Shown here: positions 1 to 64,000 of the stretch, one piece after another | How positions within the stretch are numbered: position 1 is the stretch's first letter | Layout: each line of letters begins with the position of its first letter | Assembly: GCA_963820555.1 (NCBI GenBank) | Contig: CAWGAT010000047.1 | Coordinates: forward strand, 33,982-97,981 | Direction of reading: 5' to 3' | Length of the DNA stretch: 64,000 nucleotides | From: Candidatus Bathyarchaeota archaeon | GTDB taxonomy: Archaea > Thermoproteota > Bathyarchaeia > TCS64 | Notes under the pieces: generated by a model | Database searches by the model: none | Seen by the model: the letters and a program-made list of their open reading frames with translations, nothing else | Told to the model about the DNA's origin: nothing | Translations under genes and position numbers: made by a program

Positions 1-231
1 TCGAGCAGATGGGCGTCACATTCCGCCGAGACGCCGACACGAAGAGGCCGCGCGTCAACAAGCCGGGTAGCAGGCTGGATAAGGAGCAGAAGGAGACCAG
101 GCGCTACTACTACTCCGGCTAACTTGCGTGGCAGTAGATAACGAAAAAATCTACGGGCACCGAAAGGGTTTGTCCCTTTCGATAATTCTTCTCTAAGAAA
201 ACGCTCAGTCTGAACAATATGCATCCATAGT

Positions 232-999
232 TTAGGTGCTTCTTGTGATTATCAATATCCTAAACGTGTTCTGTTGGAACTCCCTCAATGCGGATTTATC
301 CTCATCCCAGCTATACGCTGCGAGGAGCTCGAAGCCGTTCATCTCCAAGTATTGCTGAACCTCTGGATAGCTCACACATCTCAACCGATGCACCTCCTCA
401 AACGTCTCCGCTAGTCCATCTGGGGTAATCAGGATATACTGAAAGGGGAACTCCAAGACGCTGGTCTTAGGATCGAACCTGTTTTCATTGAGTCGATAGA
501 GTGTTCCCCTCTGGTCCTGAACCTTCGTCCACGACTTGTATGGCATAGGCTTCAACCCACTGATGTTCACGAAGTCGAAGATGAAGACACCATCCTCGAC
601 CAAGTGCTTCTTTACGCTGGTTAGTGCCCTTTCGATGTCGTCGTAGGTCTGCAGATAGGGGAACGCCGTGAACATACAGATCGCGCAGTCGTACTTCCTG
701 CCGAGGTAGATGCTCCGCATGTCTTGGACGACGAAATTGATGCTGAGGTTTGCCTTCTCCGCTTTTCTTCTAGCGACGTTAATCATATCCACCGAGAGAT
801 CCAAACCCGTCACATCATATCCTTTCCTCGATAAAATCAAGGAGTGATTCCCGGTCCCGCAGGCGATGTCGAGTATATGTTCGGGTTTTATTCTGCAGTG
901 CTCCTCTATCAACTTGATTAGAGTGTCGACTTCGGTTTCGTAGTCGACCGATTTATAGATCAGATCGTAGAACTCGCTTGAGGTTTTAGAGAAGCCCAT
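232..999 (-). CDS. class I SAM-dependent methyltransferase
   Basis: 255 aa ORF with the glycine-rich SAM-binding motif LDIACGTGNHS followed by an acidic loop (DLS). Typical small-molecule or RNA MTase fold. Confidence 0.7.
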   Translation of the reverse strand: MGFSKTSSEFYDLIYKSVDYETEVDTLIKLIEEHCRIKPEHILDIACGTGNHSLILSRKGYDVTGLDLSVDMINVARRKAEKANLSINFVVQDMRSIYLGRKYDCAICMFTAFPYLQTYDDIERALTSVKKHLVEDGVFIFDFVNISGLKPMPYKSWTKVQDQRGTLYRLNENRFDPKTSVLEFPFQYILITPDGLAETFEEVHRLRCVSYPEVQQYLEMNGFELLAAYSWDEDKSALREFQQNTFRILIITRST

Positions 1000-1019
1000 A
1001 GGAGTTCTAGGGTTGTTTT

Positions 1020-2305
1020 AACTGAGTGTTTGCGTTTTTCATGATTACCTCGTGTCGATAAGCCTCAACAGGCTCCTCGTTGACCGATCCGAATCCCTCA
1101 ACCTATGAATAAAACCATGCATACACTTCCTCCTCACCCACTCAACCGTCGCCTCCAACGAGAGAAGACCACCCGTGACGGAGTACCTCAGAAGCCTGCG
1201 ACGAAGAACATCGAGGAGAGCACAGGCCAGAGAGACTAGGTGCGCGTGTATAAGCGCCGCTTCGCTCCCCCTGAACCTGTACTCCCCGAAACCAAGAGAC
1301 TTAGCATCCCTATAAAAGTCCTCCACCCTATGCCTCTCCAAAGCATGACCCAGCAGCTCACCGACGCCGCAGCAGACCATGTCGCTGCAGAGCAGGTGAA
1401 CATCGTTCGTGCCGGCCTTCACATCCACCAAGATGGATACATCGCCTATCTTGGGCATCGTCACCTCAACCATACACGCCTGATAGAGCTCACCACCAAC
1501 CTCAACGTCGCTGAAGCACCCCGTACGACACATCTCCTCGACCAGCTCACGCAGGTGAACACGCTTACCATCGTGGAACACGATCCTGTTCCCCTTGATC
1601 TCACCGATCCAGTTGAAGCCGCGGCTCCGGCACTCCTCTATCAGGTCCATGCAGGTGAACCAGGAGTCCCAGAGGACGACGGTGCGCCTCGCCCTAGGGG
1701 TGTGATCCCCAATCAGCTCGCAGGCCAGCTCCACACGGGTCCTGAACGGGGCACCCTTCTCACTGCACCTCCTCTTGCTCCCGTAGAGCCTCAACCCGTC
1801 CGTGACGGCGACCCCGCCGTTGACGTGGAGGGATGAGACGTAGTCGTGGCTGAGCACCGTGCCCATCGTTGAGCTGTGGTTGATGCAGACCATCTCGGTC
1901 CTGGGGCTGTACTTCCTGCAGACGGTGTCGTCTATGACCTCGTACTCGACCTCTGGGTCATGTTCGGCCTCGCTTAGGAGCAGCTCCCTGCCCATCTTCA
2001 CCACCTTCTCTATGTCCCACTTGGATTCGGTGATGAACCTGTTGAGGCTGCTCTGGTCCTTACGGTCTATGAAGAGCTCGTTCATGCTCTTGATGTCGTG
2101 CTCCCCTTCGCCCGCTACGATGAGCCCCGTCATGGTTCTGCAGAAGTTGGTGTACTGGGGTTTGGTGAAGAACCTCCTGAATTTTGAGAGTAGGTTTCTG
2201 AGTCTGCTTGGTATGCTTGTTATGAAGCCGAACACGGTTTCATGTAGGAGAATCTAAAAAATAAGCTTTAGACACGGTTTACCGGGAAAACGCAAATACT
2301 CAGTT
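1020..2305 (-). mobile_element. insertion sequence, IS701/IS4-superfamily-like, with terminal inverted repeats
   Basis: Left end 1020-1040 aactgagtgtttgcgtttttc. Right end 2285-2305 ggaaaacgcaaatactcagtt is its reverse complement with 2 mismatches (19/21). The repeats bracket a single 396 aa transposase ORF and AT-rich flanks. Confidence 0.65.
1045..2235 (-). CDS. DDE transposase (IS701/IS4-like)
   Basis: 396 aa ORF. The N-terminus (FRRFFTKPQYTNFCRTMTGLIVAGEG) looks like IS701-family transposases. A DDE-like acidic triad lies in VIDDT ... LWDSWF ... downstream E. Opposite-strand ORFs 1240..1836 and 1859..2257 are GC-driven artefacts. Confidence 0.6.
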   Translation of the reverse strand: MFGFITSIPSRLRNLLSKFRRFFTKPQYTNFCRTMTGLIVAGEGEHDIKSMNELFIDRKDQSSLNRFITESKWDIEKVVKMGRELLLSEAEHDPEVEYEVIDDTVCRKYSPRTEMVCINHSSTMGTVLSHDYVSSLHVNGGVAVTDGLRLYGSKRRCSEKGAPFRTRVELACELIGDHTPRARRTVVLWDSWFTCMDLIEECRSRGFNWIGEIKGNRIVFHDGKRVHLRELVEEMCRTGCFSDVEVGGELYQACMVEVTMPKIGDVSILVDVKAGTNDVHLLCSDMVCCGVGELLGHALERHRVEDFYRDAKSLGFGEYRFRGSEAALIHAHLVSLACALLDVLRRRLLRYSVTGGLLSLEATVEWVRRKCMHGFIHRLRDSDRSTRSLLRLIDTR

Positions 2306-2347
2306 AATTTAAAAAATGTTTTACTAAAGAAAGACGGTTGATCTTTG

Positions 2348-3125
2348 TTACTTTGGTTTGTAGGCTTCGACGGTAACGCTCTTCACCTTGAAGTCGACGT
2401 CGTACTCGCTGGTGTCGTAGAAGGACTCCTTGAGTATCTTCGGCTTGTTGAAGCCAGCCGCCTCTATGTCCTTGAGGTACTCCTCCTCTGGTAGTGCGCC
2501 GGCGACGCAGCTTGCCCAGGAGTCGAGGTCTCTCCTGATCTCCTCGGGGATCTTGCCCTCGGTGACTATGTCGCTGACGGTTATCCTGCCCCCGGGCTTG
2601 AGGACGCGGTGGGCCTCGCGGAAGACCTTTGGCTTGTCAGGGCTGAGGTTGATGACGCAGTTGCTGATTATGGCGTCGACGGTGCCGTCCTCGACGGGCA
2701 TCTCCTCGATCTCGCCGAGGCGGAACTCGACGTTCTTGAAGCCGTACTCCTCCGCGGCCTCCTTCGCCCTCTTGATCATGGCCTCGTTCATGTCGACGCC
2801 GATTACCTTGCCCTTGGAGCCTACCTTCTTTGCGGCGAGGAAGACGTCTATACCTCCGCCTGAGCCGAGGTCGAGGACCGTCTCCCCCGGCTTGAGCCCC
2901 ACATAGGCGACGGGTGAGCCGCAGCCGAGGCCGAGTATCGCCTCCTGCGGGATCTCCTCAAGCTCCTTGACGTTATATCCAATCAGCTCCGCTGCCTGCT
3001 TTGGGTCTCCCCCTCCGCAGCAGCTGCCGCCGTCGCTGCCGCAGCCGCACCCGCTGCTTCTTCGACTCGGCTACCGCCGTGTATCGCTTCTTTACTGCTT
3101 CCTTGATCTCCTTCGCGCTCGCCAT
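2348..3125 (-). pseudogene. arsM: arsenite S-adenosylmethionine methyltransferase ArsM, apparently frameshifted near the N-terminus
   Basis: The C-terminal 184 aa match the ArsM core (LDLGSGGGIDVFLAAKKVG ... ISNCVINLS ... VLKPGGR). The in-frame upstream part carries the Cys-rich CGCGSDGGSCCGGG and GDPKQAAELIGY motifs. The N-terminus (MASAKEIKEAVKKRYTAVAES, start codon 3125..3123) is in another frame. A single-base indel near 3060-3075 joins them. Confidence 0.65.
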
Positions 3126-3217
3126 TATGGTCTGAGAGGCTTATCACAGCGACATATTTAAGAATATTGATATGAGTACTCGTAAACCTTTTGAGACCAC
3201 CCGCCTCGGCTCAACCT

Positions 3218-3785
3218 ATGAAGAAGACCTGCGGCTGGGGCACCGACGACCCCCTGATGACGGCTTACCACGACGAGGAGTGGGGGGTCCCCGTCCACGA
3301 CGACCGACTTCACTTCGAGTTCATAGTCCTCGAGGGCGTCCAGGCGGGACTCAGCTGGCGCACCGTCCTCCACAGGCGCGACGCGTACCGCGAGGCCTAC
3401 CACAACTTCGACCCCAAGAGGGTCGCTGCCTACACCGAGGCCGACGTGGAGAGGATCATGGACCACCCCGGCATCATCCGCAACCGCAGGAAGATAGAGG
3501 CAGCCATAAAGAACGCCCGCGCCTTCCTGGAGGTCCAGAAGGAGTTCGGCACATTCGACAGGTACATCTGGGGCTTCGTCGGGGGAAAGCAGAGGGTCAA
3601 CACCTACACGAGCTTCAAGGAGATGCCCGCGGAGACGGAGGAGAGCCGCGCCATGAGCAAGGACCTCAAGAAGACGGGGCTTCACCTTCGTCGGCCCAAC
3701 AATCTGCTACGCCTACATGCAGGCCGCTGGCCTGGTAAACGACCACCTGACAAAGTGCTACCGTTGGAAGGAGGTGCAGAAATGA
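3218..3785 (+). CDS. tag: DNA-3-methyladenine glycosylase I (Tag), with an apparent 1-nt frameshift near 3675
   Basis: CGWGTDDPLMTAYHDEEWGVP ... FEFIVLEGVQAGLSWRTVL is diagnostic for Tag. The C-terminus only reads correctly (GFTFVGPTICYAYMQAAGLVNDHLTKCYRWKEV*) after dropping one base in aagaagacgggg. The ORF track's 272 aa product runs on in the wrong frame. Confidence 0.75.
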
Positions 3786-4679
3786 AGCTATTCGACGAGT
3801 TACTCAGGCCCGTCCCCGAGCTTTTCTTCGAGAAGTCGGGGGAACCCGAGGACGCCGACTATCATACTCTTCGGGGCACCCCTCGACAGGACCGCCTCCT
3901 ACAGGGGCGGGAGCAGGTTCGCCCCCACCGCCATCAGGGAGGCGAGCCAGTACATGGAGAGCTACAGCGTCAGGACGGGCCTCGACTGGGAGGACCTGAA
4001 GCTCGTTGACATCGGTGACATCGCCGACGTAGGGGAGGTCGAGCCCGCCGTCGAGAACATCAGGAGGGTCGTCGAGGAGATCAAGGCGCTGGGTAAGCTC
4101 CCAGTTATGCTGGGGGGCGAGCACACGATCACCCTCGGCGCCCTCCGCGCCCTCCACCCCGAAGCCGTCGTCGTCTTCGACGCCCACCTCGACCTCAGGG
4201 ACACACTATTCGAGGAGAGGCTCTGCCACGCCACCTACCTGCGCAGGGCACATGAGGAACAGGGATTCAGGCTAGTAATCGTCGCGGCGCGCGCCCTCTC
4301 CGCGGAGGAGATAGAGTACGCCGAGGAGAAGGGTGTCACCGTCGTCACGGCGCAGGACGTGAAGAGGTTCGGCGTCGAACCCGTCCTCGGAATGATCAGA
4401 GACTCCCTAGAGGGCGTCGAGTCCGTCTACCTGAGCGTCGACATGGACGCCGTCGACCCCGCCGAGGCCCCCGCAGTGGGCAACCCCAGCCCAGAAGGCA
4501 TAGGAGTCACCCAGCTGCTCGACCTAATCGCCGGCGTCGTCGACAAGCGCCTCGTCGGCTTCGACCTGAACGAGGTCTCCCCCAGCTACGACTCGGGCTT
4601 AACCGCGATCCAGGCCGCCTACATCGTCCTCGAGACCCTCTACATGGCCGAGAGGGCACGACGCGGCTACCCCTCATAG
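3782..4679 (+). CDS. speB: agmatinase/arginase-family ureohydrolase, with an apparent 1-nt frameshift near 3856
   Basis: The downstream frame gives IILFGAPLDRTASYRGGSRFAPTAIREASQYMESYS ... GGEHTITLGA ... DAHLDLRD ... SVDMDAVDPAEAPAVGNPSPEGI ... GFDLNEVSP. These are the metal-binding motifs of the arginase family. The N-terminal 25 aa (MKLFDELLRPVPELFFEKSGEPEDAD) are in another frame. Confidence 0.75.
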
Positions 4680-4733
4680 CCCATATATCCCAGCGAGTCG
4701 AAGTCTACGCGATGGCGGCTCCCGACTTCAATA

Positions 4734-7281
4734 ATGGACGAGGGCGAGGAGGAGATAAGGCCGAAGGGGCGTCTGGCCCCCGAGAACCTGCCCACGAGCT
4801 ACCTCCTCAGCGCGGGCTACGACGGCGCGGAGCAGAAGGCGTACCTCCGCCTCTACGAGCCCGTGAGCCAGCAGGTCTACCTCTGGTACGACAACACGAG
4901 CCACCTCCCCTACTGCATAAGCAGGGAGCCCATCACGGAGCTGGAGAAGAACCAGCGCCTCCTCCGCCACGAGGGCTACTTCTTCATGGAGGAGGTCAAG
5001 AAACACGACCCCCTCGCAGACAAGGAGATCAAGGTCACAAAGGTCGTCGCCAAGGACCCCCTCAGCATCGGCGGAGGCAGGGGCCAGCCCATCAGGAGCA
5101 TCATCGGGGACAGCTGGGAGAGCCGAATCAGGTACTACCAGTGCTACATCTACGACCGCGAACTCATCACCGGGATGCCCTACAGGGTGGAGAACGGCAA
5201 CCTCGTCGACGCCGGCTACACCCTCGACGCGGAGACGGAGGCGAAGATCGACGCCATCCTGGAGAAGATCGAGCCCGAGTTCAGGGGCAACATGAAGGAG
5301 TGGACCCGCCTCCTCCAGTGCCCCGTCCCCAAGCTGCGGCGCGTCGCCGTCGACATCGAGGTCCGCCCAAGCGTCCAGAACAGGCTCCCCAACGCCGACG
5401 AGGCGACAGGAGCCCATAACCGCCGTCGGATTCTCAGCCAGCGACGGCTTGCGCAGGATAATCGTCCTCAACGACACCGGCCACGATGTACCGACACCCG
5501 GTCATCCTCGGCGCGGAGGTTAAGGTCTACACCGACGAGCGCGACATAATCAGGGACACCTTCAAGGTCCTAGACGAGTACCCCGTCGTCCTCACCTTCA
5601 ACGGTGACGACTTCGACTTCCGATTCCTACGCAACAGGGCGAAGAACCTCGGCATCCCCGACTCCGAGAACCCCATAGTCATGGGGCGCCGCTTCGCCTT
5701 CCTCAGAAACGGCGTCCACCTCGACCTCTACAAATTCTTCATGAACAGGAGCATACAGGGCTACGCCTTCGGCAACCGATACAGGGAGAACACCCTCAAC
5801 GAGATATCCAAGAGCCTCACTCAACCATGGAGAAGCTCGCAATCGGCGACATCATGGCGGCGAACATGCAGGACCTCGCCCAGTACTGCCTCAACGACTC
5901 CGACCTCACCTACCAGCTCACAGCCTTCAACCACGACCTCGCCATGAACCTCATAGTCCTCCTCACCCGCATCAGCAAGATGATCATGGAGGACGTCACC
6001 CGTAACGGCGTCAGCAGGTGGATACTCTCCCTCATGGAGTGGGAACACAGGCACCGGGGCTGGCTCATCCCCAACACGCAGGACATCCTCGACGTGAAGG
6101 GGCAGACCAGCACCACCAGCATCATCAAGGGGAAGAAGTACCAGGGCGCCATAGTCAGGGACCCGAAGCCCGGCGCCCACTTCGGCGTCATCGTCTGCGA
6201 CTTCGCCAGCCTCTACCCCAGCGCTATCAGGAACTGGAACCTAAGCTACGACACCATCCTCTGCAACCATCCCGAGTGCAGGGATAACCTTGTCCCCGGG
6301 ACCCCCCACTGGGTCTGCAAGAAGAACCGCGGCATGGCGAGCCTCATCATTGGAAGCCTTCGCGACCTCAGGGTCCAGTGGTACAAGCCCCGAAGCAGAG
6401 ACAAAGCCCTAAGCGTCGAGGAGCGCCAGTACTACGACGTCGTCACCCAGGCCCTCAAGGTCTTCCTGAACGCCAGCTATGGGGTCTTCGGCTCCGAGAG
6501 CTTTCCCCTCTACTGCCCCCCGCTGGCGGAGAGCACAGCAGCCGTCGGCCGCTACGCCATGACCAAGGCCGTCGATAAAAGCCAGCAACTAGGCATAGAG
6601 GTCATCTACGGCGACACGGACTCCGTCTTCCTCGAGAAGCCGTCGAAGGAGCAGATTGACGGCCTCGTTAACTGGGCCGACGCCGAGCTCGGCATCGACC
6701 TTGACGTCGACAAGCAGTACCGCTACGCCATATTCAGCAGCCGGAAGAAGAACTACCTCGGCGTCTACCCCGACGGCAAGCTCGACATAAAGGGGCTGAC
6801 GGGGAAGAAGCGGCACATCCCCCCCATCCTCAAGGACGCCTTCGTCAAACTCACCACCATCCTCAGCAACGTCGATGGGCCCGAGGAGTTCCCCGACGCC
6901 AAGGAGGAAATCAGGAACCTCGTCACCACCATCAACCACCGCCTCAAGAACCGCGAATTCGCCATAGAGGAGGTCGCCTTCAGCATGATGCTCGGCAAGG
7001 GCCTCGCAGGCTACGACACCACGCCCCAGCACGTCAAGGCGGGCAGGATGCTCGAGGAGCAGGGATACGAGCTCAAGGAGGGGGACATAATCAGCTACGT
7101 CGTCACAAAGGACGGCGTCAAGCCCGTCCAGATAGCGGGGAAGAAGGACGTCGACATAAACAAGATGGAGGAGTACCTCGAGGGCACATTCGAGCAGGTC
7201 CTCGACGCCCTCGACATGAGCTTCGACGAACTCGTCGGGCGCCCACGCCAGACGGGACTCGGCGCATTCTTCACACGCTAG
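4734..7281 (+). CDS. polB: family B DNA polymerase (archaeal PolB) split into three overlapping-frame pieces by frameshifts
   Basis: Piece 1 (4734..5549) has Exo I (VAVDIEV). Piece 2 (5486..5947) has Exo II (LTFNGDDFDFRFL). Piece 3 (5827..7281) has the polymerase motifs including YGDTDS. The pieces overlap in different frames, so this is indels rather than an intein or a natural split. At least two +1 shifts lie between 5400 and 5500 and one near 5825. Confidence 0.8.
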
Positions 7282-7811
7282 AGCCCCGAGAGGAGGCGGC
7301 GCGCCTTCTCCATCTCCTCCGGCTTCTTCGCCACCTCCCCCTTCTCATTGGCGGTTATCAGCGCCTCCCCAGCGTACACCAGCCCGAGGTACTTGAAGCT
7401 CATCTTCAGGCTGTCGACAAGCGGCCCGCAGGCGCTCGGCCCCTCCTCGGAGGGGGCGATCAGGTAGGCCTTCTTCCCCTCGAGGCGGCGGTTGGCGACG
7501 TAGGGGCGGAGGCGATCGATGAGGAGCTTCATCTTGGCGGTGGGGCCGTACCAGTAGATCGGGGTGCCGAGGATGATGACGTCGGCGGCGTCTATCTTCC
7601 TGTAGATTTCGGGCATGTCGTCCTTGAGTACGCAGACCTTCTCCCCGGCCTTGCAGGCGCGGCAGTCGACGCATGGCTTAATCTCGTAGTCGTAGAGGTA
7701 GAGCTTCTCCCCCTCGTGCCCGTGCTTCGTCGCCTCACCGAGGGCGGCGTCGACGAGCAGTTCCGTGTTCCCCATCCGGCGGGGGCTCCCGATTAATGCT
7801 AGTATCTTCAT
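7278..7811 (-). CDS. flavodoxin-like NAD(P)H-dependent FMN reductase / iron-sulfur flavoprotein
   Basis: MKILALIGSPRRMGNTE ... CVDCRAC ... VIILGTPIYWYG is the NADPH-dependent FMN reductase family fold. The start was taken at the internal Met 34 of the ORF-track product (7811..7809). Confidence 0.7.
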   Translation of the reverse strand: MKILALIGSPRRMGNTELLVDAALGEATKHGHEGEKLYLYDYEIKPCVDCRACKAGEKVCVLKDDMPEIYRKIDAADVIILGTPIYWYGPTAKMKLLIDRLRPYVANRRLEGKKAYLIAPSEEGPSACGPLVDSLKMSFKYLGLVYAGEALITANEKGEVAKKPEEMEKARRLLSGL

Positions 7812-7924
7812 TAAGCAGACTCTCGCCCTCAGCTCCTTTATCCCTATCCCCCGGGACCAGTAAAAATTACAACTGGCTGGGAGAAGACTATAATATTGGG
7901 GCCACAGCATCCTCTTCGGTCAAT

Positions 7925-9232
7925 ATGACCGGTTTCGTGGACATAGCCAAGATACTTGGCGGAAAGCATGACGAGGAGCAGGTCCAGATCCGCGGCTGGC
8001 TCTACAACAGCCGGAGCAGCGGTGGCCTGGTCTTCCTCCACATACGCGACGGCACAGGTGTACTGCAGTGCACCGTGAACAAGAAGAACGTCGACGAAGC
8101 CACCTTCAATAATCTCGAGGGGCTCACGATGGAGTCCACACTCGAGATTGGGGGAAAGGTCCGCGTGGACCAGCGCGCCCCGGGTGGCTACGAGCTCTCC
8201 GTCAATAACCTCGGCACAGTCTACGAGGCTCAGCCAGACTTCCCTATAACGAAGAAGGAGCACGGCCTCGAGTTCCTACTAGACAACAGGCACCTACAGG
8301 TCCGGGACCCAAAGCTGCAGAGCATCTTCAAGATCAAAGCCGAGTTCCTCAAGGCAGCGAGGACGTGGTTCGGAGAGAACGGTTACACGGAGACCCAGAG
8401 CCCCAGCTTCACAAGCGCGGCCTGCGAGGGCGGCTCAACCCTCTTCGAGGTCAAGTACTTCGACAAGAAGAACGTCTACCTGAGCCAGAGCTGGCAGCTC
8501 TACGCGGAGGCGATGATAAGCAGCCTCGGCAAGATATACACGATCGCGCCGAGCTTCAGGGCGGAGCCCAGCAGGACGCGCCGCCACGTGACCGAGTTCT
8601 GGCACATGGAGGTCGAGGAGCCCTGGACGGACCACGACGGCATCATGAAGGTGGGGGACGCGCTGGTCACTCACATCGCCCACCACATCGCGGAGACGAT
8701 GCCGAAGGAGATACAGGCCGTGGGCAGGGACCCTAAGGACCTGCTGAAGATCGAGACTCCGTTCCCGAGGATCAAGTACGACGAGGCGGTGGAGATTCTG
8801 CAGAAGGACGGCGTCGAGATGCTCTGGGGGGACGACTTCGGCTGGCAGCAGGAGGCCCCACTGACGCAGCACTTCGAATTACCCTTCTGGGTCACGGGGT
8901 TCCCCACGGGGATCAAGCCCTTCTATCACATGCCCGACCCCGCGAGGCCTGACACTACGAAGTCGGGCGACCTACTCGCCCCCGAGGGCTACGGCGAGAT
9001 CATCGGAGGCGGGCAGCGCGTACACGACTACAACCAGCTTCTCCAGCGGGTGCTTGACGACAACCTCAACCCGGAGGACTATAAGTGGTACATGGAGCTG
9101 CGGAAGTGGGGCACGGTGCCGCACAGCGGCTTCGGCCTAGGCGTGGAGCGTGTACTTACGTGGATGCTTAAGCTTGAGCACATCAGGGACACCATCCCCT
9201 TCCCCAGGGACATGCGTAGGGTCTACCCGTAA
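7925..9232 (+). CDS. asnS: asparaginyl-tRNA synthetase, archaeal type (class IIb)
   Basis: Several motifs are near-identical to Pyrococcus-type AsnRS: FRAEPSRTRRHVTEFWHMEVE, PFPRIKYDEAVEILQ, APEGYGEIIGGGQR, GTVPHSGFGLGVERVLTW. Appears intact. Start at Met 44 of the ORF-track product. Confidence 0.85.
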   Translation: MTGFVDIAKILGGKHDEEQVQIRGWLYNSRSSGGLVFLHIRDGTGVLQCTVNKKNVDEATFNNLEGLTMESTLEIGGKVRVDQRAPGGYELSVNNLGTVYEAQPDFPITKKEHGLEFLLDNRHLQVRDPKLQSIFKIKAEFLKAARTWFGENGYTETQSPSFTSAACEGGSTLFEVKYFDKKNVYLSQSWQLYAEAMISSLGKIYTIAPSFRAEPSRTRRHVTEFWHMEVEEPWTDHDGIMKVGDALVTHIAHHIAETMPKEIQAVGRDPKDLLKIETPFPRIKYDEAVEILQKDGVEMLWGDDFGWQQEAPLTQHFELPFWVTGFPTGIKPFYHMPDPARPDTTKSGDLLAPEGYGEIIGGGQRVHDYNQLLQRVLDDNLNPEDYKWYMELRKWGTVPHSGFGLGVERVLTWMLKLEHIRDTIPFPRDMRRVYP

Positions 9233-9298
9233 CCCCGCTCTTCTTTTCTAAAGAATCACTTTTTCAGTGCGGCGACGAAGCCGTCGACCTTCGCGTCA

Positions 9299-9775
9299 CC
9301 CACCCCGCCTTCATACAGACACGCGACCAGAAAGTATGCCGCCGCGGCGTTGAGCCTCAGCGAACTCGCCCACTTCGGCCCCGAGTACGCCAAGCAGATA
9401 CAGGCCAACTCACACGCGCTCGCAGGGGCGCTCGACGAGCAGGGCTTCAAGGTTGTGGGGAAGGAGAAGGGCTACACGAAGACGCATCAGGTGATAGTCA
9501 ATGTCCGTGACCTCGGGCCGCGTGCCATCGAGAAGAGGTTCAACGAGTCGAACATCCTCCTCCCCACGACTGTCCTCTGGGACGACCCCCCGAATTGCAG
9601 GGGCGGCCTCAGGATATCGGTGCAGGAGGCTACCCGCCAAGGGATGACTGAGGGGGAGATGAAGCAGGTGACGGCGTTGATCAGGAGGTCGGCAGACGGG
9701 GAGGACGCTGAGTCGATGAGGGGCGAGGTCGAGAGGTTCGTCGCGCCCTTCCGGAAGCTAAAGTACTGCTTCTGA
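9299..9775 (+). pseudogene. glyA: 3' remnant of serine hydroxymethyltransferase (glyA); the N-terminal ~290 codons are missing
   Basis: KYAAAALSLSELAHFGPEYAKQIQANSHALAGAL ... THQVIVNVRDLG ... GGLRISVQEATRQGMTEGEMKQVTALI matches only the C-terminal third of SHMT. asnS ends at 9232, so nothing upstream can be the N-terminal part. An AT-rich insert and an IS follow immediately. Confidence 0.7.
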
Positions 9776-9860
9776 TGTAACCTCTTAACAATTATTGGAA
9801 AAATTTATAAAAATATAGAATTCATTTTAACTGGAGAGTGATTTATTTTTATGGATATTA

Positions 9861-10208
9861 ATGAGCCCGGATTTTATTTTAGGTTTTATCGGTAGTGTAA
9901 CAGGAATTTTAAGTCTATTAATACTCATTTTTAACACCTATAGAGAAAAACCAAAAATTAAAATAATTGACGAAATGATGATACTTCAATATAAAAAAGG
10001 AAAATTTAATTCTGATCTAGAATATAAAATTAGTAATACCGGGAATAAAGATACAACTATATACAGAGTAATAGTCTCTTTCGGCCCTGATGTAGAGGTA
10101 TTTGATCAGGAACTTGTATCTTTACTAGCTCATTCATTGATTAATGGACCCAGTAATACTAAAAGTAATAATTTATGCTCTGTGGAATTAGTCGATAATT
10201 TTACATAA
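9861..10208 (+). CDS. hypothetical small membrane protein, low-GC and foreign-looking
   Basis: 115 aa with one N-terminal TM helix (ILGFIGSVTGILSLLILIF). It sits in a ~35% GC segment (9780-10230) inside a ~60% GC genome. Confidence 0.35.
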   Translation: MSPDFILGFIGSVTGILSLLILIFNTYREKPKIKIIDEMMILQYKKGKFNSDLEYKISNTGNKDTTIYRVIVSFGPDVEVFDQELVSLLAHSLINGPSNTKSNNLCSVELVDNFT

Positions 10209-10209
10209 A

Positions 10210-11247
10210 TAAACGCCCCTTCTAGGAGCCGATGGACTGGAAAGAGACCGACGAGAGGCTCATCAGACGAGGAGAGCTCATCCTGGACCCCTCCCTCATG
10301 AAAAACCACGTAAAAGAACTAAAAACCATGAACAGGCACAGAATAGGACGTCCCTACACCCTATCAAACAGCATCATCAAGCTCCTCACAGCAGTCCGCT
10401 ACCTCTACGGCCTCCCCTACCGCCAACTCGAAGGATTCACCAGAGCACTACACAGACTCGTACCTGACATGCCCACCGGCGACTACTCCGGCCTCCGCAA
10501 ACGGATCCTCGGCCAGCCCGTCGACCCCTACAAGGACCTCAAAGACGCCACCGAGCCCGTAACCATCGCCGTCGACTCCACCGGCATCAGCGTCCACAGG
10601 GCCGGAGGCTGGATAGAGAGGAAGCACGGGAAGAAGAGGAGGTACATCAAGCTCCACTTCGCCGTAAACACGGAGACCCACGAGGTGGTCGCTATGGAGG
10701 TCAGCACCGACGACGTTCACGACGTGAAGGCCCTCCCAGCGCTCGTGGAGGAGTCGGGGAGGAATGTCCGGGTCTCTGGGCTCCTCGGGGATGGTGCCTA
10801 CGACTCGTCGAAGGTCTACGCTCTGCTGGAGGGTCGGGGGATCGAGGCGGTTGTTAAGCCGAAGAGGAACGGTAGGTCTGATCGGGGTCATCCGGGCAGG
10901 CGTCGGGCGGTGGAGCTGGTGAGGAGTTTAGGGTATGATGGTTGGGCTGAGAGGGTGGGGTACGGGCGTAGGTGGGCTGTTGAGACGGCTTACTCGACGT
11001 TTAAGCGGTTGTTTGGGGAGCACAGCCTCGCCAGGAGCTTTGAGGGCATTGCGAGGGAGCTGGCTGGGAAGGTTTCGTTGTACAATATGCTGGTGAACCT
11101 GTGAGAGGTGGGGGCGACGTGGGCTTGTGTAGAGAGGGCTCTAATGGATTTTAACTAAATCCACAGAGCAGTTCTACGCACTTCTCAACGGAAGTTTACC
11201 TCATTACTGGCAAAAGGTTCGCTTCGAGTAGAAGAAGGGCGCTTTCG
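10210..11247 (+). mobile_element. IS5-family insertion sequence (approximate ends)
   Basis: Transposase ORF 10232..11104. Candidate imperfect inverted repeats are aaacgccccttctagg at ~10210-10225 and gaagggcgctttcgg at ~11232-11247. The ends are uncertain. Confidence 0.4.
10232..11104 (+). CDS. IS5-family DDE transposase
   Basis: 290 aa. Catalytic D in IAVDSTGISV, second D in LLGDGAYDS, E in WAVETAYSTFKRLFGE. Spacing and motifs match IS5/ISH-type transposases. Confidence 0.75.
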   Translation: MDWKETDERLIRRGELILDPSLMKNHVKELKTMNRHRIGRPYTLSNSIIKLLTAVRYLYGLPYRQLEGFTRALHRLVPDMPTGDYSGLRKRILGQPVDPYKDLKDATEPVTIAVDSTGISVHRAGGWIERKHGKKRRYIKLHFAVNTETHEVVAMEVSTDDVHDVKALPALVEESGRNVRVSGLLGDGAYDSSKVYALLEGRGIEAVVKPKRNGRSDRGHPGRRRAVELVRSLGYDGWAERVGYGRRWAVETAYSTFKRLFGEHSLARSFEGIARELAGKVSLYNMLVNL

Positions 11248-11383
11248 GGGTAGTTCCGTTCACGTGGGGTAAGGAGCACTGTCTAGTGCTTAAGACATCG
11301 ACGAAACTGAATTCTACGAATTTTTGAATACATTTAACGAGTTCATATCGAAGGTCATCGATAACTCAGATGGCGATCATAGT

Positions 11384-11773
11384 TCAACTAACTTGGTTTA
11401 TTACGACTTTCGTTTCCTCAGGGAAATCGCGCATCAGGCTATCCAGCAGCGTCTCAGTTATGAATCGCTTGAAACCAGTCTCGTCTAGGGATGGATAATA
11501 GACCCAGTGATGGCCGCCCTTACCCGTCTTCTCCTCACCCGAGATCACTCCCATCCCCCGCATAGCCTCCAAGAAGTTGATGATGCTGGCTCTGGAGATG
11601 GTCTCGCCTTTGAGAGCTTGGTTCACCTTAATCCAGACCGTTCTACTATTAGCACCCTCCAGAGAAGACCAGACAATCTGCATTGCCTTGAGTTGCCAGT
11701 TCTTCAGAACAGCATTGAAGCCTGTTTGTGACGTGTCGTATTCGAATCCGTTCATCACTCTGATCATATTCAC
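11384..11773 (-). CDS. winged-helix transcriptional regulator (BlaI/CopY/MarR-like fold)
   Basis: 129 aa. KAMQIVWSS ... SRTVWIKVNQAL ... ISRASIINFLEAMRGMGVI ... HHWVYY follows the wHTH pattern of small penicillinase-repressor-like regulators. Confidence 0.45.
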   Translation of the reverse strand: MNMIRVMNGFEYDTSQTGFNAVLKNWQLKAMQIVWSSLEGANSRTVWIKVNQALKGETISRASIINFLEAMRGMGVISGEEKTGKGGHHWVYYPSLDETGFKRFITETLLDSLMRDFPEETKVVINQVS

Positions 11774-11980
11774 AGCTATCTTTTAACATTTTTTCCAAAT
11801 TCACTCAGAGAGTTATCAAAATTCTTAACATGAAGGGAAAAACAAGCCCCTCCTCTTTGTGTAGAGTCGAGTCGTGGGTTGTGTAGACAATTGAGATATT
11901 CTCAGAGGGCTTGAAGTCGCGCGCTGGGGCGTTTAGAAATTATTTAAGCGTGTACGCCTCTTGAACACCGCTGATGTAGA

Positions 11981-12766
11981 ATGGAGTATAAACAAATCAA
12001 GGTAAGCAAAGATGAACAAGTGGGCGTCATCACAATCGATGCCCTACCGCAGAACGACTTCAGCAAGAGGATGATCGTGGAGATACTCGACTGCCTCGAC
12101 AACTTCGAGAGGGACGACGAGGTCCGGGCGGTCATGCTCAAGAGCACGGGGCCGAACTTCTCCCAGGGCGCGGGCGTCGAGGACCTCGACAAGGACATAG
12201 TGGAGGGGGTGACCGACACCCCGTTCTCGGAGCTGGGTGGCAGGATCGTCGAGAGGATCGACTGCTACCCGAAGCCGACCCTCGTCGCGGCCCGGGGCAT
12301 CTGCTTCGGAGGCTCCACCGCCGTCTTCAGCGCCTTCGACATCAGGATAGTCGGGGAGACCTTCAACATCCACGACGGCGACATCTACTACGGGATCGTC
12401 GGGTCCTGGGGAATGTGCAGCCTCCGGCTGCCGATTTGGATTGGTAGGAACAAGGTGCTGGACTACATGTTCCTCAACGAGGGCTTCACGGGGAGGCAGG
12501 CATACGAGCTTGGGCTGGTCAGCAAGGTCGTGCCGGACGACCAGGTCGACGAGATTGGCCTCGCCATCGCTAAGAAGATGTCCACCGCCGCGCCCGTCGC
12601 CGCGAGGTACTTCAAGGAGTGCGTCCGAAACACACTATACTCCCACCTCGCGGAGGCCCGTGCGAAGGAACTTGAGGCGTCGAAAATAGTCTGGGCCACC
12701 GAGGATGCCAAGGAGGGCCTGGCGAACGTTATCAGGGGAAAGAAGACCGTCTTCAAGGGCAGATGA
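11981..12766 (+). CDS. enoyl-CoA hydratase/isomerase (crotonase) family protein
   Basis: 261 aa with the crotonase fold: VGVITIDALPQNDFS ... oxyanion-hole region SQGAGVEDL ... CFGGSTAVFSAFDIRIV. Confidence 0.75.
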   Translation: MEYKQIKVSKDEQVGVITIDALPQNDFSKRMIVEILDCLDNFERDDEVRAVMLKSTGPNFSQGAGVEDLDKDIVEGVTDTPFSELGGRIVERIDCYPKPTLVAARGICFGGSTAVFSAFDIRIVGETFNIHDGDIYYGIVGSWGMCSLRLPIWIGRNKVLDYMFLNEGFTGRQAYELGLVSKVVPDDQVDEIGLAIAKKMSTAAPVAARYFKECVRNTLYSHLAEARAKELEASKIVWATEDAKEGLANVIRGKKTVFKGR

Positions 12767-13030
12767 ACTAACCACCTCTAGGAGGCGGGCTTCCTGACTC
12801 GCTGAAGCGACTAGCCCAACCCGCTGAGTCGCGCATTCAACTATTTAGAAGTAAATCAGCCCCCACCCACCTCTCCATCGAACAAAGGTTGAATGTTAAG
12901 CGCGTGCTTGACTCACTAATGTTTCTACACAAATAATGGAGACAATGGCTGGAATATAGGCGAGGCACCCTGTGTTCGACAGATACCTCGCTAGATTAGG
13001 GAACTACAATCGTAAAGTATATTAACAAAA

Positions 13031-13046
13031 GTTTACATATGTAAAC
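13031..13046. promoter_or_regulatory. perfect 16-bp palindrome GTTTACATATGTAAAC (plus a third GTTTAT half-site at 13051-13056) just upstream of the wHTH-nucleotidyltransferase gene
   Basis: Read directly from the sequence. It sits ~22-37 bp upstream of the GTG start at 13068, in the BRE/TATA zone. Probable autoregulatory operator for the wHTH domain. Confidence 0.55.
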
Positions 13047-13067
13047 TAAAGTTTATGGTGTTTTGGT

Positions 13068-13655
13068 GTGCTTCTGCATAAATATCTGGAGAAACTCCTG
13101 GGATCCAAGGCCAAAGTGAAGATACTAAGAGCCTTACAACGCCACAGAGGCAAAGAGTTCACCGTGCGTGAGCTCGCAGATTACATTAATATCTCCCACA
13201 CAGGCGTCCATAAAGCCCTCATTGACTTATATGACATGAACGTGATCACCCTCAAATCTGTCGGAAAATCCCACACGGTGACCCTAAACGAGGAAAGCCA
13301 TACGAGGGACCTGTTAGAATACCTATTCAAATTCGAGGAGGAGACCCTAAGAGCGCTCCAGAGTCTTATAAATAATTACCTCTGTAGCCAACCTAATATT
13401 AGTTCAGCCGCAATATTCGGAAGCGTTGCTCGCGGAGAAGAGGAACCTCGAAGCGACATCGACCTCCTGATACTATCAAATGACAGGGAAAAAGCGGAAG
13501 TGGCAGTCTCAGAGCTTCAAGTTGAGGTCTCCAGAAAGTTCGGGAACCCCCTAACTACATACATCATAACTAGAGAGGAGCTGGAAGGGAGGAAAATACC
13601 TTTAATGAAAGAGATACAGGAGCAACACATCATGATCTGCGGCGAAACTCTGTAG
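13068..13655 (+). CDS. fusion of an N-terminal winged HTH and a minimal nucleotidyltransferase (MNT, Pol-beta-like) domain
   Basis: N-terminus: AKVKILRALQRHRGKEFTVRELADYINISHTGVHKALIDL (wHTH). C-terminus: IFGSVARGEEEPRSDIDLLIL (the GS-x-ARG ... DxD nucleotidyltransferase signature). Sits in an AT-rich island. No cognate HEPN partner ORF was found. Confidence 0.7.
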   Translation: MLLHKYLEKLLGSKAKVKILRALQRHRGKEFTVRELADYINISHTGVHKALIDLYDMNVITLKSVGKSHTVTLNEESHTRDLLEYLFKFEEETLRALQSLINNYLCSQPNISSAAIFGSVARGEEEPRSDIDLLILSNDREKAEVAVSELQVEVSRKFGNPLTTYIITREELEGRKIPLMKEIQEQHIMICGETL

Positions 13656-13949
13656 TAGACGTAATGTCAATAAAAACTAGGAAAGTGGAGCATGGACTAT
13701 ATACTAAGTCTGTTGACGTCTACATAGTATTTATATAGTTGTTATATGCCAACGCCGGAATTTGTTAATAATTAAGGTTCTTCGGACTTCGTCAGATTCG
13801 TTATAATGTTAAAACTTGGTGAGTGTCATAACTACATGGATCGGATTTCTTAGGGCTAAACGGGAAGACCCCAGTTGAGGCTTGCAGAATCGAGGTCAAG
13901 GGAGATAACAAGTGGAAGATATTAATTCAAAACGCAAAGAAGACCAATT

Positions 13950-14573
13950 TTATATATGTATAAGTCCTTTCTCTTTCGCTATTTGAAGTAGTTCATCTAT
14001 ATCCTTTATGGGAGCCATTAAGGCAAATTCTCCCCAATGCCATAAGCCCTTTTCATGTGTTTGGGTTCTATACCCAAACCGCAACTCCTTTCTACCATCA
14101 TCCCATAGTAATTCTTCTATCAAAATGATTTTATCGATAACATTTGTCTGTTGTCCCCAAACGACTTTATTTATTTTGAAGTGAACCCGATCTTTTCTAG
14201 ACCTACCCTTTGGGACAATCCCACCTTCGAGCTTGAGACGAAGCGTTTTACCTGCTCTATCCTTTATCGGTATCTCTCGAACCCTATCCTCTTCAGAAAA
14301 ATAACCATTAATCATATCATATTCTATAATACTACCATTTCGGTTAACATTTGCTTTTCAATCAACCGAAAGGTAACAGCCCAACAAAACAGTCTGATCA
14401 ACCGAAGAGGTAACAGAACCCTCATATCTAGGTTCATCCCGAAGAATTTTGACATGAAGATAAATCCGACGAAGACTTGACAGAACCGCCCATTACCTTC
14501 GCAACTTCGTTGACTATCTCATCGATAGAACTTGATCCACCCAGATTCCGTAATGCCTGAAGGACGGGATTCA
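13950..14573 (-). pseudogene. decayed gene with an Mrr_N-like N-terminal wHTH fragment (47 aa) and a 121 aa C-terminal ORF, separated by a stop and a frameshift
   Basis: The minus strand 14573..14433 encodes MNPVLQALRNLGGSSSIDEIVNEVAKVMGG, which resembles the Mrr N-terminal DNA-binding domain. After a stop and frame changes the reading continues into the 13950..14315 ORF (MINGYFSEEDRVREIPIKDRAGKTLRL ...). No intact catalytic domain was recognised. Confidence 0.35.
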
Positions 14574-14774
14574 TGAATTTATCGTAAGAAGGAAGACTCG
14601 GCGTCGTATCCCCACCTATACTATATTGTTGGTTTCAATAGGATATTTAAAATAATTTTAATTCAATATGCTTAACGGTTCAAATTAAAAATGCTTTATT
14701 TTGAAGAAGACCCTTTTAAAAAGTGTGACTTTTCACATAAAATATTTTTCTCTTAAAAATTATATCATATGAAA

Positions 14775-15587
14775 TTACTCATAAATAATATCACCATCAC
14801 GCGTAGTTATAGTCATTTTAATCAACCCTTGATAAACTAATTCATTTAGAGAATCTTTTACATCCATTTCTTGATATGACTTTTTTGGATTGCTAGACTT
14901 AAGTATATTTGTCCAGTCATTAATAGTTCCACTAAATTGAGTTTCATCTTTTTTATTTAATATAGTATTTCTCAAACTTGGATTATAAATATTTTTCAAT
15001 GTTTTAAAACAATATAAAAGAACTAGGATCGAAGTGATCCAAATTGCCATATGATAATAAGGCGTTTGTCTATCAAGAATAACTATTTTATTATCCCAAA
15101 AAATGAAATATTTTACAAAATCTAAGTATAGTCCCATAGAACCATAAAACGATATAGATAAAACACCGCTACTAACTGCCACTCGGAATAAAATATGTTT
15201 CCACCAACTAAAAACGTCTCTCTTCTTTATTGCATAATAAGAACATAACAATATGGGAGCAAGGCTAATAATTAATGCAGTAATAGCTTCAATATATTTT
15301 TCTAAAATAATTAGAATGATAAACTGTATTAACAAACCAGCAGAAACCGAAGCTAAATTCGAAACGATTTCTTTTCGCTTCATTGAGATCTCAAAAAATG
15401 GTTTTAATAATTCTTCATCACATTCTCTACAAAGTCTTCGTTTTGGAAAACTTCTCATCGTTGTAACAAATTTTTTAAGAGGAGCAACCGCAGGTTCGAT
15501 AAAAAGCTCGTCAGTTCCCCATGCAAAAAAACTAAAAAATAGACCTAAAACTCCAGTTACAATACCTGAAAAAAGGAACGCGTCCAT
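14775..15587 (-). CDS. hypothetical polytopic membrane protein with a cytoplasmic C-terminal domain
   Basis: 270 aa, ~5 predicted TM helices, low GC (~33%). No recognisable motifs. Confidence 0.4.
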   Translation of the reverse strand: MDAFLFSGIVTGVLGLFFSFFAWGTDELFIEPAVAPLKKFVTTMRSFPKRRLCRECDEELLKPFFEISMKRKEIVSNLASVSAGLLIQFIILIILEKYIEAITALIISLAPILLCSYYAIKKRDVFSWWKHILFRVAVSSGVLSISFYGSMGLYLDFVKYFIFWDNKIVILDRQTPYYHMAIWITSILVLLYCFKTLKNIYNPSLRNTILNKKDETQFSGTINDWTNILKSSNPKKSYQEMDVKDSLNELVYQGLIKMTITTRDGDIIYE

Positions 15588-15621
15588 TATGTTCTATAGA
15601 TTTAACTAGAAATAATATTTA

Positions 15622-15840
15622 TCATTTTTCTTTTTTATCTTTCTTGAACAGGTGCCAATTGAAATCCTTCAAATATTGATCCCAAACTACATCGGAAACT
15701 ATGAGAAGACCGGGAATGATACCTATGCCAACAGCAATATTATTCGTAATACTAACTGCCTGTATACCTAATGAAATTATGCCAAAACCAAATAAAAGTA
15801 AAATAAGACCGATCACCCACTTTCCCGGTTCTTTGTGCAA
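15622..15840 (-). CDS. hypothetical small 2-TM membrane protein
   Basis: 72 aa with two hydrophobic helices and a KKDKKEK tail. Co-directional with and upstream of 14775..15587, likely the same operon. Confidence 0.35.
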   Translation of the reverse strand: MHKEPGKWVIGLILLLFGFGIISLGIQAVSITNNIAVGIGIIPGLLIVSDVVWDQYLKDFNWHLFKKDKKEK

Positions 15841-16211
15841 TATTATCCCCTCGACCTTAGGGAACTTATAGGAAAAATATAACGGAGCTTTAATATATAT
15901 TTTATTCTTAGTATGTGATAATTTTCAAAAAAATTCACCTTTTCTCGAATGGTGGTAATAAAACGTGTTAACATTGAAACGCGTGTTCCAAAGTAATTTG
16001 GGGAGAATAACTTAAAAAAGGAAAAAATTTAGATCGAGCTGGTTGAAGAGATAGCTTTATATAATTGTTGTTATGGATGCACCCACTTTTTTGGTGGGTC
16101 TAGTGCCGCACATTGTTTCTATTTCTAGTGAGGAAAACGATGGGCTCAGCATCGGCGTCACTAGGCGGTTCCTCGGGCGCCGAGCTGATCCCCAGGTCAA
16201 ATGGGTGAAAC

Positions 16212-16541
16212 GTGATGGAGCTCGAAGCAACGATAATGGGCCACAGGGTCACCTTCCGAAGCTGGACGTACGGGAAGAAACAGGATGCTATGCGAAGGGC
16301 GACCAGTTGGAGGAAGGAGCCCGACGGGGGCTTGGTCCCGGACGTTGACCCGTGGCTCCTCAACGACCTGATGCTGGCGGCGACGGTCGCTGAGTGGGAC
16401 CTAAAGGGGCCGGATGGTAGCCCCCTCCACGTGTCCGTCGAGTCCATTCGGGGGATTGAGCCGCCGGAGCTCGTTGAGCAGATGATCGAGTTCACCCAGA
16501 GGCTTAACGGTGTCACTCGGGAGGAGAGAAAAAAATCATGA
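16212..16541 (+). CDS. hypothetical virus-like protein
   Basis: 109 aa. First ORF after the GC jump and co-directional with the tail-like genes. No confident motif. Confidence 0.3.
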   Translation: MMELEATIMGHRVTFRSWTYGKKQDAMRRATSWRKEPDGGLVPDVDPWLLNDLMLAATVAEWDLKGPDGSPLHVSVESIRGIEPPELVEQMIEFTQRLNGVTREERKKS

Positions 16542-16753
16542 TGGCTGTGAAGCGCGGTAAGCCTGAGCCACTTCTGGAGGATGTTTCGCTCTGCGCTCGC
16601 TTGGGCTGGACCCTAGACCAACTGAGGCGTCAGCCTGCAAGGTTCGTTGAGGTTCTTAGGGTCTACCTCGGGGCACTGGACGACGTGCAGAGCCGTGAGA
16701 ACAGGCGCCTGACCGAGGAATTCGAAGCGAAGATGCGGAGGCTTCACCCTTGA
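16538..16753 (+). CDS. hypothetical virus-like protein
   Basis: 71 aa. Its start overlaps the stop of the previous ORF (ATGA), and its own stop overlaps the start of the next ORF. Confidence 0.3.
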   Translation: MMAVKRGKPEPLLEDVSLCARLGWTLDQLRRQPARFVEVLRVYLGALDDVQSRENRRLTEEFEAKMRRLHP

Positions 16754-17130
16754 TGATAACTAAGGCAATAAGATTTGGGGACCTGGGATTAGAGCTTAGG
16801 TTACTCCCAACCAGAGTCGGTGAGGCCTCAAAACAATCCCTAAGCCTCGACCGCATGGTCTTAATAGCGAAGTCCTACTGCCCCATCGACACCGGAGCCC
16901 TGATGGCCTCGATCCGAGCAGAAATGCGCGGACCCCTAGAAACGGCCCTGATCGCGGGCGGAGGAGGATACGTTAACCCCAGAACCCTAAAACCTGTAGA
17001 TTACGCGAAAAACGTCCACGACGGTACGAGCCGCATACCACCCCGACCCTTTCTCCTCCAGGCAATCCTCGCCGAGCGGCTCAGGCTCGCACAGGAGATC
17101 ATTGAACGGAGTGGAGGGCTGATGTCGTAA
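16750..17130 (+). CDS. HK97 gp10-like tail-completion / head-tail joining protein
   Basis: 126 aa. SYCPIDTGALMASIRAEM matches the conserved V-P-x-D-T-G-x-L-(R/K)-x-S-I motif of the HK97-gp10 family. Confidence 0.5.
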   Translation: MMITKAIRFGDLGLELRLLPTRVGEASKQSLSLDRMVLIAKSYCPIDTGALMASIRAEMRGPLETALIAGGGGYVNPRTLKPVDYAKNVHDGTSRIPPRPFLLQAILAERLRLAQEIIERSGGLMS

Positions 17131-17744
17131 TGGAGACCAGCCTAGTCTACACGGTCTCTGTCACCGGCCTAGACCAGGTTAAAGCACAGGCGGATTCAGC
17201 CGCGAAGAGTGCAGACCTCGCCTCGAATAGTGTCAGGGGCCTTCAGGGAGAGGGCCTCAGGACCATGCCCCTGGTGATGAACGCCCTCCAGACGGTGAAC
17301 TCTCTCCACAGTAGCGTGGAGAACGCCACGAAGGCGCTTCAGACGATGAACCCGGAGGCGATGATCTACGCCCTCCTAAGCATGATCAGCGTCGCCACCA
17401 ACCTGATGCAAATCATGAGACTCCTGAGGGAGTCCACAGCCACCGCCGCCGCTGCCCAAGCAGTCCTCGACACCCTGATCGGAGCCTGGTGGCTGATACC
17501 CCTCGCAATTACTGCTGGAGTGATGGTTGCGTCGAGTGTCCGCTCTATGCAGACAGGGGGACTCATCCATGAGACTGGGACGTATCTCCTCCACAGGGGG
17601 GAGTACGTCGTACCCGCCAACAACACGGCCAACTACGGCCCCTTCTACGTCTCCTTCACGGGCGGCCCTCAGGGCCTCGACGTGGAGGGGTTCCTGAGAG
17701 AGCTTGGCCCGAGCCTCACGAGGCGGATCAGGAGGACTGCCTAG
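17130..17744 (+). CDS. coiled-coil plus 2-TM protein, tape-measure-like or internal virion protein
   Basis: 204 aa. N-terminal heptad-rich region, two hydrophobic helices (IYALLSMISVATNLMQI and WWLIPLAITAGVMVASSV), Ala-rich linker. Confidence 0.3.
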   Translation: METSLVYTVSVTGLDQVKAQADSAAKSADLASNSVRGLQGEGLRTMPLVMNALQTVNSLHSSVENATKALQTMNPEAMIYALLSMISVATNLMQIMRLLRESTATAAAAQAVLDTLIGAWWLIPLAITAGVMVASSVRSMQTGGLIHETGTYLLHRGEYVVPANNTANYGPFYVSFTGGPQGLDVEGFLRELGPSLTRRIRRTA

Positions 17745-19000
17745 ATGACGCTAGCCCCCTCGCCCACTTGGGCTCAATGCCACATCGAGGTTCACGAGGC
17801 GCCCGGTTGGCTCGACGACTGCTTCAGGTCGACTTTATGGACCAAGTTCCGGAGCGCTGACTCCGAGAGCTTCGCCAACGCAAACGACATAGCAGGGGAC
17901 TACGCAACAATGGCGGTCACTGAGGGCGACGTAGTCAACGGCTGCGGGTGGCAGAAGGACATCATTGGCCTCGCCCTAAACACGTCGAACTACCCGAGCC
18001 TACGAGTCCGCCTCAGGGGTAGGGGGACTTCACCTCAATATCAGATTGAGGTGGAGATGAGTGACAGCACAATCGATGCGTCAGGTTGGTGCGACGCCCC
18101 AACGGGGTTCGAGGCGAGGACCCTTAACCTCACCCCCGGCAAGACCGTCAAATACGTAAGACTCTACGCCCGATTCATCGACACCCCTCGCCTCAGCCCA
18201 GATCGACTACGACTACGCCGTCATTCAGGCCCAGCCGCCACTGATCCCATACGAACACCTGAGGTCGACGTGGAGCTCCAGCACACCATCGCTAGCTCCG
18301 GCTTCAGGGTCAGATGCTGGCACGACATCCTCCAGGGCGTCACCGCCCGCAGCTATACGATTCGAGGAGGGCTCAGGCATCAAGGCCTACGACCTGAGCG
18401 GCAACCGAGGGCCACGGAACCCTCGTCAACTCGCCCACATGGGTCGCAGGTGCAGCCACGGCGGAGGTCTCCAGTTCGTCGGCTCCTCTTCGCAGAGAGT
18501 CGACACAGGGTACCTCCCCACAATCCCAGCGTCAGGGGCCCTGAGCATCGCCTCTGGGTCAAGGGCATCGAGTGGGGCTACAGGCGTCATCGTCGGCTCA
18601 GGGAAGGTGCCTGGCGGGTCGTTCAACAGGCTCCAACTCAACTTCCAGTCAACGGATAAGGTCAGGCATCTACGTCAAGGACGACGCTGGCAACATCCGG
18701 CAGTACACATCGACAAGACGATCTGCGATGACACTTGGCACCACGTCGTCAGCCGTCGTGGACCCCGCCAACGACGTCGTCACCCTCTACGTGGACGGCA
18801 TATTCGACGGGCAGGCATCGGGAGCCCTCGGGGCAATCACCCTCGATGCCCTACGACTTCACATTGGGCTGCCTCCATAACGAGGCTGGCTACACGCAGC
18901 TCATGCGACATGCTTCCTCGACGAGGTGGCATTCTACGAGAAGGCTCTGACCTACGATGAGGTCCTGACATCTTCAGGAGGGATCCACCCTCGGGGATAA
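17745..19000 (+). pseudogene. frameshifted large tail-fibre or receptor-binding-like protein with a LamG/concanavalin-like domain
   Basis: Three overlapping frames (17745..18659, 18439..18960, 18572..18880) together encode DDTWHHVV ... VTLYVDGIFDGQASGA. The W-H-H-V ... L-Y-V-D-G pattern is typical of LamG domains. Confidence 0.35.
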
Positions 19001-19075
19001 GCGGGGCGTCCTGTGGCGCATGGGTGATGATCTACCTGGCCGCGGAGCCGGAGAGCCTGGTCTACAAGCTGATCA

Positions 19076-20500
19076 GTGGAAGGGTGCTCGAACGCGTACA
19101 TGGGCGGCGACCCCGATGGGCCCTGGATTGAGCTCAGCGGCGAGGACCAGAGCGAGATCGTCCACGAGAGGATCTGGAGCCGGGAGTTCACGAGCCCGAC
19201 CCAGATCAGCACCGTAGCGGGGTACGTCGTGGACGATGCCGTGGACGAGCTCTACCGGGACATCGACGCCACGAACAGGACGATAGTCAACAACTTCAGG
19301 AACGAGAACGCCTGGAGCGTCCTCGGCAAGCTGGCGGAGAGTGCATCCTTCGCAACCGGCGAGAGCGGCGCTCACTTCTTCGTGGACCCCGGCGGCTGCT
19401 TCCGGTTCCGGAAGTACGGCGCCTTCGCCTGCCCACACCATCATCTCGGACGGCAGCGACGGCTACCCGCCGAACATCATGGACATCGAGGCCACGGAGA
19501 GCATCAAGGGCTCGCCCAGCCTCGTCAACGACGTGAAGGTGGTGATCTTCGAGGAGGAGAACATACCTAGGGATCGAGGACGGTTGGACGGAGTGCGCCG
19601 GATGGCTGGAGCAGCCCGGACCCAACGGACTCGGCTATCCCCTAGAGCGAGGCAGTTGACAAGGTAAGGGGACTACGCCTCCGTCAAGTTCCAGACGACG
19701 AACCCGGGCCCAGTCTACAGGATGCGCCTCTCCTTCTCGGAGCAGGACCTAACCGGATTCGACTCGGTCAAATTCAGCCTCAAGTACGGGTCAGGGCTCA
19801 GCATCGACTCCTTCACGTTCCAGATAATGAAGGGGAGGCTTCGGAGCCGGCGACTACTATGAGATCACAGGCGATGTATCTCCCCCGGGAGCCGACGCCT
19901 GGCATGAGATAACGATCAACCTCGCCGATATGAGCAGGATCGGCAACCCAGGCAACATCGTTAACAACCTCGAGCTGAAGGCCGTACCACGTCCACCGAG
20001 ATCGGGATCGGCGGCTTCCTCATCGACCATCTAAGATTCATCCGCAGCGAGAAGTCGGGAAGCGCCTCAGACTCGGCGAGCCAGCTCACCTACGGGAAGC
20101 GGAGCCTCACCATCGTCGACAAGGGCATAACCAGCACAACCTACGCAGGCTACGTCGCCTCGAACATCGTCGCCAACCGAAAGAACCCAGTGGCCACACT
20201 CGGAGTAACGGTGCCTGGACGCGGTCAGCCCGGCTATAGACCACCCCAGAGCGTCACCGTGACGAGCCTCAAGGACGGGATAAGCTCAAGGGCCTTCCAG
20301 ATCGTGAAGGCTAGGCACAGGATACACAGCCGGGGAGGGCTACACCTGCGAACTTGACCTCGTCGCCGCCAAGACCGCGGGAAGCCCCCCGCTTACTCGG
20401 AGCTGGTCTGCCCGAGCCTCAACGATCTCCCAACTCTCCTCGGCGAGTGGAGGAGGCGGCTGCAGGGGGAGGCACTGAACAGCCTCAGGAGTGAGTGGAT
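19076..20500 (+). pseudogene. frameshifted tail-fibre or carbohydrate-binding-module-like protein(s)
   Basis: My own translation finds long open stretches in alternating frames, for example DYASVKFQTTNPGPVYRMRLSFSEQDLTGFDSVKFSLKYGSGLSIDSFTFQI and GDYYEITGDVSPPGADAWHEITINLADMSRIGNPGN. This is the beta-sandwich CBM-like composition seen in virus fibres. Confidence 0.3.
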
Positions 20501-20916
20501 ATGAAGAACGATGAAAAAGCATCCGAGGGATCCGAAGCGGATCCCCTACGGAACGAACGAAGGTAGTCGAGGGCCTTGAGAAGGGGGACCTCGTCGTCGT
20601 GAGGTGGACGGACGCGAGCGACCGGAAGGCGCCCCTGGAGGAGCACATCGGGGACCCGAGCATCTACTGCAAGGACTGGGGGATATACCTCGGCGTCACG
20701 GGCGCACGAGCGACGTTCATACTCATCGGGAAGGACATCGTCGAGGTCCACAACGAGTGGGGGGCGACCAGGATACCGCTGGAGCTCGTCGAGGAGGTGA
20801 TACGGTGTCCTACCCGAGAACAAGTCGTGAGAAGAATTCGGGAGATTCAGGTCCTCGGCGGAAGGGTGCGCCTCAGGAAGAGGAGGAGGGAGGTAAAGGT
20901 TGTTAGAGTGGCTTAA
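20501..20916 (+). CDS. hypothetical protein (frameshifted N-terminus)
   Basis: ATG at 20501, then a frame change into the 105 aa ORF 20599..20916 (RWTDASDRKAPLEEHIGDPSIYCKDWGIY ...). Confidence 0.25.
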
Positions 20917-20984
20917 GGAGAAGCTAACGAAGACGATGGTTCAGGCGGCGCCCGGAGGAGCGCCGCATAAGGGTAGTCGAGGAC

Positions 20985-21160
20985 GTGCCCAGCGACAGAT
21001 TCGTCCTACTAGTCGCACTCATGGTCATATTCTTCGCGGGTCTCATAGCCCTCGAGGTGGCGCACATGGTCGTCTTCGGCGCAGTGGAACGAGGCCGTCT
21101 TCAACGGCGTCATGCTGATCGTCGGCACCATCGTCGGCGCCGTCTGGGGGAGGAGCGAGG
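20985..21160 (+). CDS. small 2-TM membrane protein (holin-like topology), frameshifted
   Basis: FVLLVALMVIFFAGLIALEVAHMVVFGAVE, then after a frame change AVFNGVMLIVGTIVGAVWG. Two hydrophobic helices in ~60 aa. Confidence 0.25.
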
Positions 21161-21161
21161 C

Positions 21162-21850
21162 ATGATCAGCGCGAGGGTCAGGCCCCGCCGCTACGACTCC
21201 GAGCGGGGCTGCTACGTCTACGACGTCAGCATTCAGGACGAAGACCAAGATCACGGAGCGCACCGCTAAGGTGGCGGAGGCCTTCGGCCTAGGCATCGAC
21301 GAGGAGAGTGAGCAGTGCTCCTCAGGGGCTTCGAGCTCAGGCTGGTGGAGGGGGACATCGTCTACATAACCGGCGAGTCCGGATCCGGCAAGTCGGTGCT
21401 GCTCAGGGCCCTGCAGCGAGGACCTGGGAGACCGGGCCGTGGACATCGCCGAGGTCACGGTGGACGCCTCAAGCCCATCGTGGACACCGTCGGCTCCAGC
21501 TTCCCGGAGGCGCTGGGGCTCCTCAGCCGGGTGGGCCTCAACGACGCCTACCTGTTCCTCCGCAGGTACCACGAGCTCAGCGACGGGCAGAAGTACCGGT
21601 ACCGGATCGCCAGGATGGTCGACTCCGGCAAAAGGTTCTGGCTCGCCGACGAGTTCTGCATCGACCCTCGACAGCACCACGGCCAAAGTCGTCGCCTACA
21701 ACATACAGAAGCAGGCGAGCCACAGCGGAGCCACCCTGGTCGTGGCGACGAGCCACACCGACCTCGAGGAGGACCTGGCCCCCTCCGCCCTCATCAGGAA
21801 GGGCTGGGGCGACGAGGTAAAGGTCGAGTACAGGGAGAACAGGGAGGCAC
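21162..21850 (+). CDS. stand-alone ABC-type ATPase (Walker A, ABC signature, Walker B, H-loop), at least 3 frameshifts
   Basis: Walker A is ITGESGSGKSVLLRAL. The ABC signature LSDGQKYRYRIARMV is a variant of LSGGQ. Walker B is RFWLADEF. The D-loop/H-loop VVATSH appears in the next frame. Pieces are spread over ORFs 21315..21869 and 21439..22605. Confidence 0.5.
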
Positions 21851-21939
21851 CGGAGTGCACGGCCGATAAGAGGCATAACCATACCGAGAGGGCACGAAGG
21901 AGGACTACGCCCGGCTCAGCTAGCCTCCACTACAGGGAC

Positions 21940-22708
21940 AGCCGCCTACCCGTCCCGATGAAGATCTACGCCGCGCGCCGCGGCGACGAGCTTGTCGGCG
22001 TCATCGCCTACAGCTACCCCGGAGTCAACGCCCAGGGAGGAGGCTCGCCGTCGGCTAAACCGCCCCACCCTCGAGGAACTCAACAGCGACTGGGCCGTCA
22101 TAAGCCGCGTCATCGTCCACCCCAAGTACCGAACAACCGGCCTCGGCGCCCGACTCCTCCGCGAAACGCTGCCCCTAGTTGGGCGCCGCCACGTGGAGCT
22201 CATCGCGGTGATGGCGGAGTACAACCCCTTCGCCGAGCGAGCCGGCATGACCCTCATCCACCAATCAACCCCCGATCCCACCGTCACCGCCGCCATCAAA
22301 GCCCTCCGAACACTCGGCTTCGACCCCTTAACCCTAACAAGCCAAGCCCAGAACAAACGAACACTGGAATCCCTTTCCCCCGAGGACCTAGAGGAGGTCC
22401 GCCGGATCCTCCTAAGCGTACACAGCGTCTACTACAAGCGCATCGGCAGCACCGACAGCGCCTACACCCGCCGCCCAGAGATGAAAGCCTGGCTCAGCAA
22501 ACAGGGACCAGCCCGTCTCTCAGTGAGCCTCAAGGCCCTCGCCGTGCTCGGCCAATCAAAGGCCTACCTCTATTGGAGCAGCCAAAATCAAATCGAGGAG
22601 GGTGAAATTCCCAGCCACAGCTGTAAAAATATTTTTTTTCGCAAATACCCTCCTACTGGGAAATTCGAGTACCCCACTGGGAATTTGCCGGCCCAAAACG
22701 GGGGGTGA
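21940..22708 (+). CDS. GNAT-family N-acetyltransferase domain protein (frameshifted)
   Basis: ELVGVIAYSYPG (beta-strand before motif A), then in the next frame VISRVIVHPKYRTTGLGARLLRE, the canonical GNAT motif A (R/Q-x-x-G-x-G/A). Confidence 0.45.
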
Positions 22709-22930
22709 ATGTTCTCGAGGAGCTACATTTTCACTGAGAATGAGAGGAGGAGACTGAAGGCTTGGCTGGAGAGCGACGTAGAGGACAACCAAACCAAAAA
22801 ACTCTTCACAGGAGTGAGGCGGGGCCTCACCCCGATAAAGCGAGACATGGAACTAAAAATCGCGGCGCGCCTGATGGCACACACCTCCGATTTTCGAGCC
22901 CCGACACATAAACTCTCCGGAAGAATTTAG
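22709..22930 (+). CDS. hypothetical small protein
   Basis: 73 aa, basic, no motif. Weak call. Confidence 0.2.
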   Translation: MFSRSYIFTENERRRLKAWLESDVEDNQTKKLFTGVRRGLTPIKRDMELKIAARLMAHTSDFRAPTHKLSGRI

Positions 22931-23000
22931 ACAAAAATAATGTTGTTATTAAATTAACTCACAAACAAGATGCAGTCACCCGGTCGAGGGCTCATTACAC

Positions 23001-23315
23001 TCAAGCTTTCTTCTCCCTAAGACTCATCATGACTCCGCCCTTTTTCGTGTACTCATGGAGCTTCTCGTAATCTGTCTCAGCCAATATTTTCCCATCTTTC
23101 TCTATCTTGTACAGGCAGAACTTGAATAACACGCCCTCATGGTTGAACACTATATCATAGGGCAAACCCCCGCATTTTTCGCATTTCGCGTTGCTGTCGA
23201 TCTTGTCCAAGAACTCTTTATAGCCTTCACCCCTCGGTGTGGAGGTATCGACTCTCTCAATGAGATGTTCTTCAGCCAATTTCTTTTCCTTCCTCTCTGG
23301 AAAGATGGTCTTCAA
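23001..23315 (-). CDS. hypothetical protein with a CxxC pair
   Basis: 104 aa. The only cysteine motif is a single KCEKCGG pair. Confidence 0.3.
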   Translation of the reverse strand: MKTIFPERKEKKLAEEHLIERVDTSTPRGEGYKEFLDKIDSNAKCEKCGGLPYDIVFNHEGVLFKFCLYKIEKDGKILAETDYEKLHEYTKKGGVMMSLREKKA

Positions 23316-23356
23316 TGCGTAATGTGTTGCCGTTGGTTTAAGTATCCTTCAGGTGT

Positions 23357-25088
23357 TTAGCACTCGGGGAGGATCACGTCGAGTAGGGCGTGTTTACCCT
23401 TTTTCACCTGCCGCAGGGCTCTGAGTAGGGCGGGCTTGACCTCGGAAGGATCCGTGATCTCCTCCCCGTAGCCACCGAAGGACTCGGAGAGCTTGGCGTA
23501 GTCGGGCTTCGGCTTCGCGTAGACGCCGTAGATCCTCCCGCTGCATATGGCGTGCCCCTTAGGGTAGTAGCGTGGGTGGTGCTTCATAGCGGCATAGCCC
23601 TGGTTATCGTATATCACTGTGAGGATGGGGATGGCGTACTCCTGGGCGAGGCCAAGGCAGGCGTGAACGGGATTGTAGTTGAAGCTTCCATCCCCCTCAA
23701 GGGCGATGACGGTCTTATCCGGGGCGGCGAGCTTTGCGCCGAGGGCGACGCCTAGACCTTGTCCAAGCCCCGTATGGGCGACGGGACCCGTGGCCTCGAG
23801 CTGCGACCCTGGCACGGTTCGGTGGCGCTCGATGTGTTCGAAAATCATCGTACTGTGGCTGATGGTCTCATGGACGAGAATCGTGTCTTTATCCACGACC
23901 TCGTCTATGCAGTGGCTGAGCCACAGTCGGGCTGATAGGACACTGGTCCTTTGTGGAGAGGGCTGCCTTCCTCCATTCCTCCCTGAGGCGTTTATGTTCC
24001 GCTCCCCAGCGCGTTAGCCGATCCTCCACCCGCTTGCCGAGGCCCCGCACCCTAAGTACTTCAGCAACGAGCGCGGGTAGGGCGATGCTCGAGTCGGCGG
24101 CTATTAGGAGGTCGGCGGGATAACCGTAGACAGGGTACTTCACCTGCAAGGGATCGAGGTCCAAGAAGACTATCTTGGCTTTGCTCCTATCGGTGATGCT
24201 GTTGGGTGGATACCATGGTGGCCACCCGTTTGCGTCGATGACAAGGATGAGGTCTGCGTCCGCGAGGTAATTACCCATACTGGGGCCCATGTGTAGTGGG
24301 TTATCGGTGGGGTAATTGGCATAGCCGGGTGTCTCGAAGACCGGCGCTCCGACCAACTCCGCCAGCTCGACTAGGGATGCGACCGCGCCCTGGTTTCTCC
24401 CGAGGTAACGGGTGTAGATTAGGGGGTTCTCCGCTTTCGCTAGCATCCCCGCCAACTTCCTCAGTGCCTCTGGGTCCGCCTGAACCCGCGAGGGCCTCGG
24501 GTTCGGGTAGGGCACCCTCATCTTCTCCTTCTTCTCGAAGAGTAACTCCCGGGATAGAGAGAGCATCACGGGCCCCTTGATGTCTGTAGAAGCAATGTCG
24601 AGGCCCCTAACCATCGTGGAGAGGATGTTAACGTTCGACTCGGGGGTGTCCACCCACTTCATATAGGGCTGGACGAGCCTCTGCTGCCCCCCGACCTCGG
24701 TGAACGAGAGGTAGTGGGGTCCGGGCGTCCCGCCATAGACCTCTTCGTCGTGGGTCCTCGCCTCACCGACGAGCAGCATGAGGGGTATCTGGTCGGTGTA
24801 CGCCGCCTTGAGCTCCATCGCGCCGTGGAGCATCCCCGTGAGGACGTGCGCCATGAGGACCTGAGGCCTCCCCGTCACCATGTAGTAGCCCTTAGCGAGA
24901 GAGACGGAGAGCCCCTCATGTCTCGTGTTCATGTAGAGGGGCTTCTTCCCCGCCTCGTTGTACTTCGCAAGGTACTCCCAGATTGGGACGAACTCCGTCC
25001 CAGGCGAGCTGAAGACATAGTCCACACCGTATTGGTGGAGAACTTCGACATAGCCCTCCGCCGCGCCCTCGACACTAATCTCTTTCAA
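23357..25088 (-). CDS. thiamine-pyrophosphate enzyme (acetolactate synthase large-subunit / sulfopyruvate decarboxylase-like), frameshift near 23890
   Basis: The N-terminal 399 aa hold the TPP-enzyme Pyr domain (GVDYVFSSPGTEF ... ) and the central domain. The C-terminal 179 aa, in a different frame, hold the TPP-binding motif ALEGDGSFNYNPVHACLGLAQEYAIPILTVIYDNQGY. Confidence 0.7.
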
Positions 25089-25148
25089 TATAGAGACCCC
25101 TAAGGCAACTGGTAGCCGAGGGGTTAAATCACTTCGTGGTAGGTTTGC

Positions 25149-26186
25149 CTAGCCGAACCACTTGTCGAGCCTCGCGGCGCCCTTCGTGGCGTTGCTGAAC
25201 CCCTTATTCATCTTTTCGATGGCCGCGAGAACCTTCTCCCTGCTGAAGTTGTGCTCGCCGCAGAGGTAGCTGAGTATCCCCGCGGTGTCGGGCTTCCCCC
25301 ACTCGAGTTTATACTCGTCGGTTACATCGGGGTGGAGGAAAAGCGTCCTTATGTCATCGACTGGATGTGGGAACTCAGCTTTTGGCAGCTCAGACAGTGC
25401 GCCCTCTAGGTTGCTGTGCTTCTTGATGAGCTTGATTGCGGTCTTCGGCCCAATCCCCTTGATGCCGTCGGGGTTATAGTCAGTCCCGATGAGGATGCCC
25501 ACGTCTATCAACTGCTCCCTAGTCAGACCGAGCTCGGTCAGGAGCTTCTGGTACTCGTATATCTCGGGCTCGACCTTGATGTAGACGTTCTTACGCGGGA
25601 GCTTGCGGCGCCCGCTTATGGAGAGGTTGCGGACGAGGCGCGGGGCCCCGAAGAGCATTGAGTCGAAGTCCTGACTGGATGAAGCCCAGACGGAGCCCTT
25701 TATAGCCATGTGAGCGGCTTGAGCTTCCCCTTCACCCGGAGCCTGAATCCAGGGAATACCCATGAGAGTTAAGAGTCTCTTCGCGTCCCCGATGATGTTG
25801 GTGGTGGCGATGACGCTCTGCTGACCCCAGCGGCGGGCGCCCTCTTTGTCCCCTTCCTCGACGGCCTTCGTGTACCTCTGCCGCGCATGGACGCGTACAT
25901 CGTGGCGTGCTTCTAGGGTCTGCCTCTTGAACTCATGCGGCTTACCGTCGAAGCAGTAGACGACCCTCACCCCGGCCTCCATCAGGTTGCTATTTCTGTA
26001 GATTAGACCGCTGAGGTGGCTGGTTACGTTGCCCTGAGCGTCCTTTAGGGACTCCCCCCCTTGGCCACGAATAATTGCTAGAAACTGGTAGATGATGTTG
26101 TGCCCGTCGAATGCGACGGATCTACCCTTAAGCTCGTCGAGAGATATCTTACGGGGCTCCACGAGGTCGCCGAACTGGACGCCCAA
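25149..26186 (-). CDS. fen: flap endonuclease 1 (FEN-1)
   Basis: 345 aa. MGVQFGDL ... VAFDGHNIIYQFL ... YCFDGKPHEFKRQT ... GIPWIQAPGEGEAQAA ... H3TH region IGTDYNPDGIKGIGPKTA. Intact. Confidence 0.9.
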   Translation of the reverse strand: MGVQFGDLVEPRKISLDELKGRSVAFDGHNIIYQFLAIIRGQGGESLKDAQGNVTSHLSGLIYRNSNLMEAGVRVVYCFDGKPHEFKRQTLEARHDVRVHARQRYTKAVEEGDKEGARRWGQQSVIATTNIIGDAKRLLTLMGIPWIQAPGEGEAQAAHMAIKGSVWASSSQDFDSMLFGAPRLVRNLSISGRRKLPRKNVYIKVEPEIYEYQKLLTELGLTREQLIDVGILIGTDYNPDGIKGIGPKTAIKLIKKHSNLEGALSELPKAEFPHPVDDIRTLFLHPDVTDEYKLEWGKPDTAGILSYLCGEHNFSREKVLAAIEKMNKGFSNATKGAARLDKWFG

Positions 26187-26198
26187 CTACGTGGCCCC

Positions 26199-26411
26199 CT
26201 ATGAAAGCTCTATTCGCCTCTTGCCCTTGGCCATCTTCGTGACCCTGACGAGACCCTGGATCTCCATCTCCATCAGGATCTTGCCAAGCTCAGTCTGGTT
26301 AATGTCACTCTGGTACTTCTGCACCTGCTTGAGGAGGTCGTCAAACTCCTGCGCGCCCCCCCTTCCGAGTGCCTCGATGATCGTCGACGGTATGAGCTTC
26401 ACGTCCATCAA
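26199..26411 (-). CDS. small winged-helix DNA-binding protein
   Basis: 70 aa. INQTELGKILMEMEIQGLVRVTKMAKGKRRIELS has a wHTH shape. Confidence 0.35.
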   Translation of the reverse strand: MMDVKLIPSTIIEALGRGGAQEFDDLLKQVQKYQSDINQTELGKILMEMEIQGLVRVTKMAKGKRRIELS

Positions 26412-26416
26412 ATCAC

Positions 26417-28595
26417 CTAAGCTATGTCCATCGGAGGCTTGAGCTGGTCACGGATGCGCTTGTTCGTGTCCAGGTACCACTTCTCCATCTCTGGAGTTAT
26501 CGAGGGTACTATATCTGCCATAACCTTGTCGAAGTCCGCTGACGTGACCTTCTGCGTCTCGGGGTCCTTGCGGAGGGCGTTGATGGCTGCCTCGCGGCAT
26601 ATGGAGTCGATATCAGCCCCACTGAAGCCCTGCATCTTCTTCGCCAAGTCGTCTATCTTAACCTTCTCGAGCGGCATGTCCTTCGTCTTTATCTGAAGGA
26701 TCTTGAGCCGAGCTTCGTAATCTGGGGGCGGCACGTAGACACGTCTGTCGAATCTCCCAGGGCGGAGTACGGCGGGGTCGATCATATCGGGGCGGTTCGT
26801 CGCCGCGATGACGACTATGTTCTGGAGGCTGATCAGGCCGTCTATCTCGGTGAGAAGCTGGCTGATGACGCGCTCCGTGACGCGATTGTCGCCACCTCCC
26901 CCCCTCGAGGGGACGAGGGCGTCGAACTCGTCGAAGAAGATGATGCTAGGCGCGGCCATGCGGGCCTTCCTGAAGGTCTCCCGTATCGCCTTCTCGGACT
27001 CTCCGACCCACTTGCTGAATATCTCAGGGCCCCTGATACTGATGAAGTTAGCCTCAGACTCTGTGGCGACGGCCCGTGGCTAGGAGCGTCTTGCCGCAAC
27101 CTGGTGGGCCGTGTAGGAGAATGCCCTTGGGGGGCTGGATGCCGAGGCGCGTAAACCTCTCAGGGTTCTTGAGCGGCCACTCCACCGCCTCCTTTAAGGA
27201 CTGTTTGACCTCCTCCAATCCCCCCACCTCGTCCCAGTGGACGTTCGGAGTCTCAACGTAGACCTCGCGCATCGCCGTCGGGGTGACCTCCCTGAATGCC
27301 CCCATAACGTCATCGGTGGTTACGACCATCTGGTCTAGTACCTCGTGGGGTATCCTCTTCTGTTCTAGGTCGATCTTGGGGAGGTACCTGCGGAGCGCCT
27401 TCATCGCCGCTTCGCGGCTGAGTGCCTCGAGGTCCGCACCCGTGTAGCCGTGGGTGAATTCGGAGATCTTCTGTAGGTTGACGTCCTCAGCGAGGGGCAT
27501 GCCGCGTGTGTGTATCTGCAGGATCTCAAGGCGGCCCTCTCTGCTGGGGGTGGCGATCTCAATCTCCCTATCGAAGCGCCCGGGGCGGCGGAGCGCCTCG
27601 TCTATGGCCTCGGGCCTGTTCGTAGCACCGATGACTATGATGTGTCCCCTGCTCTTCAGCCCGTCCATGCTTGCGAGGAGCTGGGCGACGACGCGCCTCT
27701 CGACTTCGCCGGTGACCTCGCTCCTCTTCGGCGCGATGGCGTCTATCTCGTCTATGAATAGGATGCTGGGCGCGTTCTTCTCCGCGTCCTCGAACATCTT
27801 CCTGAGCCTGCCCTCGGACTCGCCGTAGAACTTGCTCATTATCTCGGGGCCGTTTATGGCGTAGAAGTTCGCGTCCGACTCGTTAGCGACGGCCCTGGCG
27901 AGGAGAGTCTTACCGCAGCCCGGCGGACCGTGGAGGAGTACACCCTTCGGGGGGTCGATGCCCAGCCTCTGGAATATCTCCGGGTGGCGGAGCGGAAGCT
28001 CAACCATCTCCCTGATGCGCCGGATCTCCTCGTTCAACCCACCAATGTCCTCATAGGTGGTCCTACTCGGCATCTCCATCTCAGGGACGGGCTCGCTCAG
28101 AATCTGGATCTCTGAAGTCGGCGAAATCTTCACTATGCCCGCGGGGCGGGTGTTGACCACCATGAAGGGAACTGAGTGGCCTAGCATCATGATTAGCAGT
28201 GTATCCCCTCGCGTCGCAGGCCTGTCGATGAGGCGGTCCTTAACGAAGCGGATGAAGTCGTTGTCTACACTGATCCTTATGTCGACGGGGGCGAGCTTCA
28301 CCGACACGGCGTACTCGGCTTCCGCCTTCTTCACCTGAACAAACTCGTTTATGCTGACGTTGCAGTTCTTGCGAATGAACCCGTCTATGCGAAGGAGACT
28401 GAGTCCCTGGTCCTCGGGGTAGGCTGGCCATGCCTTCGCCGCCGTGGATTTCTTCCCGACAATCTCCACGACGTCGCCTACGGTGACGCCTAGGGTCTTC
28501 ATCGTCTCGGAGTCCATCCGGGCTATGCTGCGCCCGACGTCCCTCTGCTGTTTCGCTTCGGCTACCTTCAACTGGACGCTGCTCAAAAGGTCCAC
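26417..28595 (-). CDS. cdc48: CDC48/VCP-like AAA+ ATPase (N domain plus two AAA domains), split by frameshifts near 27060 and 26960
   Basis: The 513 aa piece has the N domain, D1 Walker A ([20 protein letters not shown]) and Walker B ([14 protein letters not shown]), and the start of D2 ([15 protein letters not shown]). The 180 aa piece, in another frame, carries the D2 Walker B region [12 protein letters not shown], sensor/arginine finger and C-terminal helices. Confidence 0.8.
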
Positions 28596-28681
28596 CCTGG
28601 GGCTAACTCAGCTTCTGAGTGGGTTCTATTCATATAAAGATTAGTTTGTAGTAAGTGTGACTCCTTGGTGATGTGGGTTAG

Positions 28682-29755
28682 CTATATTACCCCTGTTTCA
28701 GTTGCGAGAGCCTCCGCTGAAACGTGATCAAGCTTAATCTTAGACAATATGGTGTACCTGTCTGGTCTCACGCTCTGCGCCATTTTGAGAGCCTCCACGA
28801 TCTTCTCCCTTTTCACACCTAGGCCTTCAGCCGTCGTCGGCGCGCCAAGGGTCTCCAGGCTGTCCCTTATCTTCTCCCAGTCGAGGCCGTGGAGCCTCGC
28901 CATCATTATCGTCCCTACGCCGCACTGCTCGCCGTGGAGGGCGGGCTTGTCAACTATCAAGTCGAGGGCATGACTGAACAGGTGAGCGGAGCCACTGCAG
29001 GGTCGGCTGCTCCCCGCGATGCTCATCGAGGTGCTGCAACTGATGAGAGCCTCCAGAAGGTCCCTGACGGTCTCCGCTGTGTTTTGGCGTATCTTCTTGG
29101 CACTCTCCATGATGAGCTGGCTGCTCATTAGAGCGAGGCTCCCCGCGTAGGCGCCGTAGTAGTCACCATTATCGCGATGTGCGAGCTTCCAGTCCTCCAC
29201 CTCGGTGGCCTTGCTTATCACATCACCACATCCCGCGGCGGTGAACCTATATGGGGAGGCCGCGATGATGCCGCTGTCCATTACGACGGCTATGGGGGAG
29301 ACCGCCTTGACGGTGTATGGACGCTCCATCCCCTTGACTGAGGCGAGGCTACTCGCTATCCCGTCGTGGCTCGCCACGGTTGGGACGCTTATAAAGGCGC
29401 AGCTCGTCTTCGCCGCGGCCAGCTTGGCGACGTCGATGCTTCTACCTCCACCTACGCCGATAAGGACCTCGGCCCTTGACCTCTGTGCGTCCTCCATCAC
29501 TCGCCCAACCGTCTCGAGCTGGGCATCTTCCACTATTGACCTGTCCGAGTCGATCCCGTCGTTTGCGAGGATCCACTGAACCTTCTCCCCCGCTACCTTC
29601 AGGGTGCTCCTCCCGGTCACGATCAACGCCCGGTGGAAGCCAAGCTCCTTACATACACCGTTTATCGCAGACAGAACACCCTTACCCACAAGCACTATCC
29701 GGGGTAAGTCTATTCGGTGGACAGGAATCGCCTTGGGCGGGTCGGGTGACGCCAT
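28682..29755 (-). CDS. egsA: glycerol-1-phosphate dehydrogenase [NAD(P)+]
   Basis: 357 aa, iron-containing ADH fold. GVGGGRSIDVAKLAA ... SVPTVASHDGIASSLAS ... HGEQCGVGTIMMARLHG. The archaeal lipid-backbone enzyme. Confidence 0.85.
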   Translation of the reverse strand: MASPDPPKAIPVHRIDLPRIVLVGKGVLSAINGVCKELGFHRALIVTGRSTLKVAGEKVQWILANDGIDSDRSIVEDAQLETVGRVMEDAQRSRAEVLIGVGGGRSIDVAKLAAAKTSCAFISVPTVASHDGIASSLASVKGMERPYTVKAVSPIAVVMDSGIIAASPYRFTAAGCGDVISKATEVEDWKLAHRDNGDYYGAYAGSLALMSSQLIMESAKKIRQNTAETVRDLLEALISCSTSMSIAGSSRPCSGSAHLFSHALDLIVDKPALHGEQCGVGTIMMARLHGLDWEKIRDSLETLGAPTTAEGLGVKREKIVEALKMAQSVRPDRYTILSKIKLDHVSAEALATETGVI

Positions 29756-29917
29756 CAGGAACCCCGGGGGCTAGAATCAAGGAGGGACCCAGTGGGCTAT
29801 AACCCCTCTGGTTTACCCTTTTTTCAATCAACGGAAAAGGTTTTTAAAGCACACCCAGAATCTAAACTTGGTCTTCCTTCTAAGGATACCCTCACTAAGA
29901 GTGTTAGTAGGGGAAGG

Positions 29918-30556
29918 ATGAGAATGGCTAAAGAAGTCGAGGCGTTTAAAGGAACAACAACGGTTGGCGTCGTCTGTAAAGACGGCGTCATACTAGGCAC
30001 AGACACCAGGGCCACCGCTGGGAACTACGTCGCGAGCAAGCACGCGAAGAAGGTTTACCAGATAACGGATAATCTCGCGATGACCATCGCTGGCGGAGTC
30101 GCCGTTGCCCAGAGGGTCGTCGAGATACTCAAAGTAAACACCCGACTCTACGAGTTGGAGAAGGGCCGCCCAATGCCAGTGAAATCGGCGGCGACACTAG
30201 TCTCCGGAATCCTCTTCCAGAACCGTGAGGCGGGCGCCCCACTCCCCATGCAGGCAATCGTCGGCGGATTCGACGAGACTGGCGCACACATATTCAACCT
30301 CGACCCCTTCGGCAGCCTCCTTGAGGACAAGATGATCTCCACAGGCTCCGGCAGCCCCTTCGCCTACGGTGTCCTCGAGGCGATGTACAAGGAGGATAAA
30401 TCCGTCAAGGAGATGCTCCCAGTCGTCGTGAGGGCTATCGATTCCGCTATGAAGAGGGATACCTACAGCGGAGACAGCTTCGACGTAGCCATCATCGACA
30501 AGAAGGGATACAGGGAGCTCGCCCCCGCTGAGAAGGAAGCGTTATTGAAGGCCTAA
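29918..30556 (+). CDS. psmB: proteasome beta subunit (Thr1 N-terminal nucleophile after a propeptide)
   Basis: FKGTTTVGVVCKDGVILGTDTRATAG ... The GTTT cleavage site and beta-subunit fold are clear. Start chosen at Met 43 of the ORF-track product. Confidence 0.85.
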   Translation: MRMAKEVEAFKGTTTVGVVCKDGVILGTDTRATAGNYVASKHAKKVYQITDNLAMTIAGGVAVAQRVVEILKVNTRLYELEKGRPMPVKSAATLVSGILFQNREAGAPLPMQAIVGGFDETGAHIFNLDPFGSLLEDKMISTGSGSPFAYGVLEAMYKEDKSVKEMLPVVVRAIDSAMKRDTYSGDSFDVAIIDKKGYRELAPAEKEALLKA

Positions 30557-30557
30557 G

Positions 30558-32484
30558 TTGGATGCAGGGATGCAGAAGCCCCAAGGACTAAGCTACGAAG
30601 AGATCAGGAAAACGATCCTCGAGAAGATCCCAGCCGACGTCGGCATAACGCGGATCGAGTTCGAGGGTCCGAGACTTGCCATATACACCCAGAGGCCCGA
30701 AACCCTCGTCGAGCAGAGTCATATAGTCGGCGAGATAGCGGGCATCATAAAGAAAAGGATAGTCATTCGTAGCGATCCATCCGTCCGCGCCAATGAAGCT
30801 TGAGGCGGAGAGGATCGTCAAGGAGATACTCGCCGAGGCGGGGCTCGTCCAGAGCAACTTCGACCCGAGCCTCGGAGAGGTGACGCTTGAGGTTGAGAAG
30901 CCGGGCGTCGCCATTGGTAAGAACGGGCAGAACCTTCTTGAGATCGTGAAGAGGACGAGGTGGAGCCCCAACGTTGTCAGGTCTCCCCCGATCCCCAGCA
31001 TGACTATAAAGATGGTTAGGGGATACCTATACGGGAAGAGCAAGGAGCGTGAGAGGTTCCTCCGCGAGACTGGGGAGGCCATCTTCCGCCCCATGTATCA
31101 GCAGTCTGGCGACGTCAGGGTCACATTCCTCGGCGCCGCCAGGCAGGTGGGCAGGTCCGCCGTCCTCATCAGGACGAGGGAGAGCCGAATCCTCATGGAC
31201 TGTGGCATTAACCCGGGTACATCCAACCCCATTGGAGCCTACCCGAGAATAGACGCGGAGGAGTTTGACATCAGCAAGCTCGACGCCGTCGTCATCACCC
31301 ACGCTCATCTCGATCACTGCGGCTTCCTACCCTATCTCTACAAGTACGGTTACGAGGGTCCCATCTACTGCTCGGAGCCAACAGCGAGCCTTATGGTGCT
31401 TCTCCAAAGCGACTACCTCGACGTCACCGGAAAGGAAGGGCGCTTCCTCCCCTACAGCAACGAGGAAGTGAGGGAGGTCATAATGAGGACCATCCCCCTC
31501 GGCTACGGCGAGGTCACTGACATAAGCCCAGACATTCGTCTTACCCTCCACAACGCAGGTCACATTCTCGGTTCAGCCCAGGCACACCTCCACATAGGGA
31601 AGGGACTACACAACGTCGTCTACACCGGCGACTTCAAATACGGTCCAACCCAGCTCCTCCAGCCAGCCTCCATCCAGTTCCCAAGGGTCGAAACCCTCAT
31701 CATGGAGAGCACCTACGGCGGCATCGATAACGTGACGCCAGACCGTGAGGAGACCGAGGCGAACTTTGTCGAGATCGCCAATAAGACTCTCCAGAAGGGG
31801 AAGCTCCTCATCCCTGTGCCCGCCGTCGGGCGCGCGCAGGAGATCATGATGGTGATCAACAAGTACATGAAGGAGGGGAAGATGACGGAGGCCCCTGTCT
31901 ACATTGAGGGGATGATCAGCGAGGTCACCGGCATCCATACAGCCTACCCCCAGTACCTGAGCAATGACATAAGGGACCAGATACTACGCGATGGCATCAA
32001 CCCCTTCGAGAGCGACTACTTCACGGTTGTGAAACAGCAGGACAAGAGGGACGAGATCGTGAATGGAGGCCCGGCGATCATCATGGCCACCGCGGGCATG
32101 ATGGAGGGCGGCCCTGTGATTGACTACTTCAAGCGCCTCGCCCCCGACGAGAACAACGCCCTCTGCTTCGTCAGCTACCAAGTAGCAGGCACGATGGGTC
32201 AACGCATCCAGTCAGGGATGGGCAGCGCCCAGATGTACGGGCAGAACGGCAAGATGGAGATCATCAACGTCGCCATGAAGAACTACACAATAGAGGGCTT
32301 CAGCGGCCACAGCGACTGGCGCCAGCTCGTCAACTACGTCCGCCGCCTCCACCCGCAGCCGAAGCGCGTCTTCGTCATCCACGGTGAGGAGTCGAAGTGC
32401 GAGAACCTCTCACGCGTCGTCGCGAAACAGAGGGGCATATACGGGATCGCCCCAGAGAACCTCGACACCTACACCGTCGCGTAA
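30558..32484 (+). CDS. aCPSF1 (KH domains plus metallo-beta-lactamase/beta-CASP RNase), 1-nt frameshift near 30795
   Basis: The 81 aa N-terminal piece holds KH domain 1. The 563 aa piece holds VAIGKNGQNL (KH GXXG), HAHLDHCG (MBL motif II) and the beta-CASP motifs. Together ~644 aa, the typical aCPSF1 length. Confidence 0.8.
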
Positions 32485-32601
32485 GTGGGGATATTTATTC
32501 CACTCGCGGTCTATTTCTTGAATAAATGATGAAAGTTACTAGGTCTTTTTATCTCCGTTTGGACGGGTCGTCCCGCGTTAGTGCGGATTTATGGGTTTTT
32601 T

Positions 32602-32820
32602 TTATTCGACTTGGTTATAAGACCCACATTTGGGGCACTTGTAGATCGCTTTAGTCACCTGTCCCATGCGGACATTTCTCAGCAATACGTGATCACATTT
32701 ACCACATAGGTATACATACGGGCCTTCACCGATCACGAATGGCTCCAGATTCTTTGGTGTGGGCGAATTATTTTTGTTGAAGATTGTTACCCCGATGGGT
32801 TTCGTTGTGTACAGCTTCAT
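32602..32820 (-). CDS. small zinc-ribbon protein
   Basis: 72 aa with CGKC ... CPKCG, two CxxC pairs about 22 residues apart. Confidence 0.35.
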   Translation of the reverse strand: MKLYTTKPIGVTIFNKNNSPTPKNLEPFVIGEGPYVYLCGKCDHVLLRNVRMGQVTKAIYKCPKCGSYNQVE

Positions 32821-33020
32821 CTTGAATGTCTTTTGGTCGTTTATTTTGGCTCACCTCAAGGTCGTGCGCGCGTTACCTTGAATGTAGTAAGGGAATGGCA
32901 TTGTAATAAGTTGCACCTTTGCGCTTAGGTGGGTGTAGTCACAGCCTTCAAAAACCTTGGATCGATTACACCCAGTGAGGTCGCGTAGGCTTCTTAACCT
33001 CAGTGACGTAACTTGTCTCG

Positions 33021-33506
33021 ATGAGCGAATCTGCTCCAAAGGTCAAGAGGAGACGTGCCCTCAGAAGGCAGGACGCGAGGAGCGTCCTGGAGGGGGCGTC
33101 GGGTTACTTTAAAGGACAATCCTTCTCATTGGTCGAGGAGGCGGAGACAGAGGATGGCACTAAAGTCTACATCCTAGACGACGAGATATTGTTGTTTAGG
33201 TTTGAGGGGAGCCTCTACCCGACGCTGAGGTGCAAGTGCGTGGGCTCTCTCCCCGCCGTCATCGTCGACATGGGGGCTATACCTTTCGTCTGCAAGGGGG
33301 CCGACGTTATGGCGCCCGGCATAACCGAGATCAAGACTCCCTTCGAAGAGGGCGCCCTAGTGGTCGTACGTGACGTTAAACACGGGAAGGCGCTCGCCAT
33401 CGGTAAAGCGCTGAAGCCATCGGCGGCCATCATGGCCGAGAAGAAGGGTAAGGTCATACACAACATCCACTACGTCGGGGACAAGATTTGGGAGTCAAAG
33501 CCCTAG
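33021..33506 (+). CDS. PUA-domain RNA-binding protein
   Basis: 161 aa. The C-terminal AVIVDMGAIPFVCKGADVMAPGI ... GKALAIGKAL is a PUA domain. The basic N-terminus is KVKRRRALRR. Confidence 0.6.
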   Translation: MSESAPKVKRRRALRRQDARSVLEGASGYFKGQSFSLVEEAETEDGTKVYILDDEILLFRFEGSLYPTLRCKCVGSLPAVIVDMGAIPFVCKGADVMAPGITEIKTPFEEGALVVVRDVKHGKALAIGKALKPSAAIMAEKKGKVIHNIHYVGDKIWESKP

Positions 33507-33760
33507 GCGCCGCGTAATCCGGGCAGGATGAAGTATAACCCTATGGCGAAGGCAATTAGAACCATCACCGCGAACAGCATGGCGCCCGTGAACACGACCC
33601 ACCAGACCCCATACTTCCTCTTCCCCCTCTCGAAGCTCTCAAGGTACTCCCTGAAGTATCCCCTGATTAGGTTGAGGAGGCGTCCCGCCATGCTACCACG
33701 CGCATACGCCTCATGGGTGTAGACCGCATAAACTTTATCCGCCCTGCCCGTCTCTTTCAC
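33503..33760 (-). CDS. hypothetical small membrane protein
   Basis: 85 aa with one C-terminal TM helix (WWVVFTGAMLFAVMVLIAFAIGLYFIL). Confidence 0.3.
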   Translation of the reverse strand: MKETGRADKVYAVYTHEAYARGSMAGRLLNLIRGYFREYLESFERGKRKYGVWWVVFTGAMLFAVMVLIAFAIGLYFILPGLRGA

Positions 33761-33768
33761 AGGATTCG

Positions 33769-34929
33769 GTGAACGTTATGGGTAAGAGTATGCTCGACGG
33801 CGTACGCATCCTAGACTTCGGCCACGTCTACTTCGGCCCCTTCTCAACCATGATCCTAGCGGACATGGGCGCGGAGGTCCTCAAGGTTGAGCCACCTTGG
33901 GGTGAGATCAACAGGCTCGGCACAAACCTCTTCGGAGGCGCATCCAGCAGCTTCCACTACCTCAACAGGAACAAGAAGGGCCTCGCCTTCAACCTCAAAG
34001 ACCCCAAGGCGCTTGAGATTGTCAAAGAGCTGGCGAAAAAGAGTGACGTGATAGTCGAGAACTTCAAACGCGGCACCATGGACAAGCTCGGCCTAGGCTA
34101 CGAGCAGGTAAAGGCCGTGAAACCCGACATCATCTACGCTAGCCTCAGCGGCTTCGGCCTCGACGGCCCCTTCAGGGACCGCCCGAGCTTCGCCCCCATA
34201 GCCGAGAGCCAGAGCAGCTGGCTCCGCCTCTCAGGCGACAATGTCGACCCCAACGGTCCGCCGGTGGTCCCGGCGGAGTACCACGGCGACCTCGACCCCG
34301 CCCTCTACGCCACAATCGCCATCCTCGGCGCCCTAAGGCACCGCGATAGGACCGGCGAGGGCCAACTTATCGACGTCTCACAGCTCGACGTCATGATCGC
34401 CCAGTGTGGTGTTAGCATCGCGAGCTACAGCCTCAGCGGCAAGCTCCCGTGGGTTACGAGGCAGGCCCGGAAAGGCATCGGCGCCTGGGGCATCTTCAAG
34501 GCGAAGGACGGCAAATACATCTACGTAGCCGCTGACCAGAACATGGATGATAGGGTCATGAAGGCCATAGGCGTCGAGGAGATTGAGGAGGGCAGCGATA
34601 TCTTCACGAAGTGGGTCGAGGGCCAGATAGCCGCCGACGCCATTACGATACTCGCCGCTAACGCGGTTCCCTGCGCACCGGTGCACCACATCCCCGACAT
34701 GCTCGAAGACCCACAAGTGAAGGCGAGAAACAGCATCGTAACACTCGACCACAAGCTGGCGGGCAAGTTCGTCGTCCCACAGCACCCGGTCAAGTACAGC
34801 AAGACCCCCGCCACCATCAAGGCACCCGCCCCCATCCTCGGCGAGCACAACGACGAGGTCCTCAAGAGCCTCCTTGGCTACTCGCAGGAGAAGCTCGACG
34901 AGCTACGTGCCGCGGGCGTCATCGTCTAA
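33769..34929 (+). CDS. CoA-transferase family III (CaiB/BaiF-like)
   Basis: 386 aa. GVRILDFGHVYFGPFSTMILADMGAEVLKVEPP ... the catalytic Asp region of the family III fold. Confidence 0.75.
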   Translation: MNVMGKSMLDGVRILDFGHVYFGPFSTMILADMGAEVLKVEPPWGEINRLGTNLFGGASSSFHYLNRNKKGLAFNLKDPKALEIVKELAKKSDVIVENFKRGTMDKLGLGYEQVKAVKPDIIYASLSGFGLDGPFRDRPSFAPIAESQSSWLRLSGDNVDPNGPPVVPAEYHGDLDPALYATIAILGALRHRDRTGEGQLIDVSQLDVMIAQCGVSIASYSLSGKLPWVTRQARKGIGAWGIFKAKDGKYIYVAADQNMDDRVMKAIGVEEIEEGSDIFTKWVEGQIAADAITILAANAVPCAPVHHIPDMLEDPQVKARNSIVTLDHKLAGKFVVPQHPVKYSKTPATIKAPAPILGEHNDEVLKSLLGYSQEKLDELRAAGVIV

Positions 34930-35001
34930 ACCCTTTTTACGCCAATTTCCCCAACGGTGGGTCTTTAAATCACCGCTGGGGCTCTTCTCAGTTGAAGAGC
35001 A

Positions 35002-35838
35002 ATGAGGGTGGGCGTCGTCTCAAGGACAGACACGGATGCCGTGTTCCCTGTGACCCGCAAGGTCATAGAGCTTCTAGAATCCCAGAGAGTGGAAGTCCTT
35101 GTAGAGACTGAGACCGCAATGGCGCTCGAGATGAAGAACGAGACCATCGACCTAACCGACATGGAGGCGGACTTCGTGGTCGCCATCGGCGGCGACGGCA
35201 CGATCCTCCGCGTGGCAATGGGGCTGAAGGCCCCCGACACACCCCTCCTCGGCGTCAATATGGGCAGAAGGGGCTTCCTCTGCGAGGTCCTCAAGGAAGA
35301 GATAGAGCCGGCGATCGACAGGGTCATCGCGGGTGACTATACGATCGAGACCTGCGTTAAGCTGCGGAGCCGTTGCCTCGAAATGGAGGCGGACTTCCCT
35401 GACTCCCTAAACGAGGTTCTCGTCTCCTCCAGCCTCCCATCCAAAATGATCCTTTGCAGGTTACTAGTCAACGGGGAGCAGCTCACCGAGATACAGGCGG
35501 ACGGAATCCTCGTCTCGACGCCCACGGGGTCAACAGCTTATAATCTCTCCGCCGGTGGCTCTATACTCGCCCCTGGCGTCGATGCGATGATACTTACTGC
35601 AGTCAACTCCTATAGCTACTTCCGCAGCATAACCCTACCACTTAACTCAAAGGTGACCGTGGAGCTTCGAAAACCTAAGGCGGACGCCCTCGCTATCGTC
35701 GACGGGAAGGTATACACCGGTTTAAAGCCTCTCTCAACAGTCGAGATTGAGGTGTCAGCCAACAAGACGCGTTTCATAAGGTTCAAGCCGTTCTACGAGA
35801 GGCTCAGGAGCAGGCTCACCCACATCCAGGCGCAGTGA
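35002..35838 (+). CDS. ppnK: NAD+ kinase
   Basis: 278 aa with the GGDGT motif (VVAIGGDGTILRVAMG) and the NE/D short motif. Confidence 0.8.
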   Translation: MRVGVVSRTDTDAVFPVTRKVIELLESQRVEVLVETETAMALEMKNETIDLTDMEADFVVAIGGDGTILRVAMGLKAPDTPLLGVNMGRRGFLCEVLKEEIEPAIDRVIAGDYTIETCVKLRSRCLEMEADFPDSLNEVLVSSSLPSKMILCRLLVNGEQLTEIQADGILVSTPTGSTAYNLSAGGSILAPGVDAMILTAVNSYSYFRSITLPLNSKVTVELRKPKADALAIVDGKVYTGLKPLSTVEIEVSANKTRFIRFKPFYERLRSRLTHIQAQ

Positions 35839-35839
35839 G

Positions 35840-36349
35840 GTGGCTATCTTGAGACACGTCATCCTGGATACGTCCGCCTTTATCCAGGGGTACAACCTCT
35901 CCACTGATGAAGAGTACTACACAGTCCCAGAGGTGCTCGACGAGATCAGGGAGGATCTGGGGAAGATGAGATACGAGAGCGCGAGGGCCTCGGGGCGGCT
36001 GAAGGAGGTCAATCCGGATAAGAAGTGGTCGGGTGAGCTCGAGGCGAAGTCGAGGTCGGCGGGTGAGGCGCACAAGCTCTCCCCCACGGATAAGCAGCTG
36101 CTCTCACTCGGGCTCCAGCTGAAATCCGAGGGGAAAGAGCCCACCATCGTGTCCGACGACTACTCCGTTCAGAACATGGCGGCGCGGCTGGGATTCCGAT
36201 TCGTCTCCCAGGCCACAAAGGGGATAAAGAAGGTGTTTAACTGGGGAATCTACTGCCCCGGTTGCAGGAGGAGTTTCGACTCTCCGCAGGAGGACAATGT
36301 CTGCCCAATCTGCGGGACGGAACTGAAGAGGAAACCGAGAAGGGACTAG
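35840..36349 (+). CDS. nob1: Nob1-like endonuclease (PIN domain plus C-terminal zinc ribbon)
   Basis: 169 aa. PIN acidic residues (ILDTSAF ... VSDDYSVQN) and C-terminal CPGC ... CPICG. The archaeal Nob1 architecture. Confidence 0.7.
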   Translation: MAILRHVILDTSAFIQGYNLSTDEEYYTVPEVLDEIREDLGKMRYESARASGRLKEVNPDKKWSGELEAKSRSAGEAHKLSPTDKQLLSLGLQLKSEGKEPTIVSDDYSVQNMAARLGFRFVSQATKGIKKVFNWGIYCPGCRRSFDSPQEDNVCPICGTELKRKPRRD

Positions 36350-36630
36350 GGTATGCGGGGGACGAATCGCCCCGTGCCCTCTTTCGCGTGGACGACACCG
36401 TCCTCCTTCACGATCTCACCCCTTATCAGTGGCATGACGGGTGCTCCCTTCACAACCATTCCGTCGTATGGCGTCCACCCACAGGCCGTGATCTGATCGT
36501 CGTTCGTAATTTTCGTCGTTTTGTACATGTCGCAGATTACCATATCAGCGTCTGCTCCTGGCATCAGAGTGCCCTTCTTCGGGTATATCTCGTAAATTCG
36601 GGCCGGGTTCTCCGCCATGACCTCGGCCAC
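36346..36630 (-). pseudogene. C-terminal fragment (~95 aa) of a hydantoinase/dihydropyrimidinase-like cyclic amidohydrolase
   Basis: NPARIYEIYPKKGTLMPGADADMVICD ... GTGRFVPR matches only the extreme C-terminus of D-hydantoinase-type enzymes. No upstream coding continuation exists. Confidence 0.5.
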
Positions 36631-36757
36631 CCGCTCAAAGGGTCAGCCGGCCAGTAAGGAGCCTACGGGGCCCACCCAAGAGCTCCCGGGTTAAAACCGT
36701 CTAGTTGAAGAGTGCGCATGAATTGGGGATTGAGGATAAAAGACTGTCTTTTATATT

Positions 36758-36982
36758 CTATTTATGATCTTCTAAGTCCCTTATGGCTTCTCTGACTGCT
36801 AAATATATGATTGCTAGGCCAGCTGCGGCGATAAACATTGAATCTCCCAGGTTGGGCCACATTGGTAAAAAGTACCATTCATCGAAGTATATAGTGAACT
36901 TCAAGGCGAAGCCGATGAGTCCTGAACCGAGACTAGTTAAGGCAGCTAGTCTGAGGAAGGTTCTATTTTTCAAGATAGCCAC
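36758..36982 (-). CDS. hypothetical small 2-TM membrane protein
   Basis: 74 aa, two hydrophobic helices, AT-rich context (36660-37250). Confidence 0.3.
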   Translation of the reverse strand: MAILKNRTFLRLAALTSLGSGLIGFALKFTIYFDEWYFLPMWPNLGDSMFIAAAGLAIIYLAVREAIRDLEDHK

Positions 36983-37638
36983 CCTATGGTCTAGCTCCCT
37001 AGTTTCATAGTAGCTACTAATCTTGTTAATATCTTTTACTTCAAAAATCTACCGCCTCCCTGTCTTCGGCCTCACCCTCGCAGGGGTCTTGTGGATGACG
37101 AGCCTCTACCAACTTGAGGTCGTCGTGATTTGGATTTGCGATGGTCGGACAACCTTTGAGTTTCCAGCTACATCTGGACAACGAGCCTCTGTATGGCTCG
37201 CGATGTCTTCTATGACGTAAACACCATCGCCTTCATCGTCGCGATCCTAAGTGGCGCTCTCTTCAACGAGAGGCGTCGGCGACGTAAAGCAGGAGGCGTC
37301 TCAAGTGGTTGAGGTAGACGCCCGCCGCATCGCCTTCTGGACGGTCTTCTTACTTGGTCTCTTGACCGCTTTTTGGCAATATTTCGAGTTTGCTTATGCC
37401 CTCACGAAGGCGAGCCTCATCGCGAGCCCAGTTTGGAGCGGCACTCTCGGGGCGCCAGTGCCACTACCTCCCCTCCTCGACGGCTATTCCACCCTCAACG
37501 ATCCCGCGAGGCGTGACGATCCTCGCGTTCCTAACCACGAGATCAACCTTCAAACCAGACACTCTCTATACCCTCACCGAATCCGCATAAAACAGCCACC
37601 CCTAAACCGTTTAAACGCCGACTCAGAAGAATAGCCAG

Positions 37639-39212
37639 ATGTACGACCTCATAATCAAAGGCGGTAGGATAGTGGACGGCGCCGGCAACCCATGGTACCC
37701 CGGGGACGTCGCAGTGACCAAGGGCAGGATCATCGCCGTCGGGAGGGCCGAGGGGGAAGCCCGGGAGACGATAGACGCGTCCGGCCTCGTCGTCTCCCCC
37801 GGCTTCATAGACGCTCACAGCCACGGTGACCTAGTCCTGATCTCGGAGCCAGAAGCAAAGATTAAGATTATGCAGGGCATTACGACCGAGGTCGTGGGTC
37901 AGGACGGCCTCGGCGAGGCCCCCCTCACAGATGAGAACGTCGATATGTGGCGCAGGTACCTCTCAGGGCTGAACGGAAACCCGGACATAGGATGGGAATG
38001 GAGAAGCCTCGGCGACTACCTCACCCGACTTGAAAACGCGAGACCATCCGTCAACGTCGCCTCACTCGTCGGCCACGGAAACATTCGCCTAGCCGCCATG
38101 GGTATGGAGAACAGAAAGCCCACACCCTCAGAACTCGACGAGATGAAGAAGCTCCTCGACGAGTCACTCCGCGAGGGCGCCATTGGCCTCAGCACCGGCC
38201 TCATCTACCCCCCCTGCGTCTACTCCGACGCGTTCGAGTTGACCGAGCTCTGCAGAGTCGTCGCGGCCCACCGCGGCGTCTTCGTGGTCCACATGAGGAA
38301 CGAGGGGGACAAGCTCCTCGACTCGATAGACGAGGTGGTCAACGTTGGACGCGACTCGGGTGCCTCCATCCACATCAGCCACTTCAAGTCGAACGGCAGG
38401 GCGAACTGGGGCAGAGCACCGCAGGCAATCGCTAGGGTGGAAGAGGCGAGGATGAGGCGGCGTTGACGTGACCTTCGACCAGTATCCATATACTGCCGGC
38501 AGCACCTTCCTCGGAAGCCTTCTCCCCCCATGGGCCCACGAGGGCGGCCTCGATAAGCTGCTGACCCGACTCAGGGACAGAGCAGACGAGGGCTAAGCTC
38601 GCCTCTTACCTCAACCACGAGGGGGACGAGGGAAGTCCCAACGAGTGGGACCGGATACTCATCACAAACGTCAGGACTATCCGTAACAAGCGCTTCGAGG
38701 GAAGGTATGTCTCACAGATAGCGGAGGAGCTCGGGAAGGGACCCGCGGAGACCGTCCTCGACCTCGTCCTAGAGGAGGAGAACTCGGTGACAATGGCGAC
38801 CTTCACCATGGATGAGGAGGATGTTAGGACCATAATGAGAAGCCCCCTAGGCATGGTCTGCACCGACGGCATAGTTCTCGGCAAACCCCATCCTAGGGCC
38901 TACGGTAGCTTCCCACGCGTCGCCGGCCGCTATGTTAGAGAGGGCGTCATACGGCTAGATGATGCGATAAGGAAGATGACCAGTTACACAGCGCAGACCC
39001 ACGGCTTCACAGACCGTGGCATACTTCGACCAGGTCTAGCCGCAGATATCACAATCTTTAATCCCGATAAGATCGAGGATACAGCAACCTTCGAAAATCC
39101 CATCCAGTACCCGAGAGGTATAGAATACGTTATCGTGAACGGCGTCGTCACCGTGGAACATGGTAAACACAACGGCAGTCGGGCGGGTAAAGTCCTACGC
39201 CGTCCCAGTTAA
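37639..39212 (+). CDS. N-acyl-D-amino-acid deacylase (D-aminoacylase) family amidohydrolase, split in three by two frameshifts (~38462 and ~38595)
   Basis: Piece 1: MYDLIIKGGRIVDGAG ... GFIDAHSHGD ... VHMRNEG. The middle piece read from the gap is DVTFDQYPYTAGSTFLGSLLPPW. The C-terminal piece 38787..39212 has TDGIVLGKPHPRAYGSFPRV ... IEYVIVNGVVTVEHG. Confidence 0.75.
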
Positions 39213-39453
39213 TTTTACCCCAAATAGTGAGCCGGCCAGTTTATCGTGCTAATGATTAGGAATACATGAGTAGCTTGGACGTAGAAGGTGAGAACCTGCG
39301 ACCACGCAACATTTGCTTGTGTTCTTTGGAATGTATTTAGCTATTTTTCGCGTTTTTCCTTTTTACAGATTAAGTACTCGATTGCAGGTTCACATTCTGC
39401 CTCCGAGAAGATTTAAATCGCGCACGCTGTTGAGGCTTGAAGAGGCGACCGAG

Positions 39454-40185
39454 ATGGGGACCGCGATAAAGGTTAGCGACCTCCGGAAGAACTTTGGAGA
39501 CTTCGAAGCGTTGAAGGGGGTCACGTTCAACGTCGAGGAGAATGAGATATTCGGTCTAATTGGACCTAATGGTGCCGGTAAGACCACGACTCTCAGAATA
39601 CTCGGGACCCTGATCAACCCCTCTTCAGGGGTGGCTGAGGTCTTCGGGCACGAGGTGGTCAGGGACGCGAACAAGGTAAGGGAGATACTCAGTTATCTAC
39701 CCGAGGACGCAGGGGCCTATCAGTACCTCAACGGTGAGGAGTATCTACGGTTCATGGCGGGGTTCTACATACGAGACAAGGCGGCCCTCGAGGCGATGGT
39801 GTCCGCGGGGAAGGATATAAGCGGGCTTGGTGACCGCCTAAGAGACAGGGTCAACAGCTACAGCAGGGGGATGAAGAGGAGGCTCCTCATAGCGAGGGCG
39901 CTAATGATCAAGCCAAAACTCGCCATCCTCGACGAGCCCACCTCGGGACTAGACGTGATCCAGGCCTACCACGTCCGCGGCATGATAAAAGACTACGCGG
40001 AGAAGATGGGCGTAACCACCATCGTCTCGAGCCACAACATGCTCGAGGTGGAGTATCTCTGCCACAGGGTCGCGCTCATCAACGAGGGCGTCATCGTCGC
40101 GCAGGGAACACCCGAGGAGCTGAAGGCGAGGTATAACTCGGTCAATCTGGAGCAGGCTTTCATGGAGGCGACTCAGCTTGGGTAG
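39454..40185 (+). CDS. ABC transporter ATP-binding protein
   Basis: Walker A GPNGAGKTT, signature YSRGMKRRL, Walker B ILDEPTSGLD. Start at the internal Met 48 of the ORF-track product. Confidence 0.85.
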   Translation: MGTAIKVSDLRKNFGDFEALKGVTFNVEENEIFGLIGPNGAGKTTTLRILGTLINPSSGVAEVFGHEVVRDANKVREILSYLPEDAGAYQYLNGEEYLRFMAGFYIRDKAALEAMVSAGKDISGLGDRLRDRVNSYSRGMKRRLLIARALMIKPKLAILDEPTSGLDVIQAYHVRGMIKDYAEKMGVTTIVSSHNMLEVEYLCHRVALINEGVIVAQGTPEELKARYNSVNLEQAFMEATQLG

Positions 40186-41491
40186 CTTCACGAGCATAAT
40201 CCTGAAGGAGATCAAGGAGCTCATCAGGGACCCGAAGATACTGTTCGGTGTTGTGCTCCTTCCCCTACTCCTGTACCCACTCATGGGGCAGGGGATACAG
40301 ATCAGTCAGCAGGCCGTCGAGACGAGCATAAGGGGGGCTAAGTTTTCACTCTACAGCGACGACAGTGGGCCCATCGCCGACGCCATCATCAAGTATATCA
40401 CGACGAATAATACAGTGACGAGGATACAGGCCAGTAATCTCCCGGAAGCGTTGGTCAAGTTTAAGGACTCGGATTCTGTAGCCCTCGTCTACGTTCCAAG
40501 TGGATATAACTATAACATCACAAACGGCGTGAAGGGGAACGTGAAGATATACGGGAACCTTAAGAATCTTAACATTGCGGAGGCGAGCGGCGCCGAGGTG
40601 GCGGGCAGTCTCGTCAACGTGTATAATTACTACTACTCGCTTGCAATCATTAAGGGCTTAGCTACTACGGCGGGGGACAACAGCAGCCCGGTGGCTATCC
40701 ACGATCCCATCAGTCTCAATTACGCTTCAATAATAAAGGGGAACGTCATCGAAGTCTCCCCCAGCCAGATCACGGGTCTCATAATGAGCCAGAGTATCAT
40801 GCTCCCGATAATGGTGATGATGATGGTCATATTCGCCATCCAGATGGCCGCGACCAGCATCGCATTGGAGAAGGAGCAGAAGACGCTGGAGACCCTCATG
40901 ACGCTCCCCGTGGGTAGGCTCACGATCCTGGCCGGGAAGCTAACCGGCTCCATAGTAATCGCCATCGCTGGCTCGATCAGCTACCTGATAGGTTTCAGCT
41001 ACTACACGAGCTCCGCCTTCAGCTTCGCCTCAACAACCACGAGCGTAGATCTCACAGGTGCGGGGATAGGCATCCAGCCACTGGGCTACGCTCTACTCGG
41101 GATAGTCATGTTTGTGAGCCTCGTCTCGGCCCTCGCACTGGCGATAAGCCTCGCCGTCTTCACCGACAGTGTCAGGAGCGCCCAGAGCCTAACCGGTGTC
41201 CTCATAGTCCCGCTGATTATACCCGCCATCATACTGATGTTCAGCGACATTGAGATGCTACCAACAACCATACAGTGGATTCTGCTCGCCATACCATACA
41301 CACACACAATGCTGGCGACGAAGGCGGCCTTCCTCGGAGACTACTGGCTGATGGTGAGGAGCATAGCCTACATAAGCGTCTTCACGGTGGTGGTCCTCTG
41401 GGCCGCGGCGAGGATATTCTCGACCGAGAGGATAATCACTTCGCGCTTCACGAATTTCCGTTTCGGGAAGAGGAAGCAGCCAGTGGCCTAG
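40178..41491 (+). CDS. ABC-2 type transporter permease
   Basis: 437 aa. One N-terminal TM helix, a large extracytoplasmic domain, then 5 C-terminal TM helices. Its start overlaps the ATPase stop. Confidence 0.7.
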   Translation: MGSFTSIILKEIKELIRDPKILFGVVLLPLLLYPLMGQGIQISQQAVETSIRGAKFSLYSDDSGPIADAIIKYITTNNTVTRIQASNLPEALVKFKDSDSVALVYVPSGYNYNITNGVKGNVKIYGNLKNLNIAEASGAEVAGSLVNVYNYYYSLAIIKGLATTAGDNSSPVAIHDPISLNYASIIKGNVIEVSPSQITGLIMSQSIMLPIMVMMMVIFAIQMAATSIALEKEQKTLETLMTLPVGRLTILAGKLTGSIVIAIAGSISYLIGFSYYTSSAFSFASTTTSVDLTGAGIGIQPLGYALLGIVMFVSLVSALALAISLAVFTDSVRSAQSLTGVLIVPLIIPAIILMFSDIEMLPTTIQWILLAIPYTHTMLATKAAFLGDYWLMVRSIAYISVFTVVVLWAAARIFSTERIITSRFTNFRFGKRKQPVA

Positions 41492-41492
41492 G

Positions 41493-41714
41493 CTATTCCT
41501 CCACCAACTCCCAGTCCTCGCACTCCTTCTTCGCTATCGCGGACTCGAGCCACCCCTGCTTGGAGCAGTAGAGGAACTCGCTGAGGTGGTAGCGGGATCG
41601 GAGGAGGCTGTTGAGTATCTCCTTGTTCTCTTGGCCAAGAGAGAGGCGCGTCTCCGGGTCGATGACCTTCGCCCACTTGCATTCCCTGCAGGAGACCTTC
41701 AAACACCTCACCAC
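41493..41714 (-). CDS. hypothetical small Cys-containing protein
   Basis: 73 aa with CRECKW ... C ... C. Weak call. Overlaps the annotated 5' extension of the next ORF but not its likely true start. Confidence 0.25.
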   Translation of the reverse strand: MVRCLKVSCRECKWAKVIDPETRLSLGQENKEILNSLLRSRYHLSEFLYCSKQGWLESAIAKKECEDWELVEE

Positions 41715-41756
41715 AGAATCCTGGGTGATGGATGGGGAAAAGGGTTCCCGAGAGTC

Positions 41757-42482
41757 ATGGTAAAGGTTAAGTTGGCTTCCTCGTATGGTTCGGGGATCGG
41801 CTTGGGCAGGTACAAGGGCATAGTCTTCGACCTCGACGGTACCCTGGTCAACTCAGAGGTTGACTTCCCGAAGATGAAGAGGAACATGATAGTGGTCCTG
41901 GAGGAACATGGGGCCCCGAAGGGGATCCTTACGCCCCAGATGACTACCGTTGTCATCCTCGAGAACGCCGAGAGGTACTGGGCGGAGCAGGGGAAGCCCG
42001 AGTCCGAGAGGATCTGGCTACGCGACGAGATGACCCGCCTCATGGACCAGGGGGAGCTTGAGGCTGTTGAGTCACTGACTATGATACCGGGCACCAGCAA
42101 TGCTATCCACAAGCTGAGGAAGATGGGCTACCGCCTTGCCATTCTAACTCGCAGTCATCACGAGTACGCAGTCAGGGCACTGGAGAAGACGGGCATGATA
42201 AAAGACTTCGAACTAATACTGGGGCGTGGCGAGACACCGCAACCCAAGCCCTACGCAGAGGCGATGATCTACGTCGCCAAGCTGATGAAACTCGGCCTAG
42301 ACGAGGTTTTCCTCGTCGGGGACCACCACATAGACTCAACCTGCGCCGTGAACGCGAAGTGCCACTTCATCGGTGTGGCGACGGGTCCCCGCCCCGACAG
42401 GGCCTGGGAGGTCAACAAGCCCGAGGTCATCCTGCCCAGTGTCGCCGACCTCCCAACCTACCTCGCGAAGCACGACAAGTAA
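41757..42482 (+). CDS. HAD-superfamily hydrolase
   Basis: Motif I is VFDLDGTLVNSE, motif II is ILTRS. Motif III/IV is K ... LVGDHHIDSTCAVNA. Start at Met 58 of the ORF-track product. Confidence 0.75.
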   Translation: MVKVKLASSYGSGIGLGRYKGIVFDLDGTLVNSEVDFPKMKRNMIVVLEEHGAPKGILTPQMTTVVILENAERYWAEQGKPESERIWLRDEMTRLMDQGELEAVESLTMIPGTSNAIHKLRKMGYRLAILTRSHHEYAVRALEKTGMIKDFELILGRGETPQPKPYAEAMIYVAKLMKLGLDEVFLVGDHHIDSTCAVNAKCHFIGVATGPRPDRAWEVNKPEVILPSVADLPTYLAKHDK

Positions 42483-42541
42483 GGCGAAGTGGAAGGTTTT
42501 TTAACCGCTCTCCGACTCTATTGAGGCAATTCAAGGCCCCC

Positions 42542-42838
42542 ATGGTGGGCCCTGCAGAGGTGTTGATTGTGTCTGGTAAAGAGGAATATGCGAAGAAACT
42601 TCAACAGGCTCAGAGCGTCCTGAACATGATCGCCGACGACAACACGACCCCCCGGAACATCCGCAGGGCCGCGAAGCAGGCATCGGACATGCTGCTGGAC
42701 GGGAACATCAGCATCGCCGCTAGGGCGGCGAACGCGATTAGCCTGCTCGAGGACATCAGCCAGGATCCGAACATGCCCATGTATAGCAGGACGAGGATCT
42801 GGAACGCCATCAGCGTCCTAGAGGGCATCCGGGACTAA
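42542..42838 (+). CDS. UPF0147-family small archaeal protein
   Basis: ~98 aa helical protein (RNIRRAAKQASDMLLDG ... RAANAISLLEDISQDPNMP). The composition matches the conserved archaeal UPF0147 family. Confidence 0.45.
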   Translation: MVGPAEVLIVSGKEEYAKKLQQAQSVLNMIADDNTTPRNIRRAAKQASDMLLDGNISIAARAANAISLLEDISQDPNMPMYSRTRIWNAISVLEGIRD

Positions 42839-42921
42839 CCATCCCCGGTTTCACGATTGTAGCCTTCTAGTCGGACTCGGTTTTTTATCTCCTCATTGAC
42901 CCTTCAACTCAGGTGTGATAC

Positions 42922-43668
42922 TTGGTTGGCAAGGTGCTTTTAGTCGGCGAGTCATGGGTCAGCGTGACGACCCACTACAAGGGTTTCGACCACTTCGTCA
43001 GCGGTGGCTACGATACCGGCGTGGCGTACTTCCGAGGGGCGATGGAGGGCTGGGTCGACTGGGTCCACATGCCTGGCCACGAGGCTCAGGCGGGCTTCCC
43101 CCTCGAGGCCGAGAAGCTCAAGGATTACTCCGTCATCATCCTGAGCGACGTCGGAGCCGATACTTTCCTCCTGCACCCCAGAACTTGGATTAACGGGGAG
43201 AGGACACCCAACAGGCTGCGCCTGATAGAGGAGTACGTCCGCGGTGGTGGCGGTCTGATCATGGCTGGGGGTTACCTGAGCTATCAGGGAATAAACGGCG
43301 TCGCGAGGTACCGGGGCTCCCCCGTCGAGGAGGCGCTGCCGGTGGAACTGGAGCCCTACGATGACCGCGTCGAGTGCCCGGAGGGCATCCAGCCGAAGAC
43401 CTCCACGATCAGGCACGAGATAACGAAGGGCCTTGAGGGCACGTGGCCGCACCTGCTCGGATACAACAGTGTCAGGGCAAAGAAGGGAGCGGACATCCTA
43501 GCCACCGTCGGCGCCGACCCACTGCTCGTCGTCGGGGAGCACGGCAAGGGCAGGGCGGTCGCTTGGACGAGCGACATCGGCCCTCACTGGTGCCCGAGGG
43601 AGTTCGCCGAGTGGGACGGCTACACCGAGATATGGAGAAGGATGATAGCCTGGGCGTCGGGCGAGTAG
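42922..43668 (+). CDS. class-I glutamine-amidotransferase-like (ThuA / GATase1-like) domain protein
   Basis: 248 aa. YSVIILSDVGADTF ... GGGLIMAGGYLSYQG. The alpha/beta fold pattern of the ThuA-like family. Confidence 0.5.
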   Translation: MVGKVLLVGESWVSVTTHYKGFDHFVSGGYDTGVAYFRGAMEGWVDWVHMPGHEAQAGFPLEAEKLKDYSVIILSDVGADTFLLHPRTWINGERTPNRLRLIEEYVRGGGGLIMAGGYLSYQGINGVARYRGSPVEEALPVELEPYDDRVECPEGIQPKTSTIRHEITKGLEGTWPHLLGYNSVRAKKGADILATVGADPLLVVGEHGKGRAVAWTSDIGPHWCPREFAEWDGYTEIWRRMIAWASGE

Positions 43669-43676
43669 GCGAGACG

Positions 43677-44432
43677 ATGGCGCCGATTGACACCCACGCC
43701 CACCTCGCCGATCTCCCCGAAGGTGATGCTGTAGTCGAGAGAGCGAAAAAGGCGGGGCTCTCTGGCATAGTCGCGGTGAGCGCCACCATGCCGACATGCG
43801 AGGGCACGCTAAGGCTCGCCCGGGGACACATGGGATACGTACACGCTGCCCTCGGCATCCACCCTACTGAGTTCTTCGATCAGAGCCTAGACGCTGCGCT
43901 GGACACCATCAGAGCCAACGCCTCCGATTGCGTTGCGATTGGTGAGATCGGCCTCGACTACTGGCACAAGCTGGTTCGAAAGGATGCGACCCAGAGGGAT
44001 AGACAGAAGGAGTTCTACGTTAGTCAGCTCCGACTCGCAAGTGAAGTCGATCTCCCCGTCTCCATCCACAGTAGAGGAGCCTGGGGGGACTGCCTCGACC
44101 TCGCGTCCCACCACGGCCCAGGCAAAGGCGTCTTCCACTGGTATAGCGGCCCATTAGACGTACTCGACGGGATCCTCGACTCCGGATACCTTGTATCCTG
44201 CACCCCTGCCGTCGAGGTCAGCGCTGAGCTGAGGGCGGCCATGGCGAAGGCGCCCCTTGAGCGCATCCTCGTCGAGACCGACTCGCCGGTCTGGGTCAAG
44301 AGCCTGAGTAGGCAGTCGGAGCCCGCGGACGTCCTCCTCACACTCAGGCACCTCTCGGAGTTAAAGGGGCTGCCAATGGAAGACGTCGAAAGGGCGACGA
44401 CGAGAAACGCCGAAACCCTATTCAAGCTATGA
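43677..44432 (+). CDS. tatD: TatD-family metal-dependent hydrolase (DNase)
   Basis: PIDTHAHL ... AIGEIGLDYW ... PVSIHSRGA ... ILVETDSP. The four TatD motifs. Start at Met 79 of the ORF-track product. Confidence 0.8.
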   Translation: MAPIDTHAHLADLPEGDAVVERAKKAGLSGIVAVSATMPTCEGTLRLARGHMGYVHAALGIHPTEFFDQSLDAALDTIRANASDCVAIGEIGLDYWHKLVRKDATQRDRQKEFYVSQLRLASEVDLPVSIHSRGAWGDCLDLASHHGPGKGVFHWYSGPLDVLDGILDSGYLVSCTPAVEVSAELRAAMAKAPLERILVETDSPVWVKSLSRQSEPADVLLTLRHLSELKGLPMEDVERATTRNAETLFKL

Positions 44433-44445
44433 TTCCCGGTGTTCA

Positions 44446-45201
44446 TTGATCCCCTTGGGCTACCGGGAGAGGGCTGTGTTCAGGCCAGTGAGTCTCCTCT
44501 ACTTCATACTGCTTCTATTGGCGCTTGTCGCTGTGGTGCCCATCATCTTCCTGTTGATCGGGGATCTCCTTGTCTCCGCCCTCGGGATACCGGCGCAGTG
44601 GGTTGGCGTCTTCCTCTTCGTGAGCTTGGTCGGTAGTCTCGTCAACATACCAGTCGCGACCTTGGAGAGCAGGGTGCCCGTCGTCGGGGTACGGGAGATC
44701 AGCGTCTTCGGAGTCACATGGCAGGTACCGAGTGTGGGCTTCGGTGTCACGAAGACGCACGTCCTCATTAACATCGGCGGGGCGGTGCTTCCAATGATCG
44801 TATCAGGTTACCTTCTCGGCATGCCGATCATCCACGCCCCTGGCAACCCAGTCGACGAATACATCGCGATAGGGGCGGTGCTCCTAATTGTGACCGTTCT
44901 TGTGAATAGGTCGGCGCAGGTCGTGGAAGGGCTCGGGGTGGCGACGCCCGCCCTAGTCCCACCGCTCGTCACGGCCCTGGCGACTATACTCGTCGACTAC
45001 CTCTCCCCCCTCCACTCGCCGGCGCAGATAGCATACATAGGCGGAACCCTGGGAACCCTCATAGGAGCGGACCTCCTCAATCTCCATAAGATTAGGGACA
45101 TAGGGGCACCAGTCGTCAGCATCGGAGGCGCCGGGACGTTCGACGGCATCTACTTCACGGGGATAGTCTCCGTCCTACTAGTCGCCCTAGCGCTAGGGTA
45201 A
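44446..45201 (+). CDS. DUF1614-family integral membrane protein
   Basis: 251 aa, ~7 TM helices, Gly/Ala-rich repeats typical of the archaeal DUF1614 family. Confidence 0.5.
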   Translation: MIPLGYRERAVFRPVSLLYFILLLLALVAVVPIIFLLIGDLLVSALGIPAQWVGVFLFVSLVGSLVNIPVATLESRVPVVGVREISVFGVTWQVPSVGFGVTKTHVLINIGGAVLPMIVSGYLLGMPIIHAPGNPVDEYIAIGAVLLIVTVLVNRSAQVVEGLGVATPALVPPLVTALATILVDYLSPLHSPAQIAYIGGTLGTLIGADLLNLHKIRDIGAPVVSIGGAGTFDGIYFTGIVSVLLVALALG

Positions 45202-45420
45202 TCCTCATCTAACGTACAAGAGGGTTATTTAAGGAATTGATTCCTTTTGTAGAGATTCATGAGGTAAATTCATCAACAGAGAGATGCTCTGATTCCACTG
45301 CATCAGACGCAATTAATCAGCATATCCAGGCCTTAGCCCGTTATTAGCTGATAAAGCGCATTAATGGCCGTTATAAGCGGTTAAAAAATCTCTAATTGAT
45401 AGCTGGGTACAATGGAACGC

Positions 45421-45655
45421 GCTTATACCTTAGCGGTAGTGATTGCTTTGCCCAGGTGGGAGCGGACGAAGGGTCGAAGCGGTGGAAGACCCCCAAAGCC
45501 GCAGAGCCGTGAGGAGTGGGCTGCGAAGGACCAGGCGGGCTTTGGCTAGCCGGGAAACCTGCTCTCCTCAGCTGATCAAGCGTGCACGCGTGACGTACCC
45601 GGGACGGGTAAAACCACGCGAGGTCGGCTCCGGTAATCTCGCTTGGGCACCTCTA
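45421..45655. ncRNA. candidate structured non-coding RNA (GC-rich ~235 nt island inside an AT-rich spacer). Identity unresolved.
   Basis: GC is ~62% here versus ~33% in the flanks (45200-45420, 45656-45930). Local complementary segments exist, for example GAGGAG at 45510-45515 and CTCCTC at 45563-45568. The overlapping 104 aa ORF (45443..45757) has non-protein-like composition. Confidence 0.35.
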
Positions 45656-45927
45656 TTCTTCGATAATTACCTACATTATGAATCAGCAATGTTCTCATTA
45701 GTCTTATCCTCAGTTTCACCTGATAGTCGTGTCATCATGTTTCTTGGAGTAGATTGAAGTCTTTCCTTATCTTTGAACCAGTTCCATAACCATAAAGAAA
45801 TTTTTGCATAAGCCTCATCCTATGTGCAATAATTTTGTCCTACATTCCTCAAGCTTAAAGAAAATAGGATTTTAACAGCAAGATTCAGACTCAATACTTA
45901 AATCCACACAGCTTCCTGAGGCAGACA

Positions 45928-46365
45928 ATGGTAAAAATAGGAATTGTAAGATGCACAAGAGACTTCGAGTGCTCAGGATGCAACTGCTTCTACGCCATAA
46001 AGGAACACGATGGCGCATTCAAGGACTACAATGAACCAATCGAAATCGTGGGAATTACACCGTGTTCAGTATGCAAGGGAGGAGAGATCAACGATGAACT
46101 TGTCAATCTTAAGCGATACGGCGCTGATGTAATTCATCTATCCTCGTGTCACCTCGCTGTTTATCCACCGTGTCCATTCATCGCGGAGCATAAGAAGCAC
46201 ATTGAGGAGCTTCTGGGGCTTCCGGTTGTTGTTGGTACTCACCCGATGCCTACTAGTTATGTTGAGAAGCATACGCGGCTCGGAGACTGGAGGGGGTGCG
46301 AAGGGTTTCTCTCGAAGATAATCGGCGATGTTAAGGCTTCGTTGAAGTATGAGTCAAAGAGGTGA
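45928..46365 (+). CDS. CGGC-domain protein
   Basis: 145 aa. CTRDFECSGCNCF ... CSVCKGG ... SSCHL ... PPCPF. The Cys pattern of the CGGC domain family. Low GC (~45%). Confidence 0.5.
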   Translation: MVKIGIVRCTRDFECSGCNCFYAIKEHDGAFKDYNEPIEIVGITPCSVCKGGEINDELVNLKRYGADVIHLSSCHLAVYPPCPFIAEHKKHIEELLGLPVVVGTHPMPTSYVEKHTRLGDWRGCEGFLSKIIGDVKASLKYESKR

Positions 46366-46554
46366 GTGTAATCTTAGTTGCCGACCCACTGTAGGAACAA
46401 CTGCACTAATTATGTTGTGTACGAGTAACTCAATAGCCCAACCTCAGTTCGACCGTGATGGCATGGTTGATCTACAGACCGTTGATGTTTTAATGCGCAC
46501 GCGGCTCAGTGAATTGGAGCCGGCAGCAGTCGGCGGCTCTGTGAGGAGAAACGA

Positions 46555-47541
46555 ATGAAGGTCATCGACGTCCACAACCACGTGAACCCGCGTCCATTCC
46601 TGGAGGCAATGCGAGCCAGTCATGATTGGTACGGGTTCACCGCCGAGCACGGCGAGCTTGAGAACCCCCGGAACCACTGGACCCTAGAAGAGCGGATTGC
46701 CGACATGGACCGGCTCGGGGTGGGAATGCAGGCGCTCACCGTCTACGGCGGCTTCAACAAATACGACCGCGACCCAGAGCTCACCAAGGCAGTGGTCAGG
46801 GCCTGCAACGACGAGGTGGCGGCCATGGTCTATGAGCACCCCGATCGGTTCGTGGGCCTGGGCATTCTTCCCATGCAGGACGTGGCGGCATCGGTAGTTG
46901 AGCTCGAGCGGGCGGTCGCCGATCTCGGGCTGAAGGGCGTCACCATCAAGGACCACATCAACGGGAACACCCTAGACGAACCGCAGTTCCTCCCATTCTG
47001 GGAGGCCGCTGAGCGGCTGGGAGCCGTCGTTGAGTTCCACCAGGGCAGCACGATCGTGACGCAGCGGATCCCTCGCTACTTCCTTGAGAACACCGTGGGC
47101 AACCTGGTGGAGCGGGTCCTCACCTTTGGGGCTCTGGTGCAGGGCGGGATCATCGATCGCTTCCCCAAGCTGAAGGTTTGTCTGTTGCACGGGGGCGGCT
47201 ACGTGGCTTTCGGGGTTGCCCGAATGGACAAGGGCTGGGAGGCGGTGAAGCTGGGCTATATGGCCGAGTACTCGGCCGGTGAGGATGCCCGCCAGTCGAT
47301 CTCCAAGCCTCCGAGCCAGTACGTGGGGAGCTTCTATTACGACTGTGCCACCTTCAGCGAACCGACTCTGCGGTTCCTGATAGACACTGTGGGGATCGAT
47401 AGGGTCGTATTCGGGACCGACTACCCATGCCCTATGGAGATGGTGGACTCGGTTAACTGGATCAACAGCCTGGGGAGCCTGACCTACTCGGAGAAGCAGG
47501 CGATTTTGTCGGTGAACCCGGCCCGGATGCTCGGTATCTGA
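46555..47541 (+). CDS. amidohydrolase-2 family (ACMSD-like) metal-dependent hydrolase
   Basis: 328 aa. MKVIDVHNHV ... HGGG ... FGTDYP. The TIM-barrel amidohydrolase 2 signature. Confidence 0.7.
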   Translation: MKVIDVHNHVNPRPFLEAMRASHDWYGFTAEHGELENPRNHWTLEERIADMDRLGVGMQALTVYGGFNKYDRDPELTKAVVRACNDEVAAMVYEHPDRFVGLGILPMQDVAASVVELERAVADLGLKGVTIKDHINGNTLDEPQFLPFWEAAERLGAVVEFHQGSTIVTQRIPRYFLENTVGNLVERVLTFGALVQGGIIDRFPKLKVCLLHGGGYVAFGVARMDKGWEAVKLGYMAEYSAGEDARQSISKPPSQYVGSFYYDCATFSEPTLRFLIDTVGIDRVVFGTDYPCPMEMVDSVNWINSLGSLTYSEKQAILSVNPARMLGI

Positions 47542-47767
47542 CCCGTTGGCTATCTCACCGTGTGGCTTCCATAGCCTTATCCTCACTTCCACCCGATACT
47601 CAACCGTGTTCATGCGCAGATACTCTAAATATAATGAATATTTCTTTGGTATTCAACCGTAAATTGAATAGTTGACCACCTAATCCTTCAATCGTACGCG
47701 AGATTCAGCTAGGGCTCTTCACATGACGTGAGGATTTTTTTATTAGAAACCGACATTCAATAACATT

Positions 47768-48109
47768 ATGGCGAACCTCATCCAGGCGATAATCGTTATA
47801 CTCGCGGGAATCGCAGTGGCTATCGCGGATGGCATCATTAAAAAGACAGCCATCGGCGTTTCCTTCCCCGATGCGCTAAAGAACCCTCTCATGATAGGCG
47901 TGGTGTTCCTGTATCTTGTGCAGATTGCGTTTTTCACCTATGTCTTCGTGAATGATTGGCAGTTGGGGGTTGTCGGTGTTTTACAGATGGTGGCTTACTC
48001 CACATTTGTGATAATTACGGGCGTCTTCATCTTCAAGGAGAGCTTTACTGTGACTCAGTACCTAGGTTTTATTTTAGCGATTAGTGGTGCTGTTCTGATC
48101 AATTTATGA
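47768..48109 (+). CDS. small 4-TM membrane protein (SMR/EamA-like)
   Basis: 113 aa, four hydrophobic helices, low GC. Confidence 0.4.
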   Translation: MANLIQAIIVILAGIAVAIADGIIKKTAIGVSFPDALKNPLMIGVVFLYLVQIAFFTYVFVNDWQLGVVGVLQMVAYSTFVIITGVFIFKESFTVTQYLGFILAISGAVLINL

Positions 48110-48297
48110 ATTTTTGTTTCGAATGTGCTTAATAAACACATCCTCAGCTCCACCTGATTGCGTCGCCAAAATAAACCAGGAAAAAAGGGGAAGGCCTATC
48201 GTTTGTAGTATACGACCGGGCGCACATCTCTACACAAAGGAGGTAAAAGTTTAATCATCAGATTACGCGAGTAGCTCTATCAGCAATTTATCCGAAG

Positions 48298-48540
48298 ATG
48301 AATCACATGAGTGAATCAAAAAAAGTTGGACCAGAACTCATTGTATCTATCCTCAGGGAAGCGAAAAAACCCCTAACTACAAGACAACTACAACAAGAGG
48401 TTCAGAAATTAGTTCCATTCTGTCTATCTGATAATGTAATTGCATTGAATCTGATGAGAGTCAGAGGAACGATTAAAGGAAAACTCACCGAGAATAGATC
48501 TTGGATCTGGTGGATCGAAGACAAGGAAGAAAGCAAATGA
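48298..48540 (+). CDS. small wHTH-like DNA-binding protein
   Basis: 80 aa. LIVSILREAKKPLTTRQLQQEVQK ... Low GC. Confidence 0.3.
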   Translation: MNHMSESKKVGPELIVSILREAKKPLTTRQLQQEVQKLVPFCLSDNVIALNLMRVRGTIKGKLTENRSWIWWIEDKEESK

Positions 48541-48655
48541 AAACAATTGTCTATGCATGCATATGCGTATCAAGAGATTACAATAAAGCGCGCGCGGAGC
48601 ACCCTGAACTGAAGACTTAGCCCTCAATAGCATCATTCTTCCTTCCACCGGCTAT

Positions 48656-48701
48656 TCGAAAAATCTTACCACAAATTTACTTTGGCATAAGCCTCATCTA
48701 A
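48656..48701. repeat. 46-bp direct repeat, copy B (tcgaaaaatcttaccacaaatttactttggcataagcctcatctaa)
   Basis: 44/46 identical to copy C at 49927-49972. A partial 19-bp copy lies at 45802-45820. Confidence 0.8.
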
Positions 48702-49005
48702 CGCACGCTGGACCCGCTGAACCGCCGCCCTTGACCCTCCATCTGATGCCTTCAATACTTGGTGCCTTCAGCTGAGTAGGTGCTTGGGCTGGTCTGGTTG
48801 AGGCATTCATTCTGAGGATGGTTCGTGCTTCGAGTAGACACCTCTCGCTCTCCTCTATGATGCTGAGCAGCTTCTCGACTTGGCTCTGACTCAATGTGAC
48901 CGTGACACTCAACGCTGCGACCTCAGCCTTTGGCGGCTCGCTCAGCTTCTTAAAACCTAGGCACATCAATGCAGGAGGCAGTCGAATGAATATTGATGCG
49001 CACAC
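48694..49005 (-). CDS. hypothetical protein
   Basis: 103 aa. Its stop overlaps repeat B. No motif. Weak. Confidence 0.2.
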   Translation of the reverse strand: MCASIFIRLPPALMCLGFKKLSEPPKAEVAALSVTVTLSQSQVEKLLSIIEESERCLLEARTILRMNASTRPAQAPTQLKAPSIEGIRWRVKGGGSAGPACVR

Positions 49006-49072
49006 GCATCGTACAGGGATAGAGCTACGGCTAGCTGATGATTCCCCTACCTCCTCCAGTTCCTTCCTTCAC

Positions 49073-49855
49073 TTATCCGTAGAATCCAGCGGTCAATCCA
49101 CCATCGACGAAGAGAATGTGACCATTGACATATCTTGAGTCGTCGGATGCGAGGAAGAGCGCCCCCAGGGCTATGTCTTCTGGTTTAGCAAACCGCCCCA
49201 TCGGTATCTTCTTGAGAAGGAAGTTCTTCGATTCTTCCGGGTTTGGAGTACTCTCGATCGATGCCGTCCACTGAGGTGTTATCGTCTCCCCCGGGACCAG
49301 TCCGTTGACCCTGATGTTGTCTTTGGCATATTCGAGGCACATCGACCTCGTCAATTCCCGCACGGCCCCTTTCGATGCACCGTACGCTTGACTCCCCACA
49401 TAGTTCATGTAGGCGTTCGTGGTGATGGTGTTTATTATCGATCCACCACCCTTTTCAATCATAATCGGGACCACTTCCTTCGATACGAGAAACACCCCGC
49501 GCAGGTTCAGGTTGATGAGCCTGTCCCACTCCTCCTCGGAATCGTTAACGACCGTATCCTTGTTTTCCCTCTGCCATCCTCCCACATTGTTGTGCAGTAT
49601 ATCGATTCCATTGTAGCGATCACGTACTTGACTGACCATGGCTTTCACCTCCGACCACTTTGTCACGTTCGCCTTGTAGAACGTGGCTTCTCCCTTGGCT
49701 TCTTGAATCAGCCGTACAGTTTCGTGACCCCCCTCTCCGCTGATGTCGTTTACTGCGACTTGGGCGCCCTCCGCTGCGAATAGGATGGCCGTGGCCCTGC
49801 CAATACCCGAACCCGCTCCCGTGATCAGTGCGGTTTTTCCATGTAGTCTGTTCAT
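49073..49855 (-). CDS. short-chain dehydrogenase/reductase (SDR)
   Basis: TGAGSGIGRA NAD-binding motif, NNVG, catalytic S...YxxxK (YGASKGAV). Start at Met 18 of the ORF-track product. Confidence 0.85.
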   Translation of the reverse strand: MNRLHGKTALITGAGSGIGRATAILFAAEGAQVAVNDISGEGGHETVRLIQEAKGEATFYKANVTKWSEVKAMVSQVRDRYNGIDILHNNVGGWQRENKDTVVNDSEEEWDRLINLNLRGVFLVSKEVVPIMIEKGGGSIINTITTNAYMNYVGSQAYGASKGAVRELTRSMCLEYAKDNIRVNGLVPGETITPQWTASIESTPNPEESKNFLLKKIPMGRFAKPEDIALGALFLASDDSRYVNGHILFVDGGLTAGFYG

Positions 49856-49926
49856 ACCACTTTCTTCTTTCGCAGCAACGGTTAATATGTGTAGGGAATT
49901 ACGCAAGCCTCTGCTCCATCTGATAC

Positions 49927-49972
49927 TCGAAAAATCTTACCACAAAGTTGCTTTGGCATAAGCCTCATCTAA
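49927..49972. repeat. 46-bp direct repeat, copy C (tcgaaaaatcttaccacaaagttgctttggcataagcctcatctaa)
   Basis: See copy B. It lies ~20 bp upstream of the rusA-like start. Confidence 0.8.
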
Positions 49973-49994
49973 GCGACGCGTGCATTCTTCGTGT

Positions 49995-50426
49995 ATGCAG
50001 CACGTTTACTTCGAGGTGAAGGGGGACCCTGTGCCGAAGGCGCGCGCCCGCACGGTGAGGAAAGGCGGGAGGACTTGGAGCTTCACCCCGAAGAAGGTCG
50101 CGGTCTGGGAGAAGACTGTGAAGGAGGAGGCGGTGAAACACTTCGAGCAGCCCTTAGTCGGTCCGATTCAGGTATCCATGATATTCTACATGGACCGCCC
50201 AAAGTCCCGGCGAAAGGATGTCTGGGTCCCCACTACACCTGATCTTGACAACCTTGAAAAGGCAGTCCTCGACGCCCTCAACGGGGTCGCCTATGAGGAC
50301 GACCGCTTTGTTGTGGCGAAAAACGCGCAGAAGAAGTACATCCGACGGGATGAGCCCAAGGTTTGCGTCAGGGTTACGAGCTTGAGTAATCAGGTTTCAA
50401 TTGATGGATTCTCTAAACCCGAGTAG
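49995..50426 (+). CDS. rusA: RusA-like Holliday-junction resolvase
   Basis: VKGDPVPKARARTV ... FTPKKVAVWEKTV ... DRPKSRRKDVWVPTTPDLDNLEKAVLDALNGVAYEDDRFV. The RusA catalytic Asp cluster and Lys. A typically phage- or prophage-borne gene. Confidence 0.65.
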   Translation: MQHVYFEVKGDPVPKARARTVRKGGRTWSFTPKKVAVWEKTVKEEAVKHFEQPLVGPIQVSMIFYMDRPKSRRKDVWVPTTPDLDNLEKAVLDALNGVAYEDDRFVVAKNAQKKYIRRDEPKVCVRVTSLSNQVSIDGFSKPE

Positions 50427-50469
50427 GCTCCGATAAGGTTTTACAGCGCGTCTAGACATGTGTAGCAGG

Positions 50470-50556
50470 GCCGGGGTAGCCAAGCGGACCACGGCGCCAG
50501 TCTTGAAAACTGGTGCTCTTACGAGCCCATGGGTTCGAATCCCATCCCCGGCGCCA
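50470..50556 (+). tRNA. tRNA-Ser (anticodon TGA) with a long variable arm and an encoded CCA
   Basis: Acceptor GCCGGGG/CCCCGGC, anticodon stem CCAGT/ACTGG, loop CTTGAAA, long variable arm, T-arm ATGGGTTCGAATCCCAT, discriminator G then CCA. Confidence 0.85.
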
Positions 50557-50627
50557 AATCAATAATCGAGACCCTTCACATGGAATTAGTCGATGTGGAG
50601 AGTCACAATACAAAACGCGGTTGTAAC

Positions 50628-51818
50628 CTACTTGAGGTAGGCCGCCATCAGCTTCATTATCTTCCCCGGCGACCTAGCACAGATCTTCGCGACCGTCCTC
50701 TTCGTGTTCTGCCCGTTGGCGAGAGAGAGTATCTCGTCGTTCGTTATGATTGTTGAGAGGGTGTTCAGGTCGTCGTCGCTGAACTTGTCGAGCATCTCGA
50801 CTATCCTGCGGCTGTCCTTTATCCTTTTTCCCCAGTACTTCTCGAATTTCACCCTATACTGGTTTAGTCTCTTCGCCGAGGTGTCCTCTCCTACTATCGC
50901 GTCGACGGCTTCCTTTCCCGCCATCTTGCCCGCCTCGATGCCACTGTGGATGCCCGCCCCCGTCATGGGCACGAGCTGCCCAGCCGCATCACCGACGAGC
51001 ATCAGATTATCATCCACGATTTTCTCGAGCATTCCCGAGACGGGTGTCACCCCGCCGTTCCTGCGGAGCGCCTTCGCACCCTTGAATCGGGGGTCGGCGT
51101 CCATGAACCTCCTGAGGTAGTTGATGGCCGGTTCTGTGTGGATGTTCCGAACACCCAGTCCGACGTTGGCTACCCCCTCGTTCTTTGGGAAGACCCAGGC
51201 GTAGCCCCCCGGCGCGTACTTGAACCCGACGTAGAACTCGTTCGTGGAAGGATCATCGAGGTGTAGCCCACCAAGCTGGTATTGCGCACACGTGACGACG
51301 TCGGGGTACCACCTCTCCATGCCAGCTGATCTGCGAACTATCGACCAGTAGCCGTCCGCGCCTATCGTGACCTTCGCCTTCACCTTCACTTGCTCGCCGC
51401 TCTGCTCGGCCATCACCCCGGCAACCTTGCCGTTCTCTCTGAAGACGCCCGTCGCCTTCGTATCAGTCATCAACTCGGCCCCCGCCTTCACCGCCAGGTC
51501 CCCGATGGCCTTATCGAAGAACTGCCTGTTCAGTGTGTAGCCCACCCAGTTATCGCTCGTGAGATCAATGTGGTTCCCATTGGGGGCGAAGACTCTCGCG
51601 CGTGTAATCTTCTGCGCCACTAGTGGGGCGACTGGTTCGAGCCCTGCGTCCTTGATGCCGTTGAGGCTGAGCCCCTCGGCGCAGAAAACCGGAGAACCAA
51701 TCACCGGGTGTTCCTCTAGGAGAACGACGCGCGCGCCGGCAGCCGCCGCGGCTCTGGCAGCTGACGAGCCGGCGGGCCCACCGCCCACCACGACTACATC
51801 GCAATCTATAAGCCGCAT
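50628..51818 (-). CDS. geranylgeranyl reductase family (digeranylgeranylglycerophospholipid reductase-like)
   Basis: CDVVVVGGGPAGSSAAR (FAD dinucleotide-binding motif) ... the GGR family fold. 396 aa from Met 4 of the ORF-track product. Confidence 0.8.
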   Translation of the reverse strand: MRLIDCDVVVVGGGPAGSSAARAAAAAGARVVLLEEHPVIGSPVFCAEGLSLNGIKDAGLEPVAPLVAQKITRARVFAPNGNHIDLTSDNWVGYTLNRQFFDKAIGDLAVKAGAELMTDTKATGVFRENGKVAGVMAEQSGEQVKVKAKVTIGADGYWSIVRRSAGMERWYPDVVTCAQYQLGGLHLDDPSTNEFYVGFKYAPGGYAWVFPKNEGVANVGLGVRNIHTEPAINYLRRFMDADPRFKGAKALRRNGGVTPVSGMLEKIVDDNLMLVGDAAGQLVPMTGAGIHSGIEAGKMAGKEAVDAIVGEDTSAKRLNQYRVKFEKYWGKRIKDSRRIVEMLDKFSDDDLNTLSTIITNDEILSLANGQNTKRTVAKICARSPGKIMKLMAAYLK

Positions 51819-51857
51819 AGTAATCAAATAGTCGCCCGCGGCTTTCGTATATTAAGG

Positions 51858-52076
51858 CTACCTCTCAAGGACCTTCTGAGCAGCTATCTCAATGTCCTTC
51901 GCTTTCACAGTCTTTCTGCCCGCGTGCTTCGCGTAGTCGAGGGCCTCTTTCGCCACCTTGACCCCGATCTCCTCGAGGGCTTTCCCCAACGCTACAGCGC
52001 TCTCCTCGCTTACCCGGTCCGCACCGGCACGCTTGATCAGCTTGTGCATTGGAGCAACCTTAATCTCATCAGTCAA
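51858..52076 (-). CDS. archaeal histone (HMf-like histone fold)
   Basis: 72 aa. APMHKLIKRAGADRVSEESAVALGKALEEIGVKVAKEALDYAKHAGRKTVKAKDIEIA matches the archaeal histone consensus. Confidence 0.85.
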   Translation of the reverse strand: MTDEIKVAPMHKLIKRAGADRVSEESAVALGKALEEIGVKVAKEALDYAKHAGRKTVKAKDIEIAAQKVLER

Positions 52077-52354
52077 GTGAAATCCACCTTAATATAACTC
52101 AGCTTTCCCTAAATATTTAATACTTTTCCCTTTTTCCAGCAAATGAACCCGAAAATGGGGTTATACTCGTTTTAAGGGTGATTAACAGCCCCTTCAAATG
52201 AGTTATACTGGGGCCGAGATGGATGACATATTGGGTACGCGTGAGGAGGCGCACCCCTCTACGCCCGCCGGCCATGAACGAGCATCTAAGATAAACGTTT
52301 AAATGAGTGCCCAAGCCTCATACAGCATCGACAAACCATCCCGGTGGAATGTAA

Positions 52355-52585
52355 GTGGGTAAAGTCAGGACAGAGATGGTCAAGAGATTAGCAATCGAGC
52401 TCATCGGTAAGTATCCGAAGAGCTTCAACATAGAATTTGACCACAACAAAAAGTTCCTCACGGAACTCAACATCGGCGTCTCCAAGAAGATGAGAAACAA
52501 GGTCGCCGGTTACGCTACCCGGGTCGTGAAGTCCGACCTCATGGCCGTAGAGGTCGAGGGCGAAGTAGAGCCCGACAACATCTAG
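52355..52585 (+). CDS. rps17e: 30S ribosomal protein S17e
   Basis: MGKVRTEMVKRLAIELIGKYPKSFNIEFDHNKKF is the S17e N-terminal consensus. Confidence 0.85.
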   Translation: MGKVRTEMVKRLAIELIGKYPKSFNIEFDHNKKFLTELNIGVSKKMRNKVAGYATRVVKSDLMAVEVEGEVEPDNI

Positions 52586-52633
52586 GGCCACCAAAGCCTA
52601 ATACCTCGCGAACAGATTTTCTCGTCGAGGCCC

Positions 52634-53494
52634 ATGGCATCAAGACCGCAAATAGCCTATACTATTGACCACAATGGGCTTCGCCTCGACCTAGCCGTTG
52701 TAGAGCTGGGCAGCCTTCGCGTCCACGAGGAGACCATGCAGGGGCACGCTGAGGAGCTTAAGAGGGGGCTCATCGAGCGGGGCTCTCTGAGCACTCCGAT
52801 GTTCGTCGACAGGGCCACCAACATAGTACTCGACGGGATGCATCGGGTCAGGACGCTCAGGGAGCTAGGGTGCCGCTTCGCCCTAGTCTGCTTCGTCGAC
52901 TACTCGGATCCAAGGATAACGCTGGGGCGCTGGTGCAGGACCATACCCAAGCCATTCGGTAGGAAGGACGCCGAAAGGATAATGGGCGGCAACGGGGCAA
53001 GCCTCAGGCCGGCGAGGGGAGTCAACCCGACACAGAGTACCGACCTCCTCCTGGCTTTCGGGGATGGTACATACATCGTCGAATCCCCCGAGAAGGAGCT
53101 AATGTCCGTCTACCGGCTCTCACATAGGCTGGAGCAAGCACTCATCGGCGAGGGCTACGCTGTCGGGCACATGGGGGAGGACGACGCGACGCGGTACCTC
53201 GCGACAGGCGATTTTTCGGCAATACTCTGTCCCCCAGTGATCACGAAGGAGCAGGTCGTCGATGTGGTCCAGCGAGGCGAGGTTTTCCCGCCGAAGTCAA
53301 CTAGGCACAGGATACCCGCTCGCCCCATAGGGGCAGGCCTACCTCTCACTGCACTGAGAGACGAGGAGAGAACACTAGAGGAGGTCAACCTCAGCCTCTG
53401 TAAGCAACTGAAGTCGTCGAGGCTGAGAAGACTGCCCCCCGGTAGCACGTATCGCGGGAGACGCTTCGAGGACACTCTATACGTCTTTGAGTAG
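52634..53494 (+). CDS. ParB/sulfiredoxin-like nuclease-domain protein with an uncharacterised C-terminal domain
   Basis: The N-terminus has FVDRATNIVLDGMHRVRTLRELG (the ParBc D-G-x-H-R motif). The remaining ~190 aa have no recognised motifs. Confidence 0.45.
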   Translation: MASRPQIAYTIDHNGLRLDLAVVELGSLRVHEETMQGHAEELKRGLIERGSLSTPMFVDRATNIVLDGMHRVRTLRELGCRFALVCFVDYSDPRITLGRWCRTIPKPFGRKDAERIMGGNGASLRPARGVNPTQSTDLLLAFGDGTYIVESPEKELMSVYRLSHRLEQALIGEGYAVGHMGEDDATRYLATGDFSAILCPPVITKEQVVDVVQRGEVFPPKSTRHRIPARPIGAGLPLTALRDEERTLEEVNLSLCKQLKSSRLRRLPPGSTYRGRRFEDTLYVFE

Positions 53495-54061
53495 CAGGTA
53501 GCGGTCAACGTCCCTCTTCTTGAAGCCGGCCTCGAGGAGCTTAGCAGCGAGGGCTTCGCCCTTTAATCCTGTTGCCTGTATATTTCCCGCGACCTCGAGC
53601 AGACACTCTTTCAGTTCCCAGGGGTAGACAACCCACTTGTCCACGCTCTCCGCGTAGTAGTCGGGAATGAACCGGCTCCAGGGCTTGATGTGGATCGTGG
53701 CGATCCTGACTTCGGATGCCCCATTCTCCTTGACGTGATCCCTCGCCTTAATTATAGAGGCGCCGGAGTCAGACACGTCGTCGACCACTAGAGCCTTCTT
53801 ACCCTTGAGGTCGGCATTAACGGGGAGGACTACTACGGGCTCTGGCCGCTTAACCATGCCATCGTAGGCCTCGACCTGTACGCTGGCGAGCCTCCGGATG
53901 CTGAGCTGGTCGCAGAGTATCCTGGCGGGGTCGAACCCGCCCCTGCTTATAGCGATGATGATGTCGGGTCGGAAACCCGAGGCCTCTATCTTGCCAGCCA
54001 CAACCTCCATGAGCCTCTGAATGTCGTCCCAGGATAGGTGTAGGAACCGAAGATTCTCCAT
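53477..54061 (-). CDS. purine phosphoribosyltransferase (PRT type I)
   Basis: ALVVDDVSDSGASI is the PRPP-binding motif. 194 aa. Confidence 0.7.
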   Translation of the reverse strand: MENLRFLHLSWDDIQRLMEVVAGKIEASGFRPDIIIAISRGGFDPARILCDQLSIRRLASVQVEAYDGMVKRPEPVVVLPVNADLKGKKALVVDDVSDSGASIIKARDHVKENGASEVRIATIHIKPWSRFIPDYYAESVDKWVVYPWELKECLLEVAGNIQATGLKGEALAAKLLEAGFKKRDVDRYLLLKDV

Positions 54062-54165
54062 AGACCGGCCTCTATGAGATGATGTAATTTAACTCATTAG
54101 GGCGAATATAAGGCAGACGCGCCCCTAAACTTCGCTTTATATCGGGGTAGCTACGATTCTGGATC

Positions 54166-55024
54166 ATGATTCCCGGGAACGACCTTGGTGAGTGGGTGAA
54201 GAAGCTAGTCGAGGGTTTCATAGCCTCGCCTGAAAACTCCTTCAACGACATCGGCGAGCCCGCATGGGATGTACCCCTCGTCGGCTTCTCGAGCGGCGCC
54301 GATCCCCTCTACGACTTCTACAAGAAGGATATAGGGAGCTTCTACGTCTCACCGATCGAGTTCTTCAAGAACGCTCACCCCTCAGTGGAGGCGAAGCCCG
54401 AGGATCTTACCGTCATCAGCTGGGTCCTCCCCCAGACTAAGGCTACTAAATACGATCAGAGGAAGGAGACGAAGATGCCAAGTGAGAGATGGGCACGCGC
54501 GAGGATAATGGGCGAGGGTGTGAACGTCAAGCTAAGGAGATTCATGGCTAAAGAACTCGGGGAGTCCGGCTACCCTGCGGTGGCCCCGATGCTATCCCCT
54601 CTCTGGAGTGAGCACACGTCGAAGAAGTACCTCTTCGCCTCATCCTGGTCCGAGAGGCACGCCGCCTACGCAGCGGGGCTTGGTACATTCGGCCTGAGTG
54701 ACGGCCTAATCACCGCTAAGGGGAAGGCTCACAGGGTCGGCTCTGTGGTCGCGAAGATTACGATACCGCCGACCCCCCGCCCCTATACATGATCACCATG
54801 CCTACTGCCTCTGGCACGCCAAAGGAACGTGCGGTGCCTGCATGGGAAAGTGCCCCGCTGGGGCTATCTCCGAGAGAGGCCATGACAAGCAGAAGTGCAG
54901 TGACTACGTCGACACCACACACGCTTTTGTCGAGGAGAACTACCACTTCAAGGGTTATGGGTGCGGCTTCTGTCAGGTCGGTGTCCCCTGTGAGAGCAGG
55001 ATACCTGAGGGCATCGACCTCTGA
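54166..55024 (+). CDS. QueG-like (epoxyqueuosine-reductase-family) Fe-S protein, frameshift near 54790
   Basis: The 208 aa N-terminal piece is followed in another frame by CGACMGKCPAGAI ... YGCGFCQVGVPCE. This matches the paired cysteine motifs (C-x-x-C-x-x-x-CP and GCxxCQxxCP) of QueG-type proteins. Confidence 0.45.
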
Positions 55025-55074
55025 GGGAAACAGATAAAGAGTCGCCTGACTAGTTTCCTCCAACTCCGGGTGGT

Positions 55075-55626
55075 GTGTTGGTCCGAGCCCTCTTCGTCGG
55101 TAGATTCCAGCCCTTCCACTTCGGCCACCTCCACGCGATCCAGACGATCCTAGAGGAGGCCGAGGAACTCATTATAGTGATAGGTAGCGCCCAAATGAGC
55201 CACGAGCCAGATAATCCATTCACAGCTGGTGAACGTATAGAGATGATTAGGGCCGCCCTCAAAGAGGCGGGTGTGAAGCGGGAGAGGTATATGCTTCTCC
55301 CCATAGCCGACGCACCCAGCCACCGGACGTGGGTGAGTTACGTCGAGTCCCAAACTCCTCGCTTCGACGTGGTTTACTCAAACCAAGCCCTGACACGCAG
55401 GCTCCTCATAGAGGCGGGCTACGTAGTGAATGAGATCCCCCTCCACAAAAGGAGCAAGTTCGAGGCCACAGAGATAAGGCGCCGAATCCTCAAGGGGGAG
55501 GACTGGGCGGATCTCGTCCCAGCCTCCGTCCACAGGATAGTGGAGGAGATAGACGGCGAGAACCGGATACGCGACCTCGGAAAATCCGACTCAGTCCGTA
55601 TACGTGAAGAGAACCACTCAGGTTAG
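55075..55626 (+). CDS. nadM: nicotinamide-nucleotide adenylyltransferase (archaeal NMNAT)
   Basis: ALFVGRFQPFHFGHL (the (H/T)xGH motif) ... the SxxxxR C-terminal motif region. 183 aa. Confidence 0.8.
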   Translation: MLVRALFVGRFQPFHFGHLHAIQTILEEAEELIIVIGSAQMSHEPDNPFTAGERIEMIRAALKEAGVKRERYMLLPIADAPSHRTWVSYVESQTPRFDVVYSNQALTRRLLIEAGYVVNEIPLHKRSKFEATEIRRRILKGEDWADLVPASVHRIVEEIDGENRIRDLGKSDSVRIREENHSG

Positions 55627-55630
55627 CCAG

Positions 55631-56290
55631 ATGTACCTCAAACTCAACCCCGGCCTCGGCTCAAAGTTCCCCGGACTATCCGCGAGAACAATCAACATAC
55701 GCGGTGTAGAGATTACAGCGCGAAGTTCCGAGTTGGAGGTCTTCAAGAAGCAGGTCTTCGACGAAGCCGCGGGGAAGTGGAACGTCGAGGAGCTGAAGGA
55801 CAACCAGGTTTTCCGGGCTTACCGGGACTTCTTCTGGAAGGTCAAAGTCGACCCGACAAAGACACGCCCCGCTGCTGAGGCGCTCCTCAGGAGGATATTG
55901 CGGGGGAACCCGCTGCCCACAATTAACACCCTCGTCGATGCCTACAATCTAGCGTCCGTAGCTACGAGCATCCCCTTCGGCGCCTTCGACCTTGACAGGA
56001 TGAGGGGTGAACCTACTATGAGGGAAGCGAGGGTCGGTGAGGAGTTCCTGGGGATCGGGATGGAGAGGCCCATCGCCCTCGGTGGCGGGGAGGCCGTAAT
56101 AGAGGACGATGAGAGACTCATCGCCGTCTACCCCTACCGAGACGCTGACTACAGCAAGGTCACGATGTCAACTAGAAACCTCTTCCTCATGACCTGTGGG
56201 GTTCCCGGGGTCGGGGACGAGGCCCTGAGTGGCGCGGAGACGATTTGCATAGGATATATTAAGAGATTCTGCGGTGGTTCCCCCGTCTAG
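55631..56290 (+). CDS. B3/B4 tRNA-binding-domain protein
   Basis: INTLVDAYNLASVATSIPFGAFDLD matches the PheT B3/4-like domain. Start at Met 10 of the ORF-track product. Confidence 0.55.
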   Translation: MYLKLNPGLGSKFPGLSARTINIRGVEITARSSELEVFKKQVFDEAAGKWNVEELKDNQVFRAYRDFFWKVKVDPTKTRPAAEALLRRILRGNPLPTINTLVDAYNLASVATSIPFGAFDLDRMRGEPTMREARVGEEFLGIGMERPIALGGGEAVIEDDERLIAVYPYRDADYSKVTMSTRNLFLMTCGVPGVGDEALSGAETICIGYIKRFCGGSPV

Positions 56291-57367
56291 GTGGGTTACG
56301 TGTTAGAGGTTGACGGTTCACTGATGGAGGGGGGTGGCCAGCTACTCCGTATGGCCACCACCTACAGTGCCATCCTAGGCGAACCAATCAGGATCGTCAA
56401 CGTCCGCGCCAAGAGGAACCAGCCGGGGTTGAAGCCCCAGCACCTAATGACACTGAGGGCGGTGGCAGAGCTTTGCGCCGCCGAGACGAAGGGCCTCGAG
56501 GTGGGGAGCTGCGAGGTCGAGTTCAAGCCCGGGAGACTCAAGAGCGGTAGCTTCGAGTTCGACATAGGCACGGCTGGGAGCTGCAGCCTCCTTCTCCAGT
56601 GTGCTGCGCCGGTCGCCGCGTACGCCGACGGCCCAGTCAAGATCAGGGTCAGGGGCGGAACCGCGGTCCGCTGGTCCCCCCCGATGACTATTGTGCAGTA
56701 CGTCGTATGGGCTGGGCTCCGGAAGATGGGTTTCTCGGGGGACCTGAGGGTACTTCGTGACGGCTACTACCCTAAGGGGGGCGGTGTCGTTGAGGCGAAG
56801 ATGAACCCTATACAGGGATTCAAGCCGATTACCGGCGAGAAATCCTCGATCACTGGCGTGCGAGGCCTCTCCACCTGCGGTGGCCTTCCTAGGCACGTGG
56901 CGGAGAGGCAAGCGGAGGCTGCCGCTGATGTGCTGCGTGAGGAGGGGTTCGAGGCAATGATCGATGTGGCGACGCCAGGGAAGGCTTCGGAGCCAATGTC
57001 GCCGGGGAGCGTTATCTGCCTCTGGGCGGAGGGGGACGCCCTCATCGGGGACGACGGGCTCGGTGAGCGGGGCAAGACCGCCGAGAAGGTCGGGGCAGAG
57101 GCTGCACAGCGCCTCGTGCACCAGGTGAAGACCGGCGCCTACGTCGACCTCCACACAGCGGACAACCTAATACTCCCGTGTTCCCTCGCCTCGGGGACGT
57201 CGAGCTTCACTGTGTCCCGCCTGACGATGCACACCCTAACTGCGGTCGAGGTGGCGAAGATGGTGGCGGGGGTCAGGATAACTGTGGAGGGGATGGAGGG
57301 TAAGCAGGGGAGGATAACCGTCGAGGGGCGTGGCGCAGTGAATCTCGGGTTCGCGGATCAGGTTTAA
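56291..57367 (+). CDS. rtcA: RNA 3'-terminal phosphate cyclase
   Basis: LEVDGSLMEGGGQLLR ... the conserved RtcA N-terminal GEGGGQ motif and H-loop region. 358 aa. Confidence 0.8.
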   Translation: MGYVLEVDGSLMEGGGQLLRMATTYSAILGEPIRIVNVRAKRNQPGLKPQHLMTLRAVAELCAAETKGLEVGSCEVEFKPGRLKSGSFEFDIGTAGSCSLLLQCAAPVAAYADGPVKIRVRGGTAVRWSPPMTIVQYVVWAGLRKMGFSGDLRVLRDGYYPKGGGVVEAKMNPIQGFKPITGEKSSITGVRGLSTCGGLPRHVAERQAEAAADVLREEGFEAMIDVATPGKASEPMSPGSVICLWAEGDALIGDDGLGERGKTAEKVGAEAAQRLVHQVKTGAYVDLHTADNLILPCSLASGTSSFTVSRLTMHTLTAVEVAKMVAGVRITVEGMEGKQGRITVEGRGAVNLGFADQV

Positions 57368-57398
57368 CCGCGCGGAGCCACGAGTCATTCCATCGGCT

Positions 57399-58703
57399 TT
57401 GGTTGTGCTTAGCTTCGACCGTGGGACGCTTCTAGTCGTGGATGATCAGGGCAAGGTGACGAGGTGCCGCGCTGGCGACTACTCGAGGGTCGTGGGGGAG
57501 CTTCGGGACGCGGGCGCTGAGTTCCGGGACGACGCCCTCAGGTCGCCTCCGACGGGGCTTCTCGCCTCACGATTCGAGGCGAGGGACTACCAGTCCGAGG
57601 CCGTCGAGAGCTGGGCGAAGGCGGGTTACCGGGGGATCGTCGTCCTCCCCACGGGCGCGGGCAAGACCGTGATGGCCATAAAGGCGATGGAGAGGCTGCA
57701 GGTCGCAACGCTCATCGTTGTACCAACCATCGTTTTGATGGAGCAGTGGAGGGAGACGCTTACTGAGGCGTTCGGCTCCGAGGTGGGCGCCCTCGGAGGT
57801 GGCTCGAGCGACGTGAAGCCTATAACGGTCGCCACCTACGACTCCGCCTCCCTCAGGGCGCGCGAGATTGGTGACAGATTCTCGCTTATAGTCTTCGATG
57901 AGGTCCACCACCTCCCGGCTATTAGTAACTCGCGAGCGGCTACATACTACCTGGCTCCGTACAGGCTCGGGCTCACGGCCACTCTCGGTCACGACGAGGA
58001 GGTGATAAGCGGGCTCGAGGAGCTGGTCGGAAAGGTCGTCTACGAGAAGGTCGTCGAGGAGCTGGCGGGGAGGCACCTCAGCGACTACACCGTGAAGACC
58101 GTGAACGTGTCCCTCGCCCCCGAGGAGAAGGCGGAGTATGAGAGGCAGTTCGCTGTCTACAAGGGCTTCCTGCAGCGGAGGGGTATCAAGATAAGGAGTG
58201 CCCGCGACTACCTGCTCTTCGTCAAGCGTAGCGGCGTGGACCCTGAGGCGAGGAGGGCGCTCATGGGTAGGAACGCGGCGATGGACATCGCTTTGAACAG
58301 CAGGAGCAAGGAGGAGTACCTCCGGGGGCTCCTCGTCGCCAACCCGAACGAGAAGACCATTATATTCACCCGCCACAACAAGCTCGTCTACAGGATAAGC
58401 AGGAGCCTACTCATCCCCGCCATCACCCACCAGACGGTCAGAGAGGAGAGAGAGGAGATACTCGACAGGTTCCGTAGGGGCGTCTATAGGAGGATAATCA
58501 CAAGCCAGGTCCTCGACGAGGGGATCGACGTCCCCGACGCCTCGGTGGCGGTGATACTCAGCGGCACAGGGAGCAGCCGGGAGTTCATCCAGCGCCTCGG
58601 CAGGGTTCTCAGGAAGAAGGAGGGGAAGCAGGCGACACTCTACGAGCTCGTGAGCTTCGGCACCGCAGAGACCCGGCTCAGCAGGAGGAGGAAGGAGGCT
58701 TGA
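57399..58703 (+). CDS. xpb: XPB/Rad25-type SF2 helicase
   Basis: ARDYQSEAVESW ... VVLPTGAGKT (motif I), DEVHH (motif II), TAT (motif III), and helicase C-terminal motifs. 434 aa is the archaeal XPB size. Confidence 0.8.
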   Translation: MVVLSFDRGTLLVVDDQGKVTRCRAGDYSRVVGELRDAGAEFRDDALRSPPTGLLASRFEARDYQSEAVESWAKAGYRGIVVLPTGAGKTVMAIKAMERLQVATLIVVPTIVLMEQWRETLTEAFGSEVGALGGGSSDVKPITVATYDSASLRAREIGDRFSLIVFDEVHHLPAISNSRAATYYLAPYRLGLTATLGHDEEVISGLEELVGKVVYEKVVEELAGRHLSDYTVKTVNVSLAPEEKAEYERQFAVYKGFLQRRGIKIRSARDYLLFVKRSGVDPEARRALMGRNAAMDIALNSRSKEEYLRGLLVANPNEKTIIFTRHNKLVYRISRSLLIPAITHQTVREEREEILDRFRRGVYRRIITSQVLDEGIDVPDASVAVILSGTGSSREFIQRLGRVLRKKEGKQATLYELVSFGTAETRLSRRRKEA

Positions 58704-59856
58704 TCCTCCCCCACGAGCTCATCAGGGTGAGGCGCACAAAGGCGGCGCTCACACCCCTCTTCGCGAACGAGGAGAAGCTTAGCCTCGCCAAGACCCTCAT
58801 CGCCGTCTACAGTGAGAACCGGGACAGGAAGAGGGCGGAGCTTAACGATGGCCTCGCGGTATGCGAGGAACTCGGCTACGACTTCAAGCTCGTGAGGGGC
58901 CTCTCAGCAGTGCTCGACTCGCGCTGCATCTTCGGGGCACGCTCCTTCGTACCGCCGATCAAGGCGCGTAGGCTGCTCTTCGAGGAGGCGGCGAGGAGGC
59001 CATCCATCTCGGAGAGGGACCGCGCGGAGATAATGGGGAAGGTGGCCGAGGGGCTCGGCGTCGCCTCTGCGGACCTGGATGAGAGCCTCTACGCCGACCT
59101 GCTCGACGAGCAGTACCTCATAGACTTCAAGGAGCCCGCGCCGGATGAGCTGCTCAAGCTCTACAACTTCGCCCTCGTCTCTGTGGTCCTCGCCTACTCC
59201 GTCCACATAGCGGTGGGCTACTCGGGGAAGAACGAGGGCCTCGAGAGGGCGGCGAAGAGCCTCGGGTGAGCCCGATGTCAGGGTCGGCTCCATTAGCGTC
59301 GACCTGAAACCCTCGAAGCAGGTGGGGCTCCGCGGGGGGAAGGTGGAGGCCCTCCTCGCCCGGCTCATCGAGTCGAAGGATTGGAGCCTGAGGGCCGACG
59401 TCGCGTATCCCCCACGCTACCACGAGACGAGGCCACTGGAGCTGAACAGGAGGACACACGGCGGGATGCTCAAGGCGGAGCCGGTAGAGGAGGAGACTAT
59501 CATCGAGATCAAGGCGCCGGTGAGGAAGAGCAGCTTCGGCGACATAATCGTCATCGACGACGTCGCCAACAGGCTTGGCCTCACCGACAAGGAGCTGCTG
59601 AGGAAGGTGGAGGCGGAGAAGGTCAGAGTATGTCCGACTCCCGGGCGTCCTAGTGACGCCGGAGAAGCTGGAGGCGCTTCGCACAGGTCTTGGGGAGGTG
59701 GAGGGGGACGACCTCGCCTCGTACAAGGCCTTCCTGAAGGGGCAGGGGTGCAAGAACCCGATCCCGGTGCTGGAGGCGCTGGGCTACTTCGTCGATGTGG
59801 ACCCGGAGACGCGTAAGCCGAGGGTGGTGAGGCTCCGCCGCGGAGCGTCAAGTTAA
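58700..59856 (+). CDS. bax1: Bax1 (XPB-associated nuclease, DUF790), at least 2 frameshifts
   Basis: Its start overlaps the xpb stop, matching the conserved XPB-Bax1 gene pair. The product is split across ORFs 58700..59269, 59322..59816 and 59653..59856. Confidence 0.6.
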
Positions 59857-59893
59857 TATCGCTGCGGGATTAAGGGGGTTCGGAAGATGCGGC

Positions 59894-60499
59894 ATGGGCT
59901 GGCAGGATTATCAGGGCGCTACGACGATAGGCCTCGTCTGCAAGGGCGGGGTCGTGCTCGCCTCGGAGAAGCGTGTCACTTGGGGTAACATGCTCACGAG
60001 CAGGGGCGGGATGAAGGTCTTCAAGCTCAACGACAGGATAGGCCTCGCCTTCGCCGGCCTCATGAGCGACATGCAGGCCCTTACGCGTGAGGTCGCTGCG
60101 TACGCGAGCCTCTACGAGCTGGACAACAACAGACCCATCGGCGTCAAGGCGATGGGTAAGCTCGTCGCCAACATGCTCTTCCAGCGGCGGATGTTCCCGC
60201 TCTTCATGGAGACACTCGTCGGGGGCGTCGACGATGATGGGCCAACCCTTCTCAGCATGGATCCCGTGGGTAGCCTGATCCCCGACCCCTTCATAACCGC
60301 GGGGACGGGTGCACCTATCGCGATGGGTGTCATCGAGGCGGAGTACAAGGAGGGTATGAGCATGGAGGCGGGGGCGGAGCTCGCCCTTAAGGCGATTAAG
60401 GCCGCCGTGGCCCGTGACATCGCGAGCGGCGATGGCGTCGACATGCTCCTCATCACCAAAGACGGGATCGAGGAGCGCAGTATCAGCCTCAGGAAGTAG
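59894..60499 (+). CDS. psmB: proteasome beta subunit, second paralog
   Basis: QGATTIGLVCKGGVVLASEKR has the Thr1 site after a short propeptide. 201 aa. Confidence 0.85.
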   Translation: MGWQDYQGATTIGLVCKGGVVLASEKRVTWGNMLTSRGGMKVFKLNDRIGLAFAGLMSDMQALTREVAAYASLYELDNNRPIGVKAMGKLVANMLFQRRMFPLFMETLVGGVDDDGPTLLSMDPVGSLIPDPFITAGTGAPIAMGVIEAEYKEGMSMEAGAELALKAIKAAVARDIASGDGVDMLLITKDGIEERSISLRK

Positions 60500-60521
60500 G
60501 CTCAGCGTAGCCCCCCTTCTT

Positions 60522-60875
60522 TTAAGGGGCGTCTGTTGTCTTAGTCATCACCTTCGCTATTGTGATCGCTTCCTGCGCTGCGTCGAGTCTTTGTTTGGTA
60601 TTCTTTGTCGTGTCGTTGGCGTCATCCTGGGCTTCGCGGAGCCTTGGTAAACCTAGTGTATATGATGCGATGCCACTTGCTCTGAGGATGATCGGGGCGA
60701 TAGTGATTGTGGTCTCAAGGTCGTCTCCACGGTATCTCAATCTTCCGTGGTGGAGCCTGCGCAGGGCGAGGACGAGGAACTTGACCTGGTAGCTGAGCTG
60801 TTTCTCGTTGGCACGTAGACGGTTCAGGGTGACGTGGAGGTGGGGGGTATCCTTTCTGTTGGCTTTCCCTGTCAT
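60522..60875 (-). CDS. hypothetical protein
   Basis: 117 aa, no motif recognised. Confidence 0.25.
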   Translation of the reverse strand: MTGKANRKDTPHLHVTLNRLRANEKQLSYQVKFLVLALRRLHHGRLRYRGDDLETTITIAPIILRASGIASYTLGLPRLREAQDDANDTTKNTKQRLDAAQEAITIAKVMTKTTDAP

Positions 60876-61034
60876 CCACTTCGTAAGGAGTCTTGATTTC
60901 CTGTTCGGTGAAGATGTGGGTATTCATTTTCTAACGCCTGGCGATACTTGTGAAAAAATCACTACTTTTCCCGTGTTAAAAGGTTTATTGTTAGTTGAGT
61001 ATTTTTGTGATATTTATTGAAATTTTTGGGTGTT

Positions 61035-61781
61035 TTAGGCGGTTGCCCCGCCATCTATTACCAATGTGGCGCCGTTCATGAAGCTGGATTCGTCGCTAGC
61101 GAGGAATAGCGCGCCCTTCGCTATCTCCTCCGGTTTTCCAATCCTCTTGAGGGGGACCTCCTGCTCCAGGTACTTCCGCCTAGCGTCGGGATCGGTGGCT
61201 CTTCTTATCCCCTGCTCAAGCATAGGTGTCAAAGTGACGCCGGGGCAGAGACAGTTTACACGGATGTTCCTGTCCCCGAACTCGAGGGCTAAGGCACGTG
61301 TTATCTGGACGACCCCGCCCTTCGCGGCGCAGTAGGCGGCGTAGTTGCGGGCCCCGCTTATGCCGATCTCAGAGGCGGTGTTGACTATGACTCCCCCGCC
61401 CTGCACGAGCATCTCAGGAATGACATGTTTGCACCCGAGGTAGACGCTCTTAAGATCAACGGATAGGACTCTGTCCCAGTCCTCTTCGGTGGTATCTAGG
61501 AATGGGCGGTATAAACCAATACCAGCATTGTTGTAAAGGACATCTATCCTCCCGTGGCTGTGGACAGCAAGCTTCACAGCCGAGTCCCAATCCCCAGACT
61601 TGGAGACGTCCGCCCTCAGCGATCTCGCGTCTCCACCTGCCGTTTTCGCGGTCTCAGCTACCGTTTCTTTTGTATCGATCAGGGTTAGCTTTGCCCCCTC
61701 CTTGGCGAAGAGAAGGGCAGCAGCCCTTCCAATGCCGGACGCTGCTCCAGTGATCAGAACCGACTTGCCCCCGAGACTCAT
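61035..61781 (-). CDS. short-chain dehydrogenase/reductase (SDR)
   Basis: ITGAASGIGRAAA ... NNAG ... YAAYCAAKGGV. 248 aa. Confidence 0.85.
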   Translation of the reverse strand: MSLGGKSVLITGAASGIGRAAALLFAKEGAKLTLIDTKETVAETAKTAGGDARSLRADVSKSGDWDSAVKLAVHSHGRIDVLYNNAGIGLYRPFLDTTEEDWDRVLSVDLKSVYLGCKHVIPEMLVQGGGVIVNTASEIGISGARNYAAYCAAKGGVVQITRALALEFGDRNIRVNCLCPGVTLTPMLEQGIRRATDPDARRKYLEQEVPLKRIGKPEEIAKGALFLASDESSFMNGATLVIDGGATA

Positions 61782-61865
61782 GGGTGATACGCCCCCGCGT
61801 GTGTCTTATCTGATTTGTCTCCGCATAAAGCATAAATGTGAAGCAGTCGTTAGTGTTGCGGCGTT

Positions 61866-61938
61866 GGGCGCTTAGTTCAGCGGTATGAATGCTCGGTTCG
61901 CATCCGAGAGGTCGGGGGTTCAAATCCCCCAGCGTCCA
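61866..61938 (+). tRNA. tRNA-Ala (anticodon CGC)
   Basis: Acceptor GGGCGCT/AGCGTCC with the G3:U70 Ala identity pair, anticodon loop TTCGCAT, T-arm GGGGGTTCAAATCCCCC, discriminator A. CCA is not fully encoded. Confidence 0.8.
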
Positions 61939-61991
61939 CCTTATTATGTGTCCATAATGTATTTATGTAGGCCACTCCTAGGGCTATTCAG

Positions 61992-63317
61992 GTGAACAAT
62001 ATGAGAGAGGCGAGGTGGGCCCACCTCTTGGAGGAGGACCCCGCGTTCAGGCGGTGGCACGACAACTTGGCCCGCGGCAGCGCGGGGACGGCGAGGGAGA
62101 GGGCGCGGGTGCTCTACCGGTTCCTGAGGCATCACGACCTGACGCCCGCCGGCCTCGCGGAGATTGGGAAGAGGGATGTGGGGGCGGTGGAGGACCTCCT
62201 GATGGACTTCGTGTCCGAGCTTCGCCGCGAGGGGAAGGCCCCGGGGTATATCAAGTGCTACCTGACGGCGGTGAGCTCCTGGCTTGAGTTCAACGGCGTG
62301 CGCCTCGTGAGGAGGATCAAGGTCGGTAACATGAACCACACTCCGACGATAGAGGACGAGAGGGTGCCGACGCCGGACGAGCTGCTACAGGTGCTGAGCT
62401 ACGCCGACGAGAGGGGCCGGTGCTCCATATCGTTGATGGCGTTCGCCGGGCTCAGGCCCCAGGTACTCGGGAGCATGACGGGGACGGACGGCTTGGAGGT
62501 CCGCGACCTACCCGAGATGATGATAGAGGGTGGGAGGGTCACCTTCTCGAGGACCCCGACGATGGTCGTGGTGAGGCCGGACCTGAGCAAGGCCGGGCAC
62601 AGGTACTTCACATTCCTGGCGTCCGAGGGCTGCGAGTACCTGAGGGCGTACCTTGAGAGGAGGCTGGCGATGGGCGAGGGGCTGGGCCCCGGGTCGGCGG
62701 TGATAGCCGCGAAGCCGGGGCACACGGAGACCGGTTTCCGAGTCAATGGGACCGACGGCTCCAGCCACGTGTCGACCAAGTCGGTGACGGGTGAGGTAAG
62801 GAAGGCGATGCGGCCTAGATACAAATGGCGCCCCTACGTGCTCCGCGCCTACTTCGACACCCAACTCCTCATAGCGGAGAACCATGGGAAGGTGAGCCAC
62901 GCGTACAGGCAGTTCTTCATGGGCCACAAGGGCGACATCGAGGCCAGGTACACGACGAACAAGGGCAGATTATCGGAGGAGATGATCGAGGACATGAGGC
63001 GGAGGTTCGCTGACTCCGAGGAGTACCTGACCACACGGAAGACCCGGGACGAGGCGGATGCACGCAAGAGGCAGTTCCTGTTGACGGCCGAGATGCTGTT
63101 CCCCGACAGGGTCGAGTCCATCAGGAACATACTGGCGAGGCACGTCTCGCTCGAGGAGGCGAGCCCCGAGATCCGTGACCTCGTCACGCCCACGGGGAAG
63201 GGGCAGCGCAAGGCGGTCGTCGTCGAGAGCGAGGCCGAGATGGTGGAGCTCGTCTCCCAGGGCTGGGAGCTCATGAAGAACCTCAACAACGGTAAGTTCT
63301 TCCTCGTTAGGGACTAG
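61992..63317 (+). CDS. int: tyrosine-type site-specific integrase/recombinase
   Basis: 441 aa beginning 54 bp after tRNA-Ala. An N-terminal SAM-like domain, then a catalytic domain with R (AGLRPQVLG), a H-x-x-R region (HAYRQFFMGHKGD) and the nucleophile Tyr region (IEARYTTN). Confidence 0.6.
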   Translation: MNNMREARWAHLLEEDPAFRRWHDNLARGSAGTARERARVLYRFLRHHDLTPAGLAEIGKRDVGAVEDLLMDFVSELRREGKAPGYIKCYLTAVSSWLEFNGVRLVRRIKVGNMNHTPTIEDERVPTPDELLQVLSYADERGRCSISLMAFAGLRPQVLGSMTGTDGLEVRDLPEMMIEGGRVTFSRTPTMVVVRPDLSKAGHRYFTFLASEGCEYLRAYLERRLAMGEGLGPGSAVIAAKPGHTETGFRVNGTDGSSHVSTKSVTGEVRKAMRPRYKWRPYVLRAYFDTQLLIAENHGKVSHAYRQFFMGHKGDIEARYTTNKGRLSEEMIEDMRRRFADSEEYLTTRKTRDEADARKRQFLLTAEMLFPDRVESIRNILARHVSLEEASPEIRDLVTPTGKGQRKAVVVESEAEMVELVSQGWELMKNLNNGKFFLVRD

Positions 63318-63685
63318 GTTGCGGCCGCCCCGGTCTCCCCCTCTTTTTTCGTCAAGCCCTCCTCAAGTACATGTAGCAGCAGGGGTGTGAGGTCGTCGAT
63401 GGTCTCCTCCTTCTCCGCGTAGTAGAGTTTCTCCAGCGCCTTGAGCAGGGCGTTCACGGTCGTGAGGTACGGCCTGATCACACCCTTCATCTTCACCTCG
63501 AGGTACTCGTGAACCAGGGTCTCGAATGCGGCGTCCCGGTCTCCGTCGTGGACGACTATGACCCTGGTGTCGGGGTAGGCGGTGCCCCGCTCCTCCGCCG
63601 AGCTGCTGGGGCTCCACACGACGGTCCAGTCCCTCAGTCCCAGGCGCCTCAGGGCATCGTTCAACTCCTCTTCCGTGCCCGTCAT
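63314..63685 (-). CDS. hypothetical protein
   Basis: 123 aa, acidic, contains LVHEYLE. Overlaps an upstream 53 aa ORF (63843..63682) by ATGA. Confidence 0.3.
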   Translation of the reverse strand: MTGTEEELNDALRRLGLRDWTVVWSPSSSAEERGTAYPDTRVIVVHDGDRDAAFETLVHEYLEVKMKGVIRPYLTTVNALLKALEKLYYAEKEETIDDLTPLLLHVLEEGLTKKEGETGAAAT

Positions 63686-63843
63686 GGATCCGCCTCCTCC
63701 TCGGCCTCCTCGGGGTCGCCGCGGTCCTGGACGAGCTCCTCGAGGCGGTGGTGGACGACCCCCATCACGGGGCCCACCTCCTCGGCGTTGAGGCGGTGCC
63801 TCCGATCGGAGAAATGGACCATATCTTCCTCCCTAGGCTTCAT
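63682..63843 (-). CDS. hypothetical small protein (53 aa, not in the ORF track)
   Basis: My own translation gives MKPREEDMVHFSDRRHRLNAEEVGPVMGVVHHRLEELVQDRGDPEEAEEEADP. Translationally coupled to 63685..63314. Confidence 0.25.
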   Translation of the reverse strand: MKPREEDMVHFSDRRHRLNAEEVGPVMGVVHHRLEELVQDRGDPEEAEEEADP

Positions 63844-64000
63844 GGCCTCGCCTCCCCCGAGAGCTTCCCGGCCATCTCCAGCAACAGGTAGCGGTGACAG
63901 GGGGCACCTTCTCCCAGCAGATCAGCCAGACGTCCCGGGTCCTGGCCAGGTCTATGATGTGGCGGAGGGCAGCCACGGCCTCGGCAGAGCCTAGGATCTC
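63840..64000 (-). CDS. DUF488-family protein, C-terminal part, running off the window end with an apparent frameshift
   Basis: The minus-strand translation gives AVAALRHIIDLARTRDVWLICWEKVPP, then in the adjacent frame CHRYLLLEMAGKL. This is the DUF488 C-terminal signature (LCxE ... CHRxLLAE). Confidence 0.35.
   Translation of the reverse strand, partial: DPRLCRGRGCPPPHHRPGQDPGRLADLLGEGAPCHRYLLLEMAGKLSGEARP

Follow-up and report, generated by a model that had tools for sequence, protein, structure and literature searches.

Decaying genomes carry a mixture of nonsense mutations and deletions together with relaxed codon constraint, and their essential replication and RNA-processing genes are spared. 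Sites of programmed frameshifting are conserved among relatives and lie in a defined slippery or stop context. The textbook error profile of Nanopore sequencing consists of homopolymer deletions. A Nanopore-only consensus is known to retain frameshifting indels under approximately 40x coverage (PMC9262707), and in the MFD-LR pipeline, which consists of Flye --meta and one Medaka round, the authors checked their own MAGs for such errors (PMC12313526). Here, we analyzed a 64-kb stretch of a contig from a Candidatus Bathyarchaeota archaeon (64,000 nt, called the window below), in which single-base frame breaks had been predicted in many conserved genes.

Frameshift-aware protein-to-DNA alignment against relatives showed that 15 one-base corrections were required across ten conserved chromosomal genes, and 35 further frame breaks were found in four genes within a 3.9-kb tract (18174-22057), so the window contained 50 frameshifts in total versus 1 premature stop. 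This alignment, DNA alignments and a homology-free codon-usage frame track were used as three lines of evidence, and they agreed with each other. The broken frames are thus really present in the deposited sequence, no more than about 35 nt from where the original prediction had placed them, and its statement that the sites are not bound to homopolymers was also correct, as homopolymer runs at the 15 core sites reached a length of 3 at most. Sequencing or assembly indels and wholesale gene decay had been offered as two unranked explanations; the former is strongly supported by our analysis and the latter is not. We consider it very likely that the frame breaks are a consensus artefact of mixed-strain long-read metagenome assembly and not gene decay, and that the affected genes, polB, cdc48 and aCPSF1 included, are most probably intact in the organism itself. 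The neighboring asnS, fen, egsA, xpb, rtcA and GGR genes, which had been described as intact, were uninterrupted in the frameshift-aware alignment too. Most virus-like ORFs had been listed as broken, but all breaks of that kind were confined to the discrete tract at 18174-22057: no frame break was found in the tail-like ORFs (16212-17744) by the frame track or by L172, a contig of the same sequencing run that aligned without a gap before 18172, and for LamG codons 1-143 the frame track, L172 and homology all showed an unbroken frame. The frame track also hinted at further breaks at 42.4 and 43.6 kb, which were rejected because Pfam identified adjacent complete genes whose ORFs merely overlap.

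The core sites were located one by one (genes on the plus strand unless stated). The arsM-like arsenite methyltransferase gene (2348..3125, minus strand) has one extra base at approximately 3059-3062 (GAAG[A]AGC), which falls in a Cys/Gly/Ser linker of variable length among relatives, and the corrected ArsM of 258 aa matched NF008823 over 3-262/272 with 335 bits against a 263-bit cutoff. In tag, encoding DNA-3-methyladenine glycosylase I (3218..3785), the +1 insertion is at 3674/3675 (AAG[AC]GG), where relatives read AAG-CGG or AAA-AGG; the corrected product of 188 aa matched TIGR00624 over 2-178/179. The agmatinase gene (3782..4679) has a +1 insertion at 3863/3864 (TAT[CA]TA), in a column with C or A in relatives, and its corrected product (298 aa) matched TIGR01230 over 3-275/275. 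For polB, encoding the family B DNA polymerase (4734..7281), at least three sites had been proposed and we counted four +1 insertions (5405/5406, 5497-5501, 5818/5819 and 5826/5827), along which the frame track moves from f3 to f2 and then to f1; the corrected PolB of 847 aa matched NF004417 over 31-854/858 with 1053 bits against a 780-bit cutoff.

Correction of the +1 insertion at 23924-23926 in the thiamine-pyrophosphate (TPP) enzyme gene (23357..25100, minus strand) gave 580 aa, as in L083, with NF006203 matched over 7-569/571. Two sites had been claimed for the gene of the CDC48 AAA ATPase (26417..28595, minus strand), but there is only one: the D2 Walker A region carries a +1 insertion at 27076-27078 (701/725 identity, one single-base insertion and no stop). 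The corrected CDC48 of 725 aa is again as long as in L083 and scored 1039 bits with TIGR01243 against an 803-bit cutoff. The gene of the aCPSF1 beta-CASP ribonuclease (30558..32484) is broken at 30796/30797 by a +1 insertion (GA[AG]CTT) where a relative reads GAG; the identity was 631/644, and the corrected 641 aa matched TIGR03675 over 2-630/631. The two sites predicted for the "D-aminoacylase," an Amidohydro_3 gene (37639..39212), were indeed found as +1 insertions at about 38455 and 38582, with 445/529 identity to L083, no stop and a corrected length of 523 aa. In the gene of the QueG-like Fe-S protein (54166..55024), the +1 insertion lies at 54789/54790 (ACA[T]GAT), and the likeness of the corrected 285-aa protein to QueG is weak (29 bits against a 200-bit cutoff). 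At least two sites were expected in the Bax1 (DUF790) nuclease gene (58700..59856), which lies downstream of the intact XPB gene, and two +1 insertions were located, at about 59264 (GGG[T]GAG; GGG or GGT in relatives) and about 59628 (AGA[G]TAT; AGA or AGG in relatives); the corrected Bax1 has 384 aa.

All 15 core breaks are 1-nt insertions private to the window, which are carried by 0 of the 10-14 aligned relatives; no lesion was inherited by related lineages, with 0 sites common to the window and any relative. The core insertion:deletion ratio of 15:0 would have a probability of about 3e-5 if both were equally likely. Aligned with L090 (4,898 nt, 83% identity), the window had just three gaps, which were the three frameshifting insertions. 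Deleting one base per core site restored ORFs of canonical length with zero in-frame stops, and the corrected core proteins were 84-98% identical to relatives when each gene was compared with its closest one. Profile analysis showed that 9/9 scanned corrected products matched their best profile in one single stretch. Almost the whole profile was covered by tag, agmatinase, ArsM, CDC48, the TPP enzyme, aCPSF1 and PolB, and all of these except the TPP enzyme (six products) were above curated cutoffs; Bax1 and the QueG-like protein gave partial model matches, and the amidohydrolase was outside the profile scan. Exact look-up of the ten corrected proteins in the protein collection returned no identical entry.

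These results bear on whether the strain has recently lost polB, cdc48, aCPSF1 and other genes by real pseudogenisation through single-base insertions. In favor of such decay, the deposited sequence is the frame-disrupted one, and two IS elements (1045-2235 and 10232-11104) together with a truncated SHMT remnant (9350-9775) show some real gene disruption in the contig. However, the core events are insertions throughout, accompanied by neither nonsense mutations nor larger or multi-codon deletions, and polB takes four hits in 430 nt and still retains 95-98% amino-acid identity to relatives. No second copy of polB, cdc48 or aCPSF1 was found in the 64-kb window or in the examined syntenic stretches of relatives. 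In prokaryotic pseudogenes under neutral decay, substitutions exceed indels; fifty indels should be accompanied by random substitutions in the hundreds and by numerous stops, and only one stop is present. We therefore regard recent decay of the core genes as very unlikely. A dN/dS-type argument against decay is only weakly informative, because the window had mostly diverged from its relatives before any recent lesion.

To compare assembly types, we used six of the affected genes in four Flye-style/Nanopore contigs (three MFD Nanopore MAGs and the ENA contig_139313) and ten short-read assemblies. The four Flye-style contigs had 10 private frameshifts in 7,776 aa, of which 9/10 were +1 insertions and all were at different positions, while the ten short-read assemblies had 0 frameshifts in 16,627 aa (p about 1e-5 versus the Flye-style set). 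The genes are thus broken at other positions in every compared long-read MAG and in no short-read one, which is again not what real decay would give. Judged from relatives and contig statistics, the window would itself come from a long-read-only assembly of Flye/Medaka-on-Nanopore style, as in the Microflora Danica MAGs.

The dense error tract (18174..22057, plus strand) contains 35 frameshifts over 3.9 kb (22 one-base insertions, 4 two-base insertions and 9 one-base deletions), which is a frameshift density about 18 times that elsewhere, with 30 nt inserted versus 9 deleted; 23/28 single-base insertions of the tract were outside any run. The LamG-domain gene (17745..20501, plus strand; reference length, 913 aa) reads through 143 intact codons and is then broken from 18174 on by 22 breaks (14 one-base insertions, 3 two-base insertions and 5 one-base deletions) plus one in-frame stop. 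Its corrected protein had 801/914 identity to P0293, and a homologue search with it found no near-identical fragment in the same run but just an approximately 910-aa family. Two small ORFs follow on the plus strand (20501..21162), one of 138 aa with a one-base deletion at about 20559 and one of 87 aa with one-base insertions at about 20951 and 21078, and both also adjoin the LamG gene in L169. The last gene is an ABC-ATPase/GNAT fusion (21162..22708, plus strand; about 485 aa in relatives) with ten breaks at 21231-22057, 387/482 identity to P0173 and no stop, and the PHROG profile coordinates run consecutively over its ORF fragments. A comparison of the GNAT part with viral contigs gave zero relatives. 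The corrected proteins of the tract were 80-88% identical to relatives.

The Logan contigs of run ERR10755944 that carry window proteins provided an independent k-mer assembly for comparison. L170 differed from the window by 3 SNPs in 1,303 nt and L171 by 1 SNP in 945 nt, both without indels, which points to co-occurring strains in the sample. Contig L172, which was traced via exact look-up of a neighboring ORF, showed zero differences over 12888-16279 (3.4 kb) and 1.1% thereafter, and from 18170 on it was 8.8% divergent with 16 gaps, placed exactly at the frame breaks of the window. The onset of the tract thus coincides with the onset of this 8.8% divergence between the window and a haplotype that co-occurs in the run. 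L172 reads 426 LamG codons unbroken across 13 breaks of the window. In the tract, L172 represents a different haplotype (8.8% divergent), and it demonstrates an intact allele in the sample rather than intactness of the window's own allele. Exact look-up of the intact genes beside the core frameshift sites found no Logan copy of any of them.

The tract might also be the only truly decayed part, as a degenerating variable or mobile element of a minority strain, made up of an adhesin-like LamG gene and ABC/GNAT, with the core breaks being artefacts. Its neighbors are a low-GC island and tail-like genes, this part of the contig varies between co-occurring strains, it has deletions beside insertions and one stop, and its window-private substitutions at second codon positions number 13 versus 1 in L169. 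But insertions still prevail by about 3:1, 35 indels stand against 1 stop, the borders are sharp with intact sequence on either side within one gene, the same run contains an intact allele, and ABC/GNAT, a common gene of Bathyarchaeia chromosomes, has kept 80% identity. The window-private substitutions of the tract are also still enriched at third positions (13:13:35 by codon position), which indicates that the allele evolved under selection, although a very recent lesion would leave such a bias unchanged. We consider decay limited to the tract very unlikely, and a consensus artefact is preferred for the tract as well.

The artefact may arise when one consensus is called from piled-up reads of haplotypes that differ slightly. 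The consensus would at times retain both SNP alleles side by side, so that one base is added and the frame is shifted. Where the haplotypes are about 9% apart, as from LamG to ABC/GNAT, or where the assembled haplotype is thinly covered, polishing would largely fail and could leave indels at about 9 per kb. In region 1, 6/6 insertions were doublets of two alleles that are both found among relatives at one column; the chance expectation for such tandem-allele doublets was 37% (p = 0.003), a moderate significance for a test framed after viewing the data. About half of the private insertions of other long-read MAGs had the same pattern. Going by the alleles of relatives, retention of both alleles is therefore the mechanism that we would propose for the +1 insertions. 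The error profile of non-homopolymer +1 insertions departs from the textbook Nanopore profile, and the missing homopolymer focus points to a consensus failure driven by strains or coverage instead.

Since removal of one base gives perfect products, biological recoding was considered, in which genuine insertions would be bypassed by programmed +1 frameshifting, transcriptional slippage or RNA editing. Nothing further supports it: the sites had no common motif (maximum 0.64 bits per column, n=15), no slippery X XXY YYZ heptamer and no run >3, none of them was conserved even in relatives at 96% protein identity, and the positions differ in every long-read MAG. So recoding has a practically negligible probability. 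A variant in which the +1 insertions are genuine to the strain, favor synonymous polymorphic positions and are tolerated via frameshift-tolerant translation or insertional editing, with essential genes like polB, cdc48 and aCPSF1 remaining expressed, is extremely improbable. A methylation-motif or slippery-site cause was rejected as well, as no motif is common to the sites.

With the consensus artefact as the preferred reading, the biological weight of the broken frames is small, and the organism very probably has normal genes. The problem extends to public MAGs, including GTDB species representatives, with frameshifted essential genes, e.g., the MFD MAGs L005, L008 and L030. Such contigs inflate pseudogene counts, split protein families and lower completeness or coding density. 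This type of error is easily overlooked, because non-homopolymer +1 insertions that cluster at strain divergence escape homopolymer-aware checks. Where frame switches are dense on one strand and the canonical products can be restored, this could serve as an assembly-quality signal for filtering.

Compared with known systems, the window resembles pseudogene-rich genomes, such as those of Mycobacterium leprae and recent host-restricted symbionts, in that many conserved genes are frameshifted, but none of the traits of decaying genomes (the mixture of nonsense mutations and deletions, relaxed constraint and spared essential genes) was seen in it. Programmed +1 frameshifting, as in bacterial prfB/RF2, likewise involves one extra base relative to the frame of the product, but unlike programmed sites, those of the window are unique to one assembly and have no common motif. 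The indel frameshifts of Nanopore-only assemblies and MAGs detected by IDEEL-type tests (PMC9262707, PMC12313526) are closer, as they are also single-base consensus indels that split conserved genes and are private to an assembly. They are denser at poor coverage or consensus quality, which may hold for the window too, and such lesions recurred here in other MAGs from the same kind of pipeline. The classical account of these indels stresses homopolymers, whereas the events here are mostly non-homopolymer +1 insertions, many of them at strain-polymorphic columns. As in consensus errors from collapsed strains (microdiversity), co-occurring haplotypes were demonstrated in the same run. The doublets found here, compared with the alleles of relatives, resemble two alleles in tandem, and to our knowledge a signature of both alleles retained as an insertion has no formal description. 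The error density in the window tracks the divergence between haplotypes, from 0% to 1.1% and then to 8.8%.

The frame breaks in conserved genes were checked by three independent approaches, namely a codon-usage frame track whose training set was the unbroken genes of the window, alignment of its DNA with that of syntenic relatives, and a purpose-written frameshift-aware protein-to-DNA alignment. The syntenic relatives were genome contigs for 2.3-9.3 kb, contigs with at least 90% identical egsA for 23-39 and 52-54.7 kb, and metagenome contigs for 50-60.5 kb. At every claimed gene the frame track switched on the same strand with uninterrupted coding signal, and the protein-to-DNA alignment gave the same sites as the DNA alignments, which placed the indels to the base. 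In total, 15 events were located across ten genes, and deletion of one base per site gave ORFs of canonical length (in brackets): arsM at ~3060 (258 aa), tag at 3674 (188 aa), agmatinase at 3864 (298 aa), polB at 5405, ~5500, 5819 and 5826 (847 aa), the TPP enzyme at 23924 (580 aa), cdc48 at 27077 (725 aa), aCPSF1 at 30796 (641 aa), the Amidohydro_3 amidohydrolase at 38455 and 38582 (523 aa), a QueG-like gene at 54790 (285 aa), and bax1 at 59264 and 59628 (384 aa). The three approaches agreed, and the original observation of single-base breaks in these genes was borne out with minor corrections; one correction sufficed for cdc48, where two sites had been proposed, and the neighbours named as intact were found intact. 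Extra breaks had been suspected at 42.4 and 43.6 kb, where ORFs overlap, but were rejected, as these are complete adjacent genes. In the arsM-like methyltransferase, the Cys/Gly/Ser-rich linker at the N-terminus (3000-3125, minus strand) is of variable length, and close relatives differ there by as many as ~20 codons. An NCBIfam scan covered nine corrected products (the amidohydrolase was left out); tag, agmatinase, ArsM, CDC48, TPP enzyme, aCPSF1 and PolB each had a single near end-to-end match to the best model, which for all of these except the TPP enzyme exceeded the curated cutoff, and Bax1 and QueG-like had partial matches well below cutoff.

Each of the 15 core events added a single base to the window that none of the 10-14 relatives compared has, and in the 4.9-kb alignment to one relative (L090, 83% identity) the three frameshifting insertions were the only gaps. 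Neither a shared motif nor a slippery heptamer was found at the break sites, and the sites are conserved in none of the relatives, which contradicts recoding of the breaks. Real gene decay, the second of the two interpretations offered originally, is contradicted by the 15:0 ratio of insertions to deletions in core genes, by the absence of larger deletions, and by several breaks lying within single essential genes whose products are still 95-98% conserved. Moreover, all corrected alignments together held one in-frame stop (in the LamG-domain gene described below) against 50 frameshifts.

The GC content of the window is 57%, and its housekeeping genes are archaeal. A single 109,283-bp NCBI/ENA contig accounts for the ten intact window proteins that the public protein collection contains, and the closest polB relatives were all Candidatus Bathyarchaeia MAGs (at most 96% protein and 87-92% nucleotide identity), so the window is a piece of a metagenome-assembled contig. 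Three window proteins recurred in an independent assembly of ENA run ERR10755944, on Logan contigs. Two of these differed from the window by 3 substitutions (L170, 1,303 bp) and 1 substitution (L171, 945 bp) with no indels, which means that closely related strains co-occur in the sample; the third (L172, 6,137 bp) spans 12888-19031.

Several other features were seen. A 33% GC island (14000-16000) holds an ORF (14775-15587, minus strand) whose 270-aa product is membrane-like and matches no Pfam family, next to an HTH and nucleotidyltransferase (MNT-like) gene at 13068-13655; it is identical in L172, so it is no assembly chimera, and is probably foreign or mobile DNA. A serine hydroxymethyltransferase C-terminal remnant (9350-9775, profile positions 300-399 of 399) lies 64 nt past asnS and adjoins a DDE transposase (10232-11104); relatives are ~3 kb longer in the asnS-to-remnant interval, which comes from a real IS-associated deletion or else from a join in the assembly. 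At 1045-2235 (minus strand) there is another IS-type transposase (DDE_5, 396 aa), apparently intact. The 29-kb segment from ~22950 to ~52290 is inverted relative to contig L083, in which TPP/99-aa adjoins S17e. Across 52.29 kb the window is collinear with L089, which makes the arrangement a lineage-variable one and not a misassembly. A 441-aa ORF at 61992-63317 (plus strand) has a strong coding signal and no Pfam match.

Most virus-like ORFs had also been thought broken, but the reference proteins found by homology confined the breaks to one tract, 18174-22057. The ORFs at 16.2-17.7 kb, with weak PHROG matches to tail genes (tail assembly chaperone, Neck1, tape-measure), showed no frame breaks by the frame track or by comparison with L172. 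Within the tract there were 22 events in a LamG-domain gene (913 aa, first 143 codons clean), 1 in a 138-aa ORF, 2 in an 87-aa ORF and 10 in a gene for an ABC-ATPase/GNAT fusion that is common on Bathyarchaeia chromosomes. The tract holds 35 breaks in 3.9 kb (22 one-base insertions, 4 two-base insertions and 9 one-base deletions), whereas the coding sequence assessed elsewhere has 15 in ~30 kb. That the sites are not homopolymer-bound was confirmed, because the longest run touching any core site was 3 and 23 of 28 single insertions in the tract sat outside runs. The order of the four genes is also kept in another relative, L169. The LamG family has ~70 homologues, of which the few named are mostly from Bathyarchaeia and one is annotated Candidatus Desulfaltia. 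We regard 16212-22708 as a conserved cluster without assigned function rather than an obvious provirus.

L172 matched the window without a difference as far as 16279, diverged by 1.1% from there to 18170, and beyond this by 8.8%, with 16 gaps coinciding with window frame breaks. Over the first 426 LamG codons L172 had no frameshifts or stops, while the window needed 13 corrections. Three-way comparison with L169 assigned 64 substitutions, 10 inserted bases and 3 deleted bases to the window alone, versus 2 private substitutions for L172. A real decaying element limited to the tract could be argued from its deletions, its one stop and the extra second-position changes; insertions still prevail 3:1, though, the boundaries are sharp and fall within one gene, the third-position bias persists and the same run holds an intact allele, all of which make this unlikely. 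The window-private substitutions fell 13:13:35 by codon position (27 synonymous versus 19 non-synonymous codons), and this third-position enrichment suggests that the window allele is a real, selected haplotype with superimposed indels. The tract begins exactly where the window and the co-occurring haplotype diverge sharply, and at this point the two are too different for a clean consensus. The mosaic divergence (0% for 3.4 kb, 1.1%, then 8.8% in the LamG gene) suggests that this gene recombines or is hypervariable among the strains that co-occur.

The inserted base at a core site and the base beside it were usually the two alleles that relatives have at one column, typically synonymous: GC[GA]CAG at 5405 (relatives GCA or GCG), AAG[AC]GG at 3674 (CGG or AGG), CT[CA]CTC at 5819 (CTC or CTA), GGG[T]GAG at 59264 (GGG or GGT) and AGA[G]TAT at 59628 (AGA or AGG). 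Such doublets occurred at 6/6 sites in the 2.3-9.3 kb region against 37% by chance over all possible insertions (p = 0.003, of moderate significance, by a test devised after the data were seen), and the pattern recurred at roughly half of the private insertions of other long-read MAGs. A plausible mechanism from these comparisons is that the consensus step at times keeps both alleles of a strain SNP, adding one base; the insertion-only bias, non-homopolymer context and local clustering (four polB sites in 430 nt) would then follow. Thin coverage of the haplotype that was assembled may contribute equally well.

Six reference proteins (arsM, tag, agmatinase, polB, flavodoxin-like and asnS) were aligned frameshift-aware to every close relative. 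The four Flye-style contigs, three from Microflora Danica (MFD) Nanopore MAGs and one from ENA, had 2-3 private frameshifts each (10 in 7,776 aa); 9/10 were +1 insertions, at positions unlike one another's and the window's. The ten short-read assemblies (megahit, SPAdes, JGI, UBA, RBG, SPRUCE) had none in 16,627 aa for the same proteins, a split with a chance probability of ~1e-5. This comparison is decisive for technology versus biology: the breaks depend on assembly type, and decay would require a polB pseudogene in five lineages, solely where long-read assembled. Thus, with the insertion bias and few stops, the original alternative of sequencing or assembly artefact stands and wholesale decay falls, and we are highly confident that the frame breaks are an assembly artefact and no real biological feature.

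The four Flye-style contigs, CAVYLP010000005.1 (L030), CAVYVF010000022.1 (L008) and CAWACK010000021.1 (L005) from MFD and ERZ25039459 contig_139313 (L002) from ENA, belong to public long-read MAGs, some of which represent GTDB species, and their private +1 frameshifts hit polB, agmatinase, arsM and tag. Such breaks therefore span the catalogue, beyond the contig of the window. The MFD-LR pipeline used Flye --meta --nano-hq and one Medaka round without short-read polishing, and its authors checked their own catalogue for Nanopore-associated errors (PMC12313526); leftover frameshifting indels below ~40x coverage are documented for Nanopore-only consensus (PMC9262707).

Follow-up and report, generated by a model that had tools for sequence, protein, structure and literature searches.

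The low-GC tract at positions 12780-16130 of the window (the whole 64-kb stretch of DNA analysed here) is best read as a mosaic of laterally acquired, lower-GC DNA that was built and eroded mainly by insertion sequences (ISs) of the IS6 family, and not as a single system. We put the probability of this reading, in which the site is a rearrangement hotspot of the Bathyarchaeia chromosome, at about 70%. The tract consists of at least four fragments of unlike GC, with IS ends and deletion junctions as the seams between them, which indicates that the pieces did not arrive as one unit and speaks against the one horizontally acquired island that an earlier note on this DNA had described. Three units in the tract are intact, and probably expressed: a gene that fuses a winged helix-turn-helix (wHTH) to a minimal nucleotidyltransferase (HTH-MNT), a gene for a 121 aa protein, and a two-gene cassette for membrane proteins of 72 and 270 aa. 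The functions suggested for them below derive from domain and fold similarity. The 121 aa family and the 72/270 aa cassette are small, rare and uncharacterised gene modules.

The tract is foreign DNA in a Bathyarchaeia genome. Its GC content is 36.6%, compared with a mean of 57.8% (sd 3.0, minimum 49.4%) in all other 3351-bp segments of the window, so that it lies ~21 points, or 7 sd, below the rest. The AT-richness pointed out earlier is thus real, but the values then given (~33% GC, a deficit of 25-30 points) were too extreme; every ORF named at the time was found where it had been placed. Composition is also uneven inside the tract (45.8% GC at 12780-13655, 39.2% at 13656-14620, and 29.2% at 14621-16060), and GC3 is 0.55 in the HTH-MNT gene, 0.33 in the 121 aa gene, 0.21 in the 270 aa gene, and 0.33 in the 72 aa gene, compared with 0.76-0.90 in host genes. 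The GC steps lie at ~12850-13000 on the left and ~16090-16110 on the right. A search of related genomes for the same island showed that the tract is missing at the syntenic regions of ~90%-identical Bathyarchaeia relatives; synteny with these stops at 9775 and is not regained afterwards, and the matches of the enoyl-CoA hydratase (ECH) gene left of the tract are confined to its own coding sequence. Deviant composition, absence from relatives, patchy distribution of the gene families, and internal IS remnants together bear out the foreign origin that the earlier note had suggested. The features of the tract and its surroundings are listed in Table 1.

Table 1. Features of the low-GC tract and of the adjoining virus remnant (positions in the window).
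Feature	Position	Strand	Basis or remark
Left transition and HTH-MNT promoter region	12767-13067		ECH homology to relatives ends at 12764-12769; drop in GC from 0.57 to 0.31
Perfect 18-bp palindrome AGTTTACATATGTAAACT	13030-13047		21 bp upstream of the HTH-MNT start
wHTH and minimal nucleotidyltransferase (HTH-MNT), intact, 195 aa	13068-13655	+	Pfam, PADLOC, motif positions
Non-coding spacer, 38% GC, no detectable HEPN remnant	13656-13852		Deletion junction with the transposase stub at its end
IS6-family element, partial: 121 aa gene and last 37 transposase codons	14420-13853	- (121 aa gene), + (transposase)	
IS6/IS240-family DDE transposase, last 37 codons	13853-13963	+	Convergent with the 121 aa gene, overlapping its 3' end
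Intact 121 aa gene, uncharacterised conserved family	13950-14315	-	IS6-family passenger; predicted beta-rich fold with C-terminal helix
Terminal repeat of IS6 type, from the element that has the 121 aa gene	14361-14420	-	GGTTCTGTTACCTCTTCGGTTGAT, then subterminal copy CTGTTACCTTTCGGTTGAT; tip at 14420
Single 67-bp IS end, from a second, related element of the IS6 family	14421-14487	-	GGTTCTGTCAAGTCTTCGTCGGAT...; like the end at L025 5232; tip at 14487
Mrr_N-like 5' stub, 29 codons	14488-14574	-	Broken off at codon 30, at the IS end with tip 14487
270 aa multi-pass membrane protein	14775-15587	-	Homologues, alignment, AF2, Foldseek, hydropathy
72 aa two-helix membrane protein, basic tail	15622-15840	-	First gene of the conserved two-gene cassette
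Cassette promoter region (AT-rich) and virus-remnant junction	15841-16211		GC step at ~16090-16110
Tailed archaeal virus tail module, 5'-truncated, internally deleted	16212-22417	+	PHROG matches, collinearity

The internal junctions are marked by IS6-family sequence. Both IS ends (GGTTCTGT...; tips at 14420 and 14487) have the GG tip and cTGTt that belong to the terminal signature of the family (GG tip with a cTGTt / cTGT(t/g) motif; PMC7986276), and the "caaa" motif of the family consensus is missing from the terminal repeats. Nucleotide homology to independent loci begins precisely at the two tips, and the same end recurs in loci L022, L032 (at both ends, inverted), L033, and L004. The transposase stub shares 73% identity with residues 220-256 of the L032 transposase (tblastn, E 1.5e-12), which matches Pfam DDE_Tnp_IS240 at 7.5e-19, and the window and L032 are 80.8% identical at the nucleotide level over 14369-13857. 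The L032 element is bounded by inverted ends of 53 bp at 66 and 2512, with a methyltransferase and an 82 aa ORF between its transposase and the far repeat, and its ends (66-2512) have no matching 8-bp flanks; missing target-site duplications are common in the family after cointegrate or deletion events (PMC7986276). The stop codon of the transposase is separated from the terminal repeat by the 121 aa gene in the window and in L022, L032, and the L004 group, and we therefore regard the element as a passenger-carrying variant. Only one passenger-carrying member is listed in a review of the IS6 family (PMC7986276).

This arrangement also corrects an annotation trap, in which an intact IS passenger gene had been taken for the body of a broken restriction gene. 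What the earlier note had called a broken gene at 14573-13950 is in fact two things, namely the 121 aa gene (13950-14315) and an Mrr_N-like stub (14574-14488). We considered the 121 aa ORF as the decayed body of the Mrr-like gene and rejected this, as the ORF is an intact, full-length member of a separate conserved family. The Mrr-like N-terminus that had been proposed holds for the 29 stub codons, as a weak similarity below the Pfam cutoff (Mrr_N, E 0.026, 15.1 bits versus a cutoff of 29.5, residues 1-29 only), and fails for the rest of the supposed gene. Matches of the stub to two annotated restriction endonucleases were likewise weak (tblastn, 2e-3 and 4e-2). The Mrr_N similarity ends at the codon where the IS repeat starts, and ORF 14434-14574 continues from the stub into that repeat; since the frame enters the repeat at codon 30, the Mrr_cat PD-(D/E)xK nuclease domain is absent.

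Purifying selection maintains the 121 aa protein, an accessory protein associated with IS6 elements. We found 30 full-length homologues (88-174 aa, nearly all 120-134 aa), and the dN/dS of the family (0.11-0.27) indicates this selection. In L021, L022, L032, L039, and the L004 group alike, the gene converges and overlaps with a transposase of the IS240 type, or with what remains of one. The protein has no Pfam match, and a search of IMG/VR found no relative of the family. Its AF2 model is confident (pLDDT 91.7), and neither a search of the predicted fold against the PDB and BFVD (viral structures) nor a sequence search of the PDB returned a match. Most likely, the protein modulates the element by binding nucleic acid or the transposase. 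On a more tentative reading, the repeated retention of an intact gene after decay of the transposase would suggest that it has a function of its own, for example in transposition control, addiction, or host benefit.

With regard to the HTH-MNT gene, the fusion recognised in the earlier note is upheld by matches to Pfam Polbeta (7e-11) and NTP_transf_2 (5e-10) and by a weak MarR/ArsR-type HTH. The catalytic motif GS...DxD is kept (G118-S119, D130-x-D132). The protein matches the PADLOC model PDC-M05A at 8.7e-22 over residues 6-175, which is called as a full-length match, and also the single-gene candidate PDC-S09; its match to NCBIfam MntA (6e-9, 35.7 bits) falls below the 60-bit cutoff. By domain similarity, it is a PDC-M05A/MntA-type nucleotidyltransferase. 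That it stands alone, as had been noticed before, was seen in every search: no HEPN/M05B partner occurs among the 71 ORFs of the window (≥90 aa), 13656-13949 contains no ORF of at least 25 aa and nothing that matches a HEPN or M05B model, and tblastn with the partners of haloarchaeal HTH-MNT homologues found nothing. The lack of an adjoining HEPN toxin makes this an orphan antitoxin-like gene. Its promoter region has an A/T-rich, TATA-like box (~13015-13026), and the palindrome in front of the gene is followed by a third AGTTTA half-site at 13050-13055. We infer that this palindrome, which lies over the promoter, is an operator candidate, most likely bound by the wHTH of the HTH-MNT protein itself.

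The 72/270 aa pair had been taken for an operon of orphan membrane proteins. The two genes are real and adjacent, but they are not orphans: sequence comparison supports a conserved cassette, with 18 distant homologues of the 270 aa protein and a small ORF directly upstream of the homologue in L015, L024, and L028. The 72 aa protein matches this ORF in L024 and L028 (BLASTP, 3e-6 and 2e-5), and in L015 the relation is 24% alignment identity only. The cassette has 29% GC. The 270 aa protein carries a CxxC motif at residues 53-56 as well as DVFxWW and PSLR motifs, and its AF2 model (pLDDT 86.5) predicts helices at residues 2-20, 56-94, 98-121, 132-150, and 177-201, in agreement with hydropathy. 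The C-terminal part (~residues 203-270) is modelled as a cytoplasmic winged helix of the three-helix-plus-wing type (residues 205-269 in the model), for which Foldseek returned Fur/PadR/RosR/H1 domains at rmsd 1.4-2.2 Å over ~65 residues, with weak E-values of 0.2-1 and probabilities of 0.99. Based on these models, the cassette most likely encodes a membrane-tethered winged-helix DNA-binding protein and a small membrane partner.

The earlier note had proposed a functional, horizontally acquired defence or abortive-infection island, in which HTH-MNT would act as sensor or antitoxin, the membrane cassette would kill or arrest the infected cell, and the 121 aa protein would be a further component. 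We consider this unlikely. HTH-MNT does match the A subunit of PDC-M05 as well as PDC-S09, and PDC-M05 is enriched in archaea, but PDC-M05 is itself an unvalidated candidate whose antiviral role is unconfirmed (PMC12988326), and the B subunit or a HEPN protein was found neither among the larger ORFs of the window nor among the small ORFs tested in the spacers beside the MNT gene. The 121 aa, 270 aa, and 72 aa proteins match no PADLOC model; on the other hand, one 121 aa homologue adjoins a Piwi/Argonaute operon, another has AbiJ/AIPR-type genes in its neighbourhood, and an MNT gene lies 3 kb from one homologue of the 270 aa protein. The restriction-enzyme stub within the tract and the provirus remnant next to it would also fit a defence locus, yet the gene order was not repeated in any other locus examined, and fragments of differing GC that are joined at IS ends and deletion junctions do not look like one arrival. 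The defence signals are limited to the unvalidated PDC-M05 A-subunit match, the 29-codon restriction stub, and one Argonaute neighbour, and do not prove a role in defence. Were the lone PDC-M05A-like protein or the cassette antiviral, the thin catalogue of archaeal defence genes would grow.

The mosaic tract directly adjoins a virus-like block, as the earlier note had it. On the right it ends where a tailed-virus remnant is truncated, one with PHROG matches to tail chaperone, Neck1, and tape-measure proteins, and this remnant is collinear with IMG/VR UViG_3300033149_005121 from position 10009 of that contig onward. The head genes and a gene weakly matching the PHROG "minor tail protein" family, which lie upstream in the viral contig, are missing here. 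It is improbable, and more so than a defence island, that the tract is cargo (a moron region) that arrived with the adjacent provirus. Low-GC accessory genes often lie at provirus ends, and here the tract abuts the tail module, but it occupies the place where head and major-tail genes are expected, and the related virus contig has unrelated genes there. Single-protein queries for close relatives in IMG/VR returned none for the 270 aa protein or HTH-MNT, in line with the absence of the 121 aa family, and the internal IS6 structure explains the junctions. Between two assemblies the tract is invariant and the provirus polymorphic, which is also compatible with a recent joint arrival.

The second of these, an independent Logan assembly (run ERR10755944), spans 12888-19031, links the low-GC cassette to tail genes of 60% GC, and is 100% identical over 12888-16279, right junction included. 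Its contig starts at 12888, and the left junction (12767-12888) therefore has one witness only. Separately, housekeeping genes of the window contain frameshifts. An assembly or binning artefact that joined low-GC DNA of another organism to a Bathyarchaeia contig is the least probable explanation: the extreme jump in composition, the singly witnessed left junction, and these frameshifts would be expected of it, but the second assembly crosses the right junction at full identity, and an internal GC gradient with IS-bounded sub-structure is typical of real mosaics.

Returning to the mosaic built by IS6-family elements, its junctions can be read directly; since no complete IS6 copy and no target-site duplication occur within the 64-kb window, the order of events that we infer is a reconstruction. 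Low-GC DNA with the 72/270 aa cassette and an Mrr-type restriction gene would have arrived first. An IS6-family element may then have inserted into codon 30 of the Mrr-like gene. A second one, in which the 121 aa gene separated transposase and terminal repeat, may have followed and landed 67 bp inside the first. A deletion would next have removed ~200 transposase codons and the remainder of the Mrr-like gene, joining what was left to a separately derived segment of 46% GC that encodes HTH-MNT. The same kind of loss may finally have taken the head module of the neighbouring provirus.

As a kind of object, the tract is ordinary, a low-GC variable region of mobile-element debris beside a dead provirus. 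Nonetheless, it provides evidence for a conserved accessory gene in IS6-family elements of uncultured archaea (Bathyarchaeia, Promethearchaeota), and it holds two unannotated small families that would be cheap to test, namely the beta-rich 121 aa protein and the cassette with the membrane-tethered winged helix. A bolder view, that the former is a new kind of IS-encoded accessory factor and the latter a DNA-binding module, tethered to the membrane and so far undescribed, that passes between archaea on segments flanked by IS6, is one we hold only tentatively, and it may well prove wrong.

When compared with known systems, the tract resembles low-GC genomic islands and the variable regions associated with defective prophages in its atypical GC, its absence in close relatives, its mobility-gene remnants, and the degraded provirus adjoining it. 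It differs in being composite and not one insertion: there is no integrase domain among the scanned ORFs of the window, no tRNA target at the tract (the only tRNAs of the window are at 50470 and 61866), and no flanking direct repeat was found around it. The IS remnants are like IS6 (IS26/IS257/IS240) in their DDE transposase with an IS240 domain, their GG-tipped repeats with cTGT(t/g), and the clustering, nesting in one another, and deletions for which these elements are known (PMC7986276). Unlike usual members, the element has the conserved 121 aa gene, which is placed after the transposase stop codon and before the terminal repeat and runs opposite to the transposase; the named comparison here is ISDsp3, one of the rare IS6 members with a passenger gene ("transporter IS"). 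The ends of the element are ~53 bp with a subterminal repeat instead of the usual 15-20 bp. It is found in metagenome bins of Bathyarchaeia, Promethearchaeota, and "Thaumarchaeota", outside the archaeal clades of PMC7986276, and the copy in the window is truncated. The likeness to Mrr-type (type IV) restriction endonucleases covers the 29 residues of the stub, which resemble the Mrr_N winged helix below the Pfam threshold, whereas the catalytic domain of those enzymes is lacking. HTH-MNT shares with the HEPN-MNT type VII toxin-antitoxin systems and PDC-M05 a minimal nucleotidyltransferase with GS...DxD and a wHTH-MNT arrangement that spans the M05A profile, and its promoter palindrome would fit autoregulation as in those systems, but it has no HEPN partner and scores under the NCBIfam MntA cutoff. 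Finally, ToxR/ToxS and CadC are one-component regulators in which a winged helix is anchored to the membrane and a small membrane protein serves as partner, and the cassette is like them, in architecture only, in having a membrane-tethered winged helix and a small membrane protein in the same operon. The winged helix of ToxR and CadC is N-terminal and of the OmpR type, whereas that of the 270 aa protein is C-terminal and of the Fur/PadR type, with no sequence relationship, and its anchor is polytopic, having 3-5 helices and a CxxC loop. By analogy of architecture, the cassette would act like ToxR/ToxS, as a one-component regulator anchored in the membrane.

Our results indicate that the AT-rich tract is best described as a set of separately acquired segments that meet at IS6 ends and deletion junctions beside a truncated provirus, and not as the single defence island that the earlier note had read in it. 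The tract is compositionally real: its GC content was 36.6%, ~7 sd off the rest of the window, with a mean of 57.8% (sd 3.0) and a minimum of 49.4% for the other 3351-bp windows and 56.6% for the window as a whole. The drop is thus 21 points, smaller than the 25–30 points first given relative to the flanks, and every open reading frame (ORF) listed at that stage was recovered. GC was uneven within the tract, with 45.8% across the nucleotidyltransferase gene, 39.2% at 13656–14620 and 29.2% at 14621–16060, and third-position GC in the four intact genes was 0.55, 0.33, 0.21 and 0.33 (host genes, 0.76–0.90). Horizontal acquisition still stands, as the same genes were not found in synteny at native GC in relatives and structure predictions suggested no mundane transporter. 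Direct or inverted repeats flanking the whole tract were sought and none was above chance, and an Rfam scan of 12600–16400 returned no RNA family.

Run ERR10755944, assembled independently in Logan, provides a second witness to the sequence: a 6137-bp contig corresponds to window 12888–19031. Identity was 100% across 12888–16279, so that two assemblies attest the right junction and every internal one, and a single assembly the left junction (12767–12888). In the provirus, 116 positions differed, including 19 single-base indels, concentrated at 17750–19000.

Features of the window discussed in the text (ECH, enoyl-CoA hydratase; HTH-MNT, winged-helix (wHTH) nucleotidyltransferase)
Feature	Position	Strand	Observations
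ORF	232-999	-	methyltransferase-like domain (PADLOC mad2, 6e-22)
ORF	1045-2235	-	
Family B DNA polymerase gene	4722-7281		854 aa in relatives; frameshift split near 5389-5405; second part at merely 78% identity, with indels
AT-rich ORF	9861-10208		GC3 0.20 and one N-terminal membrane helix; composition like 270 aa gene; 3' end cut by 995-bp IS; weak PADLOC REase_II match (4e-4)
995-bp IS	10176-11170		DDE_Tnp_1 transposase at 10232-11104; 17-nt inverted repeats; no obvious target duplication
ECH gene	11981-12766		90.7% identity to other Bathyarchaeia
AT-rich tract	12780-16130		
Perfect 18-bp palindrome	13030-13047		AGTTTACATATGTAAACT; third half-site
HTH-MNT gene	13068-13655		intact; 195 aa
Transposase 3' remnant	13853-13963		last 37 codons
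121 aa gene	13950-14315	-	
First IS6-type end (GG)	14420		
Second IS6-type end (tip)	14487		similar to end at L025 5232
270 aa membrane protein gene	14775-15587	-	
72 aa membrane protein gene	15622-15840	-	
Virus remnant	from 16229		
Provirus gene after tape-measure-like ORF	17750-19000		at least 426 aa, open in Logan assembly; broken in window
ORF between provirus remnant and host genes	23001-23315		104 aa; 45% GC; C-x2-C pair; no Pfam match
Thiamine-pyrophosphate enzyme gene	23357-25088		split into ORFs of 179 aa and 399 aa

What had been taken for one decayed Mrr_N-like gene resolved into a 121 aa gene, the 3' remnant of a transposase with IS6 ends, and a Mrr_N-like stub. A single broken Mrr gene was rejected, since the three frames do not rejoin and members of the 121 aa family are full length wherever they occur; the absence of any Pfam, NCBIfam or PADLOC match to the 121 aa protein also counts against its being the body of an Mrr gene. 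The ORF has 30 homologues, nearly all of 120–134 aa (49–83% identity), dN/dS against two of them was 0.11–0.27, and on these sequence comparisons it is an intact gene. At L032, a locus carrying one of these homologues, an IS240-type transposase lies convergently behind the gene, and tblastn with this transposase matched the remnant in the window (73% identity, E 1.5e-12), which overlaps the 3' end of the 121 aa gene as in L032. Nucleotide identity between window 14369–13857 and L032 108–615 was 80.8%. All close loci have in common, some 100 bp 5' of the 121 aa gene, the sequence GGTTCTGT(N)TCGGTTGAT with a subterminal copy after it, and homology between loci begins exactly at the GG (the window end corresponds to L022 4870, and L032 66–68 to L033 812–814); the same 53 bp recur, inverted, at L032 2512. 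A GG tip and a cTGTt motif are the end signature of the IS6 family (PMC7986276). Given these shared ends and the transposase or 3' remnant that follows the gene in the window, L032, the L004 group, L022, L039 and L021, the 121 aa gene is a passenger or accessory gene within an IS6-family element, whose copy in the window has lost most of its transposase.

At L032 66–2512, 53-bp IS6-type inverted ends bound a 2447-bp element in which the 121 aa gene is accompanied by an intact IS240-type transposase, a class I methyltransferase of 187 aa and an ORF of 82 aa. The arrangement is that of a single, larger IS with passengers or of two elements nested in one another. Members of the 121 aa family are rare: they occur on 19 JGI contigs and in four of 185,579 species genomes, namely Promethearchaeota CR_4, one bin each of 'Thaumarchaeota' and Bathyarchaeia and, with a partial match, a Chloroflexia bin; nothing was found in IMG/VR. 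In most loci the gene is lower in GC than its flanks, and its neighbours are otherwise unrelated between loci. The AlphaFold model is confident (pLDDT 91.7) and has eight strands and a C-terminal helix; neither Foldseek against PDB and BFVD nor the family profile against PDB sequences gave a significant match. We infer an element-tied role, in DNA or transposase binding.

The tip of the second IS6-type end falls at codon 30 of a 46 aa ORF, and the Mrr_N similarity extends exactly up to this point (Pfam residues 1–29, E 0.026). A tblastn search of 72,556 plasmids with this stub gave two matches only, both to annotated restriction endonucleases (2e-3 and 4e-2). It is thus probable that IS insertion destroyed a gene of the restriction type, with weak evidence for its identity.

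The membrane proteins, previously described as orphans, have relatives. A word-indexed search with the 270 aa protein returned only the protein itself, and an exhaustive HMMER search found 18 homologues (209–313 aa, 23–30% identity) with the common motifs CxxC, DVFxWW, PSLR and ELVYQ; a single-protein search of IMG/VR, covering close relatives only, returned nothing. Four other loci were examined, and in three of them the 270 aa homologue is immediately preceded by a short ORF for a two-helix membrane protein. Two of these ORFs are homologues of the 72 aa protein (E 3e-6 and 2e-5), and for the third, at L015, the support is an alignment identity of 24% only. At the fourth locus, L025/L026, pieces of the same IS6-type element lie on either side of the homologue. 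The retained upstream ORF and the IS6 flanks together argue for a conserved, mobile, uncharacterised pair. In the 270 aa model (pLDDT 86.5), three of the five long helices are strongly hydrophobic, and the C-terminal domain, made up of three helices and a wing, can be superposed on the winged helices of Fur, PadR, RosR and histone H1 (rmsd 1.4–2.2 Å over ~65 residues, probability 0.99, but E only 0.2–1). From the charge distribution, the CxxC loop and winged helix would be cytoplasmic. The reading we favour, tentatively and with a probability of about 35–40%, is a DNA-binding regulator tethered to the membrane and paired with a small partner; an abortive-infection-type effector is a possible but less probable alternative. 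Among single observations, a 270 aa homologue lies near NYN-nuclease and DUF4760 genes (L025 2566–3878), and a 121 aa homologue adjoins a Piwi/Argonaute operon (L006 2149–4584); these neighbours could hint at defence neighbourhoods.

The surroundings of the tract are also rearranged. Protein clusters of the flanking ECH and asparaginyl-tRNA synthetase genes are named Candidatus Bathyarchaeia, and relatives' contigs (~90% nucleotide identity) are collinear across window 2355–9297. The next match, 9296–9775, is limited to the final third of the serine hydroxymethyltransferase (SHMT) gene, and beyond 9775 no further match was found in the window. Compared with these contigs, 1.3 kb is deleted (a flavodoxin gene and the 5' two-thirds of the SHMT gene), and synteny stops at the SHMT stop codon without resuming in the window. 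From 9776 to ~22700 the sequence is a patchwork of an IS-cut AT-rich ORF, a wHTH gene, the displaced ECH gene, the AT-rich tract and the virus remnant. Similarity of the ECH gene to other Bathyarchaeia is confined to the coding sequence, with both flanks different, and the gene looks as if it had moved as a cassette; its neighbours in eight relatives are a DUF4382 gene and an aminotransferase gene, neither of which adjoins it in the window. Window 123–2354 is likewise not collinear with relatives and may be another insertion. The split polymerase and thiamine-pyrophosphate enzyme genes may be pseudogenes or assembly indels.

On the right, the virus remnant is collinear with IMG/VR UViG_3300033149_005121 from position 10009 of that virus, and genes head-side of this position are absent in the window, including one coding for a protein weakly similar to a PHROG 'minor tail protein' family. 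It follows that the tract ends, on this side, where a defective provirus was truncated. The 126 aa neck-like provirus protein had no viral relatives. A further ~3.7 kb of the related IMG/VR virus (L029 14410–18117) has no counterpart in the remnant (window 20990–21324), an internal deletion on top of the lost head module. The gene after the tape-measure-like ORF, with ~100 substitutions and 19 single-base indels between the two assemblies of the same population, is either a hypervariable tail/receptor-binding gene or a site of consensus errors. On the right, the mosaic region may end at the 104 aa ORF.

HTH-MNT matched Pfam Polbeta and NTP_transf_2, several wHTH families weakly, and PADLOC PDC-M05A over residues 6–175 (8.7e-22), as well as the single-gene candidate PDC-S09; its score fell under the NCBIfam MntA cutoff. 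It retains G118-S119 and D130-x-D132. The palindrome lies over its presumed promoter, and the gene may be autoregulated through its wHTH. A single-protein IMG/VR search, covering close relatives only, gave nothing. As the earlier note had observed, no HEPN partner accompanies it: none was present among all small ORFs and frames in 13656–13949 or by PADLOC on the adjacent spacer ORFs. Downstream of the haloarchaeal plasmid homologues comes an overlapping gene of 166 aa, and tblastn of the window with these partners found no match; PADLOC detected no M05B among the 71 window ORFs of at least 90 aa. That pooled scan also matched PbeA (2.9e-56), a homing endonuclease model (5.8e-19), IetA/TRIP13-type ATPases, Cas3-type helicases and a type IV methyl-directed restriction enzyme model (4.4e-14), most of them probably housekeeping homologues.

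The label 'defence or abortive infection' rests only on the orphan A subunit of an unvalidated candidate and a 29-codon stub. That candidate, PDC-M05, comprises a nucleotidyltransferase and a HEPN protein, is enriched in archaea and has an unconfirmed antiviral role (PMC12988326). For the element around the 121 aa gene, the comparison is with the IS6 family, in which a review lists a single known member with a passenger gene (PMC7986276).

Follow-up and report, generated by a model that had tools for sequence, protein, structure and literature searches.

A probable fragment of an integrated head-tail virus in a Bathyarchaeia archaeon, with frameshifts that most likely reflect consensus errors

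The window, by which we mean the whole 64-kb stretch of DNA analyzed here, carries a viral fragment of ~6.9 kb that comprises a tail-distal gene set only, with all genes on the plus strand from 16.2 to 22.9 kb. An earlier note on this DNA had described a co-directional block of ~6.6 kb ending at 22710; the orientation is borne out from 16.2 kb onward, but the block reaches ~22930 and takes in an additional small ORF. The GC jump placed at ~16130 by the same note is real, as a step from 0.27–0.40 to ~0.60 at ~16000–16250, but it does not set the viral block apart as high-GC: the 0.57–0.62 of the block is the baseline of the window, and the step is the end of a low-GC island (~13.7–16.0 kb). This island (13700..16005, minus strand, GC 0.27–0.40), delimited by composition, adjoins the left end and lies outside the viral module. 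It contains three minus-strand ORFs (13950–14315; 14775–15587, multi-TM; 15622–15840, TM) and gave no matches in Pfam, PADLOC or PHROG. Its context is 100% identical in an independent assembly, L008, and the left flanks of two other relatives, L007 and L005, bear no relation to it. IS transposases also occur in the 64-kb window.

The left end and leader (16006..16214, plus strand) were delimited by the junction alignment of the window, L007 and L005, together with the sequence itself. Homology to L007 starts at ~16006, and because this end is common to the window and L007, whose flank differs, we regard it as the element's own end. The leader contains a TATA-like box, TTTATATAA, at 16056–16064, which from its motif may act as a promoter, and a conserved hairpin at 16081–16099 (ACCCAC-TTTTTTG-GTGGGT); GGTGA precedes the ATG at 16215. 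No att-like direct repeat above chance was found between the two junction zones.

The first gene (16212..16541, plus strand, probable ATG at 16215) encodes a tail assembly chaperone, G, of 109 aa, which matches phrog_9046 (E 3.8e-11) and is 64% identical to a 111-aa gene of L002. In more than 20 relatives, G lies directly 3' of the Phage_tube_2 tube gene. The T part of the chaperone follows as a 71-aa ORF (16538..16753, plus strand) in the −1 frame relative to G; it is 55% identical to a 70-aa gene of L002 and matches phrog_9001, 'tail assembly chaperone' (E 1.7e-3). Conservation points to a putative slippery site, A AAA AAA T (16529..16536, plus strand), for a −1 programmed frameshift that would yield a G-T fusion: 10/10 loci examined across the family have the identical heptamer at the end of G and an open −1 frame.

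The next gene (16750..17130, plus strand) encodes a 126-aa tail completion protein of the HK97-gp10-like, Neck1 type. The earlier note had recognized an HK97 gp10-family motif here, and, as far as profile matches can tell, membership of this tail-completion group holds at the superfamily level. Family members match phrog_5 in 21/21 cases (best E 2.7e-18), phrog_26 in 8/21 and PF04883 in 2/21 (5e-5), and the window's own protein matches phrog_5 (E 4.2e-5) and gave no Pfam match. In all relatives, the gene follows the chaperones and precedes the tape measure, instead of occupying the usual gp10 position between the head-tail connectors and the major tail protein.

The coiled-coil, TM-containing tape-measure-like ORF of the earlier note was also recovered, as a 204-aa protein (17130..17744, plus strand) located between the chaperones and the hub. 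It has a coiled coil, hydrophobic helices and a conserved C-terminal motif, ...QTGG..ETGxYLLHRGEYVVP. In 18/18 other IMG/VR contigs examined, this motif stands at the C-terminal end of ORFs that stay open over ≥333 aa, and the tape-measure-like family itself forms ~35 clusters, all of ~205 aa. The gene position fits a tape measure, but the length is only ~205 aa and the matches to tape-measure PHROGs are weak (E 2e-3). The family profiles of G, the gp10-like protein and the tape-measure-like protein found nothing significant among PDB sequences, and Pfam searches with the raw pieces returned almost nothing for the first six. The locus presents a chaperone pair with a predicted −1 frameshift, a tape-measure-like protein and a hub, as in a Caudoviricetes-type provirus; the roles of these proteins are proposed from homology and gene order.

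The hub, a baseplate hub or tail-tip protein with a LamG insertion, spans 17745..20504 (plus strand) and has 913 aa after frame correction. As given, the gene contains 25 out-of-frame indels, from 18173 onward. What had been described as more than 3 kb of fibre is indeed LamG-containing sequence scattered over alternating frames, ~2.8 kb in length; it is not a fibre, however, but one hub gene. The LamG domain is an insertion within the hub fold and matches lectin domains. The ~66 full-length homologues are all intact, and neither the hub nor the tape-measure-like protein had a match in the GenBank/INPHARED virus collection. Cellular surface proteins often contain LamG domains, and the distant matches to this large protein cover the LamG domain alone, as would be expected if the locus were a cellular LamG surface-protein locus and not viral. 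However, the domain is inserted in a hub fold, the gene is accompanied by those for chaperones (with a frameshift site), for a gp10-like protein and for a tape measure, and relatives bear terminase, portal and capsid genes. Both this fold and the gene order shared with terminase, portal and capsid genes rule this candidate out, and we assign it practically no probability.

Four conserved genes lie downstream of the hub. The first (20501..20916, plus strand), of the family 's108' (138 aa in L007), is 61% identical to a 108-aa gene of L002 and had no match in Pfam or PHROG; it carries a single 1-nt deletion at 20557, and its corrected translation is 81% identical to L007. The second (20900..21160, plus strand), the small 2-TM ORF that the earlier note called holin-like, encodes a conserved 87-aa protein with two TM helices and no family match. 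It matches a 92-aa gene of L002 in two frames, being broken by 2 insertions, and after correction is 87% identical to L007. The ABC-ATPase and GNAT sequences reported to follow as a pair are both present, but as a single gene (21139..22708, plus strand) for a fused ABC-type ATPase and GNAT acetyltransferase of ~490 aa. Pfam ABC_tran and Acetyltransf_1 were found on the window pieces and on the intact L007 protein, there are PHROG matches to phrog_293, phrog_11143 and phrog_886, and the gene is a single ORF of 477–650 aa in every relative checked. It contains 10 out-of-frame indels; depending on whether the deletion at 22595 is an error or real, it ends at 22605 or at 22708, respectively. PADLOC gave P-loop-level matches only (mad3, mad8, LmuB), and we do not take these as a sign of a defence role. 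The last viral gene in the window (22709..22930, plus strand) is a small conserved ORF of 73 aa, family 's77', 37% identical to a 77-aa gene of L002; in relatives, a 74-aa ORF comes next, and then the terminase large subunit (TerL).

The window is collinear, gene for gene, with L001 (an IMG/VR viral contig), L002, L004 and L007, and the consensus synteny of ~25 Bathyarchaeia loci includes Phage_tube_2, Terminase_6N/6C, Phage_portal, Phage_cement_2 and Phage_capsid_4 genes. In complete relatives, the portal, scaffold, capsid and tail tube genes lie upstream of the module and the terminase gene lies downstream. L002 and L007 run on into TerL, whereas the window does not. A tblastn search with the relatives' genes, the portal genes of L012 and L118 being left out of the queries, found no capsid, portal, terminase, tube or integrase homologues in the 64-kb window, so that the earlier statement that capsid, portal, terminase and integrase are missing stands and extends to the tube. 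There was no window match to the relatives' capsid genes (y207/Phage_capsid_4, an HK97-fold MCP present in L006, L012 and L118), nor to TerL from L002, although relatives have portal and terminase. The Phage_tube_2 gene is absent from the window, and it lies directly 5' of G in every relative outside the window's clade whose locus reaches there (>20 loci). Since portal, capsid, tube and terminase are missing from the 64-kb window, the fragment is truncated on both sides and is not a tailocin. We therefore consider it likely that 16006–22930 derives from a head-tail virus, a Caudoviricetes-type provirus, that integrated into the chromosome of a Bathyarchaeia archaeon, and that it is a truncated remnant whose frameshifts are consensus errors. 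The host assignment comes from the enoyl-CoA hydratase of the window, whose cluster, at ≥90% identity, contains proteins bearing the name Candidatus Bathyarchaeia.

The missing virus genes could lie elsewhere, since the source contig has 109 kb, of which the window covers only 64. A complete provirus would then have its terminase, portal, capsid, tube and integrase genes outside the window, or cut off by a rearrangement or assembly join near 22.6–23.0 kb. The close relative L007, with the same left end, proceeds into TerL; the low-quality patch described below stops only ~330 bp before the right junction; and there are IS transposases in the window and 45 kb of source contig beyond it. However, no viral genes were found on either side of the fragment, over 16 kb leftward and 41 kb rightward. 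Among the best 120 of 712 TerL clusters, those at 60–92% identity also included none on a contig of 109,283 bp, a weak argument given that a broken gene would escape such a listing. We regard a complete provirus as unlikely, if somewhat less so than the other alternatives to a truncated remnant.

Another possibility would be that the host retained a domesticated or tailocin-like tail cluster for its own use, as the earlier note had suggested in speaking of a captured, tailocin-like cluster. Tail genes are present in a chromosome without head genes, codon-level purifying selection is seen against L007, and in three lineages (window/L008, L007 and L005) the module begins at G, without a tube gene and with its own TATA box and leader. 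Nevertheless, a tail cannot be built without the tube gene, which adjoins G in all other relatives reaching there. L007, with the same left end, keeps TerL, so that evolution as a virus accounts for the selection signal, and no lysis or regulatory genes were recognised. Moreover, the flanks of the three G-first copies are unrelated, so these copies are not a conserved host locus. Retention by the host is thus very unlikely, and the captured-cluster claim falls with the missing tube. The tube-less, G-first module of these lineages could, for its part, be a sub-module that is maintained, or reflect another layout of the genome, rather than simple truncation.

The heavy frameshifting described for the whole block is present in the sequence as given, but it is confined to a patch at 18173..22595, with 38 out-of-frame indels (27 insertions and 11 deletions, nearly all of 1 nt). 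The 1.96 kb of 16212–18172 contain none, and this split of 0 versus 38 has P ~1e-6 under a uniform rate. A second patch (3674..5832) lies in housekeeping genes and consists of 7 window-only +1 insertions in Tag, agmatinase and PolB; all of them (7/7) are +1 insertions against four mutually concordant references, and PolB has a dN/dS of ~0.1 and no stops. The viral patch starts in the hub gene, at the point from which the window differs from L008, a near-identical strain. L008 is a mosaic that changes at ~18150 to an allele closer to L007, so it offers no check on the window's allele in the patch; in neither patch is the window's own allele spanned by an independent assembly.

A genuinely decaying provirus remnant, with the 38 frameshifts as real mutations gained after loss of function, might be expected here, since essential genes are missing and selection on the fragment should be relaxed. 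The indels do stand in the deposited sequence, and a remnant of the same family is found in another chromosome (L117). However, dN/dS is unchanged at ~0.12 (0.115–0.117 in the broken hub region, 0.125 in the intact genes, 0.114–0.136 in an intact control pair), with a value of 0.208 for three genes downstream of the hub. There are 0 nonsense substitutions in 750 hub codons, the frame-corrected genes read through cleanly, and, measured by substitutions, the broken part has not diverged further from L007 than the intact part has. Prokaryotic pseudogenes reportedly show a deletion bias; the excess of single-base insertions here is the opposite, and they are not of the slippage type, as only 5/30 inserted bases equal a neighbour. 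Nothing robust emerged as a motif around the inserted bases, which argues against programmed shift sites or methylation-linked base-calling error. In decay, dN/dS would move towards 1, nonsense substitutions would appear and deletion-biased indels would spread over the element; instead, the first 1.96 kb lack out-of-frame indels and the same pattern recurs in PolB, agmatinase and Tag. Decay, one of the two readings offered by the earlier note, thus has little probability, slightly less than a complete provirus. The 38 frameshifts are most likely consensus errors in a poorly resolved assembly stretch, although their confinement to patches would require a special assembly history, for example filling from noisy long reads. 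Were the single-base insertions real, this archaeon would have a recoding mechanism, by frameshift-tolerant translation or RNA-level correction, coping with dozens of +1 insertions in purifying-selected PolB, agmatinase, Tag, viral hub and ABC/GNAT genes. We know of no such mechanism in archaea and consider it highly improbable, more so than host retention of the cluster.

Taking the fragment as a truncated provirus remnant, its genes suggest how the intact virus might have worked. During polymerisation of the tube on the hub, the tape measure would be kept in place by the chaperones G and G-T, the latter arising from a −1 ribosomal slip at A AAA AAA T; with its ~205 aa, the tape measure would give a short tail. 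The hub, a trimer with LamG domains, would seal the tip of the tail and probably attach to a glycan on the host surface. The present fragment would be what remained after integration once everything past the small ORF at 22930 had been lost; lacking the genes for tube, head, portal and terminase, it cannot make particles. With the window and L117, truncated leftovers of the lineage are seen repeatedly in the chromosomes of Bathyarchaeia. Our analysis also gives a cleaner functional map of the lineage's tail module, with a G/G-T slippery site, an odd gp10-like position, a ~205-aa tape measure and an HFTV1-like LamG hub. In addition, it carries a warning about quality: the contig has at least 2 patches (3.7–5.8 kb and 18.2–22.6 kb) of most likely spurious single-base indels, which would give false pseudogenes, PolB included, in annotation or 'genome decay' analyses.

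Among known systems, tailocins (R-/F-type pyocins, monocin, diffocin) resemble the window in having tail genes without head genes and share the hub fold. A tailocin needs a tube, plus a sheath for the R-type, and a lysis cassette; with the tube gene absent and no recognised lysis genes, a tailocin was ruled out. The lambda/HK97-type chaperones G and G-T, reportedly linked by a conserved −1 frameshift, likewise come from a pair of overlapping ORFs, with the second in the −1 frame, located between the genes for tube and tape measure. In the window's lineage, the heptamer A AAA AAA is strictly conserved and frameshifting is predicted from sequence; unlike in lambda and HK97, a gp10-like gene stands between T and the tape measure, which has only ~205 aa. 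The window hub is like the baseplate hub of Haloferax tailed virus 1 (HFTV1; PDB 9h4p chain BD), although the sequence identity is only 13%, the host phylum differs and the LamG insertion matches lectin domains instead. Compared with the phage Mu gp44, T4 gp27 and VgrG-type hubs (1wru, 3cdd, 3d37, 6u5h), which belong to contractile systems, it is ~3x longer, with extra beta-sandwich domains, and its lineage has no visible sheath gene.

The earlier note had taken the element to be new if its host lay outside Halobacteria or methanogens, but head-tail viruses and proviruses of Bathyarchaeia have been described since 2024 (PMC10848311, PMC11705971). The 'Fuxiviridae' (Duan et al. 2024, PMC10848311) share the host class, a siphovirus-type tail, a gp10-like protein, a chaperone and a tape measure with the window, but their order according to the published annotation (gp10-like, 130-aa major tail protein, chaperone, 805-aa tape measure) differs. 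This annotation does not mention an ABC/GNAT gene. Closest is JADHWN010000002_pro, a complete 40.8-kb head-tailed provirus of the lineage from a MAG of the Bathyarchaeia order TCS64 (Xu et al. 2024, PMC11705971). L012 corresponds to 41987–62613 of the JADHWN010000002 contig, inside the published provirus coordinates. This provirus has the same gene order as the window, from G up to the small ORF that precedes TerL, and the same host class; its tape-measure-like protein is 42% identical to that of the window (tblastn), and the module proteins of L002 are 57–73% identical to L012 and 45–64% identical to the window's intact genes. It is complete, with portal, scaffold, decoration, capsid, tube and TerL genes, whereas the ~6.9 kb kept in the window lack the genes for tube, head and packaging. 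As Bathyarchaeia head-tail proviruses are documented and a complete relative is published, the fragment carries little weight as a discovery. Judged by shared gene order and detectable homology, it belongs to the JADHWN010000002_pro-type lineage, and is a new, truncated member of this already catalogued Bathyarchaeia virus lineage.

The tail-gene block at 16006-22930 carries co-directional reading frames on the + strand from 16212 to about 22930, and its frame-alternating organization had been accurately described from the sequence. The first four ORFs (16212-16541, 16538-16753, 16750-17130 and 17130-17744, all +) are uninterrupted, while the GC3 frame plot, the stop-free segments and a codon-usage Viterbi analysis all reveal that the coding phase switches every 50-350 nt from about 18170 to 22600. 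The sharp GC change near 16130 is also real (0.27-0.40 on the left, about 0.60 on the right). It does not, however, mark a jump into an atypical block: against a window baseline of 0.57-0.62, what ends there is a low-GC island (about 13.7-16.0 kb), and the composition of the block is typical of the host. This island, which extends to 16005, follows the gene of an HTH and nucleotidyltransferase protein (13068-13655; PADLOC candidate-defence families PDC-M05A and PDC-S09) and carries three - strand ORFs, of 121 aa, 270 aa (multi-TM) and 72 aa (TM), for which the libraries searched gave no homologues. The independent assembly of a near-identical strain, L008, has this arrangement too. Two transposase-like ORFs, recognized by eye (1045-2235, -; 10232-11104, +), and a serine hydroxymethyltransferase fragment (9350-9775, +), which encodes only the last ~100 positions of the Pfam SHMT profile, point to local rearrangement in the vicinity of the element.

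The earlier note proposed a tailed-virus tail module lacking head genes within an archaeal chromosome, and recommended a comparison with archaeal virus and MAG data. The proposal was right. The same genes occur in the same order in the IMG/VR viral contig L001, in the metagenome contigs L002 and L004-L008, and in the published provirus of JADHWN010000002, and the collinear relatives possess portal, capsid and TerL genes. Among species-representative genomes our scan detected 28 loci, 24 of them in Bathyarchaeia/Bathyarchaeota MAGs. The consensus order begins with portal, scaffold, decoration (Phage_cement_2), capsid (Phage_capsid_4) and small ORFs, and continues with a beta-helix/NosD protein, proteins of 128 aa and about 133 aa, and the tube (Phage_tube_2, about 293 aa). 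These are followed by G (about 110 aa), T (about 70), the gp10-like protein (about 125), the tape-measure-like protein (TMP; about 206), the LamG protein (about 907 aa), s108, s92, the ABC/GNAT protein (about 495), s77, s74 and TerL (Terminase_6N/6C). The window retains only G through s77 (16215-22927). The module, specific to Bathyarchaeia in all other respects, is also found on short contigs (about 9.6-9.8 kb) of bacterial-labelled MAGs, L014 (Candidatus Desulfaltia) and L030 (Krumholzibacteriaceae); these two strong loci are probably mis-binned, that is, binning contamination. In three further loci, L118 (13468-15568), L119 (13450-15568) and L117 (15450-17687), the provirus itself includes an HhH-GPD glycosylase gene and a methyltransferase-regulator gene of Ada/AraC type, placed after the small ORFs that follow the hub and before the ABC/GNAT gene; the two genes are DNA-repair cargo in some members of the lineage.

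The four intact ORFs have modest PHROG matches, to phrog_9046, tail assembly chaperone, tail completion/Neck1 and tape measure, and it is the gene order in the relatives that is decisive for the predicted identities. G terminates in a slippery sequence, A AAA AAA T, at which the -1 frame leads without interruption into T. This arrangement is conserved in all 10 of the 10 family loci and is a hallmark of long-tail chaperones. The profile phrog_5, annotated as 'tail completion or Neck1', is matched by all 21 members of the gp10-like family, with E values down to 2.7e-18; two of these members also match Pfam HK97-gp10_like. The C-terminal motif of the 204-aa TMP-like protein also ends long ORFs (at least 333 aa of open frame) in all 18 of the further IMG/VR contigs inspected. 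The pattern (Q/S)xGG..ETGxYLLH(R/K)GE(Y)VVP was seen in 26 viral contigs of IMG/VR (L122-L147) that are not otherwise related, close to the C-terminal end of long ORFs, and appears to be a widespread C-terminal signature of tape measures. The supposed ABC-ATPase/GNAT pair is actually a single fused gene, kept just upstream of the terminase in the lineage, and its product falls in virus-associated PHROGs. In L001 (17430-19382) this protein has 650 aa and an additional ParB-like domain at its N-terminus. Together with the position just upstream of TerL, this domain hints at a role in DNA handling or packaging and speaks against transport. The 87-aa two-TM ORF is conserved, yet a family profile search gave no match.

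The fragment is truncated. On the left, the window becomes homologous to L007, a close relative with intact genes (85% nt), from about 16006 onwards, a point that precedes both a TATA-like box and a conserved hairpin. Farther left, three unrelated flanks are seen, one in the window and L008, one in L007 and one in another relative, L005. In this clade the element itself therefore appears to end at about 16006, and the clade is alone in having no tube gene immediately before G. The hairpin, ACCCAC-TTTTTTG-GTGGGT (16081-16099), which closely follows the TATA-like box and is shared by the window, L007 and L005, may have a regulatory function in the module leader. Between the left end and the G promoter, L007 also carries a 1.17-kb insert (924-2094; GC 0.34; three small ORFs) with a 9-bp direct repeat, GTTAAAGAG, on both sides; its appearance is that of a small mobile insertion that duplicated its target site. 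On the right, L007 goes on past the small ORFs to TerL; the window leads instead to an ORF on the - strand and to a TPP enzyme. No att-like repeat common to both ends was found. The earlier note had advised looking for MCP, portal and terminase genes on the rest of the contig. Homology searches detected no tube, capsid or TerL homologues within the 64-kb window, and among the 120 clusters listed in a TerL search none was on the 109,283-bp source contig, a weak negative. The tailocin-like interpretation is rejected for the fragment because the window lacks a tube gene. A better candidate for a tail-only cluster, whether tailocin-like or a remnant, is L117 (JGI Ga0573185_41406, a 500-kb contig), in which 5365-12733 encodes NosD/beta-helix, 126 aa, 152 aa, tube, G, T, gp10-like, TMP and hub. 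This complete-looking module, with every ORF intact, is flanked by ordinary cellular genes, lacks head and terminase genes, and is another chromosomal remnant of the family (NosD through hub).

The heavy frameshifting had been read as possible decay. Relative to L007, our reference for indel and substitution counts, all 38 out-of-frame indels of the block fall in 18173-22595, and 16212-18172 is free of them (P about 1e-6 under a uniform rate). Once frame-corrected, the four broken genes read through, with 88, 81, 87 and 79% identity to L007. The dN/dS values (Nei-Gojobori) are 0.115-0.117 in the broken hub region, 0.125 in the intact genes and 0.114-0.136 in the intact control pair L005/L007. 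Substitution divergence is not higher in the broken part, and the 750 codons of the frame-corrected hub contain no nonsense substitution. Had 38 indels accumulated neutrally, about tenfold more neutral substitutions and several stops would be expected beside them. Moreover, nearly all of the indels are 1 nt, with 27 insertions against 11 deletions, and the inserted base equals its neighbour in 5 of 30 cases. Natural single-base indels mostly arise by slippage, and prokaryotic pseudogenes are biased toward deletion. The unchanged dN/dS, the lack of nonsense codons, the insertion bias and the same pattern in housekeeping genes speak against decay, and the frameshifts are most likely consensus errors. 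That the insertions are real and tolerated by recoding is very improbable; no motif common to the insertion sites was found. The fragment is thus truncated, yet not demonstrably decaying.

The housekeeping genes concerned lie in the only other patch found by the frame scan (3677-5821). This second patch (3674-5832) breaks up Tag, agmatinase and PolB, and four related metagenome contigs are intact across these genes. Against these four independent, mutually concordant contigs (85-92% nt identity), the window alone has seven +1 insertions, and PolB shows a dN/dS of about 0.1 and 0 stops; the patch is probably an assembly error. The assembly is otherwise clean, with 0 indels relative to L008 in the 5.3 kb up to 18150. 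The viral patch starts where L008 switches to a different hub allele, a place that would be the most difficult for a population-level assembly to resolve. Up to about 18150 L008 is >99% identical to the window, and beyond it the identity falls to 88%, below the 93% that L008 there shares with L007, indicating that the hub gene is mosaic among co-occurring strains. An N-terminal stretch of about 140 aa of the hub is conserved and the remainder is variable, as would be expected for a receptor-binding tail-tip protein. Separately, the TPP enzyme on the - strand (23357-25088) is divided between two ORFs, with the N and M domains in 23889-25088 and the C domain in 23357-23896, probably by another single frameshift.

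The enoyl-CoA hydratase of the window clusters at 90% identity or above with proteins named Candidatus Bathyarchaeia. The element had been considered new if its host lay outside Halobacteria and methanogens; however, a 2024 study (PMC10848311) described head-tail viruses from Bathyarchaeia, and PMC11705971 reports proviruses, among them the complete JADHWN010000002@37657-78454 (40.8 kb, predicted temperate), within which our locus L012 falls. Both the host lineage and the virus lineage of the fragment are therefore already described. Among the deposited virus genomes of INPHARED, neither the hub nor the TMP-like protein found a match. The Fuxivirus tail module, in its published layout (PMC10848311), is arranged differently from that of the window lineage.

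Follow-up and report, generated by a model that had tools for sequence, protein, structure and literature searches.

Near-identical direct repeats on both sides of a short gene segment raise the question of whether they are scars of an integrated cassette, repeated promoters or operators, or small repeated RNA elements. Such a pair brackets an SDR gene in a 64,000-nucleotide stretch of DNA from a Candidatus Bathyarchaeota archaeon (the window), and a sequence-only reading had put forward all three options. We report here that the repeats are copies of an apparently undescribed modular intergenic element which is specific to Bathyarchaeia. The explanation favored by us, with a probability of about 55%, is that these copies represent promoter-carrying junction modules which also serve as recombination substrates.

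Repeats and Genes in the Window

The two 46-bp repeats are present as described (48656-48701 and 49927-49972; 44 of 46 positions identical, two differing), and their similarity reaches 65 nt with 86% identity (48644-48708 compared to 49915-49979). Of the 19-bp core reported further upstream, an 18-mer (45802-45819) was confirmed in which a T replacing a G is the sole mismatch, while position 45820 is mismatched. If up to three mismatches are allowed, the 18-mer occurs three times in the 64 kb compared to 0.01 expected occurrences; the left 20-mer occurs twice in the window compared to 0.00.

The layout of the element is Block1-Block2-Block3-Block4-Block1', the last part being a second Block1. 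Block1 has the consensus CCATAGCCTTATCCTCAsyTCCACCTGATACTCG, and Block2, Block3 and Block4 read AAAAATCTTAACCCAAAnnnnC, TTTGGCATAAGCCTCATCTAA and CGTGCAATAAT, respectively. On the plus strand of the window the Block1 motif ATCCTCAGYTCCACCTGATA lies at 45706, 47579, 48140 and 49906 (0.01 expected). All matches to the element profile are confined to 45203-50017, and the other approximately 59 kb are without any.

A variable segment of 4.76 kb (45214..49972) lies between two CCTCATCTAA cores. Its left junction is the minimal core TAATCCTCATCTAACGTAC at 45199-45217 (plus strand; repeat family D4; profile match 45203-45228), immediately 3' of the DUF1614 stop. The segment contains a non-coding piece and, as assigned by Pfam, CGGC, Amidohydro_2, EamA-like, wHTH and SDR genes together with a truncated gene of a 124-aa family; its GC3 is a mosaic ranging from 0.35 to 0.83. 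On the plus strand, an ORF-free stretch (45335..45690), which is part of the first unit and common to an array of another MAG, is followed by a Block1 copy (TTATCCTCAGTTTCACCTGATA; 45690..45729) and by copy A (45789..45866) with a non-canonical Block2, Block3 (TTTTGCATAAGCCTCATC) and a degenerate Block4/Block1'. Further plus-strand copies of Block1 are located between the Amidohydro_2 and the EamA-like gene (47560..47602; two consensus mismatches, nhmmer E 1.4e-4) and, as a Block1-like copy with one mismatch in 20 nt, between the EamA-like and the wHTH gene (48133..48162). Copy B (48644..48708, plus strand; nhmmer E 7e-24) is composed of a degenerate Block1, Block2 and Block3, then TAACGCACGC. 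Copy C (49906..49979, plus strand) contains Block1, Block2 and Block3, then TAAGCG, and its 46 bp end 22 nt upstream of the rusA ATG, in line with the proximity to a rusA-like start noted earlier. The gene rusA itself (49995..50426, plus strand; Pfam RusA, E 1e-24) is the gene conserved on the right-hand side of the junction and has a tRNA-Ser on its 3' side (50470-50556). We found 211 RusA homologues, and those which are named are all from Bathyarchaeota.

The segment between copies B and C had been read as an SDR gene plus a hypothetical ORF. The SDR gene was confirmed (49073..49858, minus strand, anti-oriented to the elements; Pfam adh_short_C2, E 4e-62), while the ORF on the minus strand (48912 to 48706) turned out to be a gene fragment. 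Without a Pfam match, it represents the N-terminal approximately 70 residues of a rare 124-aa family, of which phmmer returned eight representatives, the best being 84% identical; tblastn places residues 1-68 at 48912-48706. Since this gene is cut off beside copy B, the 1.27-kb unit lacks a clean cassette boundary at its left junction. Orthologues of the SDR protein with 85-93% amino acid identity occur in three other, unrelated genomic contexts. The upstream region of the SDR gene (49859..49906, minus strand), which contains a TATA-like ACACATATTAACC motif, accompanies the gene in other genomes, and its nucleotide homology to the loci L162-L165 stops at 49889-49906, i.e. at the start of Block1 of copy C. 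In the SDR contexts L162 and L164 there is no element within 7 kb.

Distribution and Conservation of the Element

Exact matches to the 18-mer were found 10, 8 and 2 times in three Bathyarchaeia MAGs, where the flanks of the copies are conserved across approximately 130 nt; in bacteria only single chance matches occur. The element is present in many copies in several Bathyarchaeia MAGs as well as in sediment and peat metagenomes, and a pattern with 32 specified bases yielded 29 metagenome loci. In viral contigs the 18-mer matched only by chance inside coding DNA and Block1 had no match, and the element had none in the phage and plasmid collections. A search of Rfam gave no match to the repeats even at E<=1, only the tRNA passing. 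The motif GCGCGC is just two-fold enriched near the elements.

The alignment of Block2-3 has a mean column identity of 83%, with well-conserved copies over-represented due to the retrieval of loci with Block3 patterns, compared to an identity of 27-45% between the DUF4760 paralogues which are flanked by elements. The elements are therefore better conserved than the content they flank. Copy B of the window is 97.7% identical over 44 nt to a copy at locus L044, and copy C shares 93% over 59 nt with L072 and 89% over 65 nt with L085, different genes being located downstream. As they are no closer to each other than to copies in other genomes, B and C did not arise as a private duplication in one integration.

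Arrays and Their Content

In total, 113 profile matches were obtained in 45 non-redundant loci (391 kb). The strand is uniform in 28 of the 29 multi-copy loci, and 99 of 100 matches lie on the majority strand of their locus. The largest array (L154) has 17 matches across 14 kb, all on the plus strand. The median gap between copies is 779 nt. According to gene maps, which were drawn for most loci by ORF heuristics, a single ORF occupies 49 of 69 intervals, and the genes between copies are co-oriented with the elements in 50 cases and anti-oriented in 20. Hundreds of copies at gene 5' ends, or none elsewhere, had been named as outcomes that would speak against a special role of the motif; we observe neither, as copies are many but clustered in arrays.

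The cargo of the arrays includes SDR, amidohydrolase, hydrolases, lactamase-fold proteins and DUF4760 proteins, the genes of the latter being a recurrent signature of the arrays. The majority of DUF4760 genes are located on contigs shorter than 3 kb. The predicted DUF4760 model (pLDDT 84.6) is all-alpha with an N-terminal TM helix and bears no sign of a recombinase; as no neighbour in the PDB was significant, it does not hint at a function either. PADLOC and NCBIfam returned nothing, and a literature search on DUF4760 or on Bathyarchaeia arrays found nothing relevant. Within approximately 90 kb of annotated context no integrase or transposase is consistently located beside the arrays.

Two familiar types of repeats do not describe these loci. 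A CRISPR array has repeats of 24-48 nt and unique spacers of about the same length; the copies differ from it in a spacing of 167-2962 nt with genes in between, and the “spacer” from Block1 to Block1' is itself conserved. They also differ from MITEs, which have terminal inverted repeats and a target-site duplication, as the unit ends are direct repeats (Block1 and Block1') and the sole inverted repeat is internal.

Comparison of Related Loci

Relatives of the window lack the variable segment. At the TatD-RusA locus of one relative, TCCTCATCTAA is directly followed by GCG-rusA without an insert, where the window has 4.76 kb between the two CCTCATCTAA cores. In three loci (L159, L160 and L161) the DUF1614 remnant leads via TAATCCTCATCTAA straight into GCGGCGCG and rusA, the whole 4.76 kb being missing; in the window TAATCCTCATCTAA is followed by CGTAC, the 4.76 kb, GCCTCATCTAA and then GCGACGCG-rusA. 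L159 has the same GGGGTAATCCTCATCTAA as the window core, fused straight to GCG-rusA. The breakpoint of this presence or absence is the shared CCTCATCTAA core. Locus L075 carries only 213 nt and one element at the position of the 4.76 kb, and this single copy resembles copy A of the window in its left half and copy C in its right half.

A further hint comes from the ORF-free stretch at 45335..45690, which is 81% identical over 250 nt to positions 2537-2291 of L089, where it is also located between Block1 copies. Compared to these 81% between the non-coding unit and the array of another MAG, the adjacent coding DNA reaches only 71% identity to L075. The stretch has no ORF, no Rfam match and no fold signal.

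The truncated or unique right-hand ends of Block3 copies lie at 0, +5..8, +12, +15, +20 and -3 and do not mark a single point; such scatter is as compatible with decay or homologous events as with a precise site. As a second insertion case we considered an indel of 6.4 kb by which L087 and L163 differ, and dismissed it, as there are no cores at its boundaries. The idea of cassette scars is borne out in a broader form: the repeats mark the junctions of an array that resembles one of cassettes, and relatives without the 4.76 kb exist, but they are not the private pair of a single integration.

Promoter-Like Features

An archaeal promoter has an A/T-rich TATA box whose centre is approximately 26-27 nt upstream of the transcription start, with a purine-rich BRE before it. 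Native genes of the window possess AGCCTTAATA, GGCTTATC, AAGCCTCATAC and AAGCCTAATACC motifs approximately 24-30 nt upstream of their start codons. The blocks seem to carry the same TATA-like motifs, judged by inspection, on which the promoter likeness rests because a de novo Gibbs-sampled matrix from 39 upstream regions of the window (5.6 bits, scattered positions) was too weak to be used. In three lineages Block3 occupies positions -36..-23 relative to the rusA ATG, and its centre is 28.5 nt upstream of the ATG, an arrangement which is retained in L075 and L156. In L075, too, rusA is preceded by Block3 with TAAGCG, and related forms occur in L156 and L159. Copy C may therefore be a leaderless promoter of rusA.

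Similar observations were made for Block1. Downstream of 53 of 151 copies there is an ORF of 60 aa or more on the same strand, the start distance peaking at 15-21 nt; the promoter-like spacing to the start codon is about 36 nt for Block1 genes. Unrelated proteins downstream of Block1 often start with MVD(L). With TATA-like blocks and a regular spacing both to the rusA ATG and to ATGGTTGAC starts, the option of a repeated promoter gains support from the sequences. Promoter and recombination scar, the two supported options, seem to be different aspects of the same thing. The reverse complement of Block1 was also considered as a Shine-Dalgarno plus ATG (GAGGATAAGGCTATG), and was rejected: the resulting ORFs have only 2-7 codons and are unconserved, and inverted genes start approximately 90 nt off.

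Alternative Explanations

It could be argued that the element is a promoter or operator only, co-regulated or strong, without a role in rearrangement, the arrays being accessory regions which share a regulatory module. A dimeric regulator or TBP/TFB would then bind the dyad CTTAacCCAAA-N5-TTTGGcaTAAG, which is indeed 90% pairable with a variable centre and near-invariant arms, as for a protein site. The TATA-like motifs, the fixed spacing of the blocks to start codons and the wHTH gene next to copy B point in the same direction. We nevertheless consider this explanation unlikely, as the orientation is uniform even beside inverted genes, Block1 copies are located on both sides of anti-oriented genes (e.g. 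L154 17465-19324), and copy B has no plus-strand gene downstream. The homology moreover extends across 100 nt and includes the opening codons of genes for unrelated proteins, and the presence/absence breakpoints match the core. A less probable candidate is the end of a non-autonomous single-strand transposon of the IS200/IS605 (PATE-like) type. Right ends of IS200/IS605 elements and their PATE derivatives have an imperfect palindrome, approximately 10 nt and then the junction; they use a fixed short target without duplication and show strand bias. At both of their ends such elements have subterminal hairpins, and the genome encodes a Y1 transposase. Block2-3 would match the right end if it formed an imperfect hairpin with 10 nt (CCTCATCTAA) and the cleavage point on its 3' side, a layout which we take to be like the IS608 right end, and insertion 3' of the same sequence would produce a row of equally oriented copies without duplicating the target. 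In agreement with this, the junction lies directly after CTAA, the copies are uniformly oriented, there is no target-site duplication beyond the core, and a TnpB-like fragment adjoins one array. A matching left-end hairpin was not found, however, with hairpins after Block1' in some copies only, and a TnpA gene is absent from every locus examined. Further points against it are that only one stem pair covaries and that folding of the DNA gave z-scores between -1.1 and +0.8. The units in Bathyarchaeia also differ in carrying ordinary metabolic genes and putative promoters.

Folding bears on the remaining two explanations as well. Whole-unit DNA folds of both strands have z-scores of -1.13 to +0.80, and only an internal palindrome of 4+5 bp forms. 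We find it improbable that the element is a repeated small RNA gene or cis-regulatory leader RNA, although Block1 lies within the leader of many genes, some copies can pair CACCTGA with TCAGGTG overlapping the GTGA before the start codon, and a few G-T wobbles favor the plus strand by inspection. Rfam gave no family match even at E<=10, the fold z-scores are near 0, covariation amounts to one pair, and copies occur at the 3' ends of inverted genes; the option of a small RNA is not supported on these grounds. C/D-box and H/ACA sRNAs were ruled out by inspection and Rfam. Least probable of all are canonical attC sites in the form of a CALIN (cluster of attC sites lacking an integrase), even though integrons and CALINs were reported in Archaea (PMC9668308). 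Two or more equally oriented sites, separated by cassettes and by less than 4 kb, do occur in the arrays, which consist mostly of single-gene units with accessory enzymes as cargo, and ATCTAAC agrees by inspection with the core consensus RYYYAAC. There is, however, no inverted R''/L''-L'/R' structure and no GTTRRRY partner; by inspection of the consensus, ATCTTAAC and ATCTAAC repeat each other in direct and not in inverted order. The single strands do not fold better than shuffled sequences, it is the sequence and not the structure that is conserved across genomes, and an IntI gene was not found among the window ORFs tested and six annotated contexts on fragmentary contigs. We dismiss an attC identity because of the folding and the missing inverted cores.

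Proposed Promoter-Carrying Junction Modules

We return to the element as a proposed promoter-carrying junction module. Being promoter-like, in one orientation and at the junctions of variable arrays, it probably expresses accessory genes and helps to shuffle them. Each block would supply a BRE/TATA-like motif of the host type: Block3 of copy C could drive leaderless transcription of rusA, and Block1 could drive co-oriented array genes via a leader of approximately 10 nt ending in ATGGTTGAC. The modules could at the same time represent portable homology or recombination sites for the gain and loss of units, with breakpoints gathering at the CCTCATCTAA core, the right end of Block3. An incoming unit ending in Block1-2-3 would join a resident core, leading to a head-to-tail array of uniform orientation. 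Copy B would then close the preceding unit on the right, and copy C would both close the 1.27-kb unit (truncated gene and SDR gene) on the right and act as the rusA promoter. Recombination, either of the ordinary homologous kind or through a dedicated enzyme, is in our opinion the probable cause of the differences between the genomes.

More tentatively, the arrays might constitute an undescribed cassette-array system of Bathyarchaeia, in which single genes are captured head to tail at a module which is conserved in sequence, in place of a hairpin, and which supplies each unit with a standard archaeal promoter, and are joined at the CCTCATCTAA core by a recombinase or nuclease, with DUF4760 membrane proteins as signature cargo. 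This would be an analogue of the integron built from different parts, a possibility which we consider clearly less probable than the junction modules as such.

Relation to Known Systems

Short direct repeats around intergenic modules, which carry promoters and act as recombination or integration sites, are known from the neisserial mosaic elements (dRS3 flanking RS modules) and Correia elements. The Bathyarchaeia element shares these properties, the promoters and the role in recombination being putative, but its sequence is unrelated and from another domain of life, its repeats enclose whole genes, and terminal inverted repeats are absent.

Integron arrays and CALINs (Ghaly et al. 2022, PMC9668308) are similar in having units of approximately one gene, a site in one orientation with genes either way, diverse accessory enzymes, a content which varies between relatives, and many arrays without a nearby integrase. 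The junction in Bathyarchaeia differs in that no attC hairpin, paired R boxes or IntI were found. Instead it is conserved in sequence across genomes, with promoter-like motifs and the first codons of downstream genes, and the arrays have the recurrent DUF4760 cargo.

Putative mobile promoters were defined by at least 80% identity over at least 50 nt before unrelated genes (Matus-Garcia, Nijveen, van Passel 2012; PMC3575422), a range into which the two matches of copy C fall. Similar upstream sequences shared between genomes and an obscure mode of movement are common to both. The Bathyarchaeia copies, however, form long arrays in one orientation regardless of gene direction, and are also located at gene 3' ends, where they mark presence/absence breakpoints.

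Significance

For the window, the hypothetical ORF is reassigned as a gene fragment and a promoter of rusA is predicted. If the proposed role is true, the breaks of metagenome assemblies in array regions, as seen in the short contigs of most DUF4760 genes, would be accounted for, and a compact conserved promoter would be at hand for a lineage without genetic tools. Bathyarchaeia are among the most abundant sediment archaea, and their metabolic breadth is usually credited to gene gain, for which we know of no mechanism. A junction module that standardises expression and marks exchange points would then be a physical basis for this metabolic flexibility.

The repeats and their gene neighborhood

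The direct repeat described by the sequence-only reading is borne out: both 46-nt copies lie where it had placed them and differ at two positions. Ungapped extension enlarges the pair to 65 nt with an identity of 86% (48644-48708 in copy B versus 49915-49979 in copy C, which itself spans 49906-49979). A partial third member is found at 45789-45819 within copy A (45789-45866). With up to three mismatches allowed, three occurrences of the 18-mer TTTGGCATAAGCCTCATC were counted along the 64 kb compared to 0.01 expected, and the left 20-mer occurs twice in this 64-kb window (expected: 0.00). A second motif, ATCCTCAGYTCCACCTGATA, has four plus-strand occurrences (45706, 47579, 48140 and 49906; expected: 0.01). 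In copies B and C it directly adjoins the 46-mer on the 5' side. The minimal core TAATCCTCATCTAACGTAC at 45199-45217 follows the DUF1614 stop; in total the core is present four times (45203, 45813, 48692, 49963). A chimeric assembly join at copy B is conceivable, but the longest exact matches between B and C measure just 20-22 nt.

The surrounding genes agree with the earlier description: DUF1614 (44446-45201), CGGC (45928-46365), Amidohydro_2 (46555-47541), an EamA-like membrane protein (47768-48109), a small winged-helix protein (48298-48540), SDR (49073-49858, minus strand), RusA (49995-50426) and tRNA-Ser (50470-50556). The window is archaeal, since histone, rpS17e and geranylgeranyl reductase are encoded there. 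Third-position GC varies from 0.35 to 0.83 for the genes at 45.4-50 kb and is 0.7-0.9 in most of the window, so that this stretch is compositionally mosaic. A low-GC island at 13000-16000 (GC 0.31-0.41 versus about 0.57) carries an HTH plus nucleotidyltransferase gene (13068-13655) and two ORFs without Pfam matches, and is possibly a separate acquired element.

A family of modular elements

We scanned TTTKGCATAAGCCTCATC against one genome per species. Bacteria gave isolated chance matches, while Bathyarchaeia MAGs contained multiple matches (10 in RBG_13_52_12, 8 in OBJ1_062018_150_2, and 2 in SPRUCE 177). The flanks of the latter can be aligned across ~130 nt, and from them a modular intergenic unit was defined, consisting of Block1 (CCATAGCCTTATCCTCAsyTCCACCTGATACTCG), Block2 (AAAAATCTTAACCCAAAnnnnC), Block3 (TTTGGCATAAGCCTCATCTAA), Block4 (CGTGCAATAAT or either of two longer variants) and Block1', a second Block1 after Block4. 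At many junctions Block1 occurs without the other blocks. A stricter pattern yielded 29 loci from freshwater-sediment and peat metagenomes. Retrieval of loci was anchored on Block3, and the compared sequences were MAGs and metagenome contigs. Viral contigs returned chance matches only, and the phage and plasmid collections no element matches. In the window, matches to a profile built from the family are confined to 45203-50017, every one on the plus strand. Right after the CGGC stop (46372-46400, GTAATCTTAGTTGCCGACCCACTGTAGG) a possible, very degenerate Block1 was seen by eye and missed by the profile.

Copy B shares 97.7% identity over 44 nt with a copy from a peat MAG, and copy C 93% over 59 nt with a copy in locus L072; the two window copies are therefore not more similar to one another than to elements of other genomes. 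The window repeats belong to a family spread across the lineage, and our literature searches turned up no account of it.

Runs of the GCGCGC/CGCGCG type often mark outer element edges and truncated junctions in many loci (e.g. 48588-48596 and 49973-49983 in the window), and are enriched two-fold within 80 nt of elements. The window also contains an IS5-family DDE transposase gene (10232-11104) with no element nearby; 78-81% identical copies in metagenome loci L146, L148 and L150 lie ~350 nt from one.

Arrays and their cargo

The profile matched 113 times in 45 non-redundant loci (391 kb). Copies are restricted to a single strand in 28 of the 29 loci with at least two matches, and 99 of 100 matches lie on the majority strand of their locus. 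Consecutive copies are separated by a median gap of 779 nt, and 49 of 69 gaps contain a single ORF of at least 90 aa. According to gene maps that are mostly ORF heuristics, 50 of the intervening genes point the same way as the element and 20 are inverted. Among longer contigs, L154 holds 17 matches across 14 kb, all on the plus strand, and L155 holds 12. The cargo of the arrays consists of varied small enzymes: alpha/beta hydrolases, lactamase-fold proteins, Amidohydro_2, 2-hydroxyacid dehydrogenase, arginase, GNAT, DLH and radical SAM. A TnpB-like C-terminal fragment (CPWCG...DRDVNATRNI) directly adjoins an array end in L085 (4208-4411).

Interspersed among these enzymes are many paralogues of DUF4760 (PF15956), found in 13 of 45 loci. 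They recur in the arrays of L154, L155, L032, L097, L136 and others, with up to nine per 14 kb, and are always co-oriented with the elements. Its 1538 relatives (E<=1e-10), most of them carried by very short contigs, come without exception from Bathyarchaeota where a source is named. Almost no variation is seen in the first ~27 residues (MVDLxLLQSVSYIAGALGVC...), and the remainder is 27-45% identical. DUF4760 is predicted to be all-alpha and membrane-anchored with a TM helix; its AlphaFold model has no significant neighbor in the PDB.

Promoter-like motifs in the blocks

Native genes of the window are preceded by AGCCTTAATA, GGCTTATC, GGCTTCTTAACC, AAGCCTCATAC and AAGCCTAATACC motifs centered about 24-30 nt 5' of their start codons, as is seen with leaderless transcripts of archaea. 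By inspection the same motifs are contained in Block1 (TAGCCTTATCC), Block2 (AATCTTAACCC), Block3 (TAAGCCTCATCTAA; GAGGCTTATGCC on the opposite strand) and at the Block4/Block1' boundary (TAATCTTATCC). In copy C the center of CCTCATCT is 28.5 nt from the rusA ATG. This arrangement recurs 5' of rusA in the related loci L075 and L156, and in reduced form in L159. Block1 is followed by AACCGTGAATnnnnATGGTTGAY, and MVD(L) is the N-terminus of proteins from differing families located after it. Among 151 distinct Block1 copies, 53 are followed within 60 nt by the start of an ORF of at least 60 aa on their own strand, and these start distances peak at 15-21 nt. The promoter matrix derived de novo from the window proved too weak for scoring the blocks, and the promoter reading is therefore founded on inspection. 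The suggestion of a repeated promoter is right in part, as motifs and start-codon spacing fit, and the blocks probably act as promoters.

Variable content between TatD and RusA

The content of the TatD-RusA interval varies among relatives. In L159, L160 and L161 (RusA 90% identical) a C-terminal remnant of DUF1614 is followed by GGGGTAATCCTCATCTAA and GCGGCGCG...ATG of rusA. The window reads AGGGTAATCCTCATCTAA, CGTACAAG..., 4.76 kb, GCATAAGCCTCATCTAA and GCGACGCG...ATG of rusA; the core is thus directly repeated, over 10-11 nt, on the two sides of the extra 4.76 kb. In L075, DUF1614 is followed after 213 nt by one element that combines a left half like copy A (AAAGAAAYTTTTGCATAAGCC) with a right half like copy C, and L156 differs again. 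In L159 (7800-7935, GCA_017883585.1) DUF1614 is reduced to its last ~28 codons between TatD and rusA, and therefore appears to belong to the variable stretch of that lineage. An ORF-free segment of the window (45335-45690) shares 81% identity over 250 nt with L089 (2537-2291, MAG RBG_13_52_12), where it is likewise flanked by two Block1 copies. The segment is better conserved than the adjacent DUF1614 coding DNA (71% to L075), and gave neither an Rfam match nor a fold signal.

Every window segment between cores terminates in Block(1-)2-3; such ends would be produced if units were joined head to tail at a resident core. Most of the 65 Block3 copies examined run on into Block4, and truncated or unique ends fall at 0 (four independent cases), +5 to +8 (four cases), +12, +15, +20 and -3.

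SDR orthologues (85-93% aa identity) occupy three unrelated contexts, in two of which no element was found within 7 kb. Nucleotide homology is limited to the gene and its own upstream region (49034/49072-49889/49906) and stops at the start of Block1 in copy C. The neighboring "hypothetical ORF" (48706-48912, minus strand) represents the first ~70 residues of a rare 124-aa family (consensus ...WRVKGGGSA.PSD.FAFDF...LSKDGKFLQR; only 8 representatives among 1.8 billion), cut about 7 nt right of the core of copy B. On its left side the 1.27-kb unit therefore lacks a clean cassette boundary. The reading as recombination scars, as proposed from the sequence, is likewise right in part: the core-flanked 4.76 kb would fit it, and this left end would not.

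Nature of the element

An attC site was rejected, as single-strand folds of whole units do not improve on shuffles (z -1.1 to +0.8) and inverted R boxes are missing. A MITE is contradicted by direct repeats at the unit ends, and a CRISPR array by genes occupying the spacing. The proposed small RNA is unsupported, as is any known or evidently structured RNA: Rfam contains nothing matching the repeats, and folds are no better than shuffles. The unit contains an internal dyad (CTTAacCCAAA-N5-TTTGGcaTAAG) of which 90% can pair. Covariation is limited to its innermost pair (GC 29, TA 5), and either a hairpin or a protein site would therefore fit. The layout of hairpin, 10 nt and junction is reminiscent of the right end of IS200/IS605 elements.

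Conceptually closest are integron arrays (PMC9668308) and the putative mobile promoters (PMC3575422). No integrase or transposase was consistently seen beside the arrays in the loci examined. Homologous recombination between modules of 60-130 nt with 85-95% identity would account for the observations roughly as well as a dedicated enzyme would.
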